Positions 1 to 64,000 of a stretch of DNA of 64,000 nt are shown here, piece by piece. Positions within the stretch are counted from its first letter, which is position 1. Each line of letters begins with the position of its first letter. The notes under the pieces are model-generated. The model made no database searches and had not been told where the DNA came from. It saw nothing but the letters and a program-made list of their open reading frames with translations. Location of the stretch: positions 5,056 to 69,055 of the IMG/VR virus record IMGVR_UViG_3300017773_000004; one strand, written 5' to 3'. Origin of the DNA: a virus. A program made the position numbers and the translations under genes.

Positions 1-2
1 GA

Positions 3-242
3 GAACAAGCAGAAAATAATTTAAAAGTACAACTAGAAGCCGTTGGAAAACTTACTGAAGCAAATACTACAATGCAAGCAGAAATGGATGACTACTTATC
101 TATTTTCAAGAGGCATGACCTTACTAAGTTAGCACGAGTAAAGCCCGGGCTTATCGAGCCTCGAATCAACAACGGCACGAAAAAAGTGTTTGAACAGATA
201 GAAAAAGACAGTGAAGAGGTGGAAAATGCGGACAGCAACTAG
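3..242 (+). CDS. i-spanin (Rz-like), 5'-truncated by the window edge
   Basis: Open frame read manually (EQAENNLKVQ...LARVKPGLIEPRINNGTKKVFEQIEKDS...) ending at TAG 240-242. It is coiled-coil-like and overlaps a lipoprotein gene, the usual two-component spanin layout. Confidence 0.65.
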   Translation, partial: EQAENNLKVQLEAVGKLTEANTTMQAEMDDYLSIFKRHDLTKLARVKPGLIEPRINNGTKKVFEQIEKDSEEVENADSN

Positions 243-597
243 TTTTTTAATTATAGTATTTTTATCTGGTTGTTCTTTTATGAAAAGTGACCCTTTGCCA
301 ACCCCGGAGCCAGTTATAAAAACTGTAACTGAATATAAAACACTGGAGATCTATCAGCCTCAACTCCCTAAAAAAATAGATTTGCAAGATGTAGAATTTT
401 TTGTAGTGACAGAAAAAAATCTTGAAGAACAGATTGCAAAAATCTCAAAAATGCAGGGCGGAACATTTGTTATATTTGGAATGACGCCCCAAGACTATGA
501 AAATATGGCGTTTAACTTACAAGAACTTCGTAGGTATATACGCCAACAAAAAGAAATAATTATCTACTATCGAGATGCAACAAAAGTAGAGCAGTAA
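226..597 (+). CDS. o-spanin (Rz1-like) outer-membrane lipoprotein
   Basis: ATG at 226 gives MRTATSFLIIVFLSGC, a signal peptide with an LSGC lipobox, followed by a Pro-rich segment. It overlaps the preceding ORF. Confidence 0.7.
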   Translation: MRTATSFLIIVFLSGCSFMKSDPLPTPEPVIKTVTEYKTLEIYQPQLPKKIDLQDVEFFVVTEKNLEEQIAKISKMQGGTFVIFGMTPQDYENMAFNLQELRRYIRQQKEIIIYYRDATKVEQ

Positions 598-600
598 ATT

Positions 601-1905
601 ATGACAGTACAAATAAGCAGAGCCGATATAGTATGGGAATCTCTGCTCGATTTACAATCTGAGACACGCTTCCTCAAGCTGCCAGTAGAGCCCTATTTAG
701 AGCTGCTCGGCATAACTCCACTACCGTCCCAGGTAGCAATCATCAATGCGATAAATAATAATAAGTATCGCTTCGTTTGCGCGGCAGTATCACGTCGACA
801 GGGTAAAACCTATATTGCAAACATTATCGGCCAACTAGTCTCCCTAGTTCCGAATTCAAACATTCTTATAATGTCTCCTAACTATGCGTTGTCTCAGATT
901 TCTTTTGATCTTCAAAGGAACTTAATAAAACATTTTGACTTGGAAGTTGTAAAAGATAACGCAAAGGATAAAGTTATCGAACTGAGTAATGGATCGACAG
1001 TAAGAATGGGCTCAGTAAACCAAGTTGATTCCTGTGTAGGTAGAAGCTACGATTTAATTATCTTTGACGAAGCGGCGTTGGCAGACGGGCGTGACGCATT
1101 TAACGTAGCACTTCGACCTACTCTTGATAAGGATAACTCAAAAGCTATCTTTATCTCGACGCCTCGCGGCAGGAACAACTGGTTTGCAGAGTTTTTTGAT
1201 AGAGGATTTAACGATGAATTTTCCGAGTGGTGCTCAATTCGTGCAACTTATATAGACAACCCACGAATGTCCGAGACTGATATTGCCGAAGCAAGAAAAA
1301 GTATGTCAGATGCTGAATTCAGACAAGAGTATGAAGCAGACTTTAATACTTACGAAGGTCAGATTTGGAACTTCAACCACGAAATATGTATAGCTAATAA
1401 CGAAGCGTTGGATATCAGCGGTATGGATGTATTTGCAGGGCTTGATGTAGGTTATCGAGACCCTACTGCTTTTTGTGTAATTGCGTATGACTGGGATGAG
1501 CAAGTGTACTATGTACTTGATGAGTACATGGATGCTGAAAAAACAACGGAACAACATGCCGCTAAAATACAAGAAATGATAGATAAGTGGGAAATTGATT
1601 ATATTTATATAGATTCCGCCGCACAACAAACTCGATTTGACTTTGCACAGAATTACGATATTTCTACTATAAATGCAAAGAAGTCAGTTTTAGACGGAAT
1701 CGCACACGTAGCCGCTATAGTTGATAACGATAAGCTACTAGTCGATCAACGATCCGATCAAGTACTTTCTTGCCTTGATCAGTATCAATGGGACTCAAAT
1801 CCAAATTTAGCTAGGGAGAAACCCAGGCATAATATGGCATCTCACATGGCTGACGCTTTGCGATACGCACTGTATTCATTTGAGACATCGCAGACCGGCT
1901 TTTAG
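601..1905 (+). CDS. terL: terminase large subunit (T5-like)
   Basis: Walker A SRRQGKT, Walker B IIFDEA, ISTP coupling motif, nuclease motifs GLDVG and HMADALRYA. Confidence 0.95.
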   Translation: MTVQISRADIVWESLLDLQSETRFLKLPVEPYLELLGITPLPSQVAIINAINNNKYRFVCAAVSRRQGKTYIANIIGQLVSLVPNSNILIMSPNYALSQISFDLQRNLIKHFDLEVVKDNAKDKVIELSNGSTVRMGSVNQVDSCVGRSYDLIIFDEAALADGRDAFNVALRPTLDKDNSKAIFISTPRGRNNWFAEFFDRGFNDEFSEWCSIRATYIDNPRMSETDIAEARKSMSDAEFRQEYEADFNTYEGQIWNFNHEICIANNEALDISGMDVFAGLDVGYRDPTAFCVIAYDWDEQVYYVLDEYMDAEKTTEQHAAKIQEMIDKWEIDYIYIDSAAQQTRFDFAQNYDISTINAKKSVLDGIAHVAAIVDNDKLLVDQRSDQVLSCLDQYQWDSNPNLAREKPRHNMASHMADALRYALYSFETSQTGF

Positions 1906-1911
1906 TAATAC

Positions 1912-1956
1912 CTCAGAAAAATAATGTTTGACAATTTATCTTACAGAGGCTATAAT
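1912..1956 (+). promoter_or_regulatory. sigma70 consensus promoter with A-rich upstream element
   Basis: TTGACA (1928-1933), 17-nt spacer, TATAAT (1951-1956), preceded by CAGAAAAATAATGT. Confidence 0.9.
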
Positions 1957-1963
1957 GCAAAGT

Positions 1964-2347
1964 ATGAAAAAGCTCAAAAGAGATCCAGTGAAATACATAA
2001 GGGATCGAGCAAAATCAAAATACGAAAAAGAAAGTGAATGTTACATCTGCGGAACGGACTCTCAGTTAGATTTTCATCATTTTTATTCTTTAGCTCCCCT
2101 ACTTAGACAGTGGCTAAAAGTAAAAACAAAAGAACGTCCAGAACATTATACTAATGAGTATATTGTCATTTGGAGAGATGAATTTATAGAAGATAACTGG
2201 GCAGAACTCTATGACCATACCGTTACTATCTGTCATGCACACCACATGGAATTACATAAAGTTTACGGAAGAAATCCCGGACTAGGAACAGCGACAAAAC
2301 AAATGCGCTGGGTAGACATTCAAAGAGAAAAGCATGGCATGGTATAA
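1964..2347 (+). CDS. HNH endonuclease (position of the T5 putative nicking endonuclease between TerL and portal)
   Basis: CYIC...LDFHH...TICHAHHMELH zinc/HNH motifs. The ORF-track start at 1928 lies on the -35 box, so ATG 1964 is preferred. Confidence 0.85.
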   Translation: MKKLKRDPVKYIRDRAKSKYEKESECYICGTDSQLDFHHFYSLAPLLRQWLKVKTKERPEHYTNEYIVIWRDEFIEDNWAELYDHTVTICHAHHMELHKVYGRNPGLGTATKQMRWVDIQREKHGMV

Positions 2348-3536
2348 TAACATTTTTAGCGGAAAGAAGGATGAAGATTTAGAAGAAAAACTAAATCCAA
2401 TTCAGCCATACTACGACAAAACTTCTGAACGCTCACGCGAGTTTACTTTTAATTATGAGAGAGCCTACGAAGAGCTCGAAATTGTAAACAGAGGCGTAAA
2501 TTTAATTGTGGATGATTGTGCAGAAATAGACACAATCGTTCAACCTCTAGGTAGCTATCCTGGAATCGTAAAAGGCACTAAAGCTAGCAAAGTTTCAATT
2601 TTACTTAATAGAGAGCCAAATCCTTTTCAGGATATTTCTTCTTTTAGACGAAACTTATTCACAGACTACATCCTAGATGGAAACATTTTTATATATTTTG
2701 ATGGTGCCCATGTGTACCATATGCCTGCAAGTAAAATGTCAATTCATGCAAGCAAAACAACTTATGTGGATCACTATAAATTCGAAGCTTCAGAAGAGCG
2801 TTTTTCTCCTAATGAGATTATTCACATAAAAGACAATTCATTTTACTCCATTTATAGAGGAGTGTCCAGACTAAAGCCGGCACTTCGAACAATGAATCTC
2901 ATGAGAAGCATGAGAGATTTTCAAGATAACTTCTTTAAGAATGGGGCAGTTCCCGGGCTTGTACTAAAGTCCCCAAATACCCTCTCAGAAAAAATCAAAG
3001 AAAGAATGATTCAATCTTGGTCTTTACGGTATAGACCGGACGCAGGAGGTAGGAGACCCCTTATTCTAGATGGTGGACTAGAAGTAGACGAAATTTCAAA
3101 TATAAATTTCAAGGAACTTGACTTTCAAGCAGCAATTGAAGAAAACGAAAAAATTATTTTGAAAGCTCTTGGAGTTCCCCCAATAATGTTAGATTCTGGA
3201 AACAATGCAAACATTCGACCAAATATGCGAATGTACTATTTAGAAACTGTTTTACCCATTGTAAGAAAAGTAAATGCAGCATACTCCAGATTCTTTGGAT
3301 TTGTAATTAACGAAGATATTACAAACATTCCTGCACTGCAGCCTGAGCTACGAGACCAAGCAACTTTTTATACTTCTCTCGTAAATGCAGGAATCATTAC
3401 GCCAAACGAAGCACGTACAGCTATGAATTTTGATGAGCTGCCCGATGCAGATGAAATTAGAATCCCTGCGAATATTGCAGGCAGCGCGGTTGACCCCGCA
3501 CAAGGCGGTCGACCAGTAGAGCAAGAGGAAGATTAA
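2334..3536 (+). CDS. portal protein (HK97 family, T5 pb7-like)
   Basis: DGNIFIY, EIIHIK...YRGVSRL, FFKNGAVPG, ALGVPP and GIITPNEAR motifs; 400 aa; follows terL. Confidence 0.93.
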   Translation: MAWYNNIFSGKKDEDLEEKLNPIQPYYDKTSERSREFTFNYERAYEELEIVNRGVNLIVDDCAEIDTIVQPLGSYPGIVKGTKASKVSILLNREPNPFQDISSFRRNLFTDYILDGNIFIYFDGAHVYHMPASKMSIHASKTTYVDHYKFEASEERFSPNEIIHIKDNSFYSIYRGVSRLKPALRTMNLMRSMRDFQDNFFKNGAVPGLVLKSPNTLSEKIKERMIQSWSLRYRPDAGGRRPLILDGGLEVDEISNINFKELDFQAAIEENEKIILKALGVPPIMLDSGNNANIRPNMRMYYLETVLPIVRKVNAAYSRFFGFVINEDITNIPALQPELRDQATFYTSLVNAGIITPNEARTAMNFDELPDADEIRIPANIAGSAVDPAQGGRPVEQEED

Positions 3537-3868
3537 TGGCATCCAGAAATAGAATGCGACGTCAAGTTACTGCTAAATTAGTCCCCCAATTTAGAGATTG
3601 GGAACTACCACGTGACATTGACTACAAAAGTTACTGTGGTATTGTTGATAGGCCTGTTCTTCCAATAGAGATTCAAAAATCTTATTATAATTGGAAAACA
3701 GCAGTACTCTCTGTTGTACAGGCTGCTCCAGAAATTTTTAAGAAAAAGCCGGCTCCGACACCTAAAGCAGCACCTAAAGCAGCACCTAAAGCTGCACCTA
3801 AAGCTGATCCTTTGGAAAAACTGAGCCAAGCTGCACCTAAAGCAGAAGTAAAGAGTAAAGATAAATGA
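3536..3868 (+). CDS. small basic protein with PKAA repeats, unknown function
   Basis: 110 aa, coupled to both neighbours (TAATG and ATGAATAA-type overlaps), C-terminal (PKAA)n tail. Confidence 0.75.
   Translation: MASRNRMRRQVTAKLVPQFRDWELPRDIDYKSYCGIVDRPVLPIEIQKSYYNWKTAVLSVVQAAPEIFKKKPAPTPKAAPKAAPKAAPKADPLEKLSQAAPKAEVKSKDK
3761..3806 (+). repeat. 12-bp coding tandem repeat CCTAAAGC(A/T)GCA, about 4 copies
   Basis: Seen directly; encodes PKAA repeats, with one further copy near 3830-3845. Confidence 0.85.
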
Positions 3869-5874
3869 ATAAGATTTTTAACCTAACTTCTACGTTCAAA
3901 GCTCTCGAGGATGATGACGGATGCGTTACCATTACTGGAATGGCTAGTACAAAAGACTTTGATCGGGCAGGAGATACAATTGTACCCGAAGCCTGGACAA
4001 AAGGCGGACTAAGTAATTTTGAGAAAAATCCAATTATTTTGTTCAATCATGATTATAACAAACCCATTGGCCGAGCCACTGGGTTAAAAGTTACAGAAAA
4101 CGGACTAGAAATGAAAGCAAAAATTTCAAAATCAGCTCCTGATTCTGTTGCTCAACTTGTTAAAGAAGGTATCCTTGGAGCGTTTTCTGTCGGTTTCAAA
4201 GTCAAGGATGCTGATTACCTTGAAGAAACCGACGGATTAAAAATAAAGGATGCTGAGTTGTTTGAGGTATCAGTGGTATCGGTACCTTGTAATCAAGCAG
4301 CTACATTCTCTCTGGCGAAGTCTTTCGATTCTGAGCAGGATTATGAGGACTTCAAGAAAACTTTTAAAAGCGAGGAAGATTCCTCTTCAATGGAGAACGA
4401 AATGTCGGAAGAAACTAAAACTCCCGAAATCGACCTAGATGCTTTTGCTAAGAAGGTAGCGGAAGAGACTGCTGCTAAGATTGCAATTCGTCAGGCCGAA
4501 GAAAAAGCCGCAGCTGAGCAAGCTGTAGTTCAAGAACAACAAGAAATGGCTAAAGCCGCTGAAGCTAAAGCTCAGCAGGAAGAAGAAGTACAGGCAGCAA
4601 TCAAAGTCGGTGTTGAATCCGGCGCTGATCGCCTCATGTCTGATATGGAAGCCAAGATGCAAGAGAAGGATGCTGATCTGAATAAGATTGTAGCAGAACA
4701 CGCCGAAGTCCTTAAGGAGAAGCAGTCAGAGCTTGACGCAATGCGCGAGTCTAAGCGTGTATTCTCTGATCGTGATTCAGGAAATGTGGAAGCTTATGCA
4801 AAAGACCTCATGTATGCTCATATGCTGGGTGTTTATACGCAAAAAGGTTTTGACACTAACTATGCTCGAAATGTCTTCCAAAAAGCAGGTATTAGCTACC
4901 CCACGGGTGCTATTACAGGCGCTACGGATAACTTGCTTTCCTTGACTGTTTCAACTCAGATCGAGAAAGAAGTACAGTTTCAGTACAAAGTAGCTCAACT
5001 TTTCCGTGAGATTCAAATGAACTCTCAATCTATGGTTCTTCCCCTGCAAAAAGATACTAGCACTGCCGTTTTCCACACTGGCGGTGAGAGTGAGCTGGGT
5101 GTAGGCGGTACTGCTAACTCAGGCGCTGGTACAGGTCTTTCTGCTGCCGGTGGCACTGCAGGTACATATGCTGTTACACAATCAGTAATGCAAGCACATC
5201 GATTGATTTCAACCACTTTCATGGACAATCACATTGACGAAGAAGTTCTTGTAAATCTTCTTCCTATGTTGACTGAAGGTGTTGCACGTGCTCACGCAAA
5301 AGCAGTAGATAAGATGGTCGTACTTGGGGAATCTTCTCCTGCCATTACTGGCTTGGAAGGTGCAGCTCAAGCTTCTAACTATGGTGAGCTTGACCTTGAC
5401 GGCGCTACTCTTGGTGCCACAGGTAACGACATTGACGCGGCTAGCCTGACTTCAGGTCTGCTTCTTGGCGCTCGACGTTCAATGGGTAAGTATGGTCTCG
5501 ACCCTGCAGACGTAGTATATATCGTAGGCATGAACCGTTACTACGATCTGATTGCAGATGCAGGGTTTGCAGACATCACTGATGTTGGTTCAAATATTGC
5601 AACCAAGATCACTGGTAGCATTGGTGCTGTATACGGCTCGCCCGTAGTTCTTACAGACCATGTAGAAGCAGAATCTGCTGGTAACAGTGTTGCATATGCT
5701 GTGAATGTTGCTAACTATGTGATTCCTCGACTCCGCGGTGTAACCGTAGAGCAAGACTATGAGATTGCTCGACAGCGTCAGCTGATCGTTGCTACTCAGT
5801 CACTTGGTTTCCACGAGATGTTCGCTGCCTCGGGCACTGATCAGCCTTGTGTTAAAGTAGTATTCCAGGCTTAA
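3865..5874 (+). CDS. fused HK97-type prohead protease, scaffold (delta) domain and major capsid protein
   Basis: N-terminal protease motifs (DRAGD, ILFNHD, AFSVGF, LFEVSVVSVPCN), an Ala/Glu/Gln coiled coil, then a capsid-like C-terminus followed by a strong terminator. Confidence 0.9.
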   Translation: MNKIFNLTSTFKALEDDDGCVTITGMASTKDFDRAGDTIVPEAWTKGGLSNFEKNPIILFNHDYNKPIGRATGLKVTENGLEMKAKISKSAPDSVAQLVKEGILGAFSVGFKVKDADYLEETDGLKIKDAELFEVSVVSVPCNQAATFSLAKSFDSEQDYEDFKKTFKSEEDSSSMENEMSEETKTPEIDLDAFAKKVAEETAAKIAIRQAEEKAAAEQAVVQEQQEMAKAAEAKAQQEEEVQAAIKVGVESGADRLMSDMEAKMQEKDADLNKIVAEHAEVLKEKQSELDAMRESKRVFSDRDSGNVEAYAKDLMYAHMLGVYTQKGFDTNYARNVFQKAGISYPTGAITGATDNLLSLTVSTQIEKEVQFQYKVAQLFREIQMNSQSMVLPLQKDTSTAVFHTGGESELGVGGTANSGAGTGLSAAGGTAGTYAVTQSVMQAHRLISTTFMDNHIDEEVLVNLLPMLTEGVARAHAKAVDKMVVLGESSPAITGLEGAAQASNYGELDLDGATLGATGNDIDAASLTSGLLLGARRSMGKYGLDPADVVYIVGMNRYYDLIADAGFADITDVGSNIATKITGSIGAVYGSPVVLTDHVEAESAGNSVAYAVNVANYVIPRLRGVTVEQDYEIARQRQLIVATQSLGFHEMFAASGTDQPCVKVVFQA

Positions 5875-5886
5875 TATTAGCCTTGC

Positions 5887-5917
5887 AAACTGGGGAGGTT
5901 CGCCTCCCCAAGTTTTT
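5887..5917 (+). terminator. Rho-independent terminator after the capsid gene
   Basis: TGGGGAGG-TTCG-CCTCCCCA hairpin followed by AGTTTTT. Confidence 0.9.
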
Positions 5918-5929
5918 ATCATTTGACTT

Positions 5930-6502
5930 ATGGCATTATTGATTACTTTACAGCAATTTAAAGATGCGGAGCAGATTACGAATCCAAGGGATGACTATAA
6001 GCTTTCTCGCATAATTGATTCTGTGAGCCAAATGGTAAAAACTTACTGTGGAAATAGTATTATTGACTACTATTCTACAAATTTTACAGAAGAATTTAGC
6101 ATTAATTGGGGTACTCATGTAATTCAGCTAACAGAGAGTCCGGTTAATGCAATCGTTTCAGTTGAAAAAAGGGACACGGCAACGTCCAGCTACACTACTG
6201 TACCAACTACAGATTATTATCTAGACAAAAACACGGATAGTGTACTGTACGTTGCCGGATCCTCTTATCAAAATTGGCCTCAAGGTGCAGGCTCTGTAAA
6301 AGTAACTTACACAGCCGGGTATGCCGCCACTCCTCACGATCTTCAAATAGCAGTAATTGATTTAATCAACTACTATTTCAAAGATGAGCATAAAACTCGA
6401 CGAACTTTGCAAGGTGCAAGCATGGAAAATGCACCTAGCGGCGAAACAAAAGGTTTTCCGGACCACATTAAACGAGTTTTAGATATGTATAAGAACTTTT
6501 AA
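5930..6502 (+). CDS. head completion / head-tail adaptor (T5 p144-like)
   Basis: VKTYCG, VKVTYTAGY...P.DL..A and FPDHIKRVLDMY motifs typical of gp6/gp15-like adaptors; follows the capsid gene. Confidence 0.8.
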   Translation: MALLITLQQFKDAEQITNPRDDYKLSRIIDSVSQMVKTYCGNSIIDYYSTNFTEEFSINWGTHVIQLTESPVNAIVSVEKRDTATSSYTTVPTTDYYLDKNTDSVLYVAGSSYQNWPQGAGSVKVTYTAGYAATPHDLQIAVIDLINYYFKDEHKTRRTLQGASMENAPSGETKGFPDHIKRVLDMYKNF

Positions 6503-7863
6503 TGTCTCGCGCTGATCAGATAGTTTTTTTATCAAAGCTAGATGCTGAAATGTCCAAGAAAAAGGGCAATAAACTATACAGAAGGCAGAGAGCAAATAGA
6601 AAGTTCCATAACTTTAGTATGAGTGTGGATAAGATTATTGAAGGAATAAGTGATTTTTTAGTAAAAAATTATATTGACGACTTAAAAAATGCCGACCCTT
6701 CAACAACTCCGATAGGTTTTATAACTGATAAAGAAATTGCTACAAAAGTTCAAAGTTTTGTAACAAAAATTAGAAATAAAATTAATGCTTTGCCAGCAGA
6801 AACTGTGGTAAAAGAACCAAACTGGGATAAAGTAACATCTTTTAGCGTAGGTTTTAACTTTGAAGATAATGATGTATACAGAAAAATCTATAGGTTATAC
6901 CAAAAAGAGATAGGAGAGTTAGCAGCAGAAGTTGCAGAAGAACTCACCATTGTACTTGGAGGCAAAAAACAAGAGATAAAAGGCAAACAAATAGCAAATT
7001 TATCTCATGCCTTATTCCAAGGTGTTATAGAAAACTACATATATGATATAATTGATAATGCTCGACAAAAACAAACCGAAATAGATCATACAAGTTTTAA
7101 AAGGTGGGTAGAAACACAAACAGAAGACTCTGGAGTTTTAGAAGTTATTCGAGACTCCAAAAATGATACCATGTCGGTGGAAATTGGTTCCTCAGTATTA
7201 AATGCTGAAGAAGGAAGAAAAGCTCAAAATGCAAAAAGACAACTAAGAGATCTTGTACGCGAAGGCTTAGAAAAACTTCGAGCAGATCCAAATGCAGTAT
7301 TAGTAGAACTAGGCGGCTCCGACAGCTTTAAAACAAAACATCGAAAAAAAGTAGTAAAAGCAGCAACTGATCCTTTTATTAAAAAAACCAAAGCAAAAGT
7401 AAAGCGTGAAAATGTAAAGCCTCAAGAGTCTCGTACTCATACTAAAGGAAAAAAGAAAGGAAGTAATACTTTTTCTACTAAAAATCCAAGTCTTAAAAAT
7501 AAAAAAGCCAGTGGAGCTGCTCCAAGATTTGCAAAAAAAGGTGTTGCATCTCAACCTTTTGAAATGCTAATAGGAGTTCTAAATAGTAAGCTACCTCAAG
7601 TAGTTGCAAAAAATATGGGTCCTCCTCGATTAGCATTTAGAACAGGACGATTTGCAAGATCAACAAGAATTACAGATATAGCAACAACAGGTAAAGGGTT
7701 TCCAAGTGTTGGCTATACTTATATGAGAGGACCGTACGAAACATTCGAAGTAGGTAATCGTCAAGGCAGTACTGATCGAGATCCTAGAAAACTAATCGAT
7801 TTGTCCATACGAGAAATCGCAGCCGAGTACGCAATAGGAAGATTCTTTACTAGGAGAGTATAA
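6502..7863 (+). CDS. tail completion / neck protein (T5 p143-like) with long N-terminal region
   Basis: C-terminal NMGPPRLAFRTGRFARS...YTY...PYETFE...RDPRKLIDLSIREIA; synteny between adaptor and tail terminator. Confidence 0.65.
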   Translation: MSRADQIVFLSKLDAEMSKKKGNKLYRRQRANRKFHNFSMSVDKIIEGISDFLVKNYIDDLKNADPSTTPIGFITDKEIATKVQSFVTKIRNKINALPAETVVKEPNWDKVTSFSVGFNFEDNDVYRKIYRLYQKEIGELAAEVAEELTIVLGGKKQEIKGKQIANLSHALFQGVIENYIYDIIDNARQKQTEIDHTSFKRWVETQTEDSGVLEVIRDSKNDTMSVEIGSSVLNAEEGRKAQNAKRQLRDLVREGLEKLRADPNAVLVELGGSDSFKTKHRKKVVKAATDPFIKKTKAKVKRENVKPQESRTHTKGKKKGSNTFSTKNPSLKNKKASGAAPRFAKKGVASQPFEMLIGVLNSKLPQVVAKNMGPPRLAFRTGRFARSTRITDIATTGKGFPSVGYTYMRGPYETFEVGNRQGSTDRDPRKLIDLSIREIAAEYAIGRFFTRRV

Positions 7864-7865
7864 CT

Positions 7866-8315
7866 GTGGCAAGACTATATACGACACGTAGGTCCGCTAT
7901 CGTAGAAGCCCTAGTTGTTGAATTAAAGAAAATAAATCAAACTGGGAACTTTTTGACTGATGTATTTGATAATGTACATCCTCGCTTGAAGTTCTGGGAT
8001 GAAGTCGATGCATTTCCTGCAATTCATTTGAATGCCGGGTCTGAAACAAGAGAGTATCAAGGAGGTGGTTATAAAGATAGATTCTTAAATATCACTCTTC
8101 GCTGCTATGTAAAAGAAACCGATGCTACAGCAGCTCTTGACAGATTACTGGAAGATGTAGAAACTGTTATCGAAGAAAACGGGCAGTTAGCCTATACAGA
8201 TAGGCAAGGAAACAGTCAAAAAACTTTAGATATTTTAATAGTCAGTATTGAAACTGACGAAGGTGTTCTTGAACCGTTCGGCGTTGCTGAAATGTTGGTA
8301 CAGGTTCATTACTAG
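7866..8315 (+). CDS. tail terminator (T5 p142-like)
   Basis: KFWDEVDAFPAI...ETREY...LLEDVETV...SIETDEGVLEPFG; immediately upstream of the tail tube gene. Confidence 0.8.
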   Translation: MARLYTTRRSAIVEALVVELKKINQTGNFLTDVFDNVHPRLKFWDEVDAFPAIHLNAGSETREYQGGGYKDRFLNITLRCYVKETDATAALDRLLEDVETVIEENGQLAYTDRQGNSQKTLDILIVSIETDEGVLEPFGVAEMLVQVHY

Positions 8316-8356
8316 AAACGGCAGGCACGAACAAAGGTTCACGTCCTAGCCCTTTC
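8315..8356 (+). promoter_or_regulatory. long bulged RNA hairpin in the leader of the tail tube gene
   Basis: GAAA-C-GGC-AGG-C-ACG-AAC [AAAG] GTT-CA-CGT-CCT-A-GCC-C-TTTC can pair end to end; no U tract; lies just upstream of the AGGAG RBS. Confidence 0.55.
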
Positions 8357-8375
8357 AATCTCTAGGAGATAATTT

Positions 8376-10304
8376 ATGGCAGAACAATTATATTTTAGTA
8401 GAGATTCGAAACTATATGCAGGCTTTGATAATAAAGTCTGGGAAGTTCCGATTCTCGACGGCTTTAGTTTTTCTCAGTCTACAAACCAAAGTGAAATTGG
8501 TCTTGCAGAAATGCAGGGAACTGATGGTTTGAGCCGAAGAGGACAACGTGTATTTACCGACTCTCTTGCTCCGGCAGAGTGGTCATTTAGTACTTATGTG
8601 CGTCCCTATCGAACCGCAACAGATAGTGGAGAATCACGAGCTGTAGAAGAAGTCCTCTGGGCGATTATGGCAGGTGCTGATAAGTATCAAGATGGTACAG
8701 ATGCAGCAGGCGGTCTTATACAAGGTAACATTACTATTACTACTGCAGGTACTAGTACAACCGCAGGTACTTATATTGTAACGAATAGCACTACAGGTAT
8801 TGGAGGTACTAAGGGCGTAGGTGCTGTAGGCTGGGAAATTGAGTTAACTGTAGGCGGAAGCGGTATTACTGCAGTAACAGTTATTGATTCAGGTGAAGGC
8901 TTTTCAGTAGGTGATACAATCACTATTCCAACTAGTGTTATCGGCGGTAGCGCAACTGCAACTCTAACGGTAGCCACAGCGGTAACCGGAGCAGTAGGTG
9001 GTATAGCAAGTGTAGCCGCTGCAAATAACACAGGCAGAACAGCAAACAAAACTTACTCAATTAAAAATGGAGATACAGGTGTCACTGTAAAAACAGCAGG
9101 TGGAGCTACCGTAACTGATAGGGTTGGCTGGGAGCTTGACCTTACTGCCGCAGCTAATGGTACAATTACAGCTGTTGTTGCCTCTCCTGGTTCTGGCTTT
9201 GTAGCAAATGATACTATTGAAATCAATAATAATAATGTAGGAGGAAGTGGAGGCGTACTTACTTTCACGGTTACAATTAGTACTATAAGTTCAACTTTCT
9301 ATCGTTTATCTCAGCCCGATTCGGCCTCTCCTTTTGGCCCAACAGTTTCGCGGCCTGTAGGTACGGGAGATTCGGGTAAAACTGTTATTAATTTTGGTCA
9401 ATCAAACCGATCAACTCTTGGAACTTGTGATCTTTACTTTGTAATGGAAACAAGTTCAGCAAACCCAATGGTATATAAGTTGTCAGGTGCAGCATTTAAT
9501 GAAGCATCTATTGACTTTGAAGTAGATGGTATTGCTACTATCAACTGGTCTGGTTTTGCAGCAAATATTACGGATATGCAAAGCTCTGCTACTGCGGGCT
9601 CTTCTGTAACCGTTCAGTCAGGAAAAACTATTTCCGGCAACTCTTCTACAGGTAGTGCTTTCGCCGCAGGCGATGTAGTACTTGATAGCAATGATGGATT
9701 GAAGCTGGGAATTTGTACTGCAAATAATGCTGCAAACTTTGCAATCGATGACGGTGTAGGCTCTACCAAGACCTTTATTCGAAATCGACTAACTCAGCTT
9801 GATATTACTGCAGATACTGCAGATCGTACTGCTTTCCCGGGTGTCGGCGGAAATGGTAAGTATCAGCTTACTCTTACTGGAGGAAATATTACAATTACAA
9901 ATAATATTTCATACTTGGTACCGGAAGAACTTGGTGCTGTAAACGTTCCAATTGAGCACGTAACAGGAACTCGATCAGCTTCTGGAAGCTTTACTTGTTA
10001 CTTGACTCTTGATGATTCAAGCGGTCAAAATGGTACTTCAGTAGAACTATTTAACGATATGACTACAAGTGGTCCAGGTAAAGGTCTCGAAAAAGTTGTA
10101 AATAACTTCGAGACAACTTTCTCAGTAGGCGGTACGGTAGCAAATACTCCACGTCTAAATGTTAAGTTCCCGAAAGTACATATCAACGTTCCTACGCACT
10201 CAATTGAAGATGTAATCTCTCTTGAAACTACGTTTGCTTCTTACACAGATGACTTTAACGTTGCTAATGAGGTACAACTTGAGTACTTTGGTACAGCACT
10301 TTAA
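8376..10304 (+). CDS. major tail tube protein (T5 pb6-like) with internal inserted domains
   Basis: ILDGFSFSQ...SRRG..VF.DSLAPAEWSFSTYVRP, DF.VDGIATINWSG, FIRNRLT, GGNITITNNISYLVPEELG and IEDVIS motifs; strong RBS; terminator follows. Confidence 0.85.
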   Translation: MAEQLYFSRDSKLYAGFDNKVWEVPILDGFSFSQSTNQSEIGLAEMQGTDGLSRRGQRVFTDSLAPAEWSFSTYVRPYRTATDSGESRAVEEVLWAIMAGADKYQDGTDAAGGLIQGNITITTAGTSTTAGTYIVTNSTTGIGGTKGVGAVGWEIELTVGGSGITAVTVIDSGEGFSVGDTITIPTSVIGGSATATLTVATAVTGAVGGIASVAAANNTGRTANKTYSIKNGDTGVTVKTAGGATVTDRVGWELDLTAAANGTITAVVASPGSGFVANDTIEINNNNVGGSGGVLTFTVTISTISSTFYRLSQPDSASPFGPTVSRPVGTGDSGKTVINFGQSNRSTLGTCDLYFVMETSSANPMVYKLSGAAFNEASIDFEVDGIATINWSGFAANITDMQSSATAGSSVTVQSGKTISGNSSTGSAFAAGDVVLDSNDGLKLGICTANNAANFAIDDGVGSTKTFIRNRLTQLDITADTADRTAFPGVGGNGKYQLTLTGGNITITNNISYLVPEELGAVNVPIEHVTGTRSASGSFTCYLTLDDSSGQNGTSVELFNDMTTSGPGKGLEKVVNNFETTFSVGGTVANTPRLNVKFPKVHINVPTHSIEDVISLETTFASYTDDFNVANEVQLEYFGTAL

Positions 10305-10321
10305 TAATTATTTTAAACGAC

Positions 10322-10347
10322 AAACCCGCTTCGGCGGGTTTTTCTTT
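10322..10347 (+). terminator. Rho-independent terminator after the tail tube gene
   Basis: AAACCCGC-TTCG-GCGGGTTT followed by TTCTTT. Confidence 0.92.
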
Positions 10348-10355
10348 ATCACCCA

Positions 10356-10398
10356 CAGAAAAAAATTTCTTGACAAAATAGTTCAACTGAAGTATCAT
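10356..10398 (+). promoter_or_regulatory. sigma70 promoter
   Basis: CAGAAAAAAATTTC, TTGACA (10370-10375), 17-nt spacer, TATCAT (10393-10398); AAGGAG RBS downstream. Confidence 0.85.
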
Positions 10399-10422
10399 AG
10401 GCTGTACCAAGGAGCAAAATAA

Positions 10423-12729
10423 ATGGCAACAGATTTTGAAACCACATTTCTAAGTCAATCCGGAGTCAGCGGAGGGACATATCAAGTTTTGGTTAGAAAT
10501 CTTACTAAAAATACTCAGGTAACTGCAAGCGGTATTCAGGCAGGAGCTGATGATACAAATTTATGGGCAGGAAATTATTCCGTTCTTGAAGCGGCCGTCG
10601 GAGACGAGATAATAGTTACGTTTGAAGGTAGAGACGAAACTAGTGGTGGCAATGATATGCTTTTTTTAAAAGCAGAGTCAGATGAGCCAGTATATGCAAC
10701 AATAGGAGGACTTATAGATGATGCAAATATTTTATATTTAAATAAGTTCGCTTCTGAAAACCCCCAGCCTTCTTCTCCTCTTTCAAATCAATTTTTAACC
10801 CTTTTATATATGTTTGGCATTGATCCTATAGAAAATCACACGGGGTATATTCCTATAGGAGATAATTCCTTGTCGGGGTGGGATACAGAGGAGTACCAAG
10901 CATTAGAACTTCAAAATGCGGATAGTGCAGATCGCTTTCAGTTTGGAATAAAATTTACTATAAATAGCGAAAATTTTAATGCGCTTCATGTAAAAGTATC
11001 AGGAGGTCACCCAAACCCGATTACCGTGCCTGCTAATGCTTCTACAATTATGACGGTAAAAATACCGATAAATGTTGAAACAGTACTTTCAAACCCAACA
11101 GATCCAGTCCCCCCAACAGAGCCTACCTTTCCTACGAGTTTAATAAATACTACTGATATATTCCCTGGACGAATATGGGCAAAACTTAAAAATGCAACAA
11201 AAGGAAGACAAGTAATATCTTCCGCTTTAGGATACGTTGCTCAAGGAGGACGAAATGTTTTTCCAATTTTAGATGCAGAAGTAGGAGATGAGTTAGTACT
11301 TACTGTACAAGTAAATGATAGTCTAACTTTAAGTGGAGGGGAGGATGAAGTTTATCTTATATCTTCTCTTAGTAATACAATTAATTCAGCAACTGTAGGA
11401 GGATTACTACAACCTGATGATCCAACTATAGTATTTCGAAATCCTACAACTGGAACTGTTCCGTTTCCTACTCTGACGCCCCCGAATCCAACAACAAATA
11501 ATTCTGTAACATTTCCTTCAGTTACAATTGAGACAGAATATAGGGATCCTGAGGACATAATTGATTTAAATTATATAGATCATAATTCAACTAATCGCGT
11601 ACTTACAGTACAAAATGCAGATAGAGGAGAACGGTGGCAGGCATCTTTTAAATTCACAGTACCAAATGGATTAAGTGGAAAACATGCAATTGGTCTCGGA
11701 ACAAAAGAAGGACTGAATACTCCTAATTTTGGCCCTACACTACCCTTCGCAACTGACCTTAGATTTCCTATAAATATTGTACTCAACGCTACCGGCGGAG
11801 GAAGTAATCCTCCACTTAGTGAAGGACCCGCAACAGACATTAACTATATGCGGGAAACAAAACTATTTTTATATCAAGATGGCTCAAACTATGAGATAAA
11901 GTTAGATGGAGATTTTGATTTTAGTCAAACATTTTCAGAAAAATCAACTTCTTCAAATACTCTACATAATACTCAACATTTTGAGTCGTCCTCCATTGTA
12001 AAAGCAAATCCGGCAGATTTTGAGTTTAGAGCTAATTTATTATTACAAAATGATGCTCAAATATTATTTGATAACTTAATAAACCCAAGATTTTGTGATT
12101 TATATTTTCAAACTAGTCATGCGACTTTTAAAATTGACAGAGCGATATTTACAAATGGAAACTTTGAGATAGGACGAAATTCTATTTTAAAGTTAGGTGT
12201 TTCAGGACAAGGCGCACTATTACAGAGAGTAGGTGACGAGAGTTACGCAATCCCTGGGGTAGACGTCATTCCTAGCACAGTAAGAACTCCGTTTATTCCA
12301 GGAATTAAAATAATTCTCAATGGCAGGGATATTAGTTTACTTATAGCAGATGTTCAAGCAGAGATACAGAATGATATAAAATGGGTTCCTTATGAAACAA
12401 TGAATCAAGCACTAAAAGTTGTAGATAAAGGAAATGCAATGTATCCTTCTAATTTTGTTTTAAATAAAAGAATTTTTGCAGGATCAATTACAAAGTATGT
12501 TGCAACAGGAGATGAATCAACATTAATAAACTTTGATAAAGAAGCACCCTTAAGAATAAAAGTAGGCAAAACAATATCCAATATATTTTACGGACTTGAC
12601 TTCAATATGGCGTCTTGTTCTTTCACAAATCGAGTTAACCCAAAAGAAATTTATACACAAAACTTTGATTGGAGACTCACAAGCAACGCCGAATTAAACG
12701 GCATTTTAAAATATTTTACTCTCACATAA
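10423..12729 (+). CDS. baseplate tube / minor tail protein (T5 p140-like C-terminal 300 aa) with duplicated N-terminal domains
   Basis: C-terminal region FSQTFSE...TLH...KANPADFEF...EIQNDIKW...CSFTNR is tube-like; synteny after the tail tube gene. Confidence 0.65.
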   Translation: MATDFETTFLSQSGVSGGTYQVLVRNLTKNTQVTASGIQAGADDTNLWAGNYSVLEAAVGDEIIVTFEGRDETSGGNDMLFLKAESDEPVYATIGGLIDDANILYLNKFASENPQPSSPLSNQFLTLLYMFGIDPIENHTGYIPIGDNSLSGWDTEEYQALELQNADSADRFQFGIKFTINSENFNALHVKVSGGHPNPITVPANASTIMTVKIPINVETVLSNPTDPVPPTEPTFPTSLINTTDIFPGRIWAKLKNATKGRQVISSALGYVAQGGRNVFPILDAEVGDELVLTVQVNDSLTLSGGEDEVYLISSLSNTINSATVGGLLQPDDPTIVFRNPTTGTVPFPTLTPPNPTTNNSVTFPSVTIETEYRDPEDIIDLNYIDHNSTNRVLTVQNADRGERWQASFKFTVPNGLSGKHAIGLGTKEGLNTPNFGPTLPFATDLRFPINIVLNATGGGSNPPLSEGPATDINYMRETKLFLYQDGSNYEIKLDGDFDFSQTFSEKSTSSNTLHNTQHFESSSIVKANPADFEFRANLLLQNDAQILFDNLINPRFCDLYFQTSHATFKIDRAIFTNGNFEIGRNSILKLGVSGQGALLQRVGDESYAIPGVDVIPSTVRTPFIPGIKIILNGRDISLLIADVQAEIQNDIKWVPYETMNQALKVVDKGNAMYPSNFVLNKRIFAGSITKYVATGDESTLINFDKEAPLRIKVGKTISNIFYGLDFNMASCSFTNRVNPKEIYTQNFDWRLTSNAELNGILKYFTLT

Positions 12730-12743
12730 GGAGCATTGTAGTA

Positions 12744-13187
12744 ATGGAATTAAAAAAACTAGTAGTCAACGTAAAAGAAGTTTGGGTAGACTTTCCCGGG
12801 TTATCTGGGTTCAAAGTAAAAGTAGCAAATCTTTCTCGAAAAGAGCTTCTTGGACTTCGAAAGCGTTGTACTGTACAAAAATTTGATCGTAAAACTCGAC
12901 AGTTAAACGAAGAACTTGATGATGAAAAGTTTGTTGTAGAGTTTACAGGAGCAGTAGTAAAAGGGTGGGAAGGTCTTACTCTTGAACATTTAGAAACTCT
13001 TCTTCTAATTGATACAGAGGATAAGGATATGAGTGAAGAGCTCCCTTACAGTATTGATAACGCAGAAGTACTTGTCTCTTCTTCAACTGAATTTGATACT
13101 TGGCTCAACGAGGTAGTCTTTGATTTAGATAATTTTCGTAGCCAACGAGAAAGAGGAGAGTCTCCAGCGCCTGGAGAGGATGTATAA
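12744..13187 (+). CDS. tail assembly chaperone (gpG-like, T5 p139 position)
   Basis: AAGGAG RBS at 12728-12733, ATG 12744; WVDFPG..GF.V, VKGWEGLT and LDNFR motifs; upstream of the tape measure gene. Confidence 0.8.
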   Translation: MELKKLVVNVKEVWVDFPGLSGFKVKVANLSRKELLGLRKRCTVQKFDRKTRQLNEELDDEKFVVEFTGAVVKGWEGLTLEHLETLLLIDTEDKDMSEELPYSIDNAEVLVSSSTEFDTWLNEVVFDLDNFRSQRERGESPAPGEDV

Positions 13188-13554
13188 AAACTTAGACGCA
13201 AAAATGACGCGAGAGCGTTATTTACAAATGTGTGAACAGTTACAAAAAGAACCAAATCCGGATGAAATACCTCCAGACTTTGAAGATTTTCCTCCCGAAA
13301 TGCAGCAAGCAATTTCTGTATTTAATTCTTTAGGCGATAGAGCATATCCCGACATAGGATACATAGGAAAAGATTACACAAATTTACCTATTCTTATAGA
13401 CGTTTTTGGAATTAATGATACAGAATACTTAATAGAAGTATTGCACTTTTTAGATGGACGAGCGATTGAAAAGTCCGCAGAAACTTTGAAGCGAGAGCGA
13501 GATAAGTTAAAGAGATCAACAAGTGGCAGCCAACGAAGTAGTCGTAAAGTTTAA
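13180..13554 (+). CDS. tail assembly chaperone second ORF (gpT-like, T5 p138 position), probably expressed by frameshift
   Basis: MTRERYLQMCEQL..EP...EIPPDFEDFP...YIGKDY; overlaps the preceding ORF, and its frame is open back to about 13129. Confidence 0.75.
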   Translation: MYKNLDAKMTRERYLQMCEQLQKEPNPDEIPPDFEDFPPEMQQAISVFNSLGDRAYPDIGYIGKDYTNLPILIDVFGINDTEYLIEVLHFLDGRAIEKSAETLKRERDKLKRSTSGSQRSSRKV

Positions 13555-16500
13555 ATTAGATGCCGATGGTAATCTAAAAGCACTTGCAGCCGATGCTGAT
13601 AAAGCCGCTGCTTCTACAGATAATCTTTCTAAATCTGCCAGAAGTCAAGATCGAGCACTAAAAGGTGCTGCCCAAGCATCTTCCAATAGTACGAAAAACT
13701 TTGCAAAAATGTCACAGGGCATCAGTGGAGGCCTTGTGCCTGCGTATGCCGCACTGGCAGCAAATATCTTTGCAATTACTGCACTTTTCAATGCTTTACG
13801 AGGAGCTGCAAGAGTAGAGCAACTTACAAAAGGTTTGAGTGAGATGGGTGCTGCTAGCGGACTCGCTTTAGGCACTCTTTCTCGTGGTTTACAAGAATCA
13901 ACAGGATTTGCACTAAGTCTTGAAGAAGCTATGAGATCTACTGCACTTATAACAAGTGCCGGTCTAGATGCAAGTAGTGTTGAAGAGTTTGGTAAAGCTG
14001 CAAAAAATGCATCTCTCGCACTTGGTAGAGATACTGCAGAATCATTAGAACGATTTACTCGTGGTGTTACAAAGCTTGAGCCTGAACTTCTTGATGAATT
14101 AGGCTTATTTGTTCGCGTCGATGATGCAGCAGAAAAGTATGCACGTTCAATAGGAAAGAGTGCAGGAGAGCTTACAAACTTTGAAAAACGCCAAGCATTT
14201 GCAAACGAAGCCCTTGATCAAGCAAATGAAAAGTATGGAGCATTAGGAGATCTTGATGTTAGCTCTTTTGATAAACTTGCTGCTACCTTTAATGATTTAT
14301 CTAAACAACTTCTTAGTATACTTAATATTGCTATTGTTCCTTTTGTATCTGCACTCGCAACTAATTCAGGACTATTATTAGCGGCACTCACAGGCCTTGG
14401 AGCTACTATATCAGGTCAGATACTAGGAGGCATAAAAGAATATGGTGCGGCTGCAGCACAGGCGGCTGAAGATACAAAACAAATGAACAAAGCAACAGTT
14501 GATGGACTGTCAGAAATTGGTAGTGCTAGGCCCAATGTGCAACAGCTGGGTACGGATATGCTAAAAGGTACCGCTAGTGCTAAGCAATTTCAAGACGCAA
14601 TTTTTAAGCAACGTAGCGCTCTTGGAGGACTTACAGCAGCGCTAAATAGGAACAAAGACAAAACAGAGGAGTACACTCAAAGAATTAAAGCGGCTAGAGC
14701 TGCTCAAGAAGCAATACGAAAGAGCGCAATAGACTACGGAAGAGCCCAACAACAAGCAGCTACTGCGGATGCAATTGCCGCAGTGGCTAATGGCGACTTT
14801 AAAGACGGTCTATCAAAAACCAAAGATATGGTAGCTGCTTATAAACTAAATGTTTCTATGGCTACATTTCAAACAAGTAGACTTAGTAAAGCTCTGCATA
14901 TTACTAGAGCTTCTGCACTACTTGCTGCTGGGGCATTTCGTATTGCAGGCGCAGCGGTTACTGCACTTCTAGGCCCGATTTCAGCAATAATTGCAGTAGT
15001 AAGTCTTTTAATTGAAGGCTTTAAATTTGTTATTGGGCTTTTTCAGTCTAAAGCATACAAAGAGTATAAAGATACGCTGGAGTCAGCTCGCGAAACAACA
15101 GAGGAGTTAGGTAAATCTTTACGCGAGGTAGACTCTGCTTTAGAAGGAACTTCAAAAAAGATTACTACAGTAACTGCAAGAACAATTGCCTATGGTAATG
15201 CTTTAGGAGGAATACTAGAGGAAGTTGAGAAACTCAAAGCAACAGGGTATGATGATAACGTAGAAGGTCAAATTGAGTTATTTAGACAAGCCGCTGAAGA
15301 GAGCGATCTTTTTGCTGCCGCTTTAAAAGAGGCGGGAATACAAAAAATTAATAAAGACACTATAGCAAGAGTAATTGATATTGCACAAGCGGCAGAAAGA
15401 GCATCAAAACAAACACAAGCACTTGCAGAATCTGCAAAAGCAGCCTCTACTGCTACTCAGGATTTTGTGAACTCATTTATTAAAACTACTCCTGTTGATG
15501 CAATGGCAGATAGTTTAAGTGACTTAGCAAAAGCTGCATCATCTGCTACTGAAGTAGGAGAGTTAGAAAAAATTCTCGATGAAAAAGCTGTTCAAGGATC
15601 AACTCTTCGAAGTCTTATAGATAGCCAAGAAGGTTCTAGTTTAGAGGAAAGAATTCAAGGAATAAATAAATTAATTTCAAAACAGCAAGAGTCTTTAAGA
15701 AGCGCGCAAGATCGAATTACTACAGCAAAAGAAGAATTAGATATTATAAAAAGTCTTAATTTTACAACCCAAGAGGGTATTGCTCTAACAGTAGATGCAG
15801 AAAATAATCTTACACGCCAAAAGCAAGAACAGCTACGTACACAAATTCAAGTTAATAAAGCAATGCTTAACGCAAACACTAGTTCTAAAGATCGAGCAGC
15901 AATACTTGCAGGAATACAAACTCTAGAAACACAACTACTTCAACTAGAAACTAAAATAATAAGTGAAGAAGATAGAAGAGTTCGTGTTTTAGAGGCACGA
16001 ATGCAAAAAGAAAAACTGCTGGCACAGGCAAAAACAGGAGCAGCAGAAGCAACGAAAAGAGAAATAGAAAACGAAAGAGCTCTTGCATCTCTTGCAGTGA
16101 AAACAGCTCGTGCACGTGCAGGAAGTGGTTTAGACATTACAGATGAAATTGCCCTTCTAGAACAAAGAGAGACTGACTTAGTTGCAGCTGAAAAAGCAAT
16201 TGCTGACGAAAAAATCAGAATTATAGACTTAGAGTTTGCACTACTCGAAGCACAAACAAAAGCAGCAAATGCAAGATTAGCAGAAACGGCTAGGCAAAAG
16301 TTTGTACCTGATACTGCAACTGACGAACTAGGCACAAGCACTCCTCAATTTACCGCAGAAGCACTTGCAGCACAGCAACAAATATCTTTAAATAACGAAA
16401 TTCTAGGCATTCAAGAACGTATTAAAGATAGTCAGACAGAAGGTGTAAATACTGAGCAGGAGCATAATGCAGCTCTCAGAGCTGGAAACATAGAATTGAA

Positions 16501-18280
16501 GAAAGCACAAGAAGCTCGACAAAAGCAAGAGGAAACTATAGCAACTATATCGGCCGGTTTTCAGCTACAACTGGCTCTTGGCACTGAATTAGTTGGTCTT
16601 AGTGCTGAAAAACTAGATTTAGAACTTAAAATTGCAGATCAAACACAACGTTTGGCGAGTGGTGAATTAAGTGCCGCTGACTCTGCAAAAGTAAGGCTAG
16701 ACTTACAAAATAATATGATTGCAAAGCGAGAAGCGGAGCTAGACTTGATGGAAGCCCAATTTGAAGAGGCTACCAGATTATTAAATGCCTCGCTAGATTC
16801 AGGAAAACAACTTTCTCAAATAAATAAAGAAATTGCAGACTTACAAAATACGGATATGTTTGGTAATACACGAAGCATTACAGAGGCTGTTCGTGCTGCC
16901 CAAACAGAAAGGCGAGAGAGATTAGCATTAGCAGAAACAGAAAAAGATTTAAAAATTGCTACACTTAACAATGAATTAGCTGTATTACAAACAAGAAGAG
17001 ACTTACTAGAGGTAGAAATGGCCGCAAGAGGGCCTATGACCGAGCAACAAGCAAATGCACTTGCTGTATTTGATGCTCAAATAGAAACTGCTCATCAAGT
17101 TGCTCAACTAGAGATTAACGTTATAAATCAGCAGTATGCGTTAATGAAAGCAAAAGTTGCTAATGAAGAAACCTTGGCAATAATGCAAAAAGCAAGAGAA
17201 GGAGCCGGGGAAAGCAACTTTGGAGGAGGACTCCTTGCGGGTGCCACAATGGCTACAGATCTTTTCAATCCAGATAATCCCGAGAAATTAGAAGCATTAA
17301 AAGCAAAATTTGGAGAGCTTGGAGGAGTAATTGAAGGTGGCAAAATGCTTCTTGCTGGTTTCTCCGCAGACTTAAAGAATCTGGGGCCAGAAGGCGAAGC
17401 AATGGCTGCAATGGTTGATGGCACCGTATTGTTAATGGATAATTTCCAAGCGCTGGGAGAGTCAGGAGCTAGCACTTCAGCAAAATTAGAAGCAGTTGCA
17501 GGAGTAATTCAATCAATTGGACAAATTCAAGCAGCCTCTTCTGCAGCAAAAATTGCTGGAATCGATAAAGAAATTGCAGCTGAGAAGAAAAGAGATGGAA
17601 AGTCTCGAGAAAGTGTTGCAAAACTCAAACAGCTTGAAAAGAAGAAAGAACAACAGCAGCGAAAAGCATTTGAACAAAATAAGAAAATGCAAATGGCAAG
17701 CACAATTATTAATACCGCGGGCGCAGCAATGAGAGCTGTTGCAGAACTAGGGCCTATCGCTGGTATTATAATGGCAGGTATAATTACTGCAATAGGTGCC
17801 GCACAACTTGCAATAATTGCTTCTACCAACTTCCAAGGAGGAGGAAGTATAGGAGGAGACAGTGGTCCTACATCTGTTAGTGTAGGACAAAGAAAAACTT
17901 CTGTGGATATGGCTAAGTCTGCGGGAGGCTCAGGAGAACTCTCGTACTTCCGAGGAGCAAGAGGGGTAGGAGGTCCAGAAGACTTTACTCCCGCATTCTC
18001 AGGATATAGAAATCGTGCAGAAGGGGGAAATACCGCATTTATGGTTGGAGAACAAGGGCCAGAAATGTTTGTCCCAGATAGGGCAGGTACAATTATTCCA
18101 AATGATGATATTGTAGCTCCGACTGCTGTAAATGCAACATTTAATATCTCAGCTGTAGATGCAACAGGCGTGGAAGATCTACTTACAAATCAACGTGGTA
18201 ATATTATTGATATGATTCGTGAAGCAGCAAATGCAAACGGAGAAGAGTTCCTAGAAAACATAAGAACCTCGGAGTTATAA
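13523..18280 (+). CDS. tape measure protein (T5 pb2-like)
   Basis: 1585 aa, Ala/Glu/Lys-rich helical with hydrophobic segments; GLVPAYA.LAANIFA, KLEPELLDELG and C-terminal MVGEQGPEMFVP motifs. Confidence 0.92.
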   Translation: MAANEVVVKFKLDADGNLKALAADADKAAASTDNLSKSARSQDRALKGAAQASSNSTKNFAKMSQGISGGLVPAYAALAANIFAITALFNALRGAARVEQLTKGLSEMGAASGLALGTLSRGLQESTGFALSLEEAMRSTALITSAGLDASSVEEFGKAAKNASLALGRDTAESLERFTRGVTKLEPELLDELGLFVRVDDAAEKYARSIGKSAGELTNFEKRQAFANEALDQANEKYGALGDLDVSSFDKLAATFNDLSKQLLSILNIAIVPFVSALATNSGLLLAALTGLGATISGQILGGIKEYGAAAAQAAEDTKQMNKATVDGLSEIGSARPNVQQLGTDMLKGTASAKQFQDAIFKQRSALGGLTAALNRNKDKTEEYTQRIKAARAAQEAIRKSAIDYGRAQQQAATADAIAAVANGDFKDGLSKTKDMVAAYKLNVSMATFQTSRLSKALHITRASALLAAGAFRIAGAAVTALLGPISAIIAVVSLLIEGFKFVIGLFQSKAYKEYKDTLESARETTEELGKSLREVDSALEGTSKKITTVTARTIAYGNALGGILEEVEKLKATGYDDNVEGQIELFRQAAEESDLFAAALKEAGIQKINKDTIARVIDIAQAAERASKQTQALAESAKAASTATQDFVNSFIKTTPVDAMADSLSDLAKAASSATEVGELEKILDEKAVQGSTLRSLIDSQEGSSLEERIQGINKLISKQQESLRSAQDRITTAKEELDIIKSLNFTTQEGIALTVDAENNLTRQKQEQLRTQIQVNKAMLNANTSSKDRAAILAGIQTLETQLLQLETKIISEEDRRVRVLEARMQKEKLLAQAKTGAAEATKREIENERALASLAVKTARARAGSGLDITDEIALLEQRETDLVAAEKAIADEKIRIIDLEFALLEAQTKAANARLAETARQKFVPDTATDELGTSTPQFTAEALAAQQQISLNNEILGIQERIKDSQTEGVNTEQEHNAALRAGNIELKKAQEARQKQEETIATISAGFQLQLALGTELVGLSAEKLDLELKIADQTQRLASGELSAADSAKVRLDLQNNMIAKREAELDLMEAQFEEATRLLNASLDSGKQLSQINKEIADLQNTDMFGNTRSITEAVRAAQTERRERLALAETEKDLKIATLNNELAVLQTRRDLLEVEMAARGPMTEQQANALAVFDAQIETAHQVAQLEINVINQQYALMKAKVANEETLAIMQKAREGAGESNFGGGLLAGATMATDLFNPDNPEKLEALKAKFGELGGVIEGGKMLLAGFSADLKNLGPEGEAMAAMVDGTVLLMDNFQALGESGASTSAKLEAVAGVIQSIGQIQAASSAAKIAGIDKEIAAEKKRDGKSRESVAKLKQLEKKKEQQQRKAFEQNKKMQMASTIINTAGAAMRAVAELGPIAGIIMAGIITAIGAAQLAIIASTNFQGGGSIGGDSGPTSVSVGQRKTSVDMAKSAGGSGELSYFRGARGVGGPEDFTPAFSGYRNRAEGGNTAFMVGEQGPEMFVPDRAGTIIPNDDIVAPTAVNATFNISAVDATGVEDLLTNQRGNIIDMIREAANANGEEFLENIRTSEL

Positions 18281-18937
18281 ATGACAGCTCAAACTACTTT
18301 ACCTGATCCAAATAACCGTATTAGTATTGCTGGTAATGATGACAGTGGTTCTTACGGTCCTGGATTTTCATCTGTAACTTTAAAATCAAATCAGCCTGTT
18401 GTTTCAAATAAATCAAATTCTGGTCTTTCTTTTCGTTCCATTGTAAAGTATCATCAGTGGGAATTGGATATTAAGTATAATGATCTTACAAAATCTGATT
18501 TTAATATAGTATACCCTTTTCTACTAGAAAGGCAACAAAGTCAAGAAGCCTTTTTTGTAGAGCTTCCTCAATATGGAAATGCTGTTGCAGCTACTCAAAT
18601 AATAAATACTACAGCTAGTACAAGCCCTGGAAGAGAATTTTTAAACTTAACGGGTACTAATGTAGATGATATTAATATGGGCGATATGTTTCATTTAATT
18701 AATAATGACGACAGTCTACACTTAAAAGCGTATAAAGTTACAAAAATTGATGCAACAAATAATAGAATTTTCTTTTCTCCCGGGTTACAGCGAAAAATCA
18801 CTGCAAATGATACTGCAAGAATTCTTATGACTCGTCCACGCCTTCGTGTACGAGTTAAAGGAGCTATGCTCACTTACTCAGTAAAAGCAAATGGACTGTA
18901 TACTTTTTCAGTCAATGTAGAAGAGGCTTTGGCATAA
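18281..18937 (+). CDS. distal tail protein (Dit, T5 pb9-like)
   Basis: LPDP...GPGFSSV.L.SN...WELDIKYNDLT; 218 aa directly after the tape measure gene. Confidence 0.75.
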   Translation: MTAQTTLPDPNNRISIAGNDDSGSYGPGFSSVTLKSNQPVVSNKSNSGLSFRSIVKYHQWELDIKYNDLTKSDFNIVYPFLLERQQSQEAFFVELPQYGNAVAATQIINTTASTSPGREFLNLTGTNVDDINMGDMFHLINNDDSLHLKAYKVTKIDATNNRIFFSPGLQRKITANDTARILMTRPRLRVRVKGAMLTYSVKANGLYTFSVNVEEALA

Positions 18938-21900
18938 ATGGCATTACGAAATATACATGATGATATTATAACGGCGCTACAGAATCGAGTGCCTCTTTTA
19001 ACCTATCATTTGATAAAATTTGAAAAACCTTCAAGTCTGCAAAAAGCTACTCGAAGAACTGATTTTTCGTATCTTACAGATGCTCCTTATGATGTAGACT
19101 ATGATGAAGATGGAGATAACTCTACCAATGGCTATAAGGCAGGGGGAGTTGTAAAAATAGGAAAAGTACAAGAGGCAATAGAAGCAAAAGCCACTAAAAT
19201 GAGCTTAACTCTTTCGGCCACTAAGCTAGGAGCAACTTGTATTGCACAGGCTACTATGGCAGATACTCCGACTACTCCGGTCGCAGCAACTAGTAGTGGA
19301 GAAGGGACTGCAGGAATACTTAATTTAGATTTTGATATTTTTTCAGCAGGCTTTTATGTAGGAGACACTATAAGCCTAACTCGAACTGATGAAGGAACAT
19401 TCCCTAAAAATACAAATTTTAACCTTGTTAATCCAGCCGCTCCAACTGCACTTACGCTCAAAATTGATAAAATTCGAGGCGATGGAAAAACAATTGAAGT
19501 AACAAGTCTAGAAAAAGAAGGAATTGTAGCCTTTACTAACGTCGAGTGTAATATAGATTATGTTAATCCGGAAGTAACTACTCTTACTGCAAAAAATATA
19601 GGCTCTTTAAGCTATGAAAGTTATGTGAATAGAAGCGTAGAAATTTATAGAGTTTTTGCACATCCCGATACGGGAATTATAATTGGTAGTCCTTTTCTAT
19701 ATTTTAAAGGCGTTATTGCTCAGGGCACTCTCAATGAAAAAATTTCGGGGGAGCCTACGATTACTTGGTCTCTAACTAGCCATTGGGGAGATTTTATTAG
19801 AATACAAGGACGATTAACTTCAGACGAATTTCATAGAGGATTAGATTCGGCAGGATATATTTTAGAAAATACAGCATTAAAACCGCAATATGCTAGTGAT
19901 TTTGGATTTGAGCATGCAGATAAATCATTAAATGTTCTAGCAAAGTATACAGGCACGGACTCTCGGCTAAAATCTCGTAGAAGGGGAGGCCTTGCGGGTA
20001 TGATGGGCGGCAGAAAATACTCTACAGAATATTTTGAAGTTGAAAAACAGCTTGATCTAAGACTAAATCTAGAGTCGAGACATATTCCAGTTGTTTATGG
20101 AGTGCAAAAAATTGATTCCTTTCCTGCATTTGCAGATGTAATAATTACTCCGGACATTACTCCGGGACAGACAGGCTCAAATTCAAGTCAATTTACTGGT
20201 GGATTTACAACTATGTATTCCGCAAATGTGCTGTGTGAAGGGCCTATTTCAGCATTGTTTGATGTATTTGTAGATGATGAGAGTTTAGTCTGTAAAGATG
20301 AGTCAGATAAAAGTGTACGAGAAATGGGCACACTTCCTACGGGAACTACTGACACTACTGACACTGTAAAAGGGGTTGCTTGTTTCGGCTCGATGGAGAA
20401 AGGAGATGTAGCAGGCGGATCCTATTTTAATCAAGTTTCTGCACAAGCAGGAGGTCAAATAGCCTCAACACCCTACGGTACTTTTATAATAAGTGGGGGA
20501 ACAAACCCTGAAGGCTTGGATATACAAGTATCTATGATTCTACCTGATGGTAGTATAGTAAGTGGAATAAACGAAGCTCAGTTTGACTCGGAAAATAATC
20601 AAATAGGTGGGTATTTCCCACAAAGTGACCCAGAGCAAAGAGGAGTTTTACACGAAAGAAGCTTAGGGCCTTTGCCCCAAGCTAAAAATTTAAAATTAAC
20701 TTTTCATTCTGGAAAAGATGACCAAGAAGCAAATAAAATTTTAATGAATAAAGCTGCCGGAGAAGGCAGTACAACCCCCCTATTTTTAGGGCAACAACAA
20801 TATACAAAACTAGGACTAGATCCTGGAACATACTGGGGACAGTCTCATAGATTGCTGGATACTGCATACGCAGTACTTGAAGATAAAGTTAGTGATACAG
20901 ATGCACAACTTCCTGATATAAGTTATGTTGTAAAAGGAAAATTTGTAAATTGTTTTAATTATGATGGAACTTACAGAAATAATCTGGTAAACGACCCTAA
21001 TAGTGCACAGCATGTTGGTTATTTTGATTTAGCGGACAATGTACTTATTGAGCCCCACTACAGATCGGGGGCAAAGTATAATGCCACTATTATTGATAAG
21101 TGGTTCTTTGTGGACATGAACGGAGAGTATGATTATAGGTTCCGATTCAAAGCAGGACTCAAAGGAATAGTAAGTGTTCAAAATGTTGATGAGCTAAATG
21201 TATTTTCTGTATTTTCAGCGCCGGGTATACGTACAGGCGACAAAGTTAAATATAAAGCAAGTGGCACGGCGATTTCAGGATTAGTAAATAATACAGAATA
21301 CTTTGCTATTTATGATCCTAACTCCTCAGGATCAATTAAACTCGCATCCACAAAAGAAAATGCAGTAGCAGGGACTACTCTTAGTATACCAACACAAACA
21401 CTTCCTACAGGAACTCATGACCTAGAACTATTATTTTTAGATGAGCAATTAATTAATGATGGAATAAAAAGATTTGTTGTTGAAAATCCAACCCAAGTTA
21501 CCATTGGAGGACAACTGGTTACTCCTAATTTTACTTGTACTTCGGAAACTTATGGCGGAGGAGCCAACATTGATGTTTCAAATGTCGAATATACTAGTGA
21601 AAGGTATATTCATCAACAAACTTCTAGCCCTCTTGTAAACTTTCCTATTTCTATAAAACGAACAGTTACTCGCGGAAAACAGATAAACACGAATATGTTT
21701 TCAAATGAATTTGGAATTGATACGGACGACAAGGTAACTGTTATGGGTCAACCGATTCCGAAAGCTTTACTCACAATGTTTTCGGGTTTGGTCGACGCTG
21801 CTCGTGCAGCAGCAATTGCCAACTCCAACGGTGCACTTACAACCGCTAATTTTTTTACAGACGCAAGTGGAGCTTTTCTAGCTCTTCCAGTAGGTGATGC

Positions 21901-24900
21901 ATACGAATATGAAATCGATTTTTCTGGAACCCCCGCACTAGCAAGAAATCTTATAAGAGCAATAAAAGGTGCACCAGCTGCTGCACAAGCAATTGACTTA
22001 CAGATAAAACGAGAGCATAAAGGCGGTAACGTTGTAAATGGAGTTTTGCAAGACGGAATAACTGTAGAAGTAAGTCCTTTTACAACTGTGAGTGGCTGGC
22101 CCGGACTTACCGCTGCTTATGACGAAAGCACTGATAAAATAATAATTAAGGGCTTTAATACTCAACTAGACGAACTATTTGATGCTGTAGATACAACGGC
22201 TCCAGGACCTGGGCAATTCGATAGTAATAATTCTAATCAACAACAAGTAAATACAGATACAAAAGTACATTCATCTAATGTTACTGCAACTTTACAGTTC
22301 TTTCAAGTTGTAGTTCAAGATACGACAAGTCCAGTTATAGATACAACTGATGCAGATACATTAGATGGAACTACTATTACTTTTAAGAAAGAAAATGTTG
22401 AGGATAGAACAGTAGGACTAGCATATCCAAGTATTACTGCAAACCCAGTAGCCAATACTCCGGGAAACCCCGGAAGTCTTAATATTGCACTTAGAAATGC
22501 TAACTTATTAATACTTACGGAACATTTAAATACTACAGACCACGGAGGAACCTCAACATATTCCTATGGCGGACGAAGCTATGAAGGTAGTGCTGTTCCC
22601 TCTAAATCTGATCGTAGAGTTTCAACTAATCCCGCATTACAGTTATTAGACTACTTAAGAAGCACTACATATGGTAAAGGACTCTCCGATGATCTTTTAA
22701 ATATTGAGTCTTTTCGAGAAACTGCACGAGCATGCGATCAGCAGTCTCGCGTAACAGTTCTTGGTTCTCATATACGGCCTCCTGCACATATAAGTGTGGG
22801 AGATGTATACGAGTATAGATTCAGTAGTAAAGTATTTTTTAGAGGTACTCTTGAAGAAGTATCCAATACAATACAACATACTGTTGTAGAGTACGATTCA
22901 ACCACAAATACTTCAACTACAGTAACTAGAAATTATATACAGTATACTTTTAAAGATGTAATTGGAAAACTTGGAAGAAAGTGGTATAGTTACACTAAGT
23001 ATCACCGAGGAGAAATTGTATGGACAGTAGACGGAAAAGCCCTTATTGTAGATTCCGGATCCATCAGCGGACCTTATCCTAAAACCATATCACAGCCGGA
23101 CAGTCCGCTACCTCAAGCTACCATAAGTGCTGGATATACGGGCGGAAGTGCCACAGGAGGGGTGGCTTACCTTACTAAAGTAAGTGGCGCATCAAATAGC
23201 GATACGGAACTGCATCTAGATACTGAGCAGCACTCAGGAAGTACGGGAAATCCTATTGTCAAAAAATTGCTTGGTGATGGTAGAATTGCTTCTGGCTATG
23301 ATTTGTATGATTCTTGTGACGTAAGATACTGGAAATATTTAGGCTGGGAAGAAAGAACTCAGCGACACGCTACGCGCCATCAAATGAATCAAACTATTGA
23401 TACGAGTGCTCCTCTCTTTGATAACGTAAATCAGATGCTTACACAGTTTAATGGAATTCTTCGATATTCTAATGGAAAGTATGAGTTAGATTTAAAAACT
23501 AAAGCGCCCACTACTATTAGTTCCCTTGAACAAATAACCACTGACAAAATTGTTGGTGATATAAAAATAACTGATAAAGGAATTAGTAAAACATACAATT
23601 CTGTTACTACTGGCTATATTGATCCACAAAATGGATTTAACTCAAAAAATATAACATACTACAATTCGAATTATAAAAAAGAAGATAAAGGAATTTCTCG
23701 TCAAGGTCAGTATAAAGCACCGGGAATCACAAATTATTTTAATAACCGAATGAATATCAAGCAAATGCTTGATGAGTCTCGTTCTGGTCTTACTGCTACT
23801 TTTACAGGCTCTCCAGAAACTTATGTATTACTTCCGGGTAATATTATAGACATTACTTACGAAAGATTTAACTGGACAAATAAACTCTTTCGCATACAAT
23901 CCATGAGCCCCCGAGACGATTTATTAGTAGATTTTACAGTTGTTGAACATAATGATGATGCTTACGTACTTGAGGCTCTTCCTTCAGATTTAGTAGAGGC
24001 TACTTATCCAGAGGGTCCCGGATTCCCTGTAGTTAACCCTATTGCTCCAACTGGGCTTACTGCAGTAGGAACTACTGATGGAATACGTCTTAACTGGAAT
24101 AATGTAGTCAACTTTAGTCAAGAAACGCACATAATAGAGGTTTGGAGAAGTACGAATTCTAGTTTTAGTACTTCTTTTCCTACCTTTGGCACAGCGAATG
24201 ATGTAGAAAAACCCCATAAAACATCTTCTGTAAATACTACAACCGATGATGCGAATCTTGATCCTGATCTTACATATTATTACTGGATTCGATATGCACT
24301 ACCTTCTAATAAAGGTAGTCCTGGAGTAAGAAATTTTTCAAGTTTTCATCCTCAAAGAAATGAACCCGGCGTTAGTGCTACCGCTCTAGATAATAGATCT
24401 TATAGTGTAGACTTTTTTGGGCCTCAAACAGCAAACTATGATGCTGCAGGGGATCTGTTGTCTGGAAGTACTTTTACATATACTGCAACAGCTTTTAACT
24501 TTTTAGATCCAAGATTTAAGTTTACATTTGACGGCGCAGCAGAGCCCTCATTTACTGCCCCTGCAAGTGGTTTTCAAAAAACTTTTAATATAACTGTTCC
24601 ATCAACTATCTTTACCGGTGTAAAAGACATAAAGGTTGAAATTCAAGAAGGTGCGGCGGGGGGCACAAAAATAGAAGAAACACTTACGTTGACGGCCGTT
24701 CAACAGCCCCAAACTCAAAAAACAGTAGAACTGTTTAAAAAGTTAAATAATGTTAATACTACAACAGGTATTACAAATCCTACGCAGCAAACATTTGCAA
24801 ATCCTACAAATGGTATTTCGGGATGGTCAACAACTCAGCAAGATCTTACTCAAAATCTAGATGTAATCTTTATGGTAGAAAGAGTCTTTACAACGGACGG

Positions 24901-27454
24901 TCTTTCTCCTCAAGATGCAACTTGGTCAACTCCAGTAATTGTAGCTAGGCGAAATGATGGCATTACCGGCCCCCAAGGCCCGGGTACTCCGCAAATGGAT
25001 TTAACCAATGAAAATCACAGTGTTACAGCAGATAATGCTGGAAATGTTCTTAATAGTAATTTTCCGGGTGCAGTCACTGCTGCTATTATTTATGAAGGTG
25101 GAACAAATGTAACAAATAATTGGACTTTTGCTACTCCTGTGCAGAGTCACCCAGGATTAGGATTTAGCTGGAATAGTACTTCAAAAGTTCTTCAGATCAC
25201 TTCCATGTCCGCAGCACTAACAGAAGCAACAGTTACTATTAGTGCTAGCTATCTAGGCACTACTTTAACTAAAACATTTACTATAACTAAAGTTAATGCG
25301 GGATCAGCGGGAGACGAGGGAGAGTCCGTAAACATTATATTTGGTAGATTCTCTACACCTCCGAATGCACCCGCAGACTCTACTAGTCCTAACAATAGTA
25401 TTGGATGGTATGATGATCCTCCTGCAGACCAAGGAAATCCTTTATATGCTTCGAGAGGCACAAAAGCTTCAGGAGCAACTAATTTTGTCTGGAGTACCCC
25501 CTATAGAGTTGATGGTGATTCAGTAGCAGAAGTCTATGTTTACTCTGATGTTGTTACTGGAACCACAATACCAACTCCTCCTACGTCGTCAACATATAAC
25601 TTTAGAACTAGTACTCTTACTATTAATAACGCTAGCTGGAACAAGAATCCTCCAAGTCTAGTAAACGATGGAGACCAAATATACGTGTCCGTAGGATTAG
25701 CTGCAGGCACCCCTAGAGGCACCCCGACCGTTACTTTTGGGCCTGCAGCACGATATGCAGTGAAAACAGATGGAAACGATGCAGTAGTATATAGTTTGAA
25801 TATAGTTCCTTCAGTAATCAAAAAGACAATACCAGCCACTGGTTCTGCAACTTTTGATTTTACTACTCTAAATGTTTCAACAATTAAAACAGCAGGAACT
25901 ACTGTAACACAGTCACCTTTGCCTGCAAATGAAGTAACTATAAAGGCGTATCTAAATTCAGCGAACAGCGCCCATGCCACTAGCAGTAATGGTAATATGA
26001 CTCTTACCTCATCTGGTGATTATGGTTCTGCTAGTTCAATTAAATTTGAGCTAATCAAAAACAATGTTGTTATAGATACCGAAACAGTACCTATTTTGGA
26101 ACAAGAGCAAGGGGATCCGGGCCCAAGAACTATTCAAGGATACCTGTACTATAGAAAAACAGGACCTAATCATGCATTCGCTCCATCCGCTCCTAGTGGT
26201 AATACATATACTTTTTCAACAGGAGTGGTAACAGGCACCGATATTAATGATGCAGCAAATCCCCCGAACAATGTATGGCAAAACCAGCCTCAAACAACAA
26301 ATGCAGCGGCACAAGAAACAATCTGGACTGTTCGATACTACGGAACAGAAGCTTCCTCAGGAGCTACTTCAATAGCTGTAAATTACTCAAGTGTTGTTCA
26401 ACATACTAATTTTACAGGAATAGTTACTTTTAGCTCGGGAACTCAATTAACTGATGGTAGTGTTACTATTGACCCACTTACAGCAAATGAAGTAAATGGC
26501 ACCTCGGGAGTCACTCAAACAATAATTGATGGAGCAAATATAAGCGCAGGTTCAATTCGAGCTGGAAACTTCGTGGGTGATGTTACTGAAACTTATACGC
26601 TTTCTTATGGAGATCAACAAGCAGGTATTGCAGCATCTTTTACTCAATCTAGTACTAGCACTTTTCACTTTTACATACCGGCCCCTAAAGATAATGGTAC
26701 AACGCTGAATGGAGTCTCTGCAAATGTTGCGAGATCGCTTTTTGGAAATATGCACGTAGTTTTAGAAAGTAGTAGTCAGTATATTATTCGTGCATACACT
26801 GAAATTTTCTTAAGAAGCGGAACAATATTTGGGCAGGCAACTGGTACGATGTACAGACAAAACTGGAGTGGCTATTCTTTCATTTCTTCCTACCCAGTGT
26901 CCCCTTTCAGTGGTTCCGCGCTTAAGTATTTAGAGATATATGGAAATAAAATGGGCGAACTAAATACTGGGGGGCTGCTCTATAAACATGGAGGTACAGG
27001 AGGCTACTCTCCTATAGTTAGTTTAGAGTATTTTCCTACAGGGGCTCTATACCACGGCTATGAGTGTACTCGAGTCTACTTTTATAGTAATAATAGTCTT
27101 AGTTCAAACAATAGAGCCAATCTTAAAGGTACTTTTAGTCCTAGTTACATGATTTGGGAACATTGGCCTAGTACCTATAACACTAGTTTATCTACCAGTC
27201 CTAGCATAGCACAGGTTTCTATGCGAGCCAGAATAGGGGGTATTTATAAAGCTTCTGGGCCTGGAATTTGTGTAATGCCCATAAACTTTAGACTGCCAAA
27301 AAGAGTTCATACGTCTCCAGTTCAATTAACTGCAAAAACGACTATTGTACATCATACAACTAATAGTGTTAATAATAGCACGAATCCAACAGGAGGCTCT
27401 ACCATCCCTGTATCCGTGCGTTTTGTAGGAGGAACTTTTGGCTATTCAGTATAA
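18938..27454 (+). CDS. giant tail-tip / baseplate hub protein with central fibre (pb3-like plus pb4-like; gpJ-like)
   Basis: Hub motifs YLTDA, LTSHWGDF, IPVVYG, LCEGPI, NPALQLLDYLR...YGKGL and tip-attachment region YNSV...YIDP; FnIII-like PTGLTA...LNW...YYYWIRY; C-terminal IDGANISAGSI. Confidence 0.85.
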   Translation: MALRNIHDDIITALQNRVPLLTYHLIKFEKPSSLQKATRRTDFSYLTDAPYDVDYDEDGDNSTNGYKAGGVVKIGKVQEAIEAKATKMSLTLSATKLGATCIAQATMADTPTTPVAATSSGEGTAGILNLDFDIFSAGFYVGDTISLTRTDEGTFPKNTNFNLVNPAAPTALTLKIDKIRGDGKTIEVTSLEKEGIVAFTNVECNIDYVNPEVTTLTAKNIGSLSYESYVNRSVEIYRVFAHPDTGIIIGSPFLYFKGVIAQGTLNEKISGEPTITWSLTSHWGDFIRIQGRLTSDEFHRGLDSAGYILENTALKPQYASDFGFEHADKSLNVLAKYTGTDSRLKSRRRGGLAGMMGGRKYSTEYFEVEKQLDLRLNLESRHIPVVYGVQKIDSFPAFADVIITPDITPGQTGSNSSQFTGGFTTMYSANVLCEGPISALFDVFVDDESLVCKDESDKSVREMGTLPTGTTDTTDTVKGVACFGSMEKGDVAGGSYFNQVSAQAGGQIASTPYGTFIISGGTNPEGLDIQVSMILPDGSIVSGINEAQFDSENNQIGGYFPQSDPEQRGVLHERSLGPLPQAKNLKLTFHSGKDDQEANKILMNKAAGEGSTTPLFLGQQQYTKLGLDPGTYWGQSHRLLDTAYAVLEDKVSDTDAQLPDISYVVKGKFVNCFNYDGTYRNNLVNDPNSAQHVGYFDLADNVLIEPHYRSGAKYNATIIDKWFFVDMNGEYDYRFRFKAGLKGIVSVQNVDELNVFSVFSAPGIRTGDKVKYKASGTAISGLVNNTEYFAIYDPNSSGSIKLASTKENAVAGTTLSIPTQTLPTGTHDLELLFLDEQLINDGIKRFVVENPTQVTIGGQLVTPNFTCTSETYGGGANIDVSNVEYTSERYIHQQTSSPLVNFPISIKRTVTRGKQINTNMFSNEFGIDTDDKVTVMGQPIPKALLTMFSGLVDAARAAAIANSNGALTTANFFTDASGAFLALPVGDAYEYEIDFSGTPALARNLIRAIKGAPAAAQAIDLQIKREHKGGNVVNGVLQDGITVEVSPFTTVSGWPGLTAAYDESTDKIIIKGFNTQLDELFDAVDTTAPGPGQFDSNNSNQQQVNTDTKVHSSNVTATLQFFQVVVQDTTSPVIDTTDADTLDGTTITFKKENVEDRTVGLAYPSITANPVANTPGNPGSLNIALRNANLLILTEHLNTTDHGGTSTYSYGGRSYEGSAVPSKSDRRVSTNPALQLLDYLRSTTYGKGLSDDLLNIESFRETARACDQQSRVTVLGSHIRPPAHISVGDVYEYRFSSKVFFRGTLEEVSNTIQHTVVEYDSTTNTSTTVTRNYIQYTFKDVIGKLGRKWYSYTKYHRGEIVWTVDGKALIVDSGSISGPYPKTISQPDSPLPQATISAGYTGGSATGGVAYLTKVSGASNSDTELHLDTEQHSGSTGNPIVKKLLGDGRIASGYDLYDSCDVRYWKYLGWEERTQRHATRHQMNQTIDTSAPLFDNVNQMLTQFNGILRYSNGKYELDLKTKAPTTISSLEQITTDKIVGDIKITDKGISKTYNSVTTGYIDPQNGFNSKNITYYNSNYKKEDKGISRQGQYKAPGITNYFNNRMNIKQMLDESRSGLTATFTGSPETYVLLPGNIIDITYERFNWTNKLFRIQSMSPRDDLLVDFTVVEHNDDAYVLEALPSDLVEATYPEGPGFPVVNPIAPTGLTAVGTTDGIRLNWNNVVNFSQETHIIEVWRSTNSSFSTSFPTFGTANDVEKPHKTSSVNTTTDDANLDPDLTYYYWIRYALPSNKGSPGVRNFSSFHPQRNEPGVSATALDNRSYSVDFFGPQTANYDAAGDLLSGSTFTYTATAFNFLDPRFKFTFDGAAEPSFTAPASGFQKTFNITVPSTIFTGVKDIKVEIQEGAAGGTKIEETLTLTAVQQPQTQKTVELFKKLNNVNTTTGITNPTQQTFANPTNGISGWSTTQQDLTQNLDVIFMVERVFTTDGLSPQDATWSTPVIVARRNDGITGPQGPGTPQMDLTNENHSVTADNAGNVLNSNFPGAVTAAIIYEGGTNVTNNWTFATPVQSHPGLGFSWNSTSKVLQITSMSAALTEATVTISASYLGTTLTKTFTITKVNAGSAGDEGESVNIIFGRFSTPPNAPADSTSPNNSIGWYDDPPADQGNPLYASRGTKASGATNFVWSTPYRVDGDSVAEVYVYSDVVTGTTIPTPPTSSTYNFRTSTLTINNASWNKNPPSLVNDGDQIYVSVGLAAGTPRGTPTVTFGPAARYAVKTDGNDAVVYSLNIVPSVIKKTIPATGSATFDFTTLNVSTIKTAGTTVTQSPLPANEVTIKAYLNSANSAHATSSNGNMTLTSSGDYGSASSIKFELIKNNVVIDTETVPILEQEQGDPGPRTIQGYLYYRKTGPNHAFAPSAPSGNTYTFSTGVVTGTDINDAANPPNNVWQNQPQTTNAAAQETIWTVRYYGTEASSGATSIAVNYSSVVQHTNFTGIVTFSSGTQLTDGSVTIDPLTANEVNGTSGVTQTIIDGANISAGSIRAGNFVGDVTETYTLSYGDQQAGIAASFTQSSTSTFHFYIPAPKDNGTTLNGVSANVARSLFGNMHVVLESSSQYIIRAYTEIFLRSGTIFGQATGTMYRQNWSGYSFISSYPVSPFSGSALKYLEIYGNKMGELNTGGLLYKHGGTGGYSPIVSLEYFPTGALYHGYECTRVYFYSNNSLSSNNRANLKGTFSPSYMIWEHWPSTYNTSLSTSPSIAQVSMRARIGGIYKASGPGICVMPINFRLPKRVHTSPVQLTAKTTIVHHTTNSVNNSTNPTGGSTIPVSVRFVGGTFGYSV

Positions 27455-27465
27455 GGAGAGAAAAT

Positions 27466-27870
27466 ATGTCTTTTAATTGGAAAGTAACAGGAATGCTAAA
27501 AAATTCTGATGGTGGAGTTTATAGTGCTCATATTCACTGCTCTAAAGCAGAAACTATGGATGGAGTAGACCAGGTAGCAGATTTTGCTTATGTACTAACT
27601 TTTGAGCCCGATTCTACTTCAGCAAATTTTATTCCTTATGAAAGTTTAACCGAAGAAATAGTATTAGGGTGGGCGCATAACGGGGACTCGGAGTCTAAAG
27701 CCGAGGAAGACTGGATATTAGAAGTTGACGACTTGGGATACCCTACTATGGCCACATATGACAATTACAGTCACGGAAATGCGGATCCTAAAGCCTATGT
27801 AGAAATGATAGTAGAAGGTGAATTAGCGGAAATAAGAACTGCTACTGCACCTGCAGTTTTACCTTGGTAA
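27466..27870 (+). CDS. small acidic tail-associated protein, possible fibre chaperone
   Basis: AAGGAG RBS; FNWKV...FIPYESLTEEIVLGW...LPW pattern recurrent in aquatic phage tail regions. Confidence 0.55.
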   Translation: MSFNWKVTGMLKNSDGGVYSAHIHCSKAETMDGVDQVADFAYVLTFEPDSTSANFIPYESLTEEIVLGWAHNGDSESKAEEDWILEVDDLGYPTMATYDNYSHGNADPKAYVEMIVEGELAEIRTATAPAVLPW

Positions 27871-27880
27871 TCATACCCCC

Positions 27881-27921
27881 CAAAAATAAATCTTGACATT
27901 TTATGTCTGTATTGTTATAAT
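27881..27921 (+). promoter_or_regulatory. sigma70 consensus promoter with extended -10, heading the fibre/adhesin region
   Basis: CAAAAATAAATC, TTGACA (27893-27898), 17-nt spacer, TG-n-TATAAT (27916-27921). Confidence 0.9.
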
Positions 27922-27969
27922 CATTTTTAATTAAATATAAAAGCCTCCTCGTGAGTAAGTTAAACCTCA

Positions 27970-28302
27970 ATGGATATAATTCAAGTAGTAAAAGGCGATA
28001 CAGGCCCAAACCTTAGAGCAACTGTGACTCGCTCAGACACTGGAGGAGCTTTTGTAGGGACGAGTAACTGTATCTTGAAGATACGTAAAAAAGGAACTAC
28101 AGTAGTAATCTCAACGATTTCCCTTAATGCAGCTGCATCTAATCTTGCTACAGGAACATTAGTATTTCCTTTGTCCTCTTTCTTGACTGATAATAATACA
28201 GTAGAGGGATTTTATGAGGGAGAAATTACATTTACTCTGACAGATAATACTACTATGAGTGTATTTGAGCTAATAGACTTTAAAGTTAGAGAAGATTTCT
28301 AA
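27970..28302 (+). CDS. BppU-N-like / collar-type Ig-fold tail protein
   Basis: VKGDTGP.L...G.YEGEITF.......VFELIDFKVREDF pattern typical of BppU N-terminal-like proteins. Confidence 0.6.
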   Translation: MDIIQVVKGDTGPNLRATVTRSDTGGAFVGTSNCILKIRKKGTTVVISTISLNAAASNLATGTLVFPLSSFLTDNNTVEGFYEGEITFTLTDNTTMSVFELIDFKVREDF

Positions 28303-28303
28303 A

Positions 28304-28480
28304 ATGAAAAAAAGTTTAGTATATAAAGAGCCTGTTAAGCTATTCAATGTCCCTGAACGAGGCAAATATTATTCAAACGGCCCTATCCTTAATACCAGTA
28401 GTATTAGTATCCCAGTATTTTTTAAAAAGTCCTCGGATACTCCTCTACTTGCAACAGTAACGGTGGTAGGCACAACTTAA
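28304..28480 (+). CDS. small hypothetical protein (58 aa, not in the ORF track)
   Basis: ATG 28304 to TAA 28480 (MKKSLVYKEPVKLFNVPERGK...VTVVGTT) fills the gap between the two flanking genes almost exactly. Confidence 0.6.
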   Translation: MKKSLVYKEPVKLFNVPERGKYYSNGPILNTSSISIPVFFKKSSDTPLLATVTVVGTT

Positions 28481-28484
28481 ATAA

Positions 28485-30731
28485 ATGTCTGATTTTAAAT
28501 TAAAATTTTCAATTGCAGAATTATTATCAGACCCAGAAATAGCAGAAGCAATAGATAATGCTCCTAGACTAAATTCTGCAGAAAGAAATGCTGAGCCTTT
28601 GGTACAAGATGTTTTAATTCCAGATCAGCCAGTACTTTTTTCGTTTGATTCAGATACTCCAAATTTTTTAGATTTACGTTTGGATATGTTCGTGACTCGT
28701 AGACACAGTATATTAGAAACAGAAGTAAATGCTATAGATCTTTCACAAATACTTAGGATCTCAAAAGAAAATCCAGTAGAATTATTAACTACTATTGATG
28801 AAGTGGTAACAGAATTAAAACGCGGTTTCCAAGGAATGAAAGATCGAATACTTGTAAACGCAGAAGCGGATACTCTTTATGCAAAACAAATATTAAATTT
28901 TGAAAATGTACAAGCAGCAGACATAGTCCAAGACTTAACTTTAGACAAAGAGTTTTTAAATTCCGCAAGTACAAAAACCTTACTACAATTATTTACTCGA
29001 CGATCTTTCGATTTTGATGTAGAAGTAATAGAAGAGATAGAAACCTTTTTACAAGTAAGACGCGAGTTTAAACAGCTTGTACATGTAAATAATACTAATT
29101 TATTTAGCGGAAAGCACAATTTAATACGAGATACACTAACTTTACAGGATAGTAATACTCAAAAGCCCGGAAAGGGCGGAACATTAAGCTCTGCTCAAAC
29201 AGAAATATTTGTAGAAATACTTAATAGAACAAAAGCATTTAGAGAAAGAATACATACAAGACAATTAGTAATTCCTGCAAGAGCTAGAATTGAACGAGAT
29301 AAAGTTAAAACAAATGCAACTGATATTCGATTTTTTCGAGGGTTAGGAAAGTTAGATGAAGCATTCGTAGAAGAGTTTGATCCTGCTTTTTTAGTTGGCA
29401 AAGGCTTCAAGGAAAGATTATTTACAAAAGAATCGGCACTAACTCCTAAAGCACGGATAGCAGAAGAGTCAATAGGTATAAAAGATTTTGATGAACGAGA
29501 TGTATTTAAGGGAGTTCATAATAGTGATCTAGCTGAAACTTCTATGAGTAGATTCTTAAAGACTTCTAAAGGTTTCACTCATAAAACATCCATAACAGAT
29601 ACAGACTTAGTAGCTCGAGCAAGAATAGCAGAAGAATTAATAGAGCTTAATTTAGAGCAACGTAAAAAATTAGATAAAAATCTTGAAGAAGACGTTGTTT
29701 TAGAAAGTTTCAGAGACTTCATAGTTTCTTTAATAAAATCAAATAAAGTAGGTATTTTAGATGACACTATAGTTGCAAAAGCAGACATATTTGAACAAAC
29801 GTTAAAAACAAATATGTTTACTCAGCTAAAAGTAATTTTACCAGAAATTGATGAGGTATTACTTAAAAATTTACTTAGTTTCAATCCAAAAAGTAATCTT
29901 AATACTAAAGCAAATGTATCTAATGAAGTAATTTATGTAGGTAAGTCCCAAGAAATCTTTAAAAATATAGTAGAAACTTCTTTTGATATAGATTTAAGAA
30001 GAATTGCAGACCCAAAAGACTTTATAGCTTCAGAAGTATTTAGCCGAAATTCATTTAGTAAAGTATTAGAACTTGAAAGTCAACTAAATGAGCTTATAGT
30101 ATCTAAAAGTAGAGTTCCTGATGAACTTTTAAGGGATACAATAAAAGCAATTAGTGAGATACATTTCTATAAATTTGGGCGAAAATTGTTTGAATTTATA
30201 AATACAAGATCTACTGTACGGAAAAAAACTTTTGCGAATTTTAAAAACTCTGTCAGTACAAAAAATCATGAAGAATTACATAGAGTTTTAAGTGAAGGTA
30301 TTACTTTCGAGAATGCGCAAACAAAAGAAAGTTCTACTATTCACTCAAACAAAAATTTAGTTGTAGATGTTAATTTTATAGAAAGAATACGAAAATTCTT
30401 TGCTAGAAACGATATTAAAAGCAGCGCTAAAGTAAGTCAATCAATTATTCTTGCTCGAGTAGTAAAAGACGCTTTATTAGAAAATAGCACTACAGCAGCA
30501 CTAACAGTGCGAAAAGGATTAGTTAACCGTTTAGATACTGATATAGATGTAAATGATCCGAATCTAAACAAATTTATAAAAGAATTACACGTGGATACAG
30601 CATTTACGAGTATAAAAGGGTCCGCTTGGAACAGGGACAAAGAGTATCTGAGCGGCCCATACTATTTAGAAGCATATGTTTCTGATTCACCTGCTGCGCC
30701 AGGTGCGCCTGGCTTAGCAAGCCAATTCTAA
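28485..30731 (+). CDS. putative tail structural protein with degenerate internal repeats
   Basis: 748 aa; recurring (A/K)RARI-type motif roughly every 55 aa; C-terminal YYLEAYV motif; tail context. Confidence 0.55.
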   Translation: MSDFKLKFSIAELLSDPEIAEAIDNAPRLNSAERNAEPLVQDVLIPDQPVLFSFDSDTPNFLDLRLDMFVTRRHSILETEVNAIDLSQILRISKENPVELLTTIDEVVTELKRGFQGMKDRILVNAEADTLYAKQILNFENVQAADIVQDLTLDKEFLNSASTKTLLQLFTRRSFDFDVEVIEEIETFLQVRREFKQLVHVNNTNLFSGKHNLIRDTLTLQDSNTQKPGKGGTLSSAQTEIFVEILNRTKAFRERIHTRQLVIPARARIERDKVKTNATDIRFFRGLGKLDEAFVEEFDPAFLVGKGFKERLFTKESALTPKARIAEESIGIKDFDERDVFKGVHNSDLAETSMSRFLKTSKGFTHKTSITDTDLVARARIAEELIELNLEQRKKLDKNLEEDVVLESFRDFIVSLIKSNKVGILDDTIVAKADIFEQTLKTNMFTQLKVILPEIDEVLLKNLLSFNPKSNLNTKANVSNEVIYVGKSQEIFKNIVETSFDIDLRRIADPKDFIASEVFSRNSFSKVLELESQLNELIVSKSRVPDELLRDTIKAISEIHFYKFGRKLFEFINTRSTVRKKTFANFKNSVSTKNHEELHRVLSEGITFENAQTKESSTIHSNKNLVVDVNFIERIRKFFARNDIKSSAKVSQSIILARVVKDALLENSTTAALTVRKGLVNRLDTDIDVNDPNLNKFIKELHVDTAFTSIKGSAWNRDKEYLSGPYYLEAYVSDSPAAPGAPGLASQF

Positions 30732-30742
30732 GGAGAAATTAA

Positions 30743-32812
30743 ATGTATAAAGACGATTGTCGATTAAAGGGGGTTGTAAACCTCGTTCTTCGAGATAAGG
30801 ACGGCAAGGTGAAGCAACATAAAACAATTCGCAATAAAGTAACTGATTATGGTATTGCACATATGATTGGCCGCATGATTGATGATAATCAAGATAAAGC
30901 GGGAGCTCATATTATGCCACGCATGATGAGTCATATGGGCATCGGTGTAGGTGCTGCAGGTCAAGATGGTACTCATACTACCACATCTACTCGAGATAGT
31001 AATAGTGTTCAAAATCTATATGAAGATAGAACTTTTGGCACTCTTGATTTGAAAAAAGCATCTGAAGCAGCAACTTTTGATAGAATGCTGCAAAATGAGC
31101 GAGGACGTCGAGTTCAGCTCATGAAAGATAGTAGTTTAGCTTCTGATTATGCTATTGAGCAAGCTCTTAACTTAACAGCTATTACTGGAGGAGGAGCTGT
31201 ATATCAAGAAGTAGGCGGTGTAGGATACTTTGTTATTAATAGTACAAGTGCAAATGCTGCTCAAATTAAAACTTTTAGAACTCTTCGTGGCGGAGATGCT
31301 CTTCGAGTGGTTGGATTACGAGAGACCGCATCAGGTACTCTAGTAGAACCGGCAGATAGCATGCTTACTATAAAAGAAATTATTAGTGGTAAAGATGCAA
31401 ATGGAAATACTTTATCAGGTGCGGTTACAATTAAGCTTGATGCAGTGCTTGGTAACGAGAAAGGGCAGTCTACACTTCTAAAAAATAATACGGATATTGC
31501 TAGTGGAATTTCTGCTGGTACACTATTTTTAGATGTAGAGTATGTTGGACGCTTAAAGAATAAGTCAGAGGAGAGAGCCGATCTTGGATTAAATACTGCT
31601 GCATTAATGCATCCTACTTTTGACTCTACGCGAATTCATATGGATTTTGGCGGACAAAAAACCTCAACTGGGAAACCTGAAAGTTTTGCGGTTACTACTT
31701 TTAGCGGTGGCTCAGGCCAATCTCGAGGCCCATTCCTTGTTGATGCGGGCGCTTCTGGTCCTTTTGAAAATGATATAAAACTTCTTGGTATTCAAAGAGG
31801 TCGAATTGGAGCTTTTTATGAGCGTGAGATTGAAAGACCTCGACTGTTTAATACTGATAATAGTGCGTCAGGGTTTCCAAATGCTGCAGCTTATAATGAT
31901 ACTTCAGGGCAAGAAACTCCAACTCTAACAGGATATTCTGTTCCAATTACAGGAACAAGTCGAGCAGGCTTCCCCTTCTTGGGAACTAGTGAAAACAAAC
32001 CGGCGGGTCGCGCAGAGGGAGAAGATAGTTTCCTTTTAGGCACTGTATTTGAGCAGTTTGGCACCTCGGTAGATGGTATTTTCCAAGGCTCTGAACTTGG
32101 TGGAAGTATTGTAGAGGATGCAGGAACTCAAGCTGAAGGTTACCCAAAAAATGAAAATAACTACGGTGTAGTTGGTGGTTTGCAAAAAGTTGGCAACGCT
32201 GTAAATTATACTATTCCAACTGCTAATCTACTTAACTATAGCTCAAATAATGTTTATACTGCGAATGCTCAAGCAGGAACTAAAAAAGTTGGCAAAAGAA
32301 TTGTTTATATTGGAACTTTCAAGGAGCACAATCCTCGTCTTGAAACAGACTATAAGCCTCTTACTGAAGAAGGCATGACAGGTTCTACAGCAAATACTGC
32401 GTATACACATATTAACTCACCTCAAGATGGAGTTTACCCGATTACAGAAGCGGGTATCTTTAATCATCACAAAAAAGATGTAGGTATTTTCGATATTTTC
32501 AATCGTACGATAGGAAGTTCTCCTGCAAATAAAGCAAATCAAGATGCTAGAGATGCTAATCAAAATACTGCGATTACAGGGGCTAATCAAACGATTCCTT
32601 TAACAATTGGAAAAAATGTTGAGCACCAAGAAGTTAAGGACGTATTAACTGGAGGCAACGAAAAAGTTATTGCAAATGCTCGAGGCTTTACCCAAGGTCC
32701 GATTACACAAACAATGCTTTGCCGTACTACTTTTGATCCTATTAACAAAGCTGTATCGGATACCCTTCAGATTACTTGGTCTGTTCAGCTTACGGATAAC
32801 AGCGTTTCATAA
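30743..32812 (+). CDS. tail fibre attachment / collar-like structural protein with large insertions
   Basis: Conserved blocks LKGVVNLVLRD...NKVTDYG...MSHMGIG, ITEAGIFN and MLCRTTFDPINKAVSDTLQITW separated by long inserts; AAGGAG RBS. Confidence 0.6.
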   Translation: MYKDDCRLKGVVNLVLRDKDGKVKQHKTIRNKVTDYGIAHMIGRMIDDNQDKAGAHIMPRMMSHMGIGVGAAGQDGTHTTTSTRDSNSVQNLYEDRTFGTLDLKKASEAATFDRMLQNERGRRVQLMKDSSLASDYAIEQALNLTAITGGGAVYQEVGGVGYFVINSTSANAAQIKTFRTLRGGDALRVVGLRETASGTLVEPADSMLTIKEIISGKDANGNTLSGAVTIKLDAVLGNEKGQSTLLKNNTDIASGISAGTLFLDVEYVGRLKNKSEERADLGLNTAALMHPTFDSTRIHMDFGGQKTSTGKPESFAVTTFSGGSGQSRGPFLVDAGASGPFENDIKLLGIQRGRIGAFYEREIERPRLFNTDNSASGFPNAAAYNDTSGQETPTLTGYSVPITGTSRAGFPFLGTSENKPAGRAEGEDSFLLGTVFEQFGTSVDGIFQGSELGGSIVEDAGTQAEGYPKNENNYGVVGGLQKVGNAVNYTIPTANLLNYSSNNVYTANAQAGTKKVGKRIVYIGTFKEHNPRLETDYKPLTEEGMTGSTANTAYTHINSPQDGVYPITEAGIFNHHKKDVGIFDIFNRTIGSSPANKANQDARDANQNTAITGANQTIPLTIGKNVEHQEVKDVLTGGNEKVIANARGFTQGPITQTMLCRTTFDPINKAVSDTLQITWSVQLTDNSVS

Positions 32813-32822
32813 GAGACCGTAA

Positions 32823-34757
32823 ATGAGTTCACCTACCTTTCCCGCAGGTCCGTCTAATGGACAGGCTCACACTGAGTTCGGTATTACTTGGAATTACAAT
32901 TCCAGTTCCGGCCTGTGGGAAAGTGCTATTGGTGAAAATACAACTGTAGTTACTAAAAATAAACTTCAAGAGTACACTTTTGGAGCAACAAACCTTACTG
33001 ATGTTGCCTCTAAATTATCCCATCAACTTTTAAGCATTGAAGAAGTTGATAGTAATATTGTAAATTTAAAACAAGCACTATTAAATTCTGAATTTGAGTT
33101 TCAAAGATTAAATACAGGTATACATAGTCGTGTAGATACTGGGCTTGCCCGTATATTTACACTAGAAAAGCAGCTAGGAGGAGCAGCGGCTCCTGGAGCA
33201 AATGAAAGTACAAGTCTTGCAGCACTCACAACTTCGACAAAAACAAACTTAATTGCTGCAATTAATACTTTAGCCCCGAAAGCGGGGCCTTCTTTTACAA
33301 CTAACGGAAATATTCCTGCGAGTTTTGATCATTTTCCAGACCTACCAGTACAAAGTTCAAAATCTATATTAACCAGGAATACTGTAGCACCTTCAGATAG
33401 CCCTATTTTTACAGGGGCTCCGTCAATGACAGCAAGTCCGGTTTTAACGGATGAAAGTACAAAAATTTCAACAACCTTGTACACAGCACAAAAAATTAGA
33501 ACGGAATTACAAAATACTTCAGTTAGTATTGTTCCTGAAAATGCGAATGTAGTTCTTGATTTAGGTGCGTCTGGAAAAGAATTTAATGATATTTATATTA
33601 AGGGAGATATTCTTCCAAAAACAGATCAACAAAATATAGGAAGCGCTACACAGCCTTTTGGAACAATATTTGCAAATACTGGTAGACTTGCAATCAATAC
33701 TCTGTTTATTGGTGATGACTCAATTTCTGGTAATGCAAATGGAGGTGTAAATCTTCCCGACGGTACTTCAATTGGAGACGCAGAAAATGTAATCTCTAGT
33801 GGAATTTTTTCAACTATACTTGATGAGAAAATCTCAAAAGCTACAGGATACACTAAGTTAAGAGGTACTTTTAGTTCAGCAGGCTCAGTAATATCTGCAA
33901 GAACTCCGGTGTGCTTAGACTCAAACGGCGAATTAGTAGATGTAGTAGGCGGAGATCTAAATTCTTTTATAGGATTTACAGAGGCCCGAATCGAAGGAAA
34001 TGGAAGTGGATTTGTAATTGTACATGGCCCCGTAACAGGTTTTAGTAATTTAACGGCAAATAGTGTTTATCATATAACTACTGGGGGAGTTTTAACAGAA
34101 ACCTCATCAAGCACGACAAAAAAGGTAGGAATAGCAACAAGTACAACAGAGTTATTTTTATTTAGTACACCAATTGATCCATATATACTAAATAAAGATA
34201 AAGTAAGTTTATCAGATTTTTCTATTTCTACACTGGCAGCTAGTTCTAATGGTGGATTGAGCTATAATGCTGCAACAGGAGTGTTTTCTTTTACTCCTCC
34301 AAATTTAGGAATTTTTGCTGAAAAAGCAAGTCCTGCATTAACAGGTACTCCAACAGCACCTACTGCAGGAGTGGGTGATAATCCTTCCACGCAAATTGCT
34401 ACAACAGCATATGTAACAAGTAAAATTGCAGCAACTGCTCCAAGTCAGCACAACGCAAATCTTACAGGAACACCAACTGCTCCAACGGCAGGTACAAGTG
34501 AAGAAAGTACACAAATTGCAACAACCGCATATGTTGCAAATAAAATTGCAGCTACCCCATTAAATACATTATCAGATGTTGTTATAAATAATCCTTTAAA
34601 TGGACATGGAATCGTATATAATTCTACTACATCAAGATTTGAAAATGGACTAGTAGGCGGAGGCGGTGGTGCAGGAATAGACTTTATAGTGGATGGAGGT
34701 ACAGCTACAACAGCTGCAACTTCTATTCAGATAATACTAGACGGGGGCAGTGCATAG
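32823..34757 (+). CDS. tail fibre protein 1
   Basis: N-terminal FPAGPSNG module, SPALTGTPTAPTA...QIATTAYV fibre repeats, C-terminal DGG motifs. Confidence 0.75.
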   Translation: MSSPTFPAGPSNGQAHTEFGITWNYNSSSGLWESAIGENTTVVTKNKLQEYTFGATNLTDVASKLSHQLLSIEEVDSNIVNLKQALLNSEFEFQRLNTGIHSRVDTGLARIFTLEKQLGGAAAPGANESTSLAALTTSTKTNLIAAINTLAPKAGPSFTTNGNIPASFDHFPDLPVQSSKSILTRNTVAPSDSPIFTGAPSMTASPVLTDESTKISTTLYTAQKIRTELQNTSVSIVPENANVVLDLGASGKEFNDIYIKGDILPKTDQQNIGSATQPFGTIFANTGRLAINTLFIGDDSISGNANGGVNLPDGTSIGDAENVISSGIFSTILDEKISKATGYTKLRGTFSSAGSVISARTPVCLDSNGELVDVVGGDLNSFIGFTEARIEGNGSGFVIVHGPVTGFSNLTANSVYHITTGGVLTETSSSTTKKVGIATSTTELFLFSTPIDPYILNKDKVSLSDFSISTLAASSNGGLSYNAATGVFSFTPPNLGIFAEKASPALTGTPTAPTAGVGDNPSTQIATTAYVTSKIAATAPSQHNANLTGTPTAPTAGTSEESTQIATTAYVANKIAATPLNTLSDVVINNPLNGHGIVYNSTTSRFENGLVGGGGGAGIDFIVDGGTATTAATSIQIILDGGSA

Positions 34758-37681
34758 TGGCAATAGCAAGAATACAACTAAGACGAGATACTGCCTCTGC
34801 ATGGACTACTGCAAATACTGTTCTTAATGCGGGCGAGCTCGGCTTAGAAACAGATACTAAAAAGATAAAAGTTGGAGACGGTACAAATAGTTGGCAAAAT
34901 CTAGACTATATTGTGTATGAAAAAGCTTTTTCTGACCTAACGTCTACTCCAACCACTATAGCTGGATATGGCATTACTGACGCATTTGATGGAGCTTTTA
35001 ACAGCTTATCAGGTAAGCCCACAACTGTAGCAGGATATGGTATTAGTGATGCACTTACTGGGGTATCTTTTGCTCAAGTAACAGGCAAACCAACAACTGT
35101 AGCAGGATATGGTATTAGTGATGCTCTAACTTCTGTTACTTTTGGAATAATTCAAAATCGACCAACCACCCTAGCGGGATATGGTATTACCGATGCTTTT
35201 GACGGAGTATTTAGTTCTTTAACAGGTAAGCCAACTACCCTAGCGGGATATGGTATTACCGATGCTTTTGACGGAGTATTTAGTTCTTTAACAGGTAAGC
35301 CAACCACCCTAGCGGGATATGGTATTACAGATGCTTTTGACGGAGTATTTAGTTCTTTAACAGGTAAGCCAACTACTCTTGCTGGGTATGCAATTACAGA
35401 TGCCGCTCCGCTGGCCTCCCCGGCTCTTACAGGAACTCCAACAGCTCCTACCGCGGCAAATGGTACAAACACGACTCAAATTGCTACAACCGCATTTGTT
35501 AATACGGCACTTACTCCGTACGCAGAAATAGATGCAACTGCAAAATTGTACTTTCAAGAAACTGCTCCTACAATACTGGCATTAGATGAAGTATGGCTTG
35601 ATACTAATGCAGGAGCGTTTTATAAAGCTAGTCCAGGCTCTTCAACAGTTCCTCTTGATAGTAGTTTAGTTTCATCTTCTTCAGCAAGTGTAACTATTCC
35701 TGCCGCAGGAGCAACAGATACAAGATTAGAACTATCTGCGGGTACTCCTTTTGGAAGTATAACCTTCAATATTCCTGTATTTCTAGAAGCTTTTTCTTCT
35801 ACAGGCAGTAATCAGCCTACTTTAGGCACTTTAACATATCACGATAATACTACTGCGACTGCAAATACTACAAGTATAACTAGAGCTTCTGGAAATGCTT
35901 TAGATAAGAAAGTAAAAAGTTTTACATACTACTCCGGCGGTATAAGTAATTCAAATGTTTCCCATATGACAATAACAGTTTCTGGGAAACCTGAATGGCA
36001 AGTACAAGAAAGTCATATTCAATCAAAAGTTGATGCAGTAATAGACTCTGCTCCAGGAGCTTTAGATACTTTAAATGAATTAGCTGCTGCTCTTGGGGAC
36101 GATGCAAACTTTTCTACAACATTAACAAATACCCTAGCAACGAAAGCCCCTTTAGCTTCTCCTGCTCTTACAGGAACTCCAACAGCTCCTACTGCTTCAG
36201 CGGGATCAAATACAACTCAAATTGCAACAGCAGCATTTGTAACAGGTGCGATTGCAAGTAAAATTGCACTTACAGATTTAAGTGTAACACAAAACTCTGC
36301 TTCCGGAACAGGAGCATTGTCTTATAATAACTCAACTGGAGTATTTAGCTATACTCCTCCCTCTACAGTAACTTTTGCCAATATTAGTGGTAAACCTACA
36401 ACTGTAGCAGGATACGGTATTGCTGACGCACTCACAACAGGTGCAGATGCAGATATTGGCAGTAATGATTTTATTACAACTGGAAAAGCATATTTTGCAA
36501 ATATGTTTGCCAATACAAACAATCTTCCAAGTGCTACAACATATCATGGCATGTTTGCCCATGTACACGCCACTGGAGCAGGATACTTTGCCCATGGAGG
36601 TAGCTGGGTACGCTTAGCAAACCATAGCGAATTATTTAGTGGATCTTTTACAGCTCTTAGCAATAAACCAACTACTGTAGCAGGCTATGGAATTACTGAT
36701 GCATTTGATGGTGCATATAGTAGTCTTACAGGAAGACCCACTACTTTATCTGGATTTGGTATTACAGATGCTGCACCTTTAGCCTCTCCAACCTTTACAG
36801 GAACTCCTGCAGGTCCAACTGCTACAAGTGGTACAAATACAACACAGCTTGCTACTACAGCATTTGTTCAAGCCGCTATTTCAGGATTTAGTGCTGGTGC
36901 AAATGTATCCGTATCTACTTCTGCTCCAAGTAGTCCAGCAGCAGGAGACTTATGGTTTGATTCAAGTGAGCTAATACTTTATGTATACTATGCTGATGGA
37001 ACTTCCAACCAGTGGGTGCAAACAAACCCAAGCTCTGTACAATCAGGTGGTTTTGATGGTGCATTTAGTAGTCTTACAGGAAAGCCTAATACTATATCTG
37101 GGTATGGGATAACAGATGCTGCGCCTACAAACTCACCAAGTTTCACAGGTACACCAAGTGCTCCGACTGCATCAAGTGGAACAAATACTGGACAGATAGC
37201 AACAACAGCTTTTGTACAGCAAGAAGTATCTTCCGCGGGTGGCTATAATGATGCGTCTGTAAATACTCACTTAAACAGAAGTACTGCGGCAACTGGAGAA
37301 GTACTAAGCTGGAATGGTAGTGATTATGATTGGGTGGCGCAGCCTACAATTCCTGCTCAAGAATTTATTAAGGCATATAGATTTGATGGGACACTATCTA
37401 CGAATACTGGAACAAAAAGACTTTATGTACAAAAAGCATATACTTTAAAAAGTGTTCATGCTTATGTTGATACTGCATCTGCAGGTGCTGCAATAAATAT
37501 TACTATAAATAAAAATGGATCAAGTCTACAGACTTTAAGCATAACAGCAGGAGCTACAGTAGCAAGTGTAACTTCATTAAATCACTCAGTTGCTGCAAAT
37601 AATTATTTAACAATTGATATAACTCAGGTAGGCTCTTCAACAGCGGGCGAAAATTTATACCTAGTGTTTACATTTAACTAA
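34757..37681 (+). CDS. tail fibre protein 2 with Mtd-like N-terminal domain
   Basis: IQLRRDTASAW...LNAGELGLETDT.KIKVGDG (Mtd_N-like), many KPTTxAGYGITDA repeats, DTLNELAAALGDD and TGTPTAPTA repeats. Likely start is GTG 34758 next to the upstream TAG; ORF-track coordinates kept. Confidence 0.85.
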   Translation: MAIARIQLRRDTASAWTTANTVLNAGELGLETDTKKIKVGDGTNSWQNLDYIVYEKAFSDLTSTPTTIAGYGITDAFDGAFNSLSGKPTTVAGYGISDALTGVSFAQVTGKPTTVAGYGISDALTSVTFGIIQNRPTTLAGYGITDAFDGVFSSLTGKPTTLAGYGITDAFDGVFSSLTGKPTTLAGYGITDAFDGVFSSLTGKPTTLAGYAITDAAPLASPALTGTPTAPTAANGTNTTQIATTAFVNTALTPYAEIDATAKLYFQETAPTILALDEVWLDTNAGAFYKASPGSSTVPLDSSLVSSSSASVTIPAAGATDTRLELSAGTPFGSITFNIPVFLEAFSSTGSNQPTLGTLTYHDNTTATANTTSITRASGNALDKKVKSFTYYSGGISNSNVSHMTITVSGKPEWQVQESHIQSKVDAVIDSAPGALDTLNELAAALGDDANFSTTLTNTLATKAPLASPALTGTPTAPTASAGSNTTQIATAAFVTGAIASKIALTDLSVTQNSASGTGALSYNNSTGVFSYTPPSTVTFANISGKPTTVAGYGIADALTTGADADIGSNDFITTGKAYFANMFANTNNLPSATTYHGMFAHVHATGAGYFAHGGSWVRLANHSELFSGSFTALSNKPTTVAGYGITDAFDGAYSSLTGRPTTLSGFGITDAAPLASPTFTGTPAGPTATSGTNTTQLATTAFVQAAISGFSAGANVSVSTSAPSSPAAGDLWFDSSELILYVYYADGTSNQWVQTNPSSVQSGGFDGAFSSLTGKPNTISGYGITDAAPTNSPSFTGTPSAPTASSGTNTGQIATTAFVQQEVSSAGGYNDASVNTHLNRSTAATGEVLSWNGSDYDWVAQPTIPAQEFIKAYRFDGTLSTNTGTKRLYVQKAYTLKSVHAYVDTASAGAAINITINKNGSSLQTLSITAGATVASVTSLNHSVAANNYLTIDITQVGSSTAGENLYLVFTFN
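35162..35404 (+). repeat. 69-bp near-perfect coding tandem repeat, 3.5 copies
   Basis: Units start at 35162, 35231, 35300 and 35369, encoding PTTLAGYGITDAFDGVFSSLTGK. Confidence 0.9.
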
Positions 37682-37692
37682 GGAGAAAATAT

Positions 37693-38946
37693 ATGTATGC
37701 TAAATTAGTATTCCCCGGCGACACCAAAACAGGGGAGCAGGTTAGGGACATTGTAAGGCTAATTACAAGCTCTACATCAAGTACTGCAAGCCTTTCAGGA
37801 CTTGAGTTTATTACAACCGCACAATCTACAGTATCGGGCGGAAATAGCGGATGGAGTTTACACTCTAGTTCGCCTTCTATTCCAAGTTCGGGAACAGCTG
37901 TAAGTGCAGCAGACTCAAACTTTACACTAGAAGCTCCGTGTGTGACGAGTGGAAAGACAAAGTACTGCAGTATTCATGTAAATGGAAGCTGGACTCATGC
38001 GGCTGCAACTCATACAGGGGATGATTTTGCATTTACACTGGCAAGTGTTGTAGATCCTGGTGCTGCTACCGAATTAATCAGTAATGGCTATAGTAGTACG
38101 AATTCTGCTTATGGCGAAAACTATGGAATCTGCGGAAATACAGAGCATTCAGATCAAGGAATTCACATCTTTGCAGATAACCGAAGAATTATTATTCATG
38201 GAAAAGATGGAAAAAACCATACTGTAACATTAATTAATGGAGAATTTGCTGAAACCGATACCACAACTCGATATACTCTTGTTCCTCAAGCTCAAATGTG
38301 TTTAAGTAGTATGTATCATATTTCAGACACAAGAAATGTTAGTTATCGAGGAGATACTTATACTCCTTGGGACAGCTTTAGCTATACAGTTCCTTTTATT
38401 AGCTTTTTAGAGTCAATGTACTCTTATCAAAGTGGTTGGACTGGAAAAATAAGATTTACAGGGTGGCATCAATATAATGATAGAGCTACTTATGGTGGAA
38501 AATGTCGTTATCGTAGCCGTATTGACGATGGAACTCAATATGGAGATTCAACTTTAGAGTCCTCTCTTGGCTACGGAAGAGCACATATGGGGTATGAAAT
38601 GCTTGATTGGCCTCAAATTTATATGTTTGGGCCAAATCAGTATAACCAAGGATGGAATGATAACTCTAATTATGATAGTAGATTCGGAAGAGCTGCCTCA
38701 GGTGCTGTAGAGTATGATTCAAGTGGAAATGCAGGACTTGCTTTGTACAAAATGTGGTGGTCATCCCCTTCTTGCTGGAATTCAGATAAACAAGTTTTTT
38801 CTGATCTTTGTAATATTTGGAGATGTGCAGGCGGTCTAGGATCAGACGGCGACACTGTAACTATTGGTAGTAATACTTATGTTTATTTACAGCAGAATCC
38901 TACAACTCCTGATACTCTCGGCGGATTTTTAATTAAAAGGACTTAA
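37693..38946 (+). CDS. putative virion / receptor-binding protein
   Basis: 417 aa rich in Ser, Gly, Tyr and Trp; AAGGAG RBS; inside the fibre cluster. Confidence 0.55.
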   Translation: MYAKLVFPGDTKTGEQVRDIVRLITSSTSSTASLSGLEFITTAQSTVSGGNSGWSLHSSSPSIPSSGTAVSAADSNFTLEAPCVTSGKTKYCSIHVNGSWTHAAATHTGDDFAFTLASVVDPGAATELISNGYSSTNSAYGENYGICGNTEHSDQGIHIFADNRRIIIHGKDGKNHTVTLINGEFAETDTTTRYTLVPQAQMCLSSMYHISDTRNVSYRGDTYTPWDSFSYTVPFISFLESMYSYQSGWTGKIRFTGWHQYNDRATYGGKCRYRSRIDDGTQYGDSTLESSLGYGRAHMGYEMLDWPQIYMFGPNQYNQGWNDNSNYDSRFGRAASGAVEYDSSGNAGLALYKMWWSSPSCWNSDKQVFSDLCNIWRCAGGLGSDGDTVTIGSNTYVYLQQNPTTPDTLGGFLIKRT

Positions 38947-38948
38947 TT

Positions 38949-39272
38949 ATGGCTGCTTTGCAAATTACTTATGGAGGCTCTTCCTATAATATTACTCGAC
39001 TAGATGTGCAAGATGTTCCTACGCCTTCTCGGGTTCTATTACAGGGAGGGCAAAATTTGTTTACAAACAATACTACACGACTAGATGTTCAAGATACAGT
39101 AGCTCCCACTAGAACTTTTGCGCAAAATGCACAAAAATTATTTGAAAACAATACTTCACGATTAGATATTCAAGAACATATAAGCCCTAATCGTGTGTTT
39201 ATTCAAGGAGGGGTTGCGAGTCCTAATGCACAGACAACAGGGGCTCCAGCATCAAAAGAAAGCTGGGAGTAA
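38949..39272 (+). CDS. small protein with three internal TRLDVQD repeats
   Basis: NITRLDVQD / NTTRLDVQD / NTSRLDIQE at about 28-aa spacing. Confidence 0.65.
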   Translation: MAALQITYGGSSYNITRLDVQDVPTPSRVLLQGGQNLFTNNTTRLDVQDTVAPTRTFAQNAQKLFENNTSRLDIQEHISPNRVFIQGGVASPNAQTTGAPASKESWE

Positions 39273-39274
39273 TC

Positions 39275-39523
39275 ATGAACTTGACAAAAACATATACAAA
39301 TTCTGACGACAAAATAACTCATGTAGAGATAACTCTTTCTCACATAGAAGATGAAGTAACAACATCAGTATCGGATATATTTGAATTAAGGGAGCCTTTA
39401 GATTCAATTACTGAGACTGAAGCAATAATGGGTGTGGGAATCTGGTGGGCACAATTACGTGCTTTACAAAAAGCACTACAAACAAAATTAAGTCTTGCAT
39501 TTCACACGGAGGCCACAGTTTAG
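39275..39523 (+). CDS. hypothetical protein, possible fibre chaperone
   Basis: 82 aa, GGAG RBS, tightly packed between neighbours. Confidence 0.55.
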   Translation: MNLTKTYTNSDDKITHVEITLSHIEDEVTTSVSDIFELREPLDSITETEAIMGVGIWWAQLRALQKALQTKLSLAFHTEATV

Positions 39524-39532
39524 GAGTAGCAA

Positions 39533-42394
39533 ATGTCAGCATATAATTTTCCAAATAGTCCGAGCAATGGAGATACTGTAAATGTTGCAGGTATTGTTTA
39601 TACCTATGACTCTACAGATAATGCATGGAAAACCGGAGCAGGTCAAAGTCCTGCTATACTAAGTAATGGTACTACTCCTAGCTTGGCTTCTGGAATTACT
39701 GCTGCTGAAATACGTACACTTATTGATGCTTCAGCTGACCCAGTAGACTTATCTTCTGTAGCTCAAAATATTATTCCTGATGCTGATTCGACTCGAGATT
39801 TAGGTACGAGCAGTAAAAAGTTTAGGGATCTTTATCTAAGTGGAAGTAGTTTGCACTTAGGCAGTATAACAATTGAATCAGATGCAACTTCTATAGTTCT
39901 TCCTCAATTAAAGATTGGTACAGGCGCTAACCAAGTAACTCTAAGCGGTTCTGGAGGCGCACTACAGGCAGGAGGAGCTGGAATTACTTTTGCAAGTCTT
40001 TCTGGTAAACCTACAACTATAGCTGGATACGGTATTACTGATGCTCTCACATTAGGAACTTCAGCTACAACTGCACTTGCAGGAAATACTACATTCTCCT
40101 TTGCAAGTCTTACAGGTAGGCCTACTACTATAGCCGGGTATGGTATTACTGACGCTCTCACATTAGGAACTTCAGCTACAACTGCACTCGCTGGCAACAC
40201 TGCTTTATTTAGCGGAGCATTCAGTGCTCTTACAGGTAAACCTACTACTATAGCAGGCTATGGTATTACTGATGCACTTACATTAGGAACTTCGGCTACA
40301 ACTGCACTTGCAGGAAATACTGCTTTATTTAATGGCGCTTATAGCTCTTTAACTGGCATACCTACTACCATAGCACATAAAAATGCAGACATTGATATTG
40401 GTAGTAATGATTTTATTACAACCGGTAAAGTTTTATTTGCAAATATGTATTCAGCGCTTTCTGATTTACCCAGCGCTACAACTTATCACGGCATGTTTGC
40501 TCATGTACATGCTACAGGAGCGGCATACTTTGCACACGGCGGAAACTGGATAGAACTCGCAAACAAAAGTTATGTAGATACTCAAGTCTCTGCTCTCGTA
40601 GACTCTGCTCCTGCAACACTAAATACACTAAATGAGCTTGCAGCAGCACTAAATGATGATGCAAGTTTTTCTACAACAGTTACAAATAGTTTAGCTGCAA
40701 AAGCACCTTTAGCAAGCCCTACTCTTACAGGCACTCCAGCAGCTCCAACCGCAGCAAGCGGTACAAATACTACACAAATAGCAACAACTGCATTTGTAAC
40801 GGCAGCAGTAGCCGGAGCTTCTGGAACATATAATAACGCAGCAGTAGATACTCACTTAAATACAGGCACTGCTTCTACAAATGAAGTATTATCTTGGAAT
40901 GGTAGTGATTATGACTGGGTGGCACAGTCTGGGGGAGGAGGGGGAGCCTCTGTAACTACGTCAGATGCTGCACCAAGTAGCCCAAGTGCAGGAGACTTAT
41001 GGTATAATACAAATGCTGGTGGTTTATTTGTATACTATACTGATGCAAATTCTTCTCAATGGGTGGAAATTGTAGGTAAAACAGGTGCTACAGGTGCTAC
41101 AGGTGCTGCAGGTGCTGCAGGTGCTGCAGGTGCTGCGGGGTCTAGTGCTGCAATAACTCGTTATGCTAATGTTGCAGGCTTTCCAGGAAGTCCTACTGCC
41201 GCTGATTTAGCTTATGCAAATGATACAAATACTTTATACTTATATAATGGCACATCTTGGGAAGTAGTAGCATCTGGAAATGACGAAAGTCCCGTAATTA
41301 CTACTGAACCTCCTACAAGCACACAAACACTATCAAATTCAGGAAGTACTAGCACAGTAACAATGGTAGCACAAGACCCTGAAGGATTTGCTATTAATTA
41401 TGGTATTGCATATAAAACAGCAAATAATGCTTTACCTTCTCAGCTTGCTTCTGCTCCTTCTATTAATCAAAGTACCGGAGTATACACTTTTACACCTAGT
41501 ACTAATTCAGCTCACGCAGGAAGTTTTAAAGCACGATTAAGTGCATCTGATGGAGCAAGAACTACAACTCGTCTAATAGACTTTAGTTTATCTTTCACTG
41601 TATTAGTAGAATACTTAGTTATCGGCGGAGGCGGCGGAGGCGGAGGCGGATCAGCCGCCGGCGGTGGTGGTGGTGCGGGCGGTTATCGTACTGCTACTGG
41701 GTTTGCGTTAACACCCGGTACGGCCTATTCAATTACTGTAGGCGCAGGCGGCGCAGGCACTACAAGTCCTGACAATAATAATGCATCAAATGGAAGCAAC
41801 TCTGTATTTGGAAGTATAACAGCTTTAGGCGGAGGCGGAGGTGCCGGTACGGGCCCCGCTAACCAGTCATATGCTGGTAATGGATTAGTTGGTGGATCCG
41901 GCGGTGGTGGTCGTTACGGTGGTACTGGGGGCGCAGGCACTTCTGGACAAGGTTATGCAGGGGGTGCCTCTACTTCCGCAGGTTCTAGAGGTTCTGGTGG
42001 CGGTGGTGGTGCTAGCGCTGCTGGTGGAGACGGTAATTCAAGTACTCCAGGTACTGGGGGTGCTGGACTGGCTTCTTCCATAACAGGTACTTCTGTAACC
42101 CGTGCAGGAGGGGGTGGAGGTGCTCTTTGGAGTAATGCTGCTTTCACTAATGGCGGAGCTGGTGGCGGTGGAAACGGTGGATCTTCTGCATCGGCAGGAA
42201 CAGCAAATACCGGCGGTGGCGGTGGCGGTAATGGTAGTAGCGTTGCTGGTCAAGCGGGCGGTTCCGGTGTAGTAATTATCGCAGCACAGCAAGCAGCATC
42301 TTCTGTATCAGGAACTTATAGTGTAGATACTAGCGGTAGGTCCGGATGGCATGTTTATACATTTACAGCAGGCACTGGTAGTATAACTTTCTAA
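39533..42394 (+). CDS. fibre/adhesin with cadherin/Ig-like domain and glycine-rich head
   Basis: FPNSPSNG N-module, KPTTIAGYGITD x3, His motif, GDLWY module, collagen-like linker, DPEG...ASDG domain, GGGGGAGG...GGSGVVII C-terminal domain. Confidence 0.8.
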   Translation: MSAYNFPNSPSNGDTVNVAGIVYTYDSTDNAWKTGAGQSPAILSNGTTPSLASGITAAEIRTLIDASADPVDLSSVAQNIIPDADSTRDLGTSSKKFRDLYLSGSSLHLGSITIESDATSIVLPQLKIGTGANQVTLSGSGGALQAGGAGITFASLSGKPTTIAGYGITDALTLGTSATTALAGNTTFSFASLTGRPTTIAGYGITDALTLGTSATTALAGNTALFSGAFSALTGKPTTIAGYGITDALTLGTSATTALAGNTALFNGAYSSLTGIPTTIAHKNADIDIGSNDFITTGKVLFANMYSALSDLPSATTYHGMFAHVHATGAAYFAHGGNWIELANKSYVDTQVSALVDSAPATLNTLNELAAALNDDASFSTTVTNSLAAKAPLASPTLTGTPAAPTAASGTNTTQIATTAFVTAAVAGASGTYNNAAVDTHLNTGTASTNEVLSWNGSDYDWVAQSGGGGGASVTTSDAAPSSPSAGDLWYNTNAGGLFVYYTDANSSQWVEIVGKTGATGATGAAGAAGAAGAAGSSAAITRYANVAGFPGSPTAADLAYANDTNTLYLYNGTSWEVVASGNDESPVITTEPPTSTQTLSNSGSTSTVTMVAQDPEGFAINYGIAYKTANNALPSQLASAPSINQSTGVYTFTPSTNSAHAGSFKARLSASDGARTTTRLIDFSLSFTVLVEYLVIGGGGGGGGGSAAGGGGGAGGYRTATGFALTPGTAYSITVGAGGAGTTSPDNNNASNGSNSVFGSITALGGGGGAGTGPANQSYAGNGLVGGSGGGGRYGGTGGAGTSGQGYAGGASTSAGSRGSGGGGGASAAGGDGNSSTPGTGGAGLASSITGTSVTRAGGGGGALWSNAAFTNGGAGGGGNGGSSASAGTANTGGGGGGNGSSVAGQAGGSGVVIIAAQQAASSVSGTYSVDTSGRSGWHVYTFTAGTGSITF
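41082..41136 (+). repeat. 9-bp coding tandem repeat CAGGTGCT(A/G), about 6 copies (Gly-Ala-Thr/Ala, collagen-like)
   Basis: Seen directly in the sequence. Confidence 0.85.
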
Positions 42395-42404
42395 GGAGTA
42401 AAGA

Positions 42405-43979
42405 ATGGCAACAGATTTTCCAAATAGCCCCTCAAATGGAGCAACCCATACTTTTGGAGGAAATACTTATACGTATAACTCTACAATGGGGGCATGGACA
42501 GGTCCGGCTGGAGGGTCGGGCGGAGGAGCATCTGTAACTGTATCAGAAACTGCTCCTTCTAGTCCTGCTGAAGGTGATTTATGGTTCGATCCAAGTGTAC
42601 TCAAAACGTTTGTGTATTATAATGATGGAACTGCAAGTCAGTGGGTACAAAGTAATCCTACAGGTAGTGGAAGTGGTGGCAGTGCTGGAGCATCTGTAAC
42701 TGCATCAGATACTGCGCCTTCGTCTCCAAGTGCAGGAGATTTGTGGTATAAATCAGATACAAATGCATTGTATGTATACTATAATGATGGAGACTCTAGC
42801 CAATGGGTAGGTGTATCCGGCCCTGCTGGAGCTGATGGAGCCGCGGGAGCCGCGGGAGCCGCTGCTACTGGTTATGGACAAGTTCCAATTATTTATACTG
42901 AACCTCCTACGACTCATGACTTAAATAGTGATGGTAGCACTAGCACAGTACAAATGCAGGCAGTAGATCCAGAAGGAACTGCGATTACTTATGCGATTGC
43001 ATATGCAAATGCTACAAATGCACGTCCAAATCAACTTGTAGCAGATACAGCTATAAATCAAAGCACCGGTATTTTTACTTTTGATCCTTCTACAAACTCA
43101 ACCCACGCAGGTACTTTTAAAGCACGTTTAAGTGCTTCAGATGGAATTACACACGCTACACGATTTGTTAATTTTACCCTAGCTTTTAATGTTACCGCAG
43201 AACTGCTACTTGTTGCTGGAGGTGGAGGCGGTAATAATGACGCTGGCGGCGGCGCCGGTGGTGGTGGCTACGTCGAAGATTCTTCGTATGTATTTTTAAG
43301 TGGTACTACATATAATATTACAGTAGGAACTGGAGGAGCTGTTGCGACAGCACAAGGTGCAGTTGGATCAAGGGGTGGAAATAGTACTTTTGCCACAGGA
43401 GGTTCTGATATTTATGTAGCTACCGGAGGAGGTGGCGGAGGTGGTGTTGGTAACTTTACTGGTAGTGATTTAAGCACTCAACTTAATGGTGGTTCTGGCG
43501 GAGGTGCAGGTCGTGCTTCAGACGGGCCAGGAATAGCCCTACAAGCTTCATATGGTGGAAAAGGCTTTGGTTTTAATGGCGGAGATGATTATTCGAATGA
43601 AGGCGGTGGCGGTGGAGGCGGTGCTGGCGGAGCAGGTACAGACGGTACCGCTGCTTTAGGTGGTAATGGTGGAGCTGCAAAACAGTCTTCAATTACCGGC
43701 ACAGCAACCTACTATGCAGGAGGAGGGTACGCTGGAGGTTATGATGTATCTTTAGGCTCTTATGGTACTGGCGGTGGAGACAATGTTATTGGTAATGGAG
43801 GCTATGGTGGTATTTGGAGCAACGGCACATATGGTAGTAAAGCAGGAAATAATGGAGTTGTAATTATTGCAGCACAAACAGCAGCAACATCAGTTACTGG
43901 TGCTTATACCTCAAGCACTTCAAGTAGATCAGGGTACACTGTGTACACTTTCACAGGCACAGGTACTATAACTTTCTAA
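42405..43979 (+). CDS. adhesin with two GDLW modules, Ig/cadherin-like domain and glycine-rich head
   Basis: Module motifs as in the neighbouring genes; AAGGAG RBS. Confidence 0.8.
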   Translation: MATDFPNSPSNGATHTFGGNTYTYNSTMGAWTGPAGGSGGGASVTVSETAPSSPAEGDLWFDPSVLKTFVYYNDGTASQWVQSNPTGSGSGGSAGASVTASDTAPSSPSAGDLWYKSDTNALYVYYNDGDSSQWVGVSGPAGADGAAGAAGAAATGYGQVPIIYTEPPTTHDLNSDGSTSTVQMQAVDPEGTAITYAIAYANATNARPNQLVADTAINQSTGIFTFDPSTNSTHAGTFKARLSASDGITHATRFVNFTLAFNVTAELLLVAGGGGGNNDAGGGAGGGGYVEDSSYVFLSGTTYNITVGTGGAVATAQGAVGSRGGNSTFATGGSDIYVATGGGGGGGVGNFTGSDLSTQLNGGSGGGAGRASDGPGIALQASYGGKGFGFNGGDDYSNEGGGGGGGAGGAGTDGTAALGGNGGAAKQSSITGTATYYAGGGYAGGYDVSLGSYGTGGGDNVIGNGGYGGIWSNGTYGSKAGNNGVVIIAAQTAATSVTGAYTSSTSSRSGYTVYTFTGTGTITF

Positions 43980-43989
43980 GGAGTAAAGA

Positions 43990-45327
43990 ATGGCAATCAA
44001 TTTTCCAAATAGCCCATCAAATGGGGATACACATACAGCAGCAGGCCAAACTTTTACCTATGATGGCACTGTATGGAATCCTCAATCAGGTACTCCTGTA
44101 TCTACTGGCACAAGTGCGCCTTCTAGCCCCTTTCCTGGCGATCTTTGGTTTGATACGTCTTCGGGGACTCTTTACTTTTACTATGCTGATGGTTCTTCGA
44201 ATCAGTGGGTTGGTGTAACTGGTCCTACAGGTGCAAATGGAACTAATGGTGCTGATGGTGCTGATGCAACTCCAACAAGTTATACCGCACAAGGAAATCT
44301 TCCAACCTCTGGAAATACTGTAGGAACACTTGCTTGGCTTACAAGCACAAATCAACTTGCGGTAGCACAATCTGCACAGGATTGGAGTATATTTACCAGA
44401 GATGCTACTACAGCTTTTACTGCAACTGGAGGTACAATTACAACTTATACTGGTGATGGTACTAATGGAACAAATGGTACTAGCTATAAAGTGCATACTT
44501 TTACTTCTTCTGGAAACTTTGTAACAACTGGATCAAAAAGTTATGATTATATTGTAGTCGCAGGTGGAGGATCAGGAGGCCCAAGACACTCTGGAGGTGG
44601 CGGTGCCGGGGGATATATCGCACAAACAGGAGTAACGATCGCAGCAGGAACCCATGCAATTGTAATTGGAGCAGGTGGAGCAGGTATCTCATCAGGAACA
44701 GGAACAAGCGGAAATAATGGTAGTAATACAACTTTTAATAGCCATACCGCGATAGGAGGCGGTGGAGGTGGATACTCTAGTTCTGCAGCAGGTAGCGGAG
44801 GTTCCGGGGGCGGAGGATCTAGTTGGAATGCATATACTGGGGGTGCTGGTACATCAGGACAAGGATATGCAGGTCGAGATGGACATTGGACATCTAGTGG
44901 AGATCACAGAGTTTCTGGAGGCGGCGGCGGTGCTGGAGGACAAGGACCCGCACCTACACACAGCCCTCAGCAAGCGGGAGATGGTGGTGTAGGAGTACAA
45001 AACTATATAAATGGAACAGGCCATTACTGGGCTGGTGGAGGCGGTGGGGGTACGTGGAATTCTGGTGGAAGTCGAGGAGGAAATGGGGGTAACGGTGGAG
45101 GCGGCGGTGGAACTCATACGGGTACCGGTACTTTAACTGGAGGAACTGGCGGCTCTGGTTTAAATGCTGGAGGCGCTGGAGGAACAGGAACGACTAACCT
45201 GCCAGGAGCAGGCGGGCAAAATACCGGAGGTGGCTCAGGAGGGGCAGGGCAAGACGTTCATGCAAGCCATGTTGGTGGTTCTCAAAGCGGAGGCTCTGGC
45301 ATTGTAATTATAAGGTATGAGGCATAA
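43990..45327 (+). CDS. adhesin with glycine-rich head
   Basis: FPNSPSNG module, one GDLWFD module, ATGGTITT...YKVHTFTSSG...VVAGGG...GGSGIVIIRY. Confidence 0.8.
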   Translation: MAINFPNSPSNGDTHTAAGQTFTYDGTVWNPQSGTPVSTGTSAPSSPFPGDLWFDTSSGTLYFYYADGSSNQWVGVTGPTGANGTNGADGADATPTSYTAQGNLPTSGNTVGTLAWLTSTNQLAVAQSAQDWSIFTRDATTAFTATGGTITTYTGDGTNGTNGTSYKVHTFTSSGNFVTTGSKSYDYIVVAGGGSGGPRHSGGGGAGGYIAQTGVTIAAGTHAIVIGAGGAGISSGTGTSGNNGSNTTFNSHTAIGGGGGGYSSSAAGSGGSGGGGSSWNAYTGGAGTSGQGYAGRDGHWTSSGDHRVSGGGGGAGGQGPAPTHSPQQAGDGGVGVQNYINGTGHYWAGGGGGGTWNSGGSRGGNGGNGGGGGGTHTGTGTLTGGTGGSGLNAGGAGGTGTTNLPGAGGQNTGGGSGGAGQDVHASHVGGSQSGGSGIVIIRYEA

Positions 45328-45329
45328 AA

Positions 45330-45641
45330 ATGGCACACTACGCAAAAGTAAAAAATGGAATAGTAGAAAATGTAATTGTAGCAGAAGCAAAGTTTTTTGA
45401 AACTTTTGTTGATGATTCTCCAGGTGAGTGGATTCAAACATCCTATAATACACAGGGAGGAGTACATTATGACCCTACAACTGGAGAGCCTAGCGAAGAC
45501 CAAAGCAAGGCTCTTCGAAAAAATTACGCGACCCCGGGTGGAAACTACAACGAAGAGGCGGATGCGTTTTATCATCCCCAGCCCGGAGCAGACTGGACAC
45601 TGAATACTACTACGTATTTGTGGGAAGCACCAGAGGAGTAA
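45330..45641 (+). CDS. conserved small protein following a Gly-rich adhesin, possible chaperone
   Basis: MAHYAKV...WIQTSYNT.GG.H...LRKNYA...DAFY.PQP...WEAP pattern common in aquatic phage tail regions. Confidence 0.6.
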   Translation: MAHYAKVKNGIVENVIVAEAKFFETFVDDSPGEWIQTSYNTQGGVHYDPTTGEPSEDQSKALRKNYATPGGNYNEEADAFYHPQPGADWTLNTTTYLWEAPEE

Positions 45642-45644
45642 AGA

Positions 45645-48107
45645 ATGACAGCATTAAATTTTCCAGACAGTCCGAGCAATGGTGATACGTACCAAGGATA
45701 TACGTACAATAGTACAAAAGGCACTTGGGCGAAACCAGCGGATCCTGATGCAAGAACTGCAGTATACGCAAACATTGCAGCACTGCCTACAAGCGGCACT
45801 GCTGGTGATATGGCGTATGTAACTGCTACAAATCGTTTATATATTTGGACAGGCACTGGATGGTACAATATTGCATTAATTAATACAAATCCTACTATTT
45901 CCGGAGTCAGTTCAAGTTATACTCTTGCAATTGATGGTAGTGCAACGACAGTCACAATCACAGCTACAGATCCAGAAGGATTACCAATTACATACAGTAT
46001 CGTTTCTGATACTTCTGGAAATATTGCTACGGTAGCACAAGGTACCGGTGCAAATACAAATGTATTTACAATTACTCCTTCAACAAATACGGCTCATGCA
46101 GGAACTTTTTCGCTTACTTTCCGTGCTTCAGATGGAGTAAATCTTGCATCTTCGGCAGCATCTTTTACGCTTCAATTTAAAGTAGACAATAGTCACTATA
46201 CAACGGGATTATTTACTTCTGTAGGAGCAAATAATGCTACAAATTCTTCTTTTGACGATAAATCAGCGAGCAATCACACACTAACAGTAGCAAATCAAGC
46301 TCATCAAACTACGTTCAGTCCTTATAGGCCTGGAGGATATTCAGTTTACTTTGATGGTAGCGGAGATTATTTAGCCTCAGACAATAATAATATAGGAAAC
46401 TTTGGCACAGGAGATTTTACACTCGAAGGATGGATCTGGGTTCCTGATCGAAGTGCTTTATATACCATACTTGATGGTCGTCCTACAAGCCTTACTTCTG
46501 CAACTGGGTGGTCTGTAGCAATTAATACTTCCGGAGGTATCTATGTTTATAGTGGGGGGCATCACATTACAGGAACTGCAGGAGATGTTACTACTCAAAC
46601 TTGGCATCACTGGGCACTAACTCGATCTTCCGGAGATATGAAACTATTTTTAAATGGTACTCAACAAGGGAGCACAAACTCAACTGCGAGAGACTACACC
46701 GCAAATTTATTCAGAGTAGGAGCAAGTGGTACAGGAGGAGAAGTTTTTAAAGGCTATCAAAGAGATGTTCGAGTAATAAAAGGTACTGCACTTTATACAA
46801 GTAATTTTACTCCTACTACCGAACCTCTTACAGCAGTAACAAATACTACTTTCCTTGGATGTCACTTGCCTTATATTGCCGATGGATCAACGAATGATCA
46901 TACTATCGCTATAAACGGGGATCCATCAACTGAACCTTTTGCTCCCTTTGATCATCAAGAATACTCAGCATCAAATCATGGTGGTTCAATGGCTTTGGAT
47001 GGCACTGGGGACTCAATAAGTGCAGCTGCCAGTGCAGATTTTGGTTTTGGAACAGGAGACTTTACAGTAGAATGGTGGATTAAGTTTAATACTATTTCAA
47101 ACTATCCTACAGTAATTGATATGAGATCTGCAGACAATGATACTCCATTAGCTTTATTTCCTAAAACAAACTTACAAAATCAACTTGGAGTGTATGTAAG
47201 TGGAGGATATATTGCATCGGGAACAAATAGTTTTAAAGCGGGTATTTGGATTCATTATGCAATTTGTAAAACTGGCGGATACCTTAAAGGATATTTTAAT
47301 GGCAAACAAGATTTTTCGATAGCTTGTACAAGAGATTATGGAAGTAGTGAAAGTATAAGAATTGGAGCAGTTTATGGCAATGGAAACTATTTTGTAGACG
47401 GTAATATGGCAGATGTTCGTATTGTAAAAGGTACGGCAGTTTATACATCAGAGTTTACACCTCCAACAGCTCCTCTCCCAGCAGTTACAAATACAAAACT
47501 ACTTGTACAGAGTACAGATGCCGGTATTATTGATAAGTCTCAAACTGCACAATTAGTCGCCCTTATGGGGAATACAAAGTCTTCTACAACTCAAACAAAG
47601 TTTTTGTCAAGTTCTATGTACTTTGATGGTACTGGAGACTACATTAATGCAGAAAACTTTGAGATAGGAAATGTAGGTACAGCGCCTTTTACTTTTGAAG
47701 GGTGGTTTTATCTAACAGCATCTCCTGCAAACTATATTACTATCATGCAGACCCGAGGTAGTAATGCATCTCAAACAGGTTTTGTAATGGCAATAAGTGC
47801 AGCAGATTTTTATATCTACTCCGGAGCATTTATCGGACAGAAAGGCAGTGCAATTTCCTCAAATCAGTGGTATCACTGGGCATATACAAGAGATACATCT
47901 GGAAATCAAAGAGTATTTTTAGATGGAACTCAAACTGGTAGCACTTACACAACTGCGCGAAACTATACAGACGATAAACTTTGGATAGGCGCTAAGTATG
48001 ATGGATCAGAATACTTTACAGGGTACCAAAGCGATATTCGCATCACCAAAGGCTTAGCAAGATATACTTCAAACTTTACAGCGCCGACGGCGGCATTAAA
48101 GGGATAA
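45645..48107 (+). CDS. adhesin with Ig/cadherin-like domain and three LamG/concanavalin-A-like domains
   Basis: Repeated FDGSGDYL...FGTGDFT.E.W...W.H.A..R...LFLNG...D.R..KG.A.YTSNFT.PT. Confidence 0.85.
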   Translation: MTALNFPDSPSNGDTYQGYTYNSTKGTWAKPADPDARTAVYANIAALPTSGTAGDMAYVTATNRLYIWTGTGWYNIALINTNPTISGVSSSYTLAIDGSATTVTITATDPEGLPITYSIVSDTSGNIATVAQGTGANTNVFTITPSTNTAHAGTFSLTFRASDGVNLASSAASFTLQFKVDNSHYTTGLFTSVGANNATNSSFDDKSASNHTLTVANQAHQTTFSPYRPGGYSVYFDGSGDYLASDNNNIGNFGTGDFTLEGWIWVPDRSALYTILDGRPTSLTSATGWSVAINTSGGIYVYSGGHHITGTAGDVTTQTWHHWALTRSSGDMKLFLNGTQQGSTNSTARDYTANLFRVGASGTGGEVFKGYQRDVRVIKGTALYTSNFTPTTEPLTAVTNTTFLGCHLPYIADGSTNDHTIAINGDPSTEPFAPFDHQEYSASNHGGSMALDGTGDSISAAASADFGFGTGDFTVEWWIKFNTISNYPTVIDMRSADNDTPLALFPKTNLQNQLGVYVSGGYIASGTNSFKAGIWIHYAICKTGGYLKGYFNGKQDFSIACTRDYGSSESIRIGAVYGNGNYFVDGNMADVRIVKGTAVYTSEFTPPTAPLPAVTNTKLLVQSTDAGIIDKSQTAQLVALMGNTKSSTTQTKFLSSSMYFDGTGDYINAENFEIGNVGTAPFTFEGWFYLTASPANYITIMQTRGSNASQTGFVMAISAADFYIYSGAFIGQKGSAISSNQWYHWAYTRDTSGNQRVFLDGTQTGSTYTTARNYTDDKLWIGAKYDGSEYFTGYQSDIRITKGLARYTSNFTAPTAALKG

Positions 48108-48111
48108 TACA

Positions 48112-50937
48112 ATGGCAGTAGTAAATTTACCAGATAGTCCAGCCAATGGCAGTACACAAACTGTTGATGGAATTGTTTATACTTACAACTCTAGTAAGGG
48201 GTACTGGACGGCCGCGAGTTCCGGCGGAGGCACAATACAGGTAACTACAAGTGATTCGGCTCCTTCTAGTCCGGCAGATGGTGACCTATGGTATGATACT
48301 GATGATGGAGGTATGTTTGTATACTATGCAGACGGTTCTTCAAATCAATGGGTAGAAGTAGTAGGCTCACAAGGGCCTCAAGGAACCTTAAGTACTAGTG
48401 ATTCAGCTCCTTCTAATCCTTCAGCCGGGGATCTTTGGTATGATACTGATGATGGTGGATTATTTATATACTATTCAGATGGATCTTCAAATCAGTGGGT
48501 AGAAGTAGTTGGTCAAGCAGGGGCTCAAGGTCCCGCAGGTCCATCGGGGTCATCAACAATTGTAGCAAATACGACAGCCTTGCTAGCACTTTCTTCCCCC
48601 TCTGCGGGGGACCAAGCATTTGTAACTGGAAATAACACTTTATATTTCTATAATGGCAGTGGTTGGTATAAAATTGCACTCATCAACACAACTCCTTCTA
48701 TTTCTGGTGTAAATGCATCTTACGCTCTTGCAATTGATGGGTCAGCAACTACAGTCACTATTGTAGCATCTGATCCAGAAGGATTACCAATTACTTACAG
48801 TATTGCGAGTGATACCTCTGGTAATATTGCTACAGTAGCTCAGGGCACTGGAGCGAGTACAAATGTATTTACAATTACGCCTTCCACAAATAGTGCTCAT
48901 GCCGGTACATTTAGTCTTACCTTCCGAGCATCAGACGGCGTAAATTTTGCAACAGCAGCATCAAGCTTTACATTGCAGTTTAATGTACAAAATCAACGAT
49001 ATACAACTGCCTTGATTACTTCAGTGGGTGCAAATAATGCTGTAAATTCTTCGTTTGATGATAAATCCACTTCGGATCATACAATCACAGCAAATGGAGA
49101 TGCTCATCAAACTACATTTAGTCCTTATCGACATGGAGGATATTCAACTTATTTTGATGGCACAACAGATTATTTAAAAGTAACAGACTCAGCCGAACAT
49201 GACTTTGGAACAGGTGATTTCAGTATGGAATTTTTCTGGTGGCCTGAAACGGTAACTGGAAATAGTGGAAACATACATATAATGATTTCTGCTCCAAATA
49301 ATAGTCATAATCAGTTTATCTACCATGAGTCCAACTATTGGTACTACGCTGCCGGGTCTGGAGGTGCTACAGTTATACCCAGCTCTACAGGAGCTGCTAC
49401 TGTAAAGGCATGGAATCATGTAGTTCTTTGCAGATCTGGAACTACAATGAGTATATTTAGTAATGGTAGTCGAACTGCAACAGTGCAGTCAAGTGCAGCA
49501 GTTGATTTTTCTCATGCAACTATTGGTCGATATGATAGTGGAGGCTATGAAGTAGACGGATATATTCGAGATATGAGATGGTTAAAAGGAAGCTCTGCCT
49601 ACGATGCTACACAAACATCTATAACAGTTCCGACCGAGCCTCTTACAGCAGTAACAAACACTACTTTCCTTGCTTGTCACTTACCTTATATTGCTGATGG
49701 TTCTACTACAGGCCATAGTATTGCTGTAAATGGAAATACAAGCACAAAACCATTTGCACCTTATGATGGAGAAGAATATGCAGTAGCAAATCATGGAGGC
49801 TCTCTACATTCTGATGGTAGCGGAGATTATCTGGCAGTTGCAGCAAGCTCTGATTTTGATTTAGGAACATCTGACTTTACTATAGAAGGATGGGTGTACC
49901 CTACAGCTTACGGTAATGCAAACTTTCTTGTAGGACAAAATTATTTTTCAAGTATTGTTCAAATTAATTCTGGCAAACTGCAATTTTATTCGTCTCCAGC
50001 AAGTGCATATATAATTACTGCTGCAACTGATATTCCCCTCAATGCTTGGACTCATTGGGCAGTGGTACGAAATGGAAATGCTTGGGCTATTTATCTAAAT
50101 GGTAAATCAGATGCTACTGCTACCAATGCTGCGGATGCGGGTTTTGATGGTACAAATCCGTTACACATAATGAGATGGAATAACTCTAACGGCACTACCG
50201 TAGGAAATGTAGCAGATCTTCGTTTTGTAAAAGGAACCGCAGTTTATACTTCCAACTTTACACCTCCCACTGCGCCACTCACGGCAGTTACAAATACAAA
50301 ACTGCTTGTGCAGAGCACAGATGCAGGTATTATTGATAAGGCTCAAACAGCAGATGTTGTCCTTCTTGGGGCAGATGCTAAATCTTCTACAACTCAAAAT
50401 AAGTTTTTAACAAGTTCAATGTATTTTGATGGTACAGGAGACTACTTAGCAGCAGATATAGACGGAAAATTTTTTACAAAGCCTTGGACAATAGAAATGT
50501 GGATATGGGCTCCAAACTATACAGGAACAAAAGCGATAGGGCCGTCTTTTGGGGGAGGATCAGGAGCTTGGAATACTACAAATGGTCATCAATGGATTTC
50601 TTATACCTATAATGGCGACTTATGGTTCCAGTATTTTGGCACAAATAATAGCTATAACAATATTAATATAGGAACTGTTCCCCTAACTAATTCTACTTGG
50701 TGTCACTGGGCGTATTGCTGGGACGGCACAACTCTTAGATTCTTTAAAGATGGAACTTTAGAGCACTCAACTACAACTTTTACGCCAAAAGATGTAGCTA
50801 CCACTAATCTTAATCTCGGTAGACATAACAATGATTCAGAGTATAAAGAGGCTTATTATTCTGATGTAAGAATTACCAAAGGCTTAGCAAGATATACTTC
50901 AAACTTTACAGCGCCGACAGCGGCTTTAAAAGGATAA
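48112..50937 (+). CDS. adhesin with two GDLW modules, Ig/cadherin-like domain and three LamG-like domains (paralogue of 45645-48107)
   Basis: Same LamG-like framework motifs and identical C-terminal peptide ITKGLARYTSNFTAPTAALKG. Confidence 0.85.
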   Translation: MAVVNLPDSPANGSTQTVDGIVYTYNSSKGYWTAASSGGGTIQVTTSDSAPSSPADGDLWYDTDDGGMFVYYADGSSNQWVEVVGSQGPQGTLSTSDSAPSNPSAGDLWYDTDDGGLFIYYSDGSSNQWVEVVGQAGAQGPAGPSGSSTIVANTTALLALSSPSAGDQAFVTGNNTLYFYNGSGWYKIALINTTPSISGVNASYALAIDGSATTVTIVASDPEGLPITYSIASDTSGNIATVAQGTGASTNVFTITPSTNSAHAGTFSLTFRASDGVNFATAASSFTLQFNVQNQRYTTALITSVGANNAVNSSFDDKSTSDHTITANGDAHQTTFSPYRHGGYSTYFDGTTDYLKVTDSAEHDFGTGDFSMEFFWWPETVTGNSGNIHIMISAPNNSHNQFIYHESNYWYYAAGSGGATVIPSSTGAATVKAWNHVVLCRSGTTMSIFSNGSRTATVQSSAAVDFSHATIGRYDSGGYEVDGYIRDMRWLKGSSAYDATQTSITVPTEPLTAVTNTTFLACHLPYIADGSTTGHSIAVNGNTSTKPFAPYDGEEYAVANHGGSLHSDGSGDYLAVAASSDFDLGTSDFTIEGWVYPTAYGNANFLVGQNYFSSIVQINSGKLQFYSSPASAYIITAATDIPLNAWTHWAVVRNGNAWAIYLNGKSDATATNAADAGFDGTNPLHIMRWNNSNGTTVGNVADLRFVKGTAVYTSNFTPPTAPLTAVTNTKLLVQSTDAGIIDKAQTADVVLLGADAKSSTTQNKFLTSSMYFDGTGDYLAADIDGKFFTKPWTIEMWIWAPNYTGTKAIGPSFGGGSGAWNTTNGHQWISYTYNGDLWFQYFGTNNSYNNINIGTVPLTNSTWCHWAYCWDGTTLRFFKDGTLEHSTTTFTPKDVATTNLNLGRHNNDSEYKEAYYSDVRITKGLARYTSNFTAPTAALKG

Positions 50938-50941
50938 AATA

Positions 50942-52279
50942 ATGGCAACTAACTTTCCAGATAGTCCGTCCAACGGCGCCACACATACGTTTGGAGGGAC
51001 TACTTATACTTACAATTCTACAAAAGGTGTGTGGACAGCGCCTTCAGGAGGCAGCTTTACAGGGCTTTCTGATACTCCTTCTAGTCTTAGCGGACAAGGA
51101 GGAAAAACATTAAAAGTAAACTCTGCCGGAAATGCCGTCGAGTTTGCTAGTGTAGCTGCAGGGGACGGACAATCTCCGATTGTCTATACTGAACCTTCTG
51201 CAACTCATGATTTAAACAGTGATGGCAGTACTAGCACAGTGCAAATGCAGGCAGTAGACCCAGAAGGAACTGCTATAACTTATGCGATAGCATATGCGAA
51301 TGCCACGAATGCACGTCCAAATCAACTTGCAGCAGATACCGCTATTAATCAAAGCACTGGTACTTTTACCTTTGATCCTTCTACAACTAGTGGACATGCA
51401 GGCAGTTTTAAAGCAAGACTAAGTGCCTCAGATGGCATTTCAAGTGCTAGTCGTTTTGTAAACTTTAATCTTAGCTTCAATCCAGATATTACATATTTAA
51501 TTGTAGCAGGCGGTGGTGGTGGAGGTACACAGTCCGGTGGTGGTGGAGGTGCTGGAGGACTTCTTACTGGAACTAGTACTCTTGCTATCGGAACAACGTA
51601 CACAGTTACAGTTGGAGCAGGAGGTAATGGCTCTGCAACAGGTCCAGGAGCTGCACAAGATGGTGGAAATAGTGTGCTCTCTGGTAGTGGATTTACTACT
51701 CTTACTGCGATCGGTGGTGGTAAAGGAGGTATCTATAATGGTGGTTCAGGAGGCAACGGAGGTTCCGGTGGCGGGGGCGCTGTAAACAACGGTGCGGCAG
51801 GCACAGGAACATCAGGTCAAGGAAATGCAGGTGCCTCGGGCGGAGTAGATAATGGTAGTGCTACTGACTTCGGAGGAGGCGGTGGAGGTGCTGGTGAAGC
51901 CGGAAACACTGATGGGCCCGGACATGGTGGCGATGGTTTACAGTCAAGTATAACAGGAACGGCTACTTACTATGCTGGTGGTGGTGCTGGTGCTCACCAC
52001 CCTGCAAGTCAGTCTCCTGCTAGTGGAGGCCAAGGTGGTGGTGGTGCTGGAGTAAACTCATCCACGAATAGTGGTAACGGCTATCCTGGTACCGCAAATA
52101 CTGGAGGCGGTGGTGGTACTGGCGCAGAGCACAATAATACTGGAGGCGCAGGAGGTTCAGGAGTAGTAATTATTAGAACTACTTCAACAGCTGCTTCAAG
52201 TACTGGATCTCCCACTCTAACTACCGACGGATCTTTTAATGTATATAAATTTACTGGGTCTGGTAGTATAACATTCTAA
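50942..52279 (+). CDS. adhesin with Ig/cadherin-like domain and glycine-rich head (paralogue of 42405-43979)
   Basis: FPDSPSNG module, nearly identical THDLNSDGSTSTVQMQAVDPEG domain, Gly-rich C-terminus ending GSITF. Confidence 0.8.
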   Translation: MATNFPDSPSNGATHTFGGTTYTYNSTKGVWTAPSGGSFTGLSDTPSSLSGQGGKTLKVNSAGNAVEFASVAAGDGQSPIVYTEPSATHDLNSDGSTSTVQMQAVDPEGTAITYAIAYANATNARPNQLAADTAINQSTGTFTFDPSTTSGHAGSFKARLSASDGISSASRFVNFNLSFNPDITYLIVAGGGGGGTQSGGGGGAGGLLTGTSTLAIGTTYTVTVGAGGNGSATGPGAAQDGGNSVLSGSGFTTLTAIGGGKGGIYNGGSGGNGGSGGGGAVNNGAAGTGTSGQGNAGASGGVDNGSATDFGGGGGGAGEAGNTDGPGHGGDGLQSSITGTATYYAGGGAGAHHPASQSPASGGQGGGGAGVNSSTNSGNGYPGTANTGGGGGTGAEHNNTGGAGGSGVVIIRTTSTAASSTGSPTLTTDGSFNVYKFTGSGSITF

Positions 52280-52310
52280 TAAAAAAGGGGCTTAGAGCCC
52301 CTTTATTTCT
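52278..52310. terminator. bidirectional terminator between the convergent structural and replication blocks
   Basis: AAAGGGGCT-TAG-AGCCCCTTT hairpin with an A tract on the left and a T-rich tract on the right. Confidence 0.85.
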
Positions 52311-52471
52311 TCTTGAAGTGCCATTGTGAATCCACGTATTGCCATTTCAAGTCTTTGTACTTTTAGATTTTCTTGCTCTAATTGTTCTTGTAAATCTTGA
52401 ATTTGAGCAAGATATGAGATTGCTTTATCAGATAAGCTTTTTGGATCTATTTTCTCATCATCTACTTGCAT
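52292..52471 (-). CDS. small coiled-coil protein (DUF6447-like), paralogue of the upstream gene; start uncertain
   Basis: VDDEKIDPKSLSDKAISYLAQIQDL...LEMAIRGFTMALQEE aligns by eye with 52542-52823. Confidence 0.6.
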   Translation of the reverse strand: MQVDDEKIDPKSLSDKAISYLAQIQDLQEQLEQENLKVQRLEMAIRGFTMALQEEIKGL

Positions 52472-52541
52472 TGCAAGGCCGTCTCTATACCCTCCTTCAT
52501 TTTCCCAATCTTCTTCTGGTAGCAGAGGTATTTCTACTCCA

Positions 52542-52823
52542 TTACTCGGCTGAAGCTTCTTCTGCGGGGGCTTCTTCGCTACCATCTTCGTCCTCTCCTC
52601 CAGCAAAAATTCTCTCCTGAGCTTCTAGTTCTGCTTTCAGCAGGCTTACAAAACCTACTCGTGCAACTTCAATCTGATGAGATTTTGCTTTCAGTTGATT
52701 TGTTTGTATATTCAAATCTTGGATTTGATCTACGTAGTACTTTCCATTGTCGGTCATTTTTGAGACTTCGTATTCTTCTCCTCCAAGAACGACCGTAGGA
52801 TTTTCTGGGTTAATAATTTGCAT
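52542..52823 (-). CDS. small coiled-coil protein (DUF6447-like) with acidic tail
   Basis: AGGAG RBS; VVLGGEEYEVSKMTD...QIQDL...QIEVARVGFVSLLK. Confidence 0.7.
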   Translation of the reverse strand: MQIINPENPTVVLGGEEYEVSKMTDNGKYYVDQIQDLNIQTNQLKAKSHQIEVARVGFVSLLKAELEAQERIFAGGEDEDGSEEAPAEEASAE

Positions 52824-52831
52824 TTTCTCTC

Positions 52832-53791
52832 CTATTTAAAAATATCTTGCCAGTTACCCGTAGTGCTAGCTCTTGCATACTCTGTAGCACGATTCTCAAA
52901 AAAGTTGGTATGCTCAACCGCATTTAGCATATAGTCTAACCATGGCAAAGGATTATCTTCACTATGAAAAATCTTTTTCATGCCAAGACCAAGCAATCTT
53001 CGATCTGCAATATATCGAATATATTCCTTAACTTCTTCTGCTGTAAGGTCTGGAACATCTGCGCCTTCAAAGCAAAGATCAATAAAAGCATCTTCTAACT
53101 CTACTGTGCGCTCCGCTGCACAATAAATTTCATACTTTAGATCGTCATTCCAAAGTTCTGGATTCTCTGCAATAAATGTTCGGAATAGTTGAGACATTCC
53201 TTCTACATGCAGGCTTTCATCTCGAATGCTCCAAGTTACAATTTGTCCCATACCTTTCATAAGATTATGACGAGGAAAGTTAAGTAGAATTGCAAAACTA
53301 CTAAATAGCTGTACTCCTTCTGTAAATCCAGAGTAGATAGCCATAGTCTTTGCAATGTTCATTGGACTATCCATACCAAAGTTAGAGAGATGCTCATGCT
53401 TATCCATCATGGCTTTATGTTCCATGAATTTTTGATACTCATCGTCCCCAAAGCCCAATGTTTCTAAAAGCAGAGAATACGCTTCTTGATGTACGGCTTC
53501 CATTGCAGCAAATGCAGATAACATCATGCGTACTTCAGGCTGCTTAAATGTTGGTAGATAATGTGTGGCATAGCCACAGCAAACATCTACATCTGCCTGA
53601 GTAAAGAAACGAAAAATTTGATTAATAAGTTTCTTGTTCCCGGGTGTTAGTTTCTCCCTATAATCCTTTAAATCATCCGCAAGATTGACTTCATCCGGAA
53701 GCCAGTGCATATGCTGTTGATTTTTGTAATGCTCATAAGCCCAAGGATAGTTAAAAGGCTTATAATATTCTCTTTCCGCTAATAAATTCAT
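52832..53791 (-). CDS. nrdB: ribonucleotide reductase class Ia beta subunit
   Basis: YKPFNYPW, HWLPDEV, FFTQADVDV, EAVHQEAY (radical Tyr), TEGVQLFSSF and RDESLH motifs; ATG at 53791. Confidence 0.96.
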   Translation of the reverse strand: MNLLAEREYYKPFNYPWAYEHYKNQQHMHWLPDEVNLADDLKDYREKLTPGNKKLINQIFRFFTQADVDVCCGYATHYLPTFKQPEVRMMLSAFAAMEAVHQEAYSLLLETLGFGDDEYQKFMEHKAMMDKHEHLSNFGMDSPMNIAKTMAIYSGFTEGVQLFSSFAILLNFPRHNLMKGMGQIVTWSIRDESLHVEGMSQLFRTFIAENPELWNDDLKYEIYCAAERTVELEDAFIDLCFEGADVPDLTAEEVKEYIRYIADRRLLGLGMKKIFHSEDNPLPWLDYMLNAVEHTNFFENRATEYARASTTGNWQDIFK

Positions 53792-53793
53792 AT

Positions 53794-55569
53794 TTATCCT
53801 TCGCACGCTACACAAGCGTCCTCGTCCATAGACTCAAATATTCTTTTCCGTAGGACTTCATCTGATATTGTTTCCGCTCTTTTATGTGCTTCACTTCGTA
53901 AGTAGTAAAGTGTTTTTACTTTCTTTTTCCATGCCATCATATGTATAGCATGAAGTTCTTGCTTTGATATATCTGAAGGGAAAAATACATTTAGAGATTG
54001 ACTTTGACAAATTTGTTTTTGTCGATCTGCTGCCATATCAATAACCCATCTCTGATCTATTTCTACCGCAGTTTTAAATACATATTTTGTCCATTCATCT
54101 AAAAACTCCAGATGCTGAACAGACCCTCCACTTGTTACAATATCTTTCCATACTTCCTCTGTATCCATTTCGATGTCTTGGAGGACAGCCTGTAAATACT
54201 CATTTTTTTGTAAACTGGAGCCGGATTTAGTTTTTTGAGTAAATGCGTTAGCCCGATATGGCTCAATACTAGGACTTGTATTACCGCATATGATAGAGCT
54301 ACTAGCATTAGGAGCCACAGCCAACAGATGAACGTTGCGACGACCAGTGCCGACTGCATCAGGCGCTTCTCCGCGTTCTTTAGCCAATTGTTCACTTGCT
54401 GCCTCCGCGCATGATTTTATATGCCAAAACATTGCCATATTTCTATTTTTTGCCTGAAAAGATTCAAATGGTATGCTATGTCTTTGTAAATAGGCATGGA
54501 ACCCCATTGCACCAAGTCCAATACTTCTTTCCCGTGCAGCACTGTACTTAGCTTTTTTTAGCTCATTAGGAGCATTTTCAATAAAATGAGTAAGTACATT
54601 ATCTAGCATACGAACTAGATCAGGAATAAACTGAGGATCATTACTCCACTCATCGTATTCTTCCAAATTTACACTTGAAAGACAACATACTGCAGTGCGC
54701 TCTTCATCTGTAGGGAGCGTGATTTCACTACAAAGATTAGACTGATTTACTTTTAGTCCAAGTTGCTTTTGACACTCTGGCAGCCCTTCTTGTACTGTAT
54801 CGCCGAACATGATATAGGGCTCTCCAGTCTCTACGCGATTTTGAATAAGTTTTACCCAGAGAGTCTTAGCTGATACAACTTTTGTAGTAATACCACTGTT
54901 TGGATCAATTAAAGGCCAACTATCATCGAATCCTTCTTCTTTTGTGGCTCTTTCTATAAGTTCCATAAAATTGTCAGGGATAATGACACCATGATGAAGG
55001 TTTGTAGACTTACGATTAATATCGCCTCCAGTAGGCTTACGCATATCCAAGTATTCTTCAATTTCTGGATGACACATCGGTAAGTACGAAGCATAGCTTC
55101 CACGTCTTGTTACTCCTTGTGAGAACGCAAGCATCTCCGCGTCTACGACTTTAAGAAATGGTATAACGCCTGTAGACTCAGATCCATTACTGGTTTTCGA
55201 ACCCACTGAACGTATATCCCCCCAATAACCACCAATACCGCCACCGACTGAACTGAGAAACGCATTTTCTGTATAGTGGTCGGTGATACCTGTTCTACTA
55301 TCATCCACGTAATTGAGAAAACAGCTAATAGGAAGACCGCGCTTAGTACCTCCATTGCTAAGGATGGGAGTAGAGAACATGAACCAAAGTTTACTAGCGT
55401 AATCATACAGTCGCTGGGCATGTCCTTCATCATCTGCAAATGCCTCCGCTGCTCGTGCAAATGCTTGTTGTGGAGAACCTTCTCCGTCAACTAAGTATCT
55501 GTCTTGTAATGTTCTTATACTAAATTGTGAGAGATAACGATCTCTACGAAAATCAATATCTATATTCAT
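53794..55569 (-). CDS. nrdA: ribonucleotide reductase class I alpha subunit, short form without ATP cone
   Basis: STPILSNGG, PISCF, QSNLCSEI, CCLSS, APNASSS, TLYYLRS and C-terminal CVACEG. Confidence 0.96.
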   Translation of the reverse strand: MNIDIDFRRDRYLSQFSIRTLQDRYLVDGEGSPQQAFARAAEAFADDEGHAQRLYDYASKLWFMFSTPILSNGGTKRGLPISCFLNYVDDSRTGITDHYTENAFLSSVGGGIGGYWGDIRSVGSKTSNGSESTGVIPFLKVVDAEMLAFSQGVTRRGSYASYLPMCHPEIEEYLDMRKPTGGDINRKSTNLHHGVIIPDNFMELIERATKEEGFDDSWPLIDPNSGITTKVVSAKTLWVKLIQNRVETGEPYIMFGDTVQEGLPECQKQLGLKVNQSNLCSEITLPTDEERTAVCCLSSVNLEEYDEWSNDPQFIPDLVRMLDNVLTHFIENAPNELKKAKYSAARERSIGLGAMGFHAYLQRHSIPFESFQAKNRNMAMFWHIKSCAEAASEQLAKERGEAPDAVGTGRRNVHLLAVAPNASSSIICGNTSPSIEPYRANAFTQKTKSGSSLQKNEYLQAVLQDIEMDTEEVWKDIVTSGGSVQHLEFLDEWTKYVFKTAVEIDQRWVIDMAADRQKQICQSQSLNVFFPSDISKQELHAIHMMAWKKKVKTLYYLRSEAHKRAETISDEVLRKRIFESMDEDACVACEG

Positions 55570-56398
55570 CTAATTTACATCCAATATCTGAAATATTTTC
55601 CTTGCCTATTGCATCATCGCAGTAGGTCATTAAGTCCATTAGCTCATAGTTTGTGAGTAATTGTTCTGCATTTTCATTTAATGCTTGTATATGTTTATAC
55701 TTACTCGGTATTGGAGTAGCATTATAAATGTCCATTGCATCGCCGTAATCTTTTATAAGCTGAACTGCTCTCTTCGGGCCAATGCCAGGAATTCCTGGAA
55801 CATTATCGCCTTTATCCCCTGTAAGACACTTTAGGGAGATATAATCTTCAGGTTCAACTTCGTAATGTTCTCTCCAGTTATCCAACCTTACTTCTTTTCT
55901 TGTTACATAAGAGAATCTACTTACAGTGTCTTGAATAAGTAAGTCCCAGTCTCGGTCACTTGATACTAACCATATAGTTTCTAAATTATAAGCATTTTTA
56001 TGCTTTACTAAGTGTGCTGCAACATCATCTGCCTCCACACCCTTATAGCGAAGAATAGGATATTTTTCTGAAAGTATCTCTAAAGACGCTTCAAACTCTT
56101 CGAAGAACTCTTCAAATGCTATCTTTTCTTCTTCGCTTTGATTTGCAAATTTTTCTTTTCGATTTTGTTTGTAATCTGGAGAAATGTCTTTTCTATAGGT
56201 AGAAGATCCCCAATCTGCTGTAACAATAATCTTTTTACAATTATACGAGTTAGCTAAACTTTCTATAGTTTTTTCATACTCGTATCTAAAGTCTGTTCTA
56301 CCTTGGTGTTTCCAGCGAAATGCTAAATTCAAAGCATCTACGACTAGCACTGCATTTTCCTCACCATCAAGTAGTTTATCTGTAAAGTTAAATGCCAT
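55553..56398 (-). CDS. 5'-3' exonuclease / flap endonuclease (T5 D15-like)
   Basis: VVDALNLAFR, YKQNR, GVEADD, SSDRDWD and GDKGDNVPGIPGIGPKRA. Confidence 0.93.
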   Translation of the reverse strand: MAFNFTDKLLDGEENAVLVVDALNLAFRWKHQGRTDFRYEYEKTIESLANSYNCKKIIVTADWGSSTYRKDISPDYKQNRKEKFANQSEEEKIAFEEFFEEFEASLEILSEKYPILRYKGVEADDVAAHLVKHKNAYNLETIWLVSSDRDWDLLIQDTVSRFSYVTRKEVRLDNWREHYEVEPEDYISLKCLTGDKGDNVPGIPGIGPKRAVQLIKDYGDAMDIYNATPIPSKYKHIQALNENAEQLLTNYELMDLMTYCDDAIGKENISDIGCKLDEYRY

Positions 56399-56834
56399 TT
56401 AGAAACTCCAGCTTTTCGTTCTTTAACCACTCATCTGCAACCATAACATAACAGCCTAAAAAGTTTATATCTATCCATAGAGAAAAATTTTCGGGCTTAT
56501 CTTTTGCCACTACAAATATAGGAGAACGATTATATTTAAAAAACAACAACGGTTCTTGATTCCCTTGGTGCGCTTGTTGTACTACTTTATTCCACCATCG
56601 AATAAGATTATTTGTTCTAGGCGCGGTAAAAATTTTATCAGTAAGAGGAGAGTCTGAATAGTTTTTTACTTCTATGCAATACTTATTTTTTTCATGAGGA
56701 ACATATAAATCTCCCTTTAAATACTCAAGAGCCCCGGAACTTGGGACTCTTTCAAACTGAAGGCCTGTATGTTCTCTTAATAAATCTCTTACTAGATATT
56801 CCCCTCGAGCACCTTTTGCTCTGCTATCTACCAC
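56388..56834 (-). CDS. PD-(D/E)xK nuclease / Holliday junction resolvase-like (T5 D14-like)
   Basis: SRAKGARGE, ERVPSSGA, KGDL...IEVK. Confidence 0.85.
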   Translation of the reverse strand: MVDSRAKGARGEYLVRDLLREHTGLQFERVPSSGALEYLKGDLYVPHEKNKYCIEVKNYSDSPLTDKIFTAPRTNNLIRWWNKVVQQAHQGNQEPLLFFKYNRSPIFVVAKDKPENFSLWIDINFLGCYVMVADEWLKNEKLEFLNGI

Positions 56835-57073
56835 AATCTCCTCTCTATTTCTCGAAGTATATCTAATTTTTCTTTGTACTCTGCAAGCTTTCCTAGTTCA
56901 TCCTCGATTGCACCTACAACATCAGGATGCTCTCCTATTCCCACAGGACTTTTGAAATAGATTTGTATATTTGTTTCGTGGTACTTTATCTTTCCTAAAA
57001 GATAGTCTTTCATGTTTTCACACATCATGAAGCCTTGCGTCCATTGTGTGCCTAAATTATCATCTGGTTCCAT
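56828..57073 (-). CDS. small hypothetical protein (PVGIGEHPD motif)
   Basis: Fills the D13-D14 gap; helical hairpin with PVGIGEHPDVVGAIEDEL. Confidence 0.65.
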   Translation of the reverse strand: MEPDDNLGTQWTQGFMMCENMKDYLLGKIKYHETNIQIYFKSPVGIGEHPDVVGAIEDELGKLAEYKEKLDILREIERRLW

Positions 57074-57076
57074 TGT

Positions 57077-58870
57077 TTACTCCAGTTTGCTTATATTTCC
57101 TGACTTGATAACTTCTACTTTTTCAAGTAAAGGATGCGTCCATCCATGGCTTACTACATAAGTATTTAAATCTTCGCCTAAAAGAACTTCCACTAATTTT
57201 TCTCTACCAGTTTCATCAAGCACATTAATTACTTCATCAAGAAAAAGAATGTTAATCTTTGACTTTGATATACTACTCATCAGCTTACGAATAGCTATGA
57301 GAGTGGCAGTATTCACGCGAGCTAGCTCTCCACTAGACAGTGCGAGAATATCTACAATATTACCATTGTCCGTAATCTGAACATTGAGTTTATCATTCGA
57401 TACAACAAACTCAAGTGTAAATCGTCCATCTGAAAGTTCTGCAAGATATGTGTTCGTTAACTCTTCTAAGTCTTTTACGAGATTTTCTATTTTATATGCA
57501 AGTAATCCATTTGTACTAAAAGCTTTTTTCAATACTTCTAAATTATTTACAATCTCTTGTTGTGCCCCTAACTCCTCTTGAGCAGAGTCTAGCTGGCTTT
57601 TGAACTCGTCTGTTTGCTCAAGAATTACTTGGATTCGGGTGTTTCTTCTGGTGATTCGCTCATTGTTTCTCGCTGTTTCCTCCAAAGACTCTTTTGCTGA
57701 AACCAAGTCAGCTCGTACTCTTGCCAAGCGCTCTTCCAGCTCTCCTTTGTCCAAGACGGCCACTGGGAGAGTTCTGTCAATGCTTCTGTACAAATCCTCC
57801 CACTCTCGCTGATCTTTTCTTGCAGCGTCATACTCTGCATTGTCTCGTTTAATTTCTGATATTCTTCCCTCAATTTCATATTCTTCCTTCCTAGCTTCCG
57901 CTATTTTTCTTGCCTCATCATTTATTAGAGACTGTTTAAATTCTGGATCAACGGCCTGCTCGCAAGTTGGACAATGATCTCCTAATTTTTCTAGCTTTGC
58001 CAAAAGTTTCTTTGACCCCGCTACCGATTGTGATAACTTTCCAAGATCGCTCTGCAAGCTATCATAGGATTGTGTACTTGTGATACTACAGTTTTGTGCT
58101 TTTGTTATATTTATCTTAGCCAGTAAATCTTTATAAGTATTATTTTGTACAATTTTTTTATTTTTTTCGGAAATATTTTTAATTTCCATCATAAGCCTGG
58201 CGGATTCTGTTTCGTCTTCAGATGTGTCGATAGAAATTTCAGACAGAGGCAGTATGGATGTATCACTTAATTTATTATCATTCAACCATTTTTCTATTGT
58301 TGATATTTTTGATTCTATGCTACTAAGAGCTATTGTGCACTGTCTTGACTCTTCTTTAAATAATTCAAAGAACTTTACGTAATGCTCAAGTTGAAGTAAG
58401 TCGATAAGAAACTTTTTGCGGTTCGTATCTGTTGCAGTAAGAAACTGCAAACTGCTATTTGTGTTCTGGTAGACCAACTGAGAGAAGGTTTTGAAATCGA
58501 TTCCAATAATAGTTTGGAGTGTCTTATATGTATTGGTCGCTGTATGAGAGCTAATATCTTTCCCATCTTCCAAAAGACGAAGCTTAATACTAGACTTGCG
58601 ATCAATAATGACGTCATACTCTTTCTCATCTTTTGTAAATGTCAAGTGTATATGATACCCTGCATTTACATATCTATTTGGTATATCTGCCTTTTTAATT
58701 CCTTTTGAGTTTTTGTTGTAAAGTGCTTCCTCTATAATTAAAGGTATGGACGATTTGCCCATACCATTTGTTCCAACTAATTGAGTTACTGTATTCGAGG
58801 AAAGGTCTAGTTCATTATCTGAACCATAACTAAAACAGTTACTCCATTTCAACTTTTGCAGAGTAATCAT
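57077..58870 (-). CDS. Rad50/SbcC-like recombination ATPase (T5 D13-like)
   Basis: Walker A GTNGMGKSS, zinc hook CPTC, signature LSSGE, Walker B LFLDE. Confidence 0.93.
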   Translation of the reverse strand: MITLQKLKWSNCFSYGSDNELDLSSNTVTQLVGTNGMGKSSIPLIIEEALYNKNSKGIKKADIPNRYVNAGYHIHLTFTKDEKEYDVIIDRKSSIKLRLLEDGKDISSHTATNTYKTLQTIIGIDFKTFSQLVYQNTNSSLQFLTATDTNRKKFLIDLLQLEHYVKFFELFKEESRQCTIALSSIESKISTIEKWLNDNKLSDTSILPLSEISIDTSEDETESARLMMEIKNISEKNKKIVQNNTYKDLLAKINITKAQNCSITSTQSYDSLQSDLGKLSQSVAGSKKLLAKLEKLGDHCPTCEQAVDPEFKQSLINDEARKIAEARKEEYEIEGRISEIKRDNAEYDAARKDQREWEDLYRSIDRTLPVAVLDKGELEERLARVRADLVSAKESLEETARNNERITRRNTRIQVILEQTDEFKSQLDSAQEELGAQQEIVNNLEVLKKAFSTNGLLAYKIENLVKDLEELTNTYLAELSDGRFTLEFVVSNDKLNVQITDNGNIVDILALSSGELARVNTATLIAIRKLMSSISKSKINILFLDEVINVLDETGREKLVEVLLGEDLNTYVVSHGWTHPLLEKVEVIKSGNISKLE

Positions 58871-59798
58871 TAAAAACACTCACTATTTTAGGGATTTGGG
58901 TTTCTGATAATTCTAGAATATATGTTAAATACTCTACCAATTCTTCTTCTATTGTCATATCTTTATTAATTACTAATGTTGCTTCATTAGTACGTTTGAC
59001 AACTTTTTTATCTAAGAGATCGCTGTTCTTTACATTTGCAAGCTCTTGCATATCTCCTTCAATTTCATAAATAGTGTGATGATAGTCTGTAGGTATCATC
59101 TCACTTGGATCTGTAACTGTTTTTCTTATCAACTGTGGTAGATCAAATGGCTCCCAAATCCAAGACCAGTCCTCTGGATTGATCAAAATATATCCAGTTT
59201 TTACTTCAGTTCTATGAAATGAAGTAGTCATCGGAGACCCGGGGTAGACAATATTTTTCTGACTATTACTATGTGCGTGCAAATCGCCCGCAAAGACGAT
59301 AGGAAAATCCTCAAACCTGTCTAAGTCCACTTCTGGCTTGACGTGTGGAGGTATCTCTCCTCGTACATGAGTAAAGAGTGGTGCCGTTGATATAAACTTT
59401 TCAATGCTTCCTTCTCTATGTAAGTCGGCATAAGGAAGAATACTAAAACCAAGCTCTGAATCATAATATGAAATATCCGCTATTTTTACAAGTGGATTTA
59501 TATCCCTAGTTACTTGCTTCAGTTGAGTAAAGAATGTTCTGTTTTTCTTTGTAGCTTCATGATTGCCATCATAGATAAGGGTTGGAATCCCTACCTCTCG
59601 AATAAACGAGAAGTAGAGTTCCAACTCTTCCATGCTAGGCAGACGGTCAAAAAGATCACCACCGATAATGTGCATTTCACACTGATTTTCAAGACTATGT
59701 ATCTGCTCGAAAAATAATCCGTAACGGTTAAGTGCCCATTCTTTGGGCACATTCTTTTGACCTAGCTTTAAATGCCAGTCTGCCGTAAATAGAATCAT
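58839..59798 (-). CDS. Mre11/SbcD-like nuclease (T5 D12-like)
   Basis: Metallophosphoesterase motifs ADWH, GGDLFD, GNHE, GDLH and YPGSP. Confidence 0.93.
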   Translation of the reverse strand: MILFTADWHLKLGQKNVPKEWALNRYGLFFEQIHSLENQCEMHIIGGDLFDRLPSMEELELYFSFIREVGIPTLIYDGNHEATKKNRTFFTQLKQVTRDINPLVKIADISYYDSELGFSILPYADLHREGSIEKFISTAPLFTHVRGEIPPHVKPEVDLDRFEDFPIVFAGDLHAHSNSQKNIVYPGSPMTTSFHRTEVKTGYILINPEDWSWIWEPFDLPQLIRKTVTDPSEMIPTDYHHTIYEIEGDMQELANVKNSDLLDKKVVKRTNEATLVINKDMTIEEELVEYLTYILELSETQIPKIVSVFNDYSAKVEME

Positions 59799-60418
59799 GT
59801 CAAATCAAACTCTTCTACAGACTCTTCATCAACCTTAGCGGTTTCTTCTCGAATTTCATCGAGCAAAGTTTTTTGAGCATCAGGAGTCGGACGAGGCATA
59901 ACATCATCCATAGACTTCAGCTCTGCGATCGCTTCCATCTCGGCTTCATCAAGTGCTCGCTGCTTGCACTTCAAGACTTGGAGTTGGTACTCTACATTGT
60001 AGGGCAGGGGTCCAGTCTTTACGCGCTTGAACTTAATATCCCATCCAGCTTCTGGATCTGTAGGGTCGCCCAGGTCTTCTGCGGCTGTAAGAATAGCTTC
60101 AAAGAGCTTCTTTTTAAGATTGATGATCTTGACTTCTCCTTGGTCAAGACACTGCATAGCGTAGCTCCAGCCACACTTCAGATCGGGGTAATACTCACGA
60201 ACCCAATCTTTTTCTTTGTTATTAAATCGCTCCTCATTGCGATCAAAAGAAAGACACTCAAAAGGAATGTTCTTTCCATTCTTACCTTCTAACCAGTATA
60301 CATATCGTGCGAGTACGTCACCTACGAGTCGGACTTCGTTGTCACCGTCGCGATAAGAGTAAGAAGTGATGCTGGACTTTTTAGCGCCTCCAGCGGCCTT
60401 GTTAAATGATAGTGCCAT
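59795..60418 (-). CDS. single-stranded DNA-binding protein (T5 D11-like)
   Basis: RLVGDVLARYVYW...LGDPTD...GWDIKFKR.KTGP...VEY and acidic C-terminal tail; synteny. Confidence 0.8.
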   Translation of the reverse strand: MALSFNKAAGGAKKSSITSYSYRDGDNEVRLVGDVLARYVYWLEGKNGKNIPFECLSFDRNEERFNNKEKDWVREYYPDLKCGWSYAMQCLDQGEVKIINLKKKLFEAILTAAEDLGDPTDPEAGWDIKFKRVKTGPLPYNVEYQLQVLKCKQRALDEAEMEAIAELKSMDDVMPRPTPDAQKTLLDEIREETAKVDEESVEEFDLT

Positions 60419-60822
60419 TAGTGTATTTTCTCCTTTGGGACTTCTTCATATTTGAAGTGAAGTTGAAATTCATCATCAATATGAAGTAGACTGTTATCTT
60501 CGAATAATGAAATGTCTACTTCTAAAAGATTTAGATCTAGACTGAGTTTCCCAGTTGCTTTATAGTCCGCTAACGGACGCATAGAGGCTAAGCCAAGATA
60601 CTGGGCTATCTCGGCATACTCGTATTTATATGCATAATATAAGAGGATATCAGGATGAACTATAAAGGAATCACCCTTATAGTTGGTATTTGAGTATCGA
60701 TAGGTTTTATCATATTTATTCAACGGAACGTGCTCCGTTGTTATCATTCTAAAGATGATAAAAATGGCCAAAGGATTTCCTTCAGCCGTTTCAAATATCT
60801 TTTTCCAATTATATAACAACAT
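60418..60822 (-). CDS. conserved hypothetical protein between D10 and D11 homologues
   Basis: MLLYNWKKIF...Y..LASMR...FKYEE; ATG at 60822. Confidence 0.65.
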   Translation of the reverse strand: MLLYNWKKIFETAEGNPLAIFIIFRMITTEHVPLNKYDKTYRYSNTNYKGDSFIVHPDILLYYAYKYEYAEIAQYLGLASMRPLADYKATGKLSLDLNLLEVDISLFEDNSLLHIDDEFQLHFKYEEVPKEKIH

Positions 60823-60866
60823 ATTATACATCAAACCGCACAAAAAGTCAAGAACTATTTTTCTGT
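60823..60866 (-). promoter_or_regulatory. sigma70 promoter on the minus strand
   Basis: Minus strand reads CAGAAAAATAGTTC, TTGACT (60851-60846), 17-nt spacer, TATAAT (60828-60823). Confidence 0.8.
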
Positions 60867-60867
60867 G

Positions 60868-62151
60868 TTATATCTGTTCTATTGAGTAGCCTTGCTTCAT
60901 ATAGTATCCCATACGATTAGAGGCTTGACGAGTTGCAGTTTTTCCTTTTAAATGAATATCGACCACTATTGGGTCTCGTTTTCCTTCCTGCTCTCGAATG
61001 ACTCTTCCAATGAGCTGTGTGAGGAGAGGTTCGTTGTTGATAGGGGTACCGAGTATAAGGACAGAGAGGGAATTGACTGAAATCCCTTCACTAAATATCG
61101 CTTGAGTACCAAAAAGTATTTCTTTATTCCCATAATTTATCTCATCAATGAGGCTTTCGCGCTCTTCATGGGGAACTTCCCCTGTTACACAAATTGCATT
61201 GTCTCCTACAAGACGTGCACAAGTTTTCAGAAAGTGTACTCGATCTGATACTACAAGTACTTTGTGGCCTCGAGCAGCATAGTAGGATGCAAGTAACGAG
61301 ACACTATGAACATATTCTTCATTGTTTGCCAGGTTATTTACCCGATTTGCCCATGGAATATTTGCACCATCCATAAAGCGTACTTCCGAACGATAGATAT
61401 TTATCTTCGGAGTCATAAAATTTTCTTTGGGAGGCTGAAAAAGTTTGTTACCAAAATAGTCACGAAAGACCACATGCTTTCCATCTTTTCGCTCGATTGT
61501 GCCACTCAGTCCGATTTTGTACCGTGCGTGACTGCTGTCGATAATTTTTGAAAACGTTGGCGAAGATACGTGATGCATTTCGTCCAAGATAATTGTTCCA
61601 AATATTTTTCGAATTCGATCGATGTTTCTGTAGAGTGTTTGGGTATTACCAACCACAATACAAGGATCGGTATTCCAACTACCACTACCAATAATCCCTG
61701 GAGTAATTCCATATACTTTTTCTACCTCTTTTGCCCACTGATTTCTTAAAGGAACAGTGTGTGTAATTACTAATGTTTTTTGCCCTAGCTTTCCTGCGAT
61801 TGCAAGACCTGTAAAGGTTTTTCCCCAACTTACCCACGCATTGATGATACTGCTATCGTCGAGTTCGTCATAGACGGCTTGTTGAGATTCGCGGAGTACA
61901 AACTGAAACTCAGGAAAATCAACAGGAACCATAACCCTCTTGTCCACCATTTCATACGCATTTGGTATTAGATCTCCTCGTCCGATTGGTATTGATACCA
62001 GATTTTCGCGCACCCGCTGCAGATTCTTAATAATGATCGGAGGATCTTTCGGATTCTGAGGTGCAATTTTATACGTCAATTCTTTGGATAACTTCTCTCG
62101 AAGTTCCAAATTAGCATCCATATAGATACGATTACTAAGTACTGCCTTCAT
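60868..62151 (-). CDS. superfamily 2 helicase (T5 D10-like)
   Basis: LRESQ, WGKT, ILDEMHH, GLSGT, EGIS and QLIGRVIR motifs. Confidence 0.92.
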   Translation of the reverse strand: MKAVLSNRIYMDANLELREKLSKELTYKIAPQNPKDPPIIIKNLQRVRENLVSIPIGRGDLIPNAYEMVDKRVMVPVDFPEFQFVLRESQQAVYDELDDSSIINAWVSWGKTFTGLAIAGKLGQKTLVITHTVPLRNQWAKEVEKVYGITPGIIGSGSWNTDPCIVVGNTQTLYRNIDRIRKIFGTIILDEMHHVSSPTFSKIIDSSHARYKIGLSGTIERKDGKHVVFRDYFGNKLFQPPKENFMTPKINIYRSEVRFMDGANIPWANRVNNLANNEEYVHSVSLLASYYAARGHKVLVVSDRVHFLKTCARLVGDNAICVTGEVPHEERESLIDEINYGNKEILFGTQAIFSEGISVNSLSVLILGTPINNEPLLTQLIGRVIREQEGKRDPIVVDIHLKGKTATRQASNRMGYYMKQGYSIEQI

Positions 62152-62209
62152 ATAAGTATATACAGTATTAATAGTACTATAACTACTATGTCTAGTCTTT
62201 GACTAAGTT

Positions 62210-62704
62210 TCATACTTTTCTTCTTGTATCTTTTAGTTTAGTTTCCGAATAATCATATAAAACCCACGGCAAATTACCATGATGAAGAATTCCTGCATAC
62301 AGTATCTCATCTGCAGGAGGTCTAGGTATAACGAATGGATTTTTTATACCCTCTAAGTATAGTAAAGAGTTACTAGTTTTATTAACTATTCTTTTTATTC
62401 GATAGTATTTTAATTTACAAAACTGTGATTTTTCATAGATAAAGGGTATACCATAGCTATCTACAAAATGTTTTGATTTTGATTTCAAGATACCCCGAAA
62501 ATTATCTAACTGGTGATGCAACTCTTGTAAATTTTTATGAGGGGTTTGTAGTCGACGTATGCCCAAGGTGTCCCCTTCCATATTTTTGTCGTCTAGGATT
62601 TTGTCGTCTAAAAATAAAAGACCATCCTGCCTATACCAGTTACCGGAAGGCATAGCATAGACAGGAAACTTAACCCTACTTATATTCTTATACTGAATCA
62701 CCAT
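62210..62704 (-). CDS. conserved hypothetical protein downstream of the DNA polymerase
   Basis: FPVY...ILDDKNM.GDTLGIRRLQ...DTRRKV; ATG 62704 preferred because the longer ORF overlaps the polymerase by about 190 nt. Confidence 0.7.
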   Translation of the reverse strand: MVIQYKNISRVKFPVYAMPSGNWYRQDGLLFLDDKILDDKNMEGDTLGIRRLQTPHKNLQELHHQLDNFRGILKSKSKHFVDSYGIPFIYEKSQFCKLKYYRIKRIVNKTSNSLLYLEGIKNPFVIPRPPADEILYAGILHHGNLPWVLYDYSETKLKDTRRKV

Positions 62705-64000
62705 ACATTTTTTGGAATTTTCCCATTGAATAGTCTTCTCCGATTTCGAAGTCGCATCCGACAGGAGCCCCCGGAACTGTGATCCCTCTATCCATTTGAA
62801 CAAAGTGTTGAAGCTGTTTGCAGTAAAAATCGATTTCTCCTTCTGGAACTTCCGCAAGTATTGAGTCATGTACCAAAGCAAAGATACGAGACTTCATTTG
62901 TTGCGATTTAATAAATGCCCCCATGTCTATAGCACCTAATAGGTTAATATCACTAGCAGCAGACTGAACCAAAAAATTAAGGCCAGAGCGAATGCTATGA
63001 CTTCTGATACCTGGATCGGTACTTTCAACATTAGGCAATCTCCTCTTTCTACCAAAGAAACTATAGATAAATCCATTAGCTTCAATAAACTTCTGGTTGG
63101 AATCAATCCAACTCTTTAACTTGTGAAATGCTCCGAAATAATCTTTAATTACTTCAGATGCTTCTTGTCTTGAAAAATATTTTCCACTGTCTTTTGTTAC
63201 TTGTTCACTAATTTTTGCAGGACCGGCACCATACATAATGCCAAAAGTTACTGCTTTAGCAGCTTGTCTCCGATCTGCATATAATTCTGCTACCTCTTCT
63301 ACTTTACAAGGCAACTTAAATACTTTGTGTGCAATAGTACTATGAAAGTTTCCTCCGCTACGAAATACATCCATAAGTGCTGCATCTTCTGCTAGTACTG
63401 CCGCTACGTAAACTTCCGCAGTTGTTAAATCCATAGCTACTATCTTGTGGCCCTCTGCGGCTTTGATGCAACCTTTTACAGTAGGGTTATCCCTAGGAAG
63501 CTGTTGCATATTAAGTTTCCCGCTTGAACTAAGCCTCCCAGAAGTAGTACCGTGAAGATTAAAACCCGTACGAAGTCGAGAATCTCGATCCAACTGAGGT
63601 ATGATCTTGTCAAGATAAGTATTTTTGATTTTTGATTTTTGTCGTATGTCCAAGATCCGTTTTGGTACGTCCGATTGAAGGCTGAGTTCTTTAAGCACTT
63701 CCGCGTCAGTAGAGTCTGCGCCCGTGCCAGTTTTCTTTCCAGTCGGATTGAGGCCCAAGAAATCAAATAAAAGACTGCGCAACTGAACAGTGCTATTTGG
63801 ATTAAAAGGTTTTCCATTTAGTTCTTCAAACCTCCGTATGTTATCGTTTTCATACAAAGCAGCAATGGCCTCATCAATATCAGTTTGCATTGCATCCTGA
63901 CCAATATACAAACGCTTTTTGTCAAAAGGAACACCATTGTCCTGAGTGTCGATAAGGAATCGAGTGCCAGGAATAAGAATGTTATCGTATACCCACTTGA
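62688..64000 (-). CDS. polA: family A DNA polymerase, C-terminal part (runs off the window)
   Basis: TTSGRLSS, motif A DLTTAEV, motif B RQAAKAVTFGIMYG, motif C LVHDSI; frame open to the window end. Confidence 0.96.
   Translation of the reverse strand, partial: KWVYDNILIPGTRFLIDTQDNGVPFDKKRLYIGQDAMQTDIDEAIAALYENDNIRRFEELNGKPFNPNSTVQLRSLLFDFLGLNPTGKKTGTGADSTDAEVLKELSLQSDVPKRILDIRQKSKIKNTYLDKIIPQLDRDSRLRTGFNLHGTTSGRLSSSGKLNMQQLPRDNPTVKGCIKAAEGHKIVAMDLTTAEVYVAAVLAEDAALMDVFRSGGNFHSTIAHKVFKLPCKVEEVAELYADRRQAAKAVTFGIMYGAGPAKISEQVTKDSGKYFSRQEASEVIKDYFGAFHKLKSWIDSNQKFIEANGFIYSFFGRKRRLPNVESTDPGIRSHSIRSGLNFLVQSAASDINLLGAIDMGAFIKSQQMKSRIFALVHDSILAEVPEGEIDFYCKQLQHFVQMDRGITVPGAPVGCDFEIGEDYSMGKFQKMYGDSV

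Follow-up and report, generated by a model that had tools for sequence, protein, structure and literature searches.

Eight adjoining tail-fibre genes of a T5-related marine siphophage share one family of small modules, a possible basis for branched fibre assembly

The 64,000-nt stretch of DNA analysed here (the window) belongs to the 69,055-bp genome IMGVR_UViG_3300017773_000004 of a T5-related marine siphophage, whose large terminase shares 51% identity with its counterparts in T5-like phages, a related virion type. It carries a cluster of eight adjoining tail-fibre genes built from common small modules (Table 1). All open reading frames named in a preliminary description of the locus are present on the + strand with intergenic gaps of about -1 to 11 nt, and the eight fibre frames are all open, point the same way and follow the tail genes. 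The genes that carry module A lie downstream of a J-like gene, the 2838-aa product of which also gives a Pfam Phage-tail_3 score of 18.9 bits, under the cut-off of 23, and is a candidate alternative docking partner for A. The 110-aa protein encoded at 27970 had no match in Pfam, PHROG or PDB sequences. Gene 34757 carries Pfam Mtd_N at its N-terminus (53.2 bits, cut-off 26.3), matches 41 PHROG fibre families and encodes the sole B-bearing protein of the cluster that lacks A.

Table 1. Genes and modules of the fibre cluster and two upstream genes (positions in the window; genes are named by their first nucleotide)
Feature	Position	Strand	Remarks
2838-aa central-fibre/hub-like (J-like) protein	18938..27454	+	phrog_31 'central tail fiber J', E 3e-22
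110-aa protein	27970..28302	+	possible collar or adaptor by position
Gene 32823	32823..34757	+	644 aa; A, helical or coiled stretch, fibre repeats; without B; PHROG tail-fibre families
Gene 34757	34757..37681	+	974 aa; GTG start overlaps preceding stop; Mtd_N, long fibre repeats, one B, C-terminal head
Gene 39533	39533..42394	+	953 aa; A-fibre-B-K-C-D-Gly_rich_2
Gene 42405	42405..43979	+	524 aa; A-B-B-K-D-Gly_rich_2
Gene 43990	43990..45327	+	445 aa; A-B-K-C-Gly_rich_2; residues 1-145 folded (AF2)
Gene 45645	45645..48107	+	820 aa; A-C-D and three Laminin_G_3
Gene 48112	48112..50937	+	941 aa; A-B-B-K-C-D and three Laminin_G_3
Gene 50942	50942..52279	+	445 aa; A-D-Gly_rich_2
A, copy 1	32823..32942	+	66.9 bits
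A, copy 2	39533..39649	+	70.5 bits
A, copy 3	42405..42521	+	68.4 bits
A, copy 4	43990..44097	+	64.1 bits; model strands at residues 14-17, 20-24, 29-31
A, copy 5	45645..45749	+	57.8 bits
A, copy 6	48112..48228	+	68.4 bits
A, copy 7	50942..51055	+	74.3 bits
B, gene 34757	36908..37033	+	81.3 bits
B, gene 39533	40955..41083	+	83.8 bits
B, gene 42405, first	42537..42662	+	80.1 bits
B, gene 42405, second	42699..42827	+	79.6 bits
B, gene 43990	44101..44229	+	79.0 bits; model strands at 52-55, 60-66, 71-75
B, gene 48112, first	48244..48372	+	86.7 bits
B, gene 48112, second	48391..48519	+	84.9 bits
K, gene 39533	41075..41146	+	8 Gly-X-Y triplets, residues 515-538
K, gene 42405	42810..42863	+	6 triplets, residues 136-153
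K, gene 43990	44212..44265	+	6 triplets, residues 75-92; pLDDT <50 in monomer model
K, gene 48112	48511..48555	+	5 triplets, residues 134-148
C, gene 39533	41150..41287	+	82.9 bits
C, gene 43990	44269..44394	+	67.8 bits; model region 94-145 resembles collagen XV trimerisation domain, Z 5.1
C, gene 45645	45753..45890	+	86.5 bits
C, gene 48112	48550..48693	+	76.9 bits
D, gene 39533	41285..41602	+	172.2 bits; Ig/cadherin-like
D, gene 42405	42879..43193	+	183.0 bits
D, gene 45645	45873..46187	+	144.2 bits
D, gene 48112	48676..48990	+	146.7 bits
D, gene 50942	51170..51487	+	178.3 bits
Gly_rich_2 head (E), gene 39533	41606..42286	+	PF21722 84.7 bits, residues 692-918
Gly_rich_2 head (E), gene 42405	43194..43874	+	PF21722 59.6 bits, residues 264-490
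Gly_rich_2 head (E), gene 43990	44506..45159	+	PF21722 41.8 bits, residues 173-390
Gly_rich_2 head (E), gene 50942	51485..52177	+	PF21722 68.9 bits, residues 182-412
Laminin_G_3 region (F), gene 45645	46197..48104	+	PF13385 153.6 bits, 3 stretches; limits approximate
Laminin_G_3 region (F), gene 48112	49000..50934	+	PF13385 129.5 bits, 3 stretches; limits approximate

HMMs of A, B and C were made from the window's own copies and run on the six-frame translation of the whole genome. They recovered the modules as first described: seven proteins begin with A (57.8-74.3 bits, each copy at the first codons of its gene), B occurs seven times (79.0-86.7 bits) and is missing from genes 45645 and 50942, and C scores 67.8-86.5 bits. 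No copy was found outside the cluster; the best A or B score beyond those listed was 12.4 bits, and beyond its own copies the C model reached at most 24.0 and then 13.7 bits, both on B copies, as cross-hits between related modules. With four copies each of C and the collagen-like linker K, five of D (144-183 bits, with a weak cadherin match, 7tni, E 0.026, for that of gene 42405) and the Pfam heads (cut-off for Gly_rich_2, 24.3 bits), the HMM, K, D and Pfam placements agree, so the six architectures written out earlier are right. The seven A proteins bear four Gly-rich heads, two triple-LamG heads and one fibre.

The preliminary description had suggested that A and B may be a different, much smaller plug and socket pair. 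Profile comparison with hhalign does not bear out a 'different' pair, as the two are homologous to each other and to C: A matches B at 77% (E 2e-5; profiles of 77 and 77 sequences), A matches C at 87% (E 4e-6; 77 and 50 sequences) and B matches C at 92% (E 6e-7; 77 and 50 sequences). In an AF2 model of gene 43990 (residues 1-145) each module is a three-stranded meander, with a pLDDT of 77. A, B and C are thus three subfamilies of one module, a three-stranded beta-meander of roughly 35-45 residues. A is the version placed, almost always, at the exact N-terminus: it starts at residues 1-4 in 145 of the best 150 hits (of 9,722 protein clusters, E<=0.001), and 218 of 219 unique copies from 149 related loci begin at most 41 residues from the upstream stop. 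Internal tandem arrays of A-like modules occur in 4 of the best 150 hits, with 11 copies in P0002.

B and C are probably trimerisation knobs, because C resembles the N-terminal domain of Mtd and the trimerisation domains of collagen XV and XVIII and sits after K. All four K runs (5-8 Gly-X-Y triplets) directly follow their protein's last B, and three of them are then followed by C; in related loci at least four triplets come after 83 of 206 last-B modules and ahead of 44 of 133 C modules. By VIA-align, C resembles collagen XV (3n3f_B, Z 5.1, 49 of 53 residues), collagen XVIII (9bnb_A, Z 4.3, 54 of 57 residues) and residues 5-49 of Mtd (1yu0_A, Z 3.8), all below Z 8 and possibly generic according to the tool. 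Mtd_N matches C at 81% (hhalign), and the stalk profile matches the collagen XVIII trimerisation domain in 8w4f_D (E 5.8e-5), a score to which Gly/Ser-rich linkers may contribute; the Pfam Collagen_trimer model matches just 3 of 50 C copies (E about 0.03). The collagen XV/XVIII (multiplexin) domain and the N-terminal domain of Bordetella phage Mtd are small beta-rich trimerising units, as C probably is, and the multiplexin domain adjoins a triple helix as C directly follows a Gly-X-Y run. We know of no role for either as a docking site. A knob function of B and C had been set against docking in the preliminary description; the K flanks and the likeness of C do indicate such a function, and docking is still compatible with it.

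Comparative genomics offers indirect hints that A may dock on B. Among 26 closed clusters, both modules are present in 22, which span lineages with differing neighbour genes, and the number of A proteins equals that of B modules in 16 of these 26 (17/27 with the window, which has seven of each). Under permutation, equality is expected in 6.4 clusters on average (sd 2.2), and none of 20,000 shuffles reached the observed value; with broader HMMs 15 of 25 clusters balance, reached by 0/5,000 shuffles, and after relatives are collapsed counts balance in 14 of 24 lineages. Both this test and the A/B correlations given below ignore phylogeny. Whole records give 7 A against 7 strong B in G001 (97% complete) and 8 against 8 in G003 (100% complete). 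Proteins with one A and one B leave the balance unchanged, so that tandem duplication preserves it even if nothing binds. Three of four complete cyanomyovirus genomes are unbalanced (A:B of 3:10, 10:15, 2:2 and 3:7), and B also exists as a plain repeat, forming runs of 4-7 copies that have 0-2 A proteins in their vicinity (L100, L130, L092, L052 and L082).

Gene order and covariation bear on the same question. The orders [B][A], [B][AB][A], [BC][ABC][AC] and [BB][A][A] recur, and an A protein comes directly after 43 of 109 B-only proteins. Similarity among A modules follows that among the last B modules of the upstream genes (r 0.33, n=87; Mantel 0/500). In the 36 cases where A has a B in cis, 10-15 residues away, r is 0.49 for the upstream B and 0.20-0.23 for the cis B; for the remaining B modules at the locus it is 0.14, and for the upstream head, which on the DNA lies between A and the upstream B, 0.07. 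The bootstrap interval of the difference between trans and cis correlation runs from -0.002 to 0.57, and 2.8% of resamples give zero or less. No other protein family was common to more than 7 of 21 lineages.

Several phages mount receptor-binding proteins on one another. The virions of CBA120, G7C and phiK64-1 carry several such proteins, the secondary ones attached to a primary one via conserved N-terminal parts, and their branching uses T4 gp10-like domains. No T4 gp10-like Pfam match was found at E<=0.01 in the 17 proteins scanned here, and the candidate modules, in contrast to those systems, measure some 40 residues and are homologues of one another. Branching is known beyond gp10-like domains: in DT57C, a T5-like phage, LtfB is inferred to dock by its first 45 residues on an internal part of LtfA (PMC4728585, in excerpt). 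Excerpts of PMC4728585 and PMC10713586 likewise describe second fibres inferred to attach via a short N-terminal segment in DT57C/DT571-2 (LtfA-LtfB) and phiEco32 (gp14-gp15). DT57C has two fibres and one branch, whereas the present cluster has seven proteins with a plug and seven candidate sockets, plug and socket being paralogous modules. In a tblastn search of 50,697 phage records, neither gene 50942 nor the A-B-B-K-C stalk matched a T5-like record; the stalk matched 45 phage records, 38 of them Synechococcus or Prochlorococcus phages. The same two modules, A and B, also occur in T4-like cyanophages (Kyanoviridae), S-N03 having 10 A and 15 B matches, but these phages are myoviruses with tandem B arrays inside proteins of 1,689-3,110 aa and unbalanced A:B counts. 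Their records name such products 'tail fiber protein' or 'structural protein' and give no more specific module function.

The best explanation reads the eight genes as coding for trimeric tail fibres or receptor-binding proteins made by shuffling a small set of modules. Within it we tentatively propose, as a reading that falls somewhat short of probable, that A docks on a trimeric B knob in a different fibre, as a rule the one encoded immediately upstream. B and C would bring the three chains together and fix their register, and A would be the common attachment module by which seven different heads are mounted in the same way, its site most probably being that B knob. The Mtd_N-anchored fibre 34757 would form the root, proteins with both A and B would extend the chain, double-B proteins would branch it, and the B-less proteins 32823, 45645 and 50942 would be its ends. 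For a branched plug-and-socket system as first imagined, then, co-occurrence, gene order, counts and covariation speak indirectly in favour; the notion of a 'different' pair is not supported, and long B arrays and unbalanced genomes weigh against such a system. Long B arrays with few or no A, the cyanomyovirus counts and internal A-like arrays are observations at odds with docking.

A less likely arrangement, which we nevertheless take seriously, is that of separate, unbranched fibres, in which A anchors each trimer on a baseplate component and B and C are purely structural trimerisation knobs, as their resemblance to trimerisation units would allow. The site could be the C-terminal part of the 2838-aa hub protein, a collar or the products of genes 27466-30743, and the seven proteins would fill many sites or compete for few, giving mixed virions. 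Fibre anchors are usually N-terminal, as A is, and those of T5 side fibres sit in the p132 collar via about 50 N-terminal residues (PMC10038345, in excerpt). The closest parallel would be DUF2793-type proteins, which dock on the hub (JBD30) or on the megatron protein (RcGTA); JBD30 gp54, DMS3 gp49 and RcGTA Rcc00171 have a conserved N-terminal domain and variable C-terminal heads, as here, and their genes stand to the central fibre gene as the A genes do to the J-like gene (bioRxiv 10.1101/150227, in excerpt). DUF2793 matches A and C of gene 45645 weakly (17.3 bits, E 0.0045) and 5 of 19 compact A-C N-termini, and model residues 7-80 (A and B, monomer) resemble residues 10-90 of the JBD30 baseplate chain 8rk3_a (Z 4.7), a match compatible with A packing against its own B and binding the hub instead. 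Further structural neighbours, vB_ApiP_P1, CBA120 and T7, are those listed for the JBD30 anchoring thigh domain in excerpts of PMC11445458; in that domain, by the same excerpts, a central helical bundle takes up the C-terminus of the hub, whereas our model has no helix in A or B. Every copy stays under the DUF2793 gathering score (best 17.3 against 27), the JBD30 match is weak, and JBD30, DMS3 and RcGTA have one DUF2793 protein each, against seven A proteins here. A fixed baseplate partner would also have to be reinvented many times, since A proteins are spread over myovirus, siphovirus and apparently podovirus-like settings, with a conserved non-fibre neighbour in at most 7 of 21 lineages. 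Anchoring leaves unexplained why A tracks the upstream B over its own, and why counts balance; nor do we know of a precedent for seven fibres, all different, that share a single type of site.

Conserved A and B could also, against docking, simply serve as recombination arms for head swapping. In its full form, which we consider unlikely, A, B and C would be folding or trimer-nucleating caps as well as homologous arms, and attachment would proceed via other parts. The modules are indeed homologous repeats, found in long tandem arrays too; the Gly-rich linkers at their flanks, together with heads (D, Gly_rich_2, LamG) that recur in varied combinations, are a signature of cassette shuffling, and unequal crossing-over between conserved modules would keep A and B counts equal without selection. 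Linkage, however, predicts that A follows its cis B and the upstream head, and it is these that give the lowest correlations, below the 0.33-0.49 for the upstream B. The strict N-terminal position of A across thousands of proteins is needless for a recombination arm, and seven fibres need an anchor, while the genome HMM scan found no other element common to them. Very improbable, finally, is that the eight genes include some whose products do not belong to the virion, for example decoys, secreted adhesins or decaying duplicates, so that the cluster would suggest more heads than a particle carries. The record is an uncultured one; against this reading stand eight open, tightly packed frames in one orientation behind tail genes, and relatives that keep similar arrays of 5-8 A proteins.

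The present analysis thus adds the membership of A, B and C in a single family. For the docking of A on B it suggests a possible form: as paralogues, A and B may meet in the way in which adjacent B modules pack within a tandem array.

We built HMMs from the window's own copies of modules A, B and C, each about 40 residues long, and ran them on a six-frame translation of the whole genome, a virus record of 69,055 bp. Seven copies of A (57.8-74.3 bits) stand at the first codons (residue 1-4) of genes 32823, 39533, 42405, 43990, 45645, 48112 and 50942, genes being named by their start coordinates in the window. B is likewise found seven times (79.0-86.7 bits), once each in 34757, 39533 and 43990 and twice each in 42405 and 48112, and C four times (67.8-86.5 bits); the scan gave no match to A, B or C elsewhere in the genome. 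The collagen-like linker K forms four runs of 5-8 Gly-X-Y triplets, each directly after the last B of its protein, and the Ig/cadherin-like module D is present in five copies. Heads are Gly_rich_2 (PF21722) in 39533, 42405, 43990 and 50942 (84.7, 59.6, 41.8 and 68.9 bits, all over the 24.3-bit threshold) or Laminin_G_3 (PF13385), in three stretches each, in 45645 and 48112 (153.6 and 129.5 bits; threshold 27.6 bits). Gene 34757, which carries one B and no A, opens with Mtd_N (PF18454) at residues 6-43 (53.2 bits, over the gathering score of 26.3 bits). The modular array of the preliminary description is thus confirmed: the genome-wide scan bears out its seven A-starting proteins and the number and distribution of its B modules, and together with Pfam and the K and D counts it recovers the six architectures listed there.

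The array lies in a siphovirus structural block on the + strand that comprises a large terminase, portal, protease/capsid fusion, tail tube, chaperones, a 1585-aa tape measure, a distal tail protein and a 2838-aa central-fibre/hub-like protein. The large terminase shares 51% identity with its counterparts in T5-like phages (Yersinia phiR2-01, Vibrio T5-likes); no close relative was found among 50,697 phage records, and megablast of 9.6 kb of the fibre cluster against the phage collection gave no match. Positions 32823-52279 hold twelve genes spaced by -1 to 11 nt, eight of which encode large fibre-like proteins. The GTG start of 34757 shares the final base of the 32823 stop codon (34754-34760), a one-base overlap between different frames. 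Genes 34757 (34757-37681) and 39533 contain many copies of a tandem repeat of about 19 residues, GKPTT(I/L/V)AGYGITDA, of which a 106-aa - strand ORF (35152-35472) is an artefact.

Further genes of the window are collected in the table. The 2838-aa protein greatly exceeds T5 pb3 and pb4 taken together, and several docking or binding domains might lie in it, and the 669-aa ORF may be a fused or mis-clustered capsid gene. Relatives of the 103-aa protein adjoin fibre genes in 4 of 21 lineages (loci L032, L070 and L094, and the window), and it may be a fibre chaperone. The 417-, 107- and 82-aa genes gave no family match, their sole match being a sub-threshold Pfam one (E 0.0056); the 107-aa protein has three internal repeats of about 30 residues (TRLDVQD...). 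The strand switch after the array marks the end of the structural block.

Coordinates in the window of genes within and around the fibre array
Feature	Position	Strand	Remarks
669-aa ORF	3865-5874	+	first ~290 residues match phrog_80 (head maturation protease), phrog_617 and phrog_2263 (major head protein)
2838-aa hub-like protein	18938-27454	+	lambda J-like central part (phrog_31, residues 1480-1669), very long flanks
Three genes (417, 107, 82 aa)	37693-39523		between B-only fibre 34757 and next A protein
103-aa protein	45330-45641		phrog_7759; within fibre array
Ribonucleotide reductase small and large subunits, exonuclease	52832-56398	-	directly after fibre array

A, B and C can be aligned in one register, P-x-x-P-x-x-G-D ... 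Y-x-Y ... W. Invariant positions are P7, P10, N12, G13, Y25 and W32 in A (numbered as in gene 39533) and the G-D-L-W motif in B. Comparison of profiles made from the window copies alone links B to C at 94%, and A to B and A to C weakly (E about 0.002). When hhalign was given profiles of 77 (A), 77 (B) and 50 (C) sequences from related loci, A matched B at 77% (E 2e-5), A matched C at 87% (E 4e-6) and B matched C at 92% (E 6e-7). At the level of sequence profiles, A, B and C are three subfamilies of one module, as the matches of all three pairs indicate. A hairpin-like motif, (E)VLSWNGSDYDWVAQ, may be a further member of the same family; it occurs at residues ~820-850 of 34757, about 60 residues after its B, at residues ~440-470 of 39533, before its B, and, in many related proteins, ahead of the B that opens the B group.

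An AlphaFold2 monomer model of the A-B-K-C stalk of 43990 (29 sequences, pLDDT 77.3, pTM 0.45) predicts a three-stranded antiparallel meander for every module, no helix in residues 1-80 and an unstructured K. Foldseek found no match to this model in the PDB at E<=0.001, and querying PDB sequences with whole proteins or with profiles of A, B, C and A-C returned nothing significant for A or B. VIA-align, a structure search independent of Foldseek which cautions that matches below Z 8 may be generic, gave modest but thematically related scores, pairing B with residues 583-623 of CBA120 TSP3 (Z 5.3, rmsd 1.4 over 39 residues), C with the trimerisation domains of collagen XV (Z 5.1, 49/53 residues) and collagen XVIII (Z 4.3, 54/57) and with Mtd residues 5-49 (Z 3.8), and A plus B with residues 10-90 of the JBD30 baseplate chain 8rk3_a (Z 4.7, rmsd 4.7 over 61 residues). 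Profile searches gave related results: the stalk profile matched the collagen XVIII domain in 8w4f_D (E 5.8e-5, a score to which Gly/Ser linkers may add), hhalign linked Mtd_N to C at 81%, Pfam Mtd_N matched 2 of 50 C members (E about 0.04), and Pfam Collagen_trimer (PF20010) matched 2 of 19 A-C N-termini and 3 of 50 C modules, all below threshold (E 0.03-0.05). B also aligns with profile positions 126-169 of PHROG 3304, annotated as L-shaped tail fiber protein assembly, a match on which we base nothing. We discarded a local match between A and phiKZ gp184 (34 residues), gp184 being an inner-capsid protein according to PMC11297242.

C comes directly after K in three of the four K-bearing proteins of the window, much as the multiplexin domain adjoins a collagen triple helix, and at least four Gly-X-Y triplets precede 44 of 133 C modules in related loci. 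Since a collagen-like helix needs three in-register chains, and B stands directly before it and C directly after it, we infer that B and C are trimerisation knobs.

The modules are widespread. In IMG/VR, pattern scans listed 435 candidates for A, of which 228 were confirmed, and at least 615 for B, of which at least 508 were confirmed. A search of 1.84 billion proteins with the A profile matched 9,722 cluster representatives (E<=0.001). Among the best 150 of these matches, A begins at residue 1-4 in 145 and at residue 14 in one, and the other four are internal tandem arrays. One such array, in P0002 (836 aa), has 11 copies, and P0001 (3352 aa) has 15; the repeated module is intermediate between A and B, and these proteins show that it can build an entire repetitive fibre. 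Of the 219 unique A copies in 149 loci, 218 begin no more than 41 residues from the stop upstream of them. Within proteins the order is nearly always A, then B (0-3 copies), then C, A-bearing proteins being of the types A (78), AC (45), ABC (41), AB (29), ABB (12), ABBC (8), ABBB (5) and ABBBC (1); the only reversed orders, CB (2) and CCB (1), are in proteins that lack A. Fibres with many different N-termini, some of them Mtd_N-like, carry B without A, as do arrays of up to seven copies. In isolated phages, matches to the stalk come from 45 records, none T5-like and 38 of them Synechococcus or Prochlorococcus myoviruses, and tblastn of gene 50942, an A protein without B, against the phage collection gave one match, a marine virus. 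In two minimal two-gene systems (L143 and L112), the gene 3' of the A protein opens with another related motif, TRPSNPPVGTIIYQTDTNEYLKYV, which may resemble a motif at the N-terminus of many minor tail proteins of actinophages.

The preliminary description had named independent occurrence of A and B across genomes as an outcome against docking. Whole-record counting drew on ten IMG/VR records, only two of them at least 90% complete; we thereafter chose to count 26 non-redundant clusters closed by module-free flanks of at least 2.5 kb. Both A and B are present in 22 of the 26; the number of A proteins equals that of B modules in 16 and is within one of it in 24. When module proteins are shuffled among the clusters, kinship ignored, 6.4 +/- 2.2 clusters come out equal; with the window added, 17 of 27 are equal, a number attained by 0 of 20,000 shuffles. 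Under broader HMMs, 15 of 25 clusters are balanced, which 0 of 5,000 shuffles attain (kinship again ignored), and 14 of 24 lineages are balanced once relatives are collapsed. The near-complete related records G001 and G003 hold 7 A with 7 B and 8 A with 8 B. A and B do not occur independently in the closed clusters, but there are two groups of exceptions: arrays of 4-7 B are accompanied by at most two A proteins and sometimes by none, and three of four complete cyanomyovirus genomes have A:B of 3:10, 10:15 and 3:7, the fourth having 2:2.

Gene order and covariation bear on which B would receive a given A. The orders [B][A], [B][AB][A], [BC][ABC][AC] and [BB][A][A] recur, and an A protein comes directly after 43 of 109 B-only proteins. 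In 87 adjacent gene pairs, similarity in A tracks similarity in the last B of the upstream gene (r 0.33, Mantel 0/500, kinship ignored). In the 36 cases with a B in cis, A follows the upstream B (r 0.49) more closely than its own B, only 10-15 residues off (r 0.20-0.23), again ignoring kinship. With other B modules of the locus r is 0.14, and with the upstream head, located between the two on the DNA, it is 0.07. The bootstrap interval of the trans-minus-cis difference is -0.002 to 0.57, with 2.8% of resamples at or below zero. No other protein family near A genes is common to more than 7 of 21 lineages, so no common non-fibre partner is visible there.

Judged from sequence, order, numbers and covariation fit better with A docking on the B of the upstream fibre than with the rival explanations, and we tentatively favour such docking as a real possibility, though one we would not yet call probable. 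A could instead dock on a part of the baseplate, a reading we consider rather unlikely, for which the weak JBD30 and DUF2793 likenesses offer the hub protein as partner. According to bioRxiv 10.1101/150227, DUF2793 (PF10983) forms the N-terminus of a receptor-binding protein whose gene lies downstream of that for the central fibre, and the A genes here similarly lie downstream of the J-like gene, with four genes between. Its best score, over A plus C of 45645, is 17.3 bits (E 0.0045), short of the 27-bit gathering score. Matches at E<=0.1, all under 27 bits, come from 5 of the 19 compact A-C N-termini and from 5 of the 50 C modules. The thigh domain of JBD30 gp54 is a helical bundle with peripheral beta-sheets; A plus B of our stalk model match the JBD30 baseplate chain 8rk3_a at Z 4.7, and residues 1-80 of the model are helix-free. 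The RcGTA fibre is seated on the megatron protein according to PMC11445458 and PMC7296036. That A has no docking role is improbable in our estimate: conserved modules could serve as recombination arms, and proteins with one A and one B are neutral for the balance, so that duplication keeps the counts equal without selection, but linkage alone would rank the correlations the other way round from what is observed. We regard it as very improbable that some of the eight fibre-like genes encode no virion part.

The proposal of the preliminary description, A as plug and B as socket in a branched tree of receptor-binding fibres, therefore stands in part. Its own counter-case, that the modules are trimerisation knobs, has probably come out for B and C, which read as homologous knobs of that type; order, counts and covariation nevertheless still fit A docking on an upstream B. 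The fuller scheme, which we hold more loosely than docking itself, would make A and B a paralogous plug-and-socket pair in which the A knob is seated on the internal B of the upstream fibre, giving an Mtd_N-anchored root with a daisy-chained, branching bouquet of seven heads; marine phages of myo-, sipho- and podo-like type would then share this ~40-residue pair as a portable means of adding heads, one that does not depend on the baseplate and has no relation to T4 gp10-like adaptors.

The background against which branching had been set, docking through T4 gp10-like domains, needs correction: PMC4728585 infers that the first 45 residues of DT57C LtfB dock on LtfA. In T5 itself, some 50 residues at the N-terminus of the side fibre anchor it in the p132 collar (PMC10038345). 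The present system belongs to that general class and differs from the DT57C/T5 type in having seven plug-bearing proteins and a candidate plug and socket that are paralogous 40-residue modules. At BLAST level, tblastn of gene 50942 and of the stalk against the phage collection gave no DT57C or phiEco32 LtfB/gp15- or LtfA/gp14-like match, and a sequence search of the PDB found no match of any kind for gene 27970, whose p132/LtfC-like collar identity gained no support. Matches of 17 proteins at E<=0.01 include no T4 gp10-like Pfam family of the CBA120 and G7C docking type; CBA120 TSP3 and TSP4 show weak local fold matches to the stalk model, short of or outside significance.

Phages with multiple receptor-binding proteins are natural models for broad host range and its engineering. 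If a pair of ~40-residue modules suffices to hang fibre on fibre, it would be the smallest known fibre-to-fibre connector, and it would be widespread, the A profile being found in 9,722 protein clusters that include cyanophages controlling marine primary producers. Even if A does not dock, the analysis defines a very common unnamed module family of marine phage fibres, for which we do not claim newness, and links it to Mtd_N and to multiplexin-type collagen trimerisation domains, and the grammar A-(B)n-(K)-(C)-head could improve the annotation of proteins now called hypothetical or structural.
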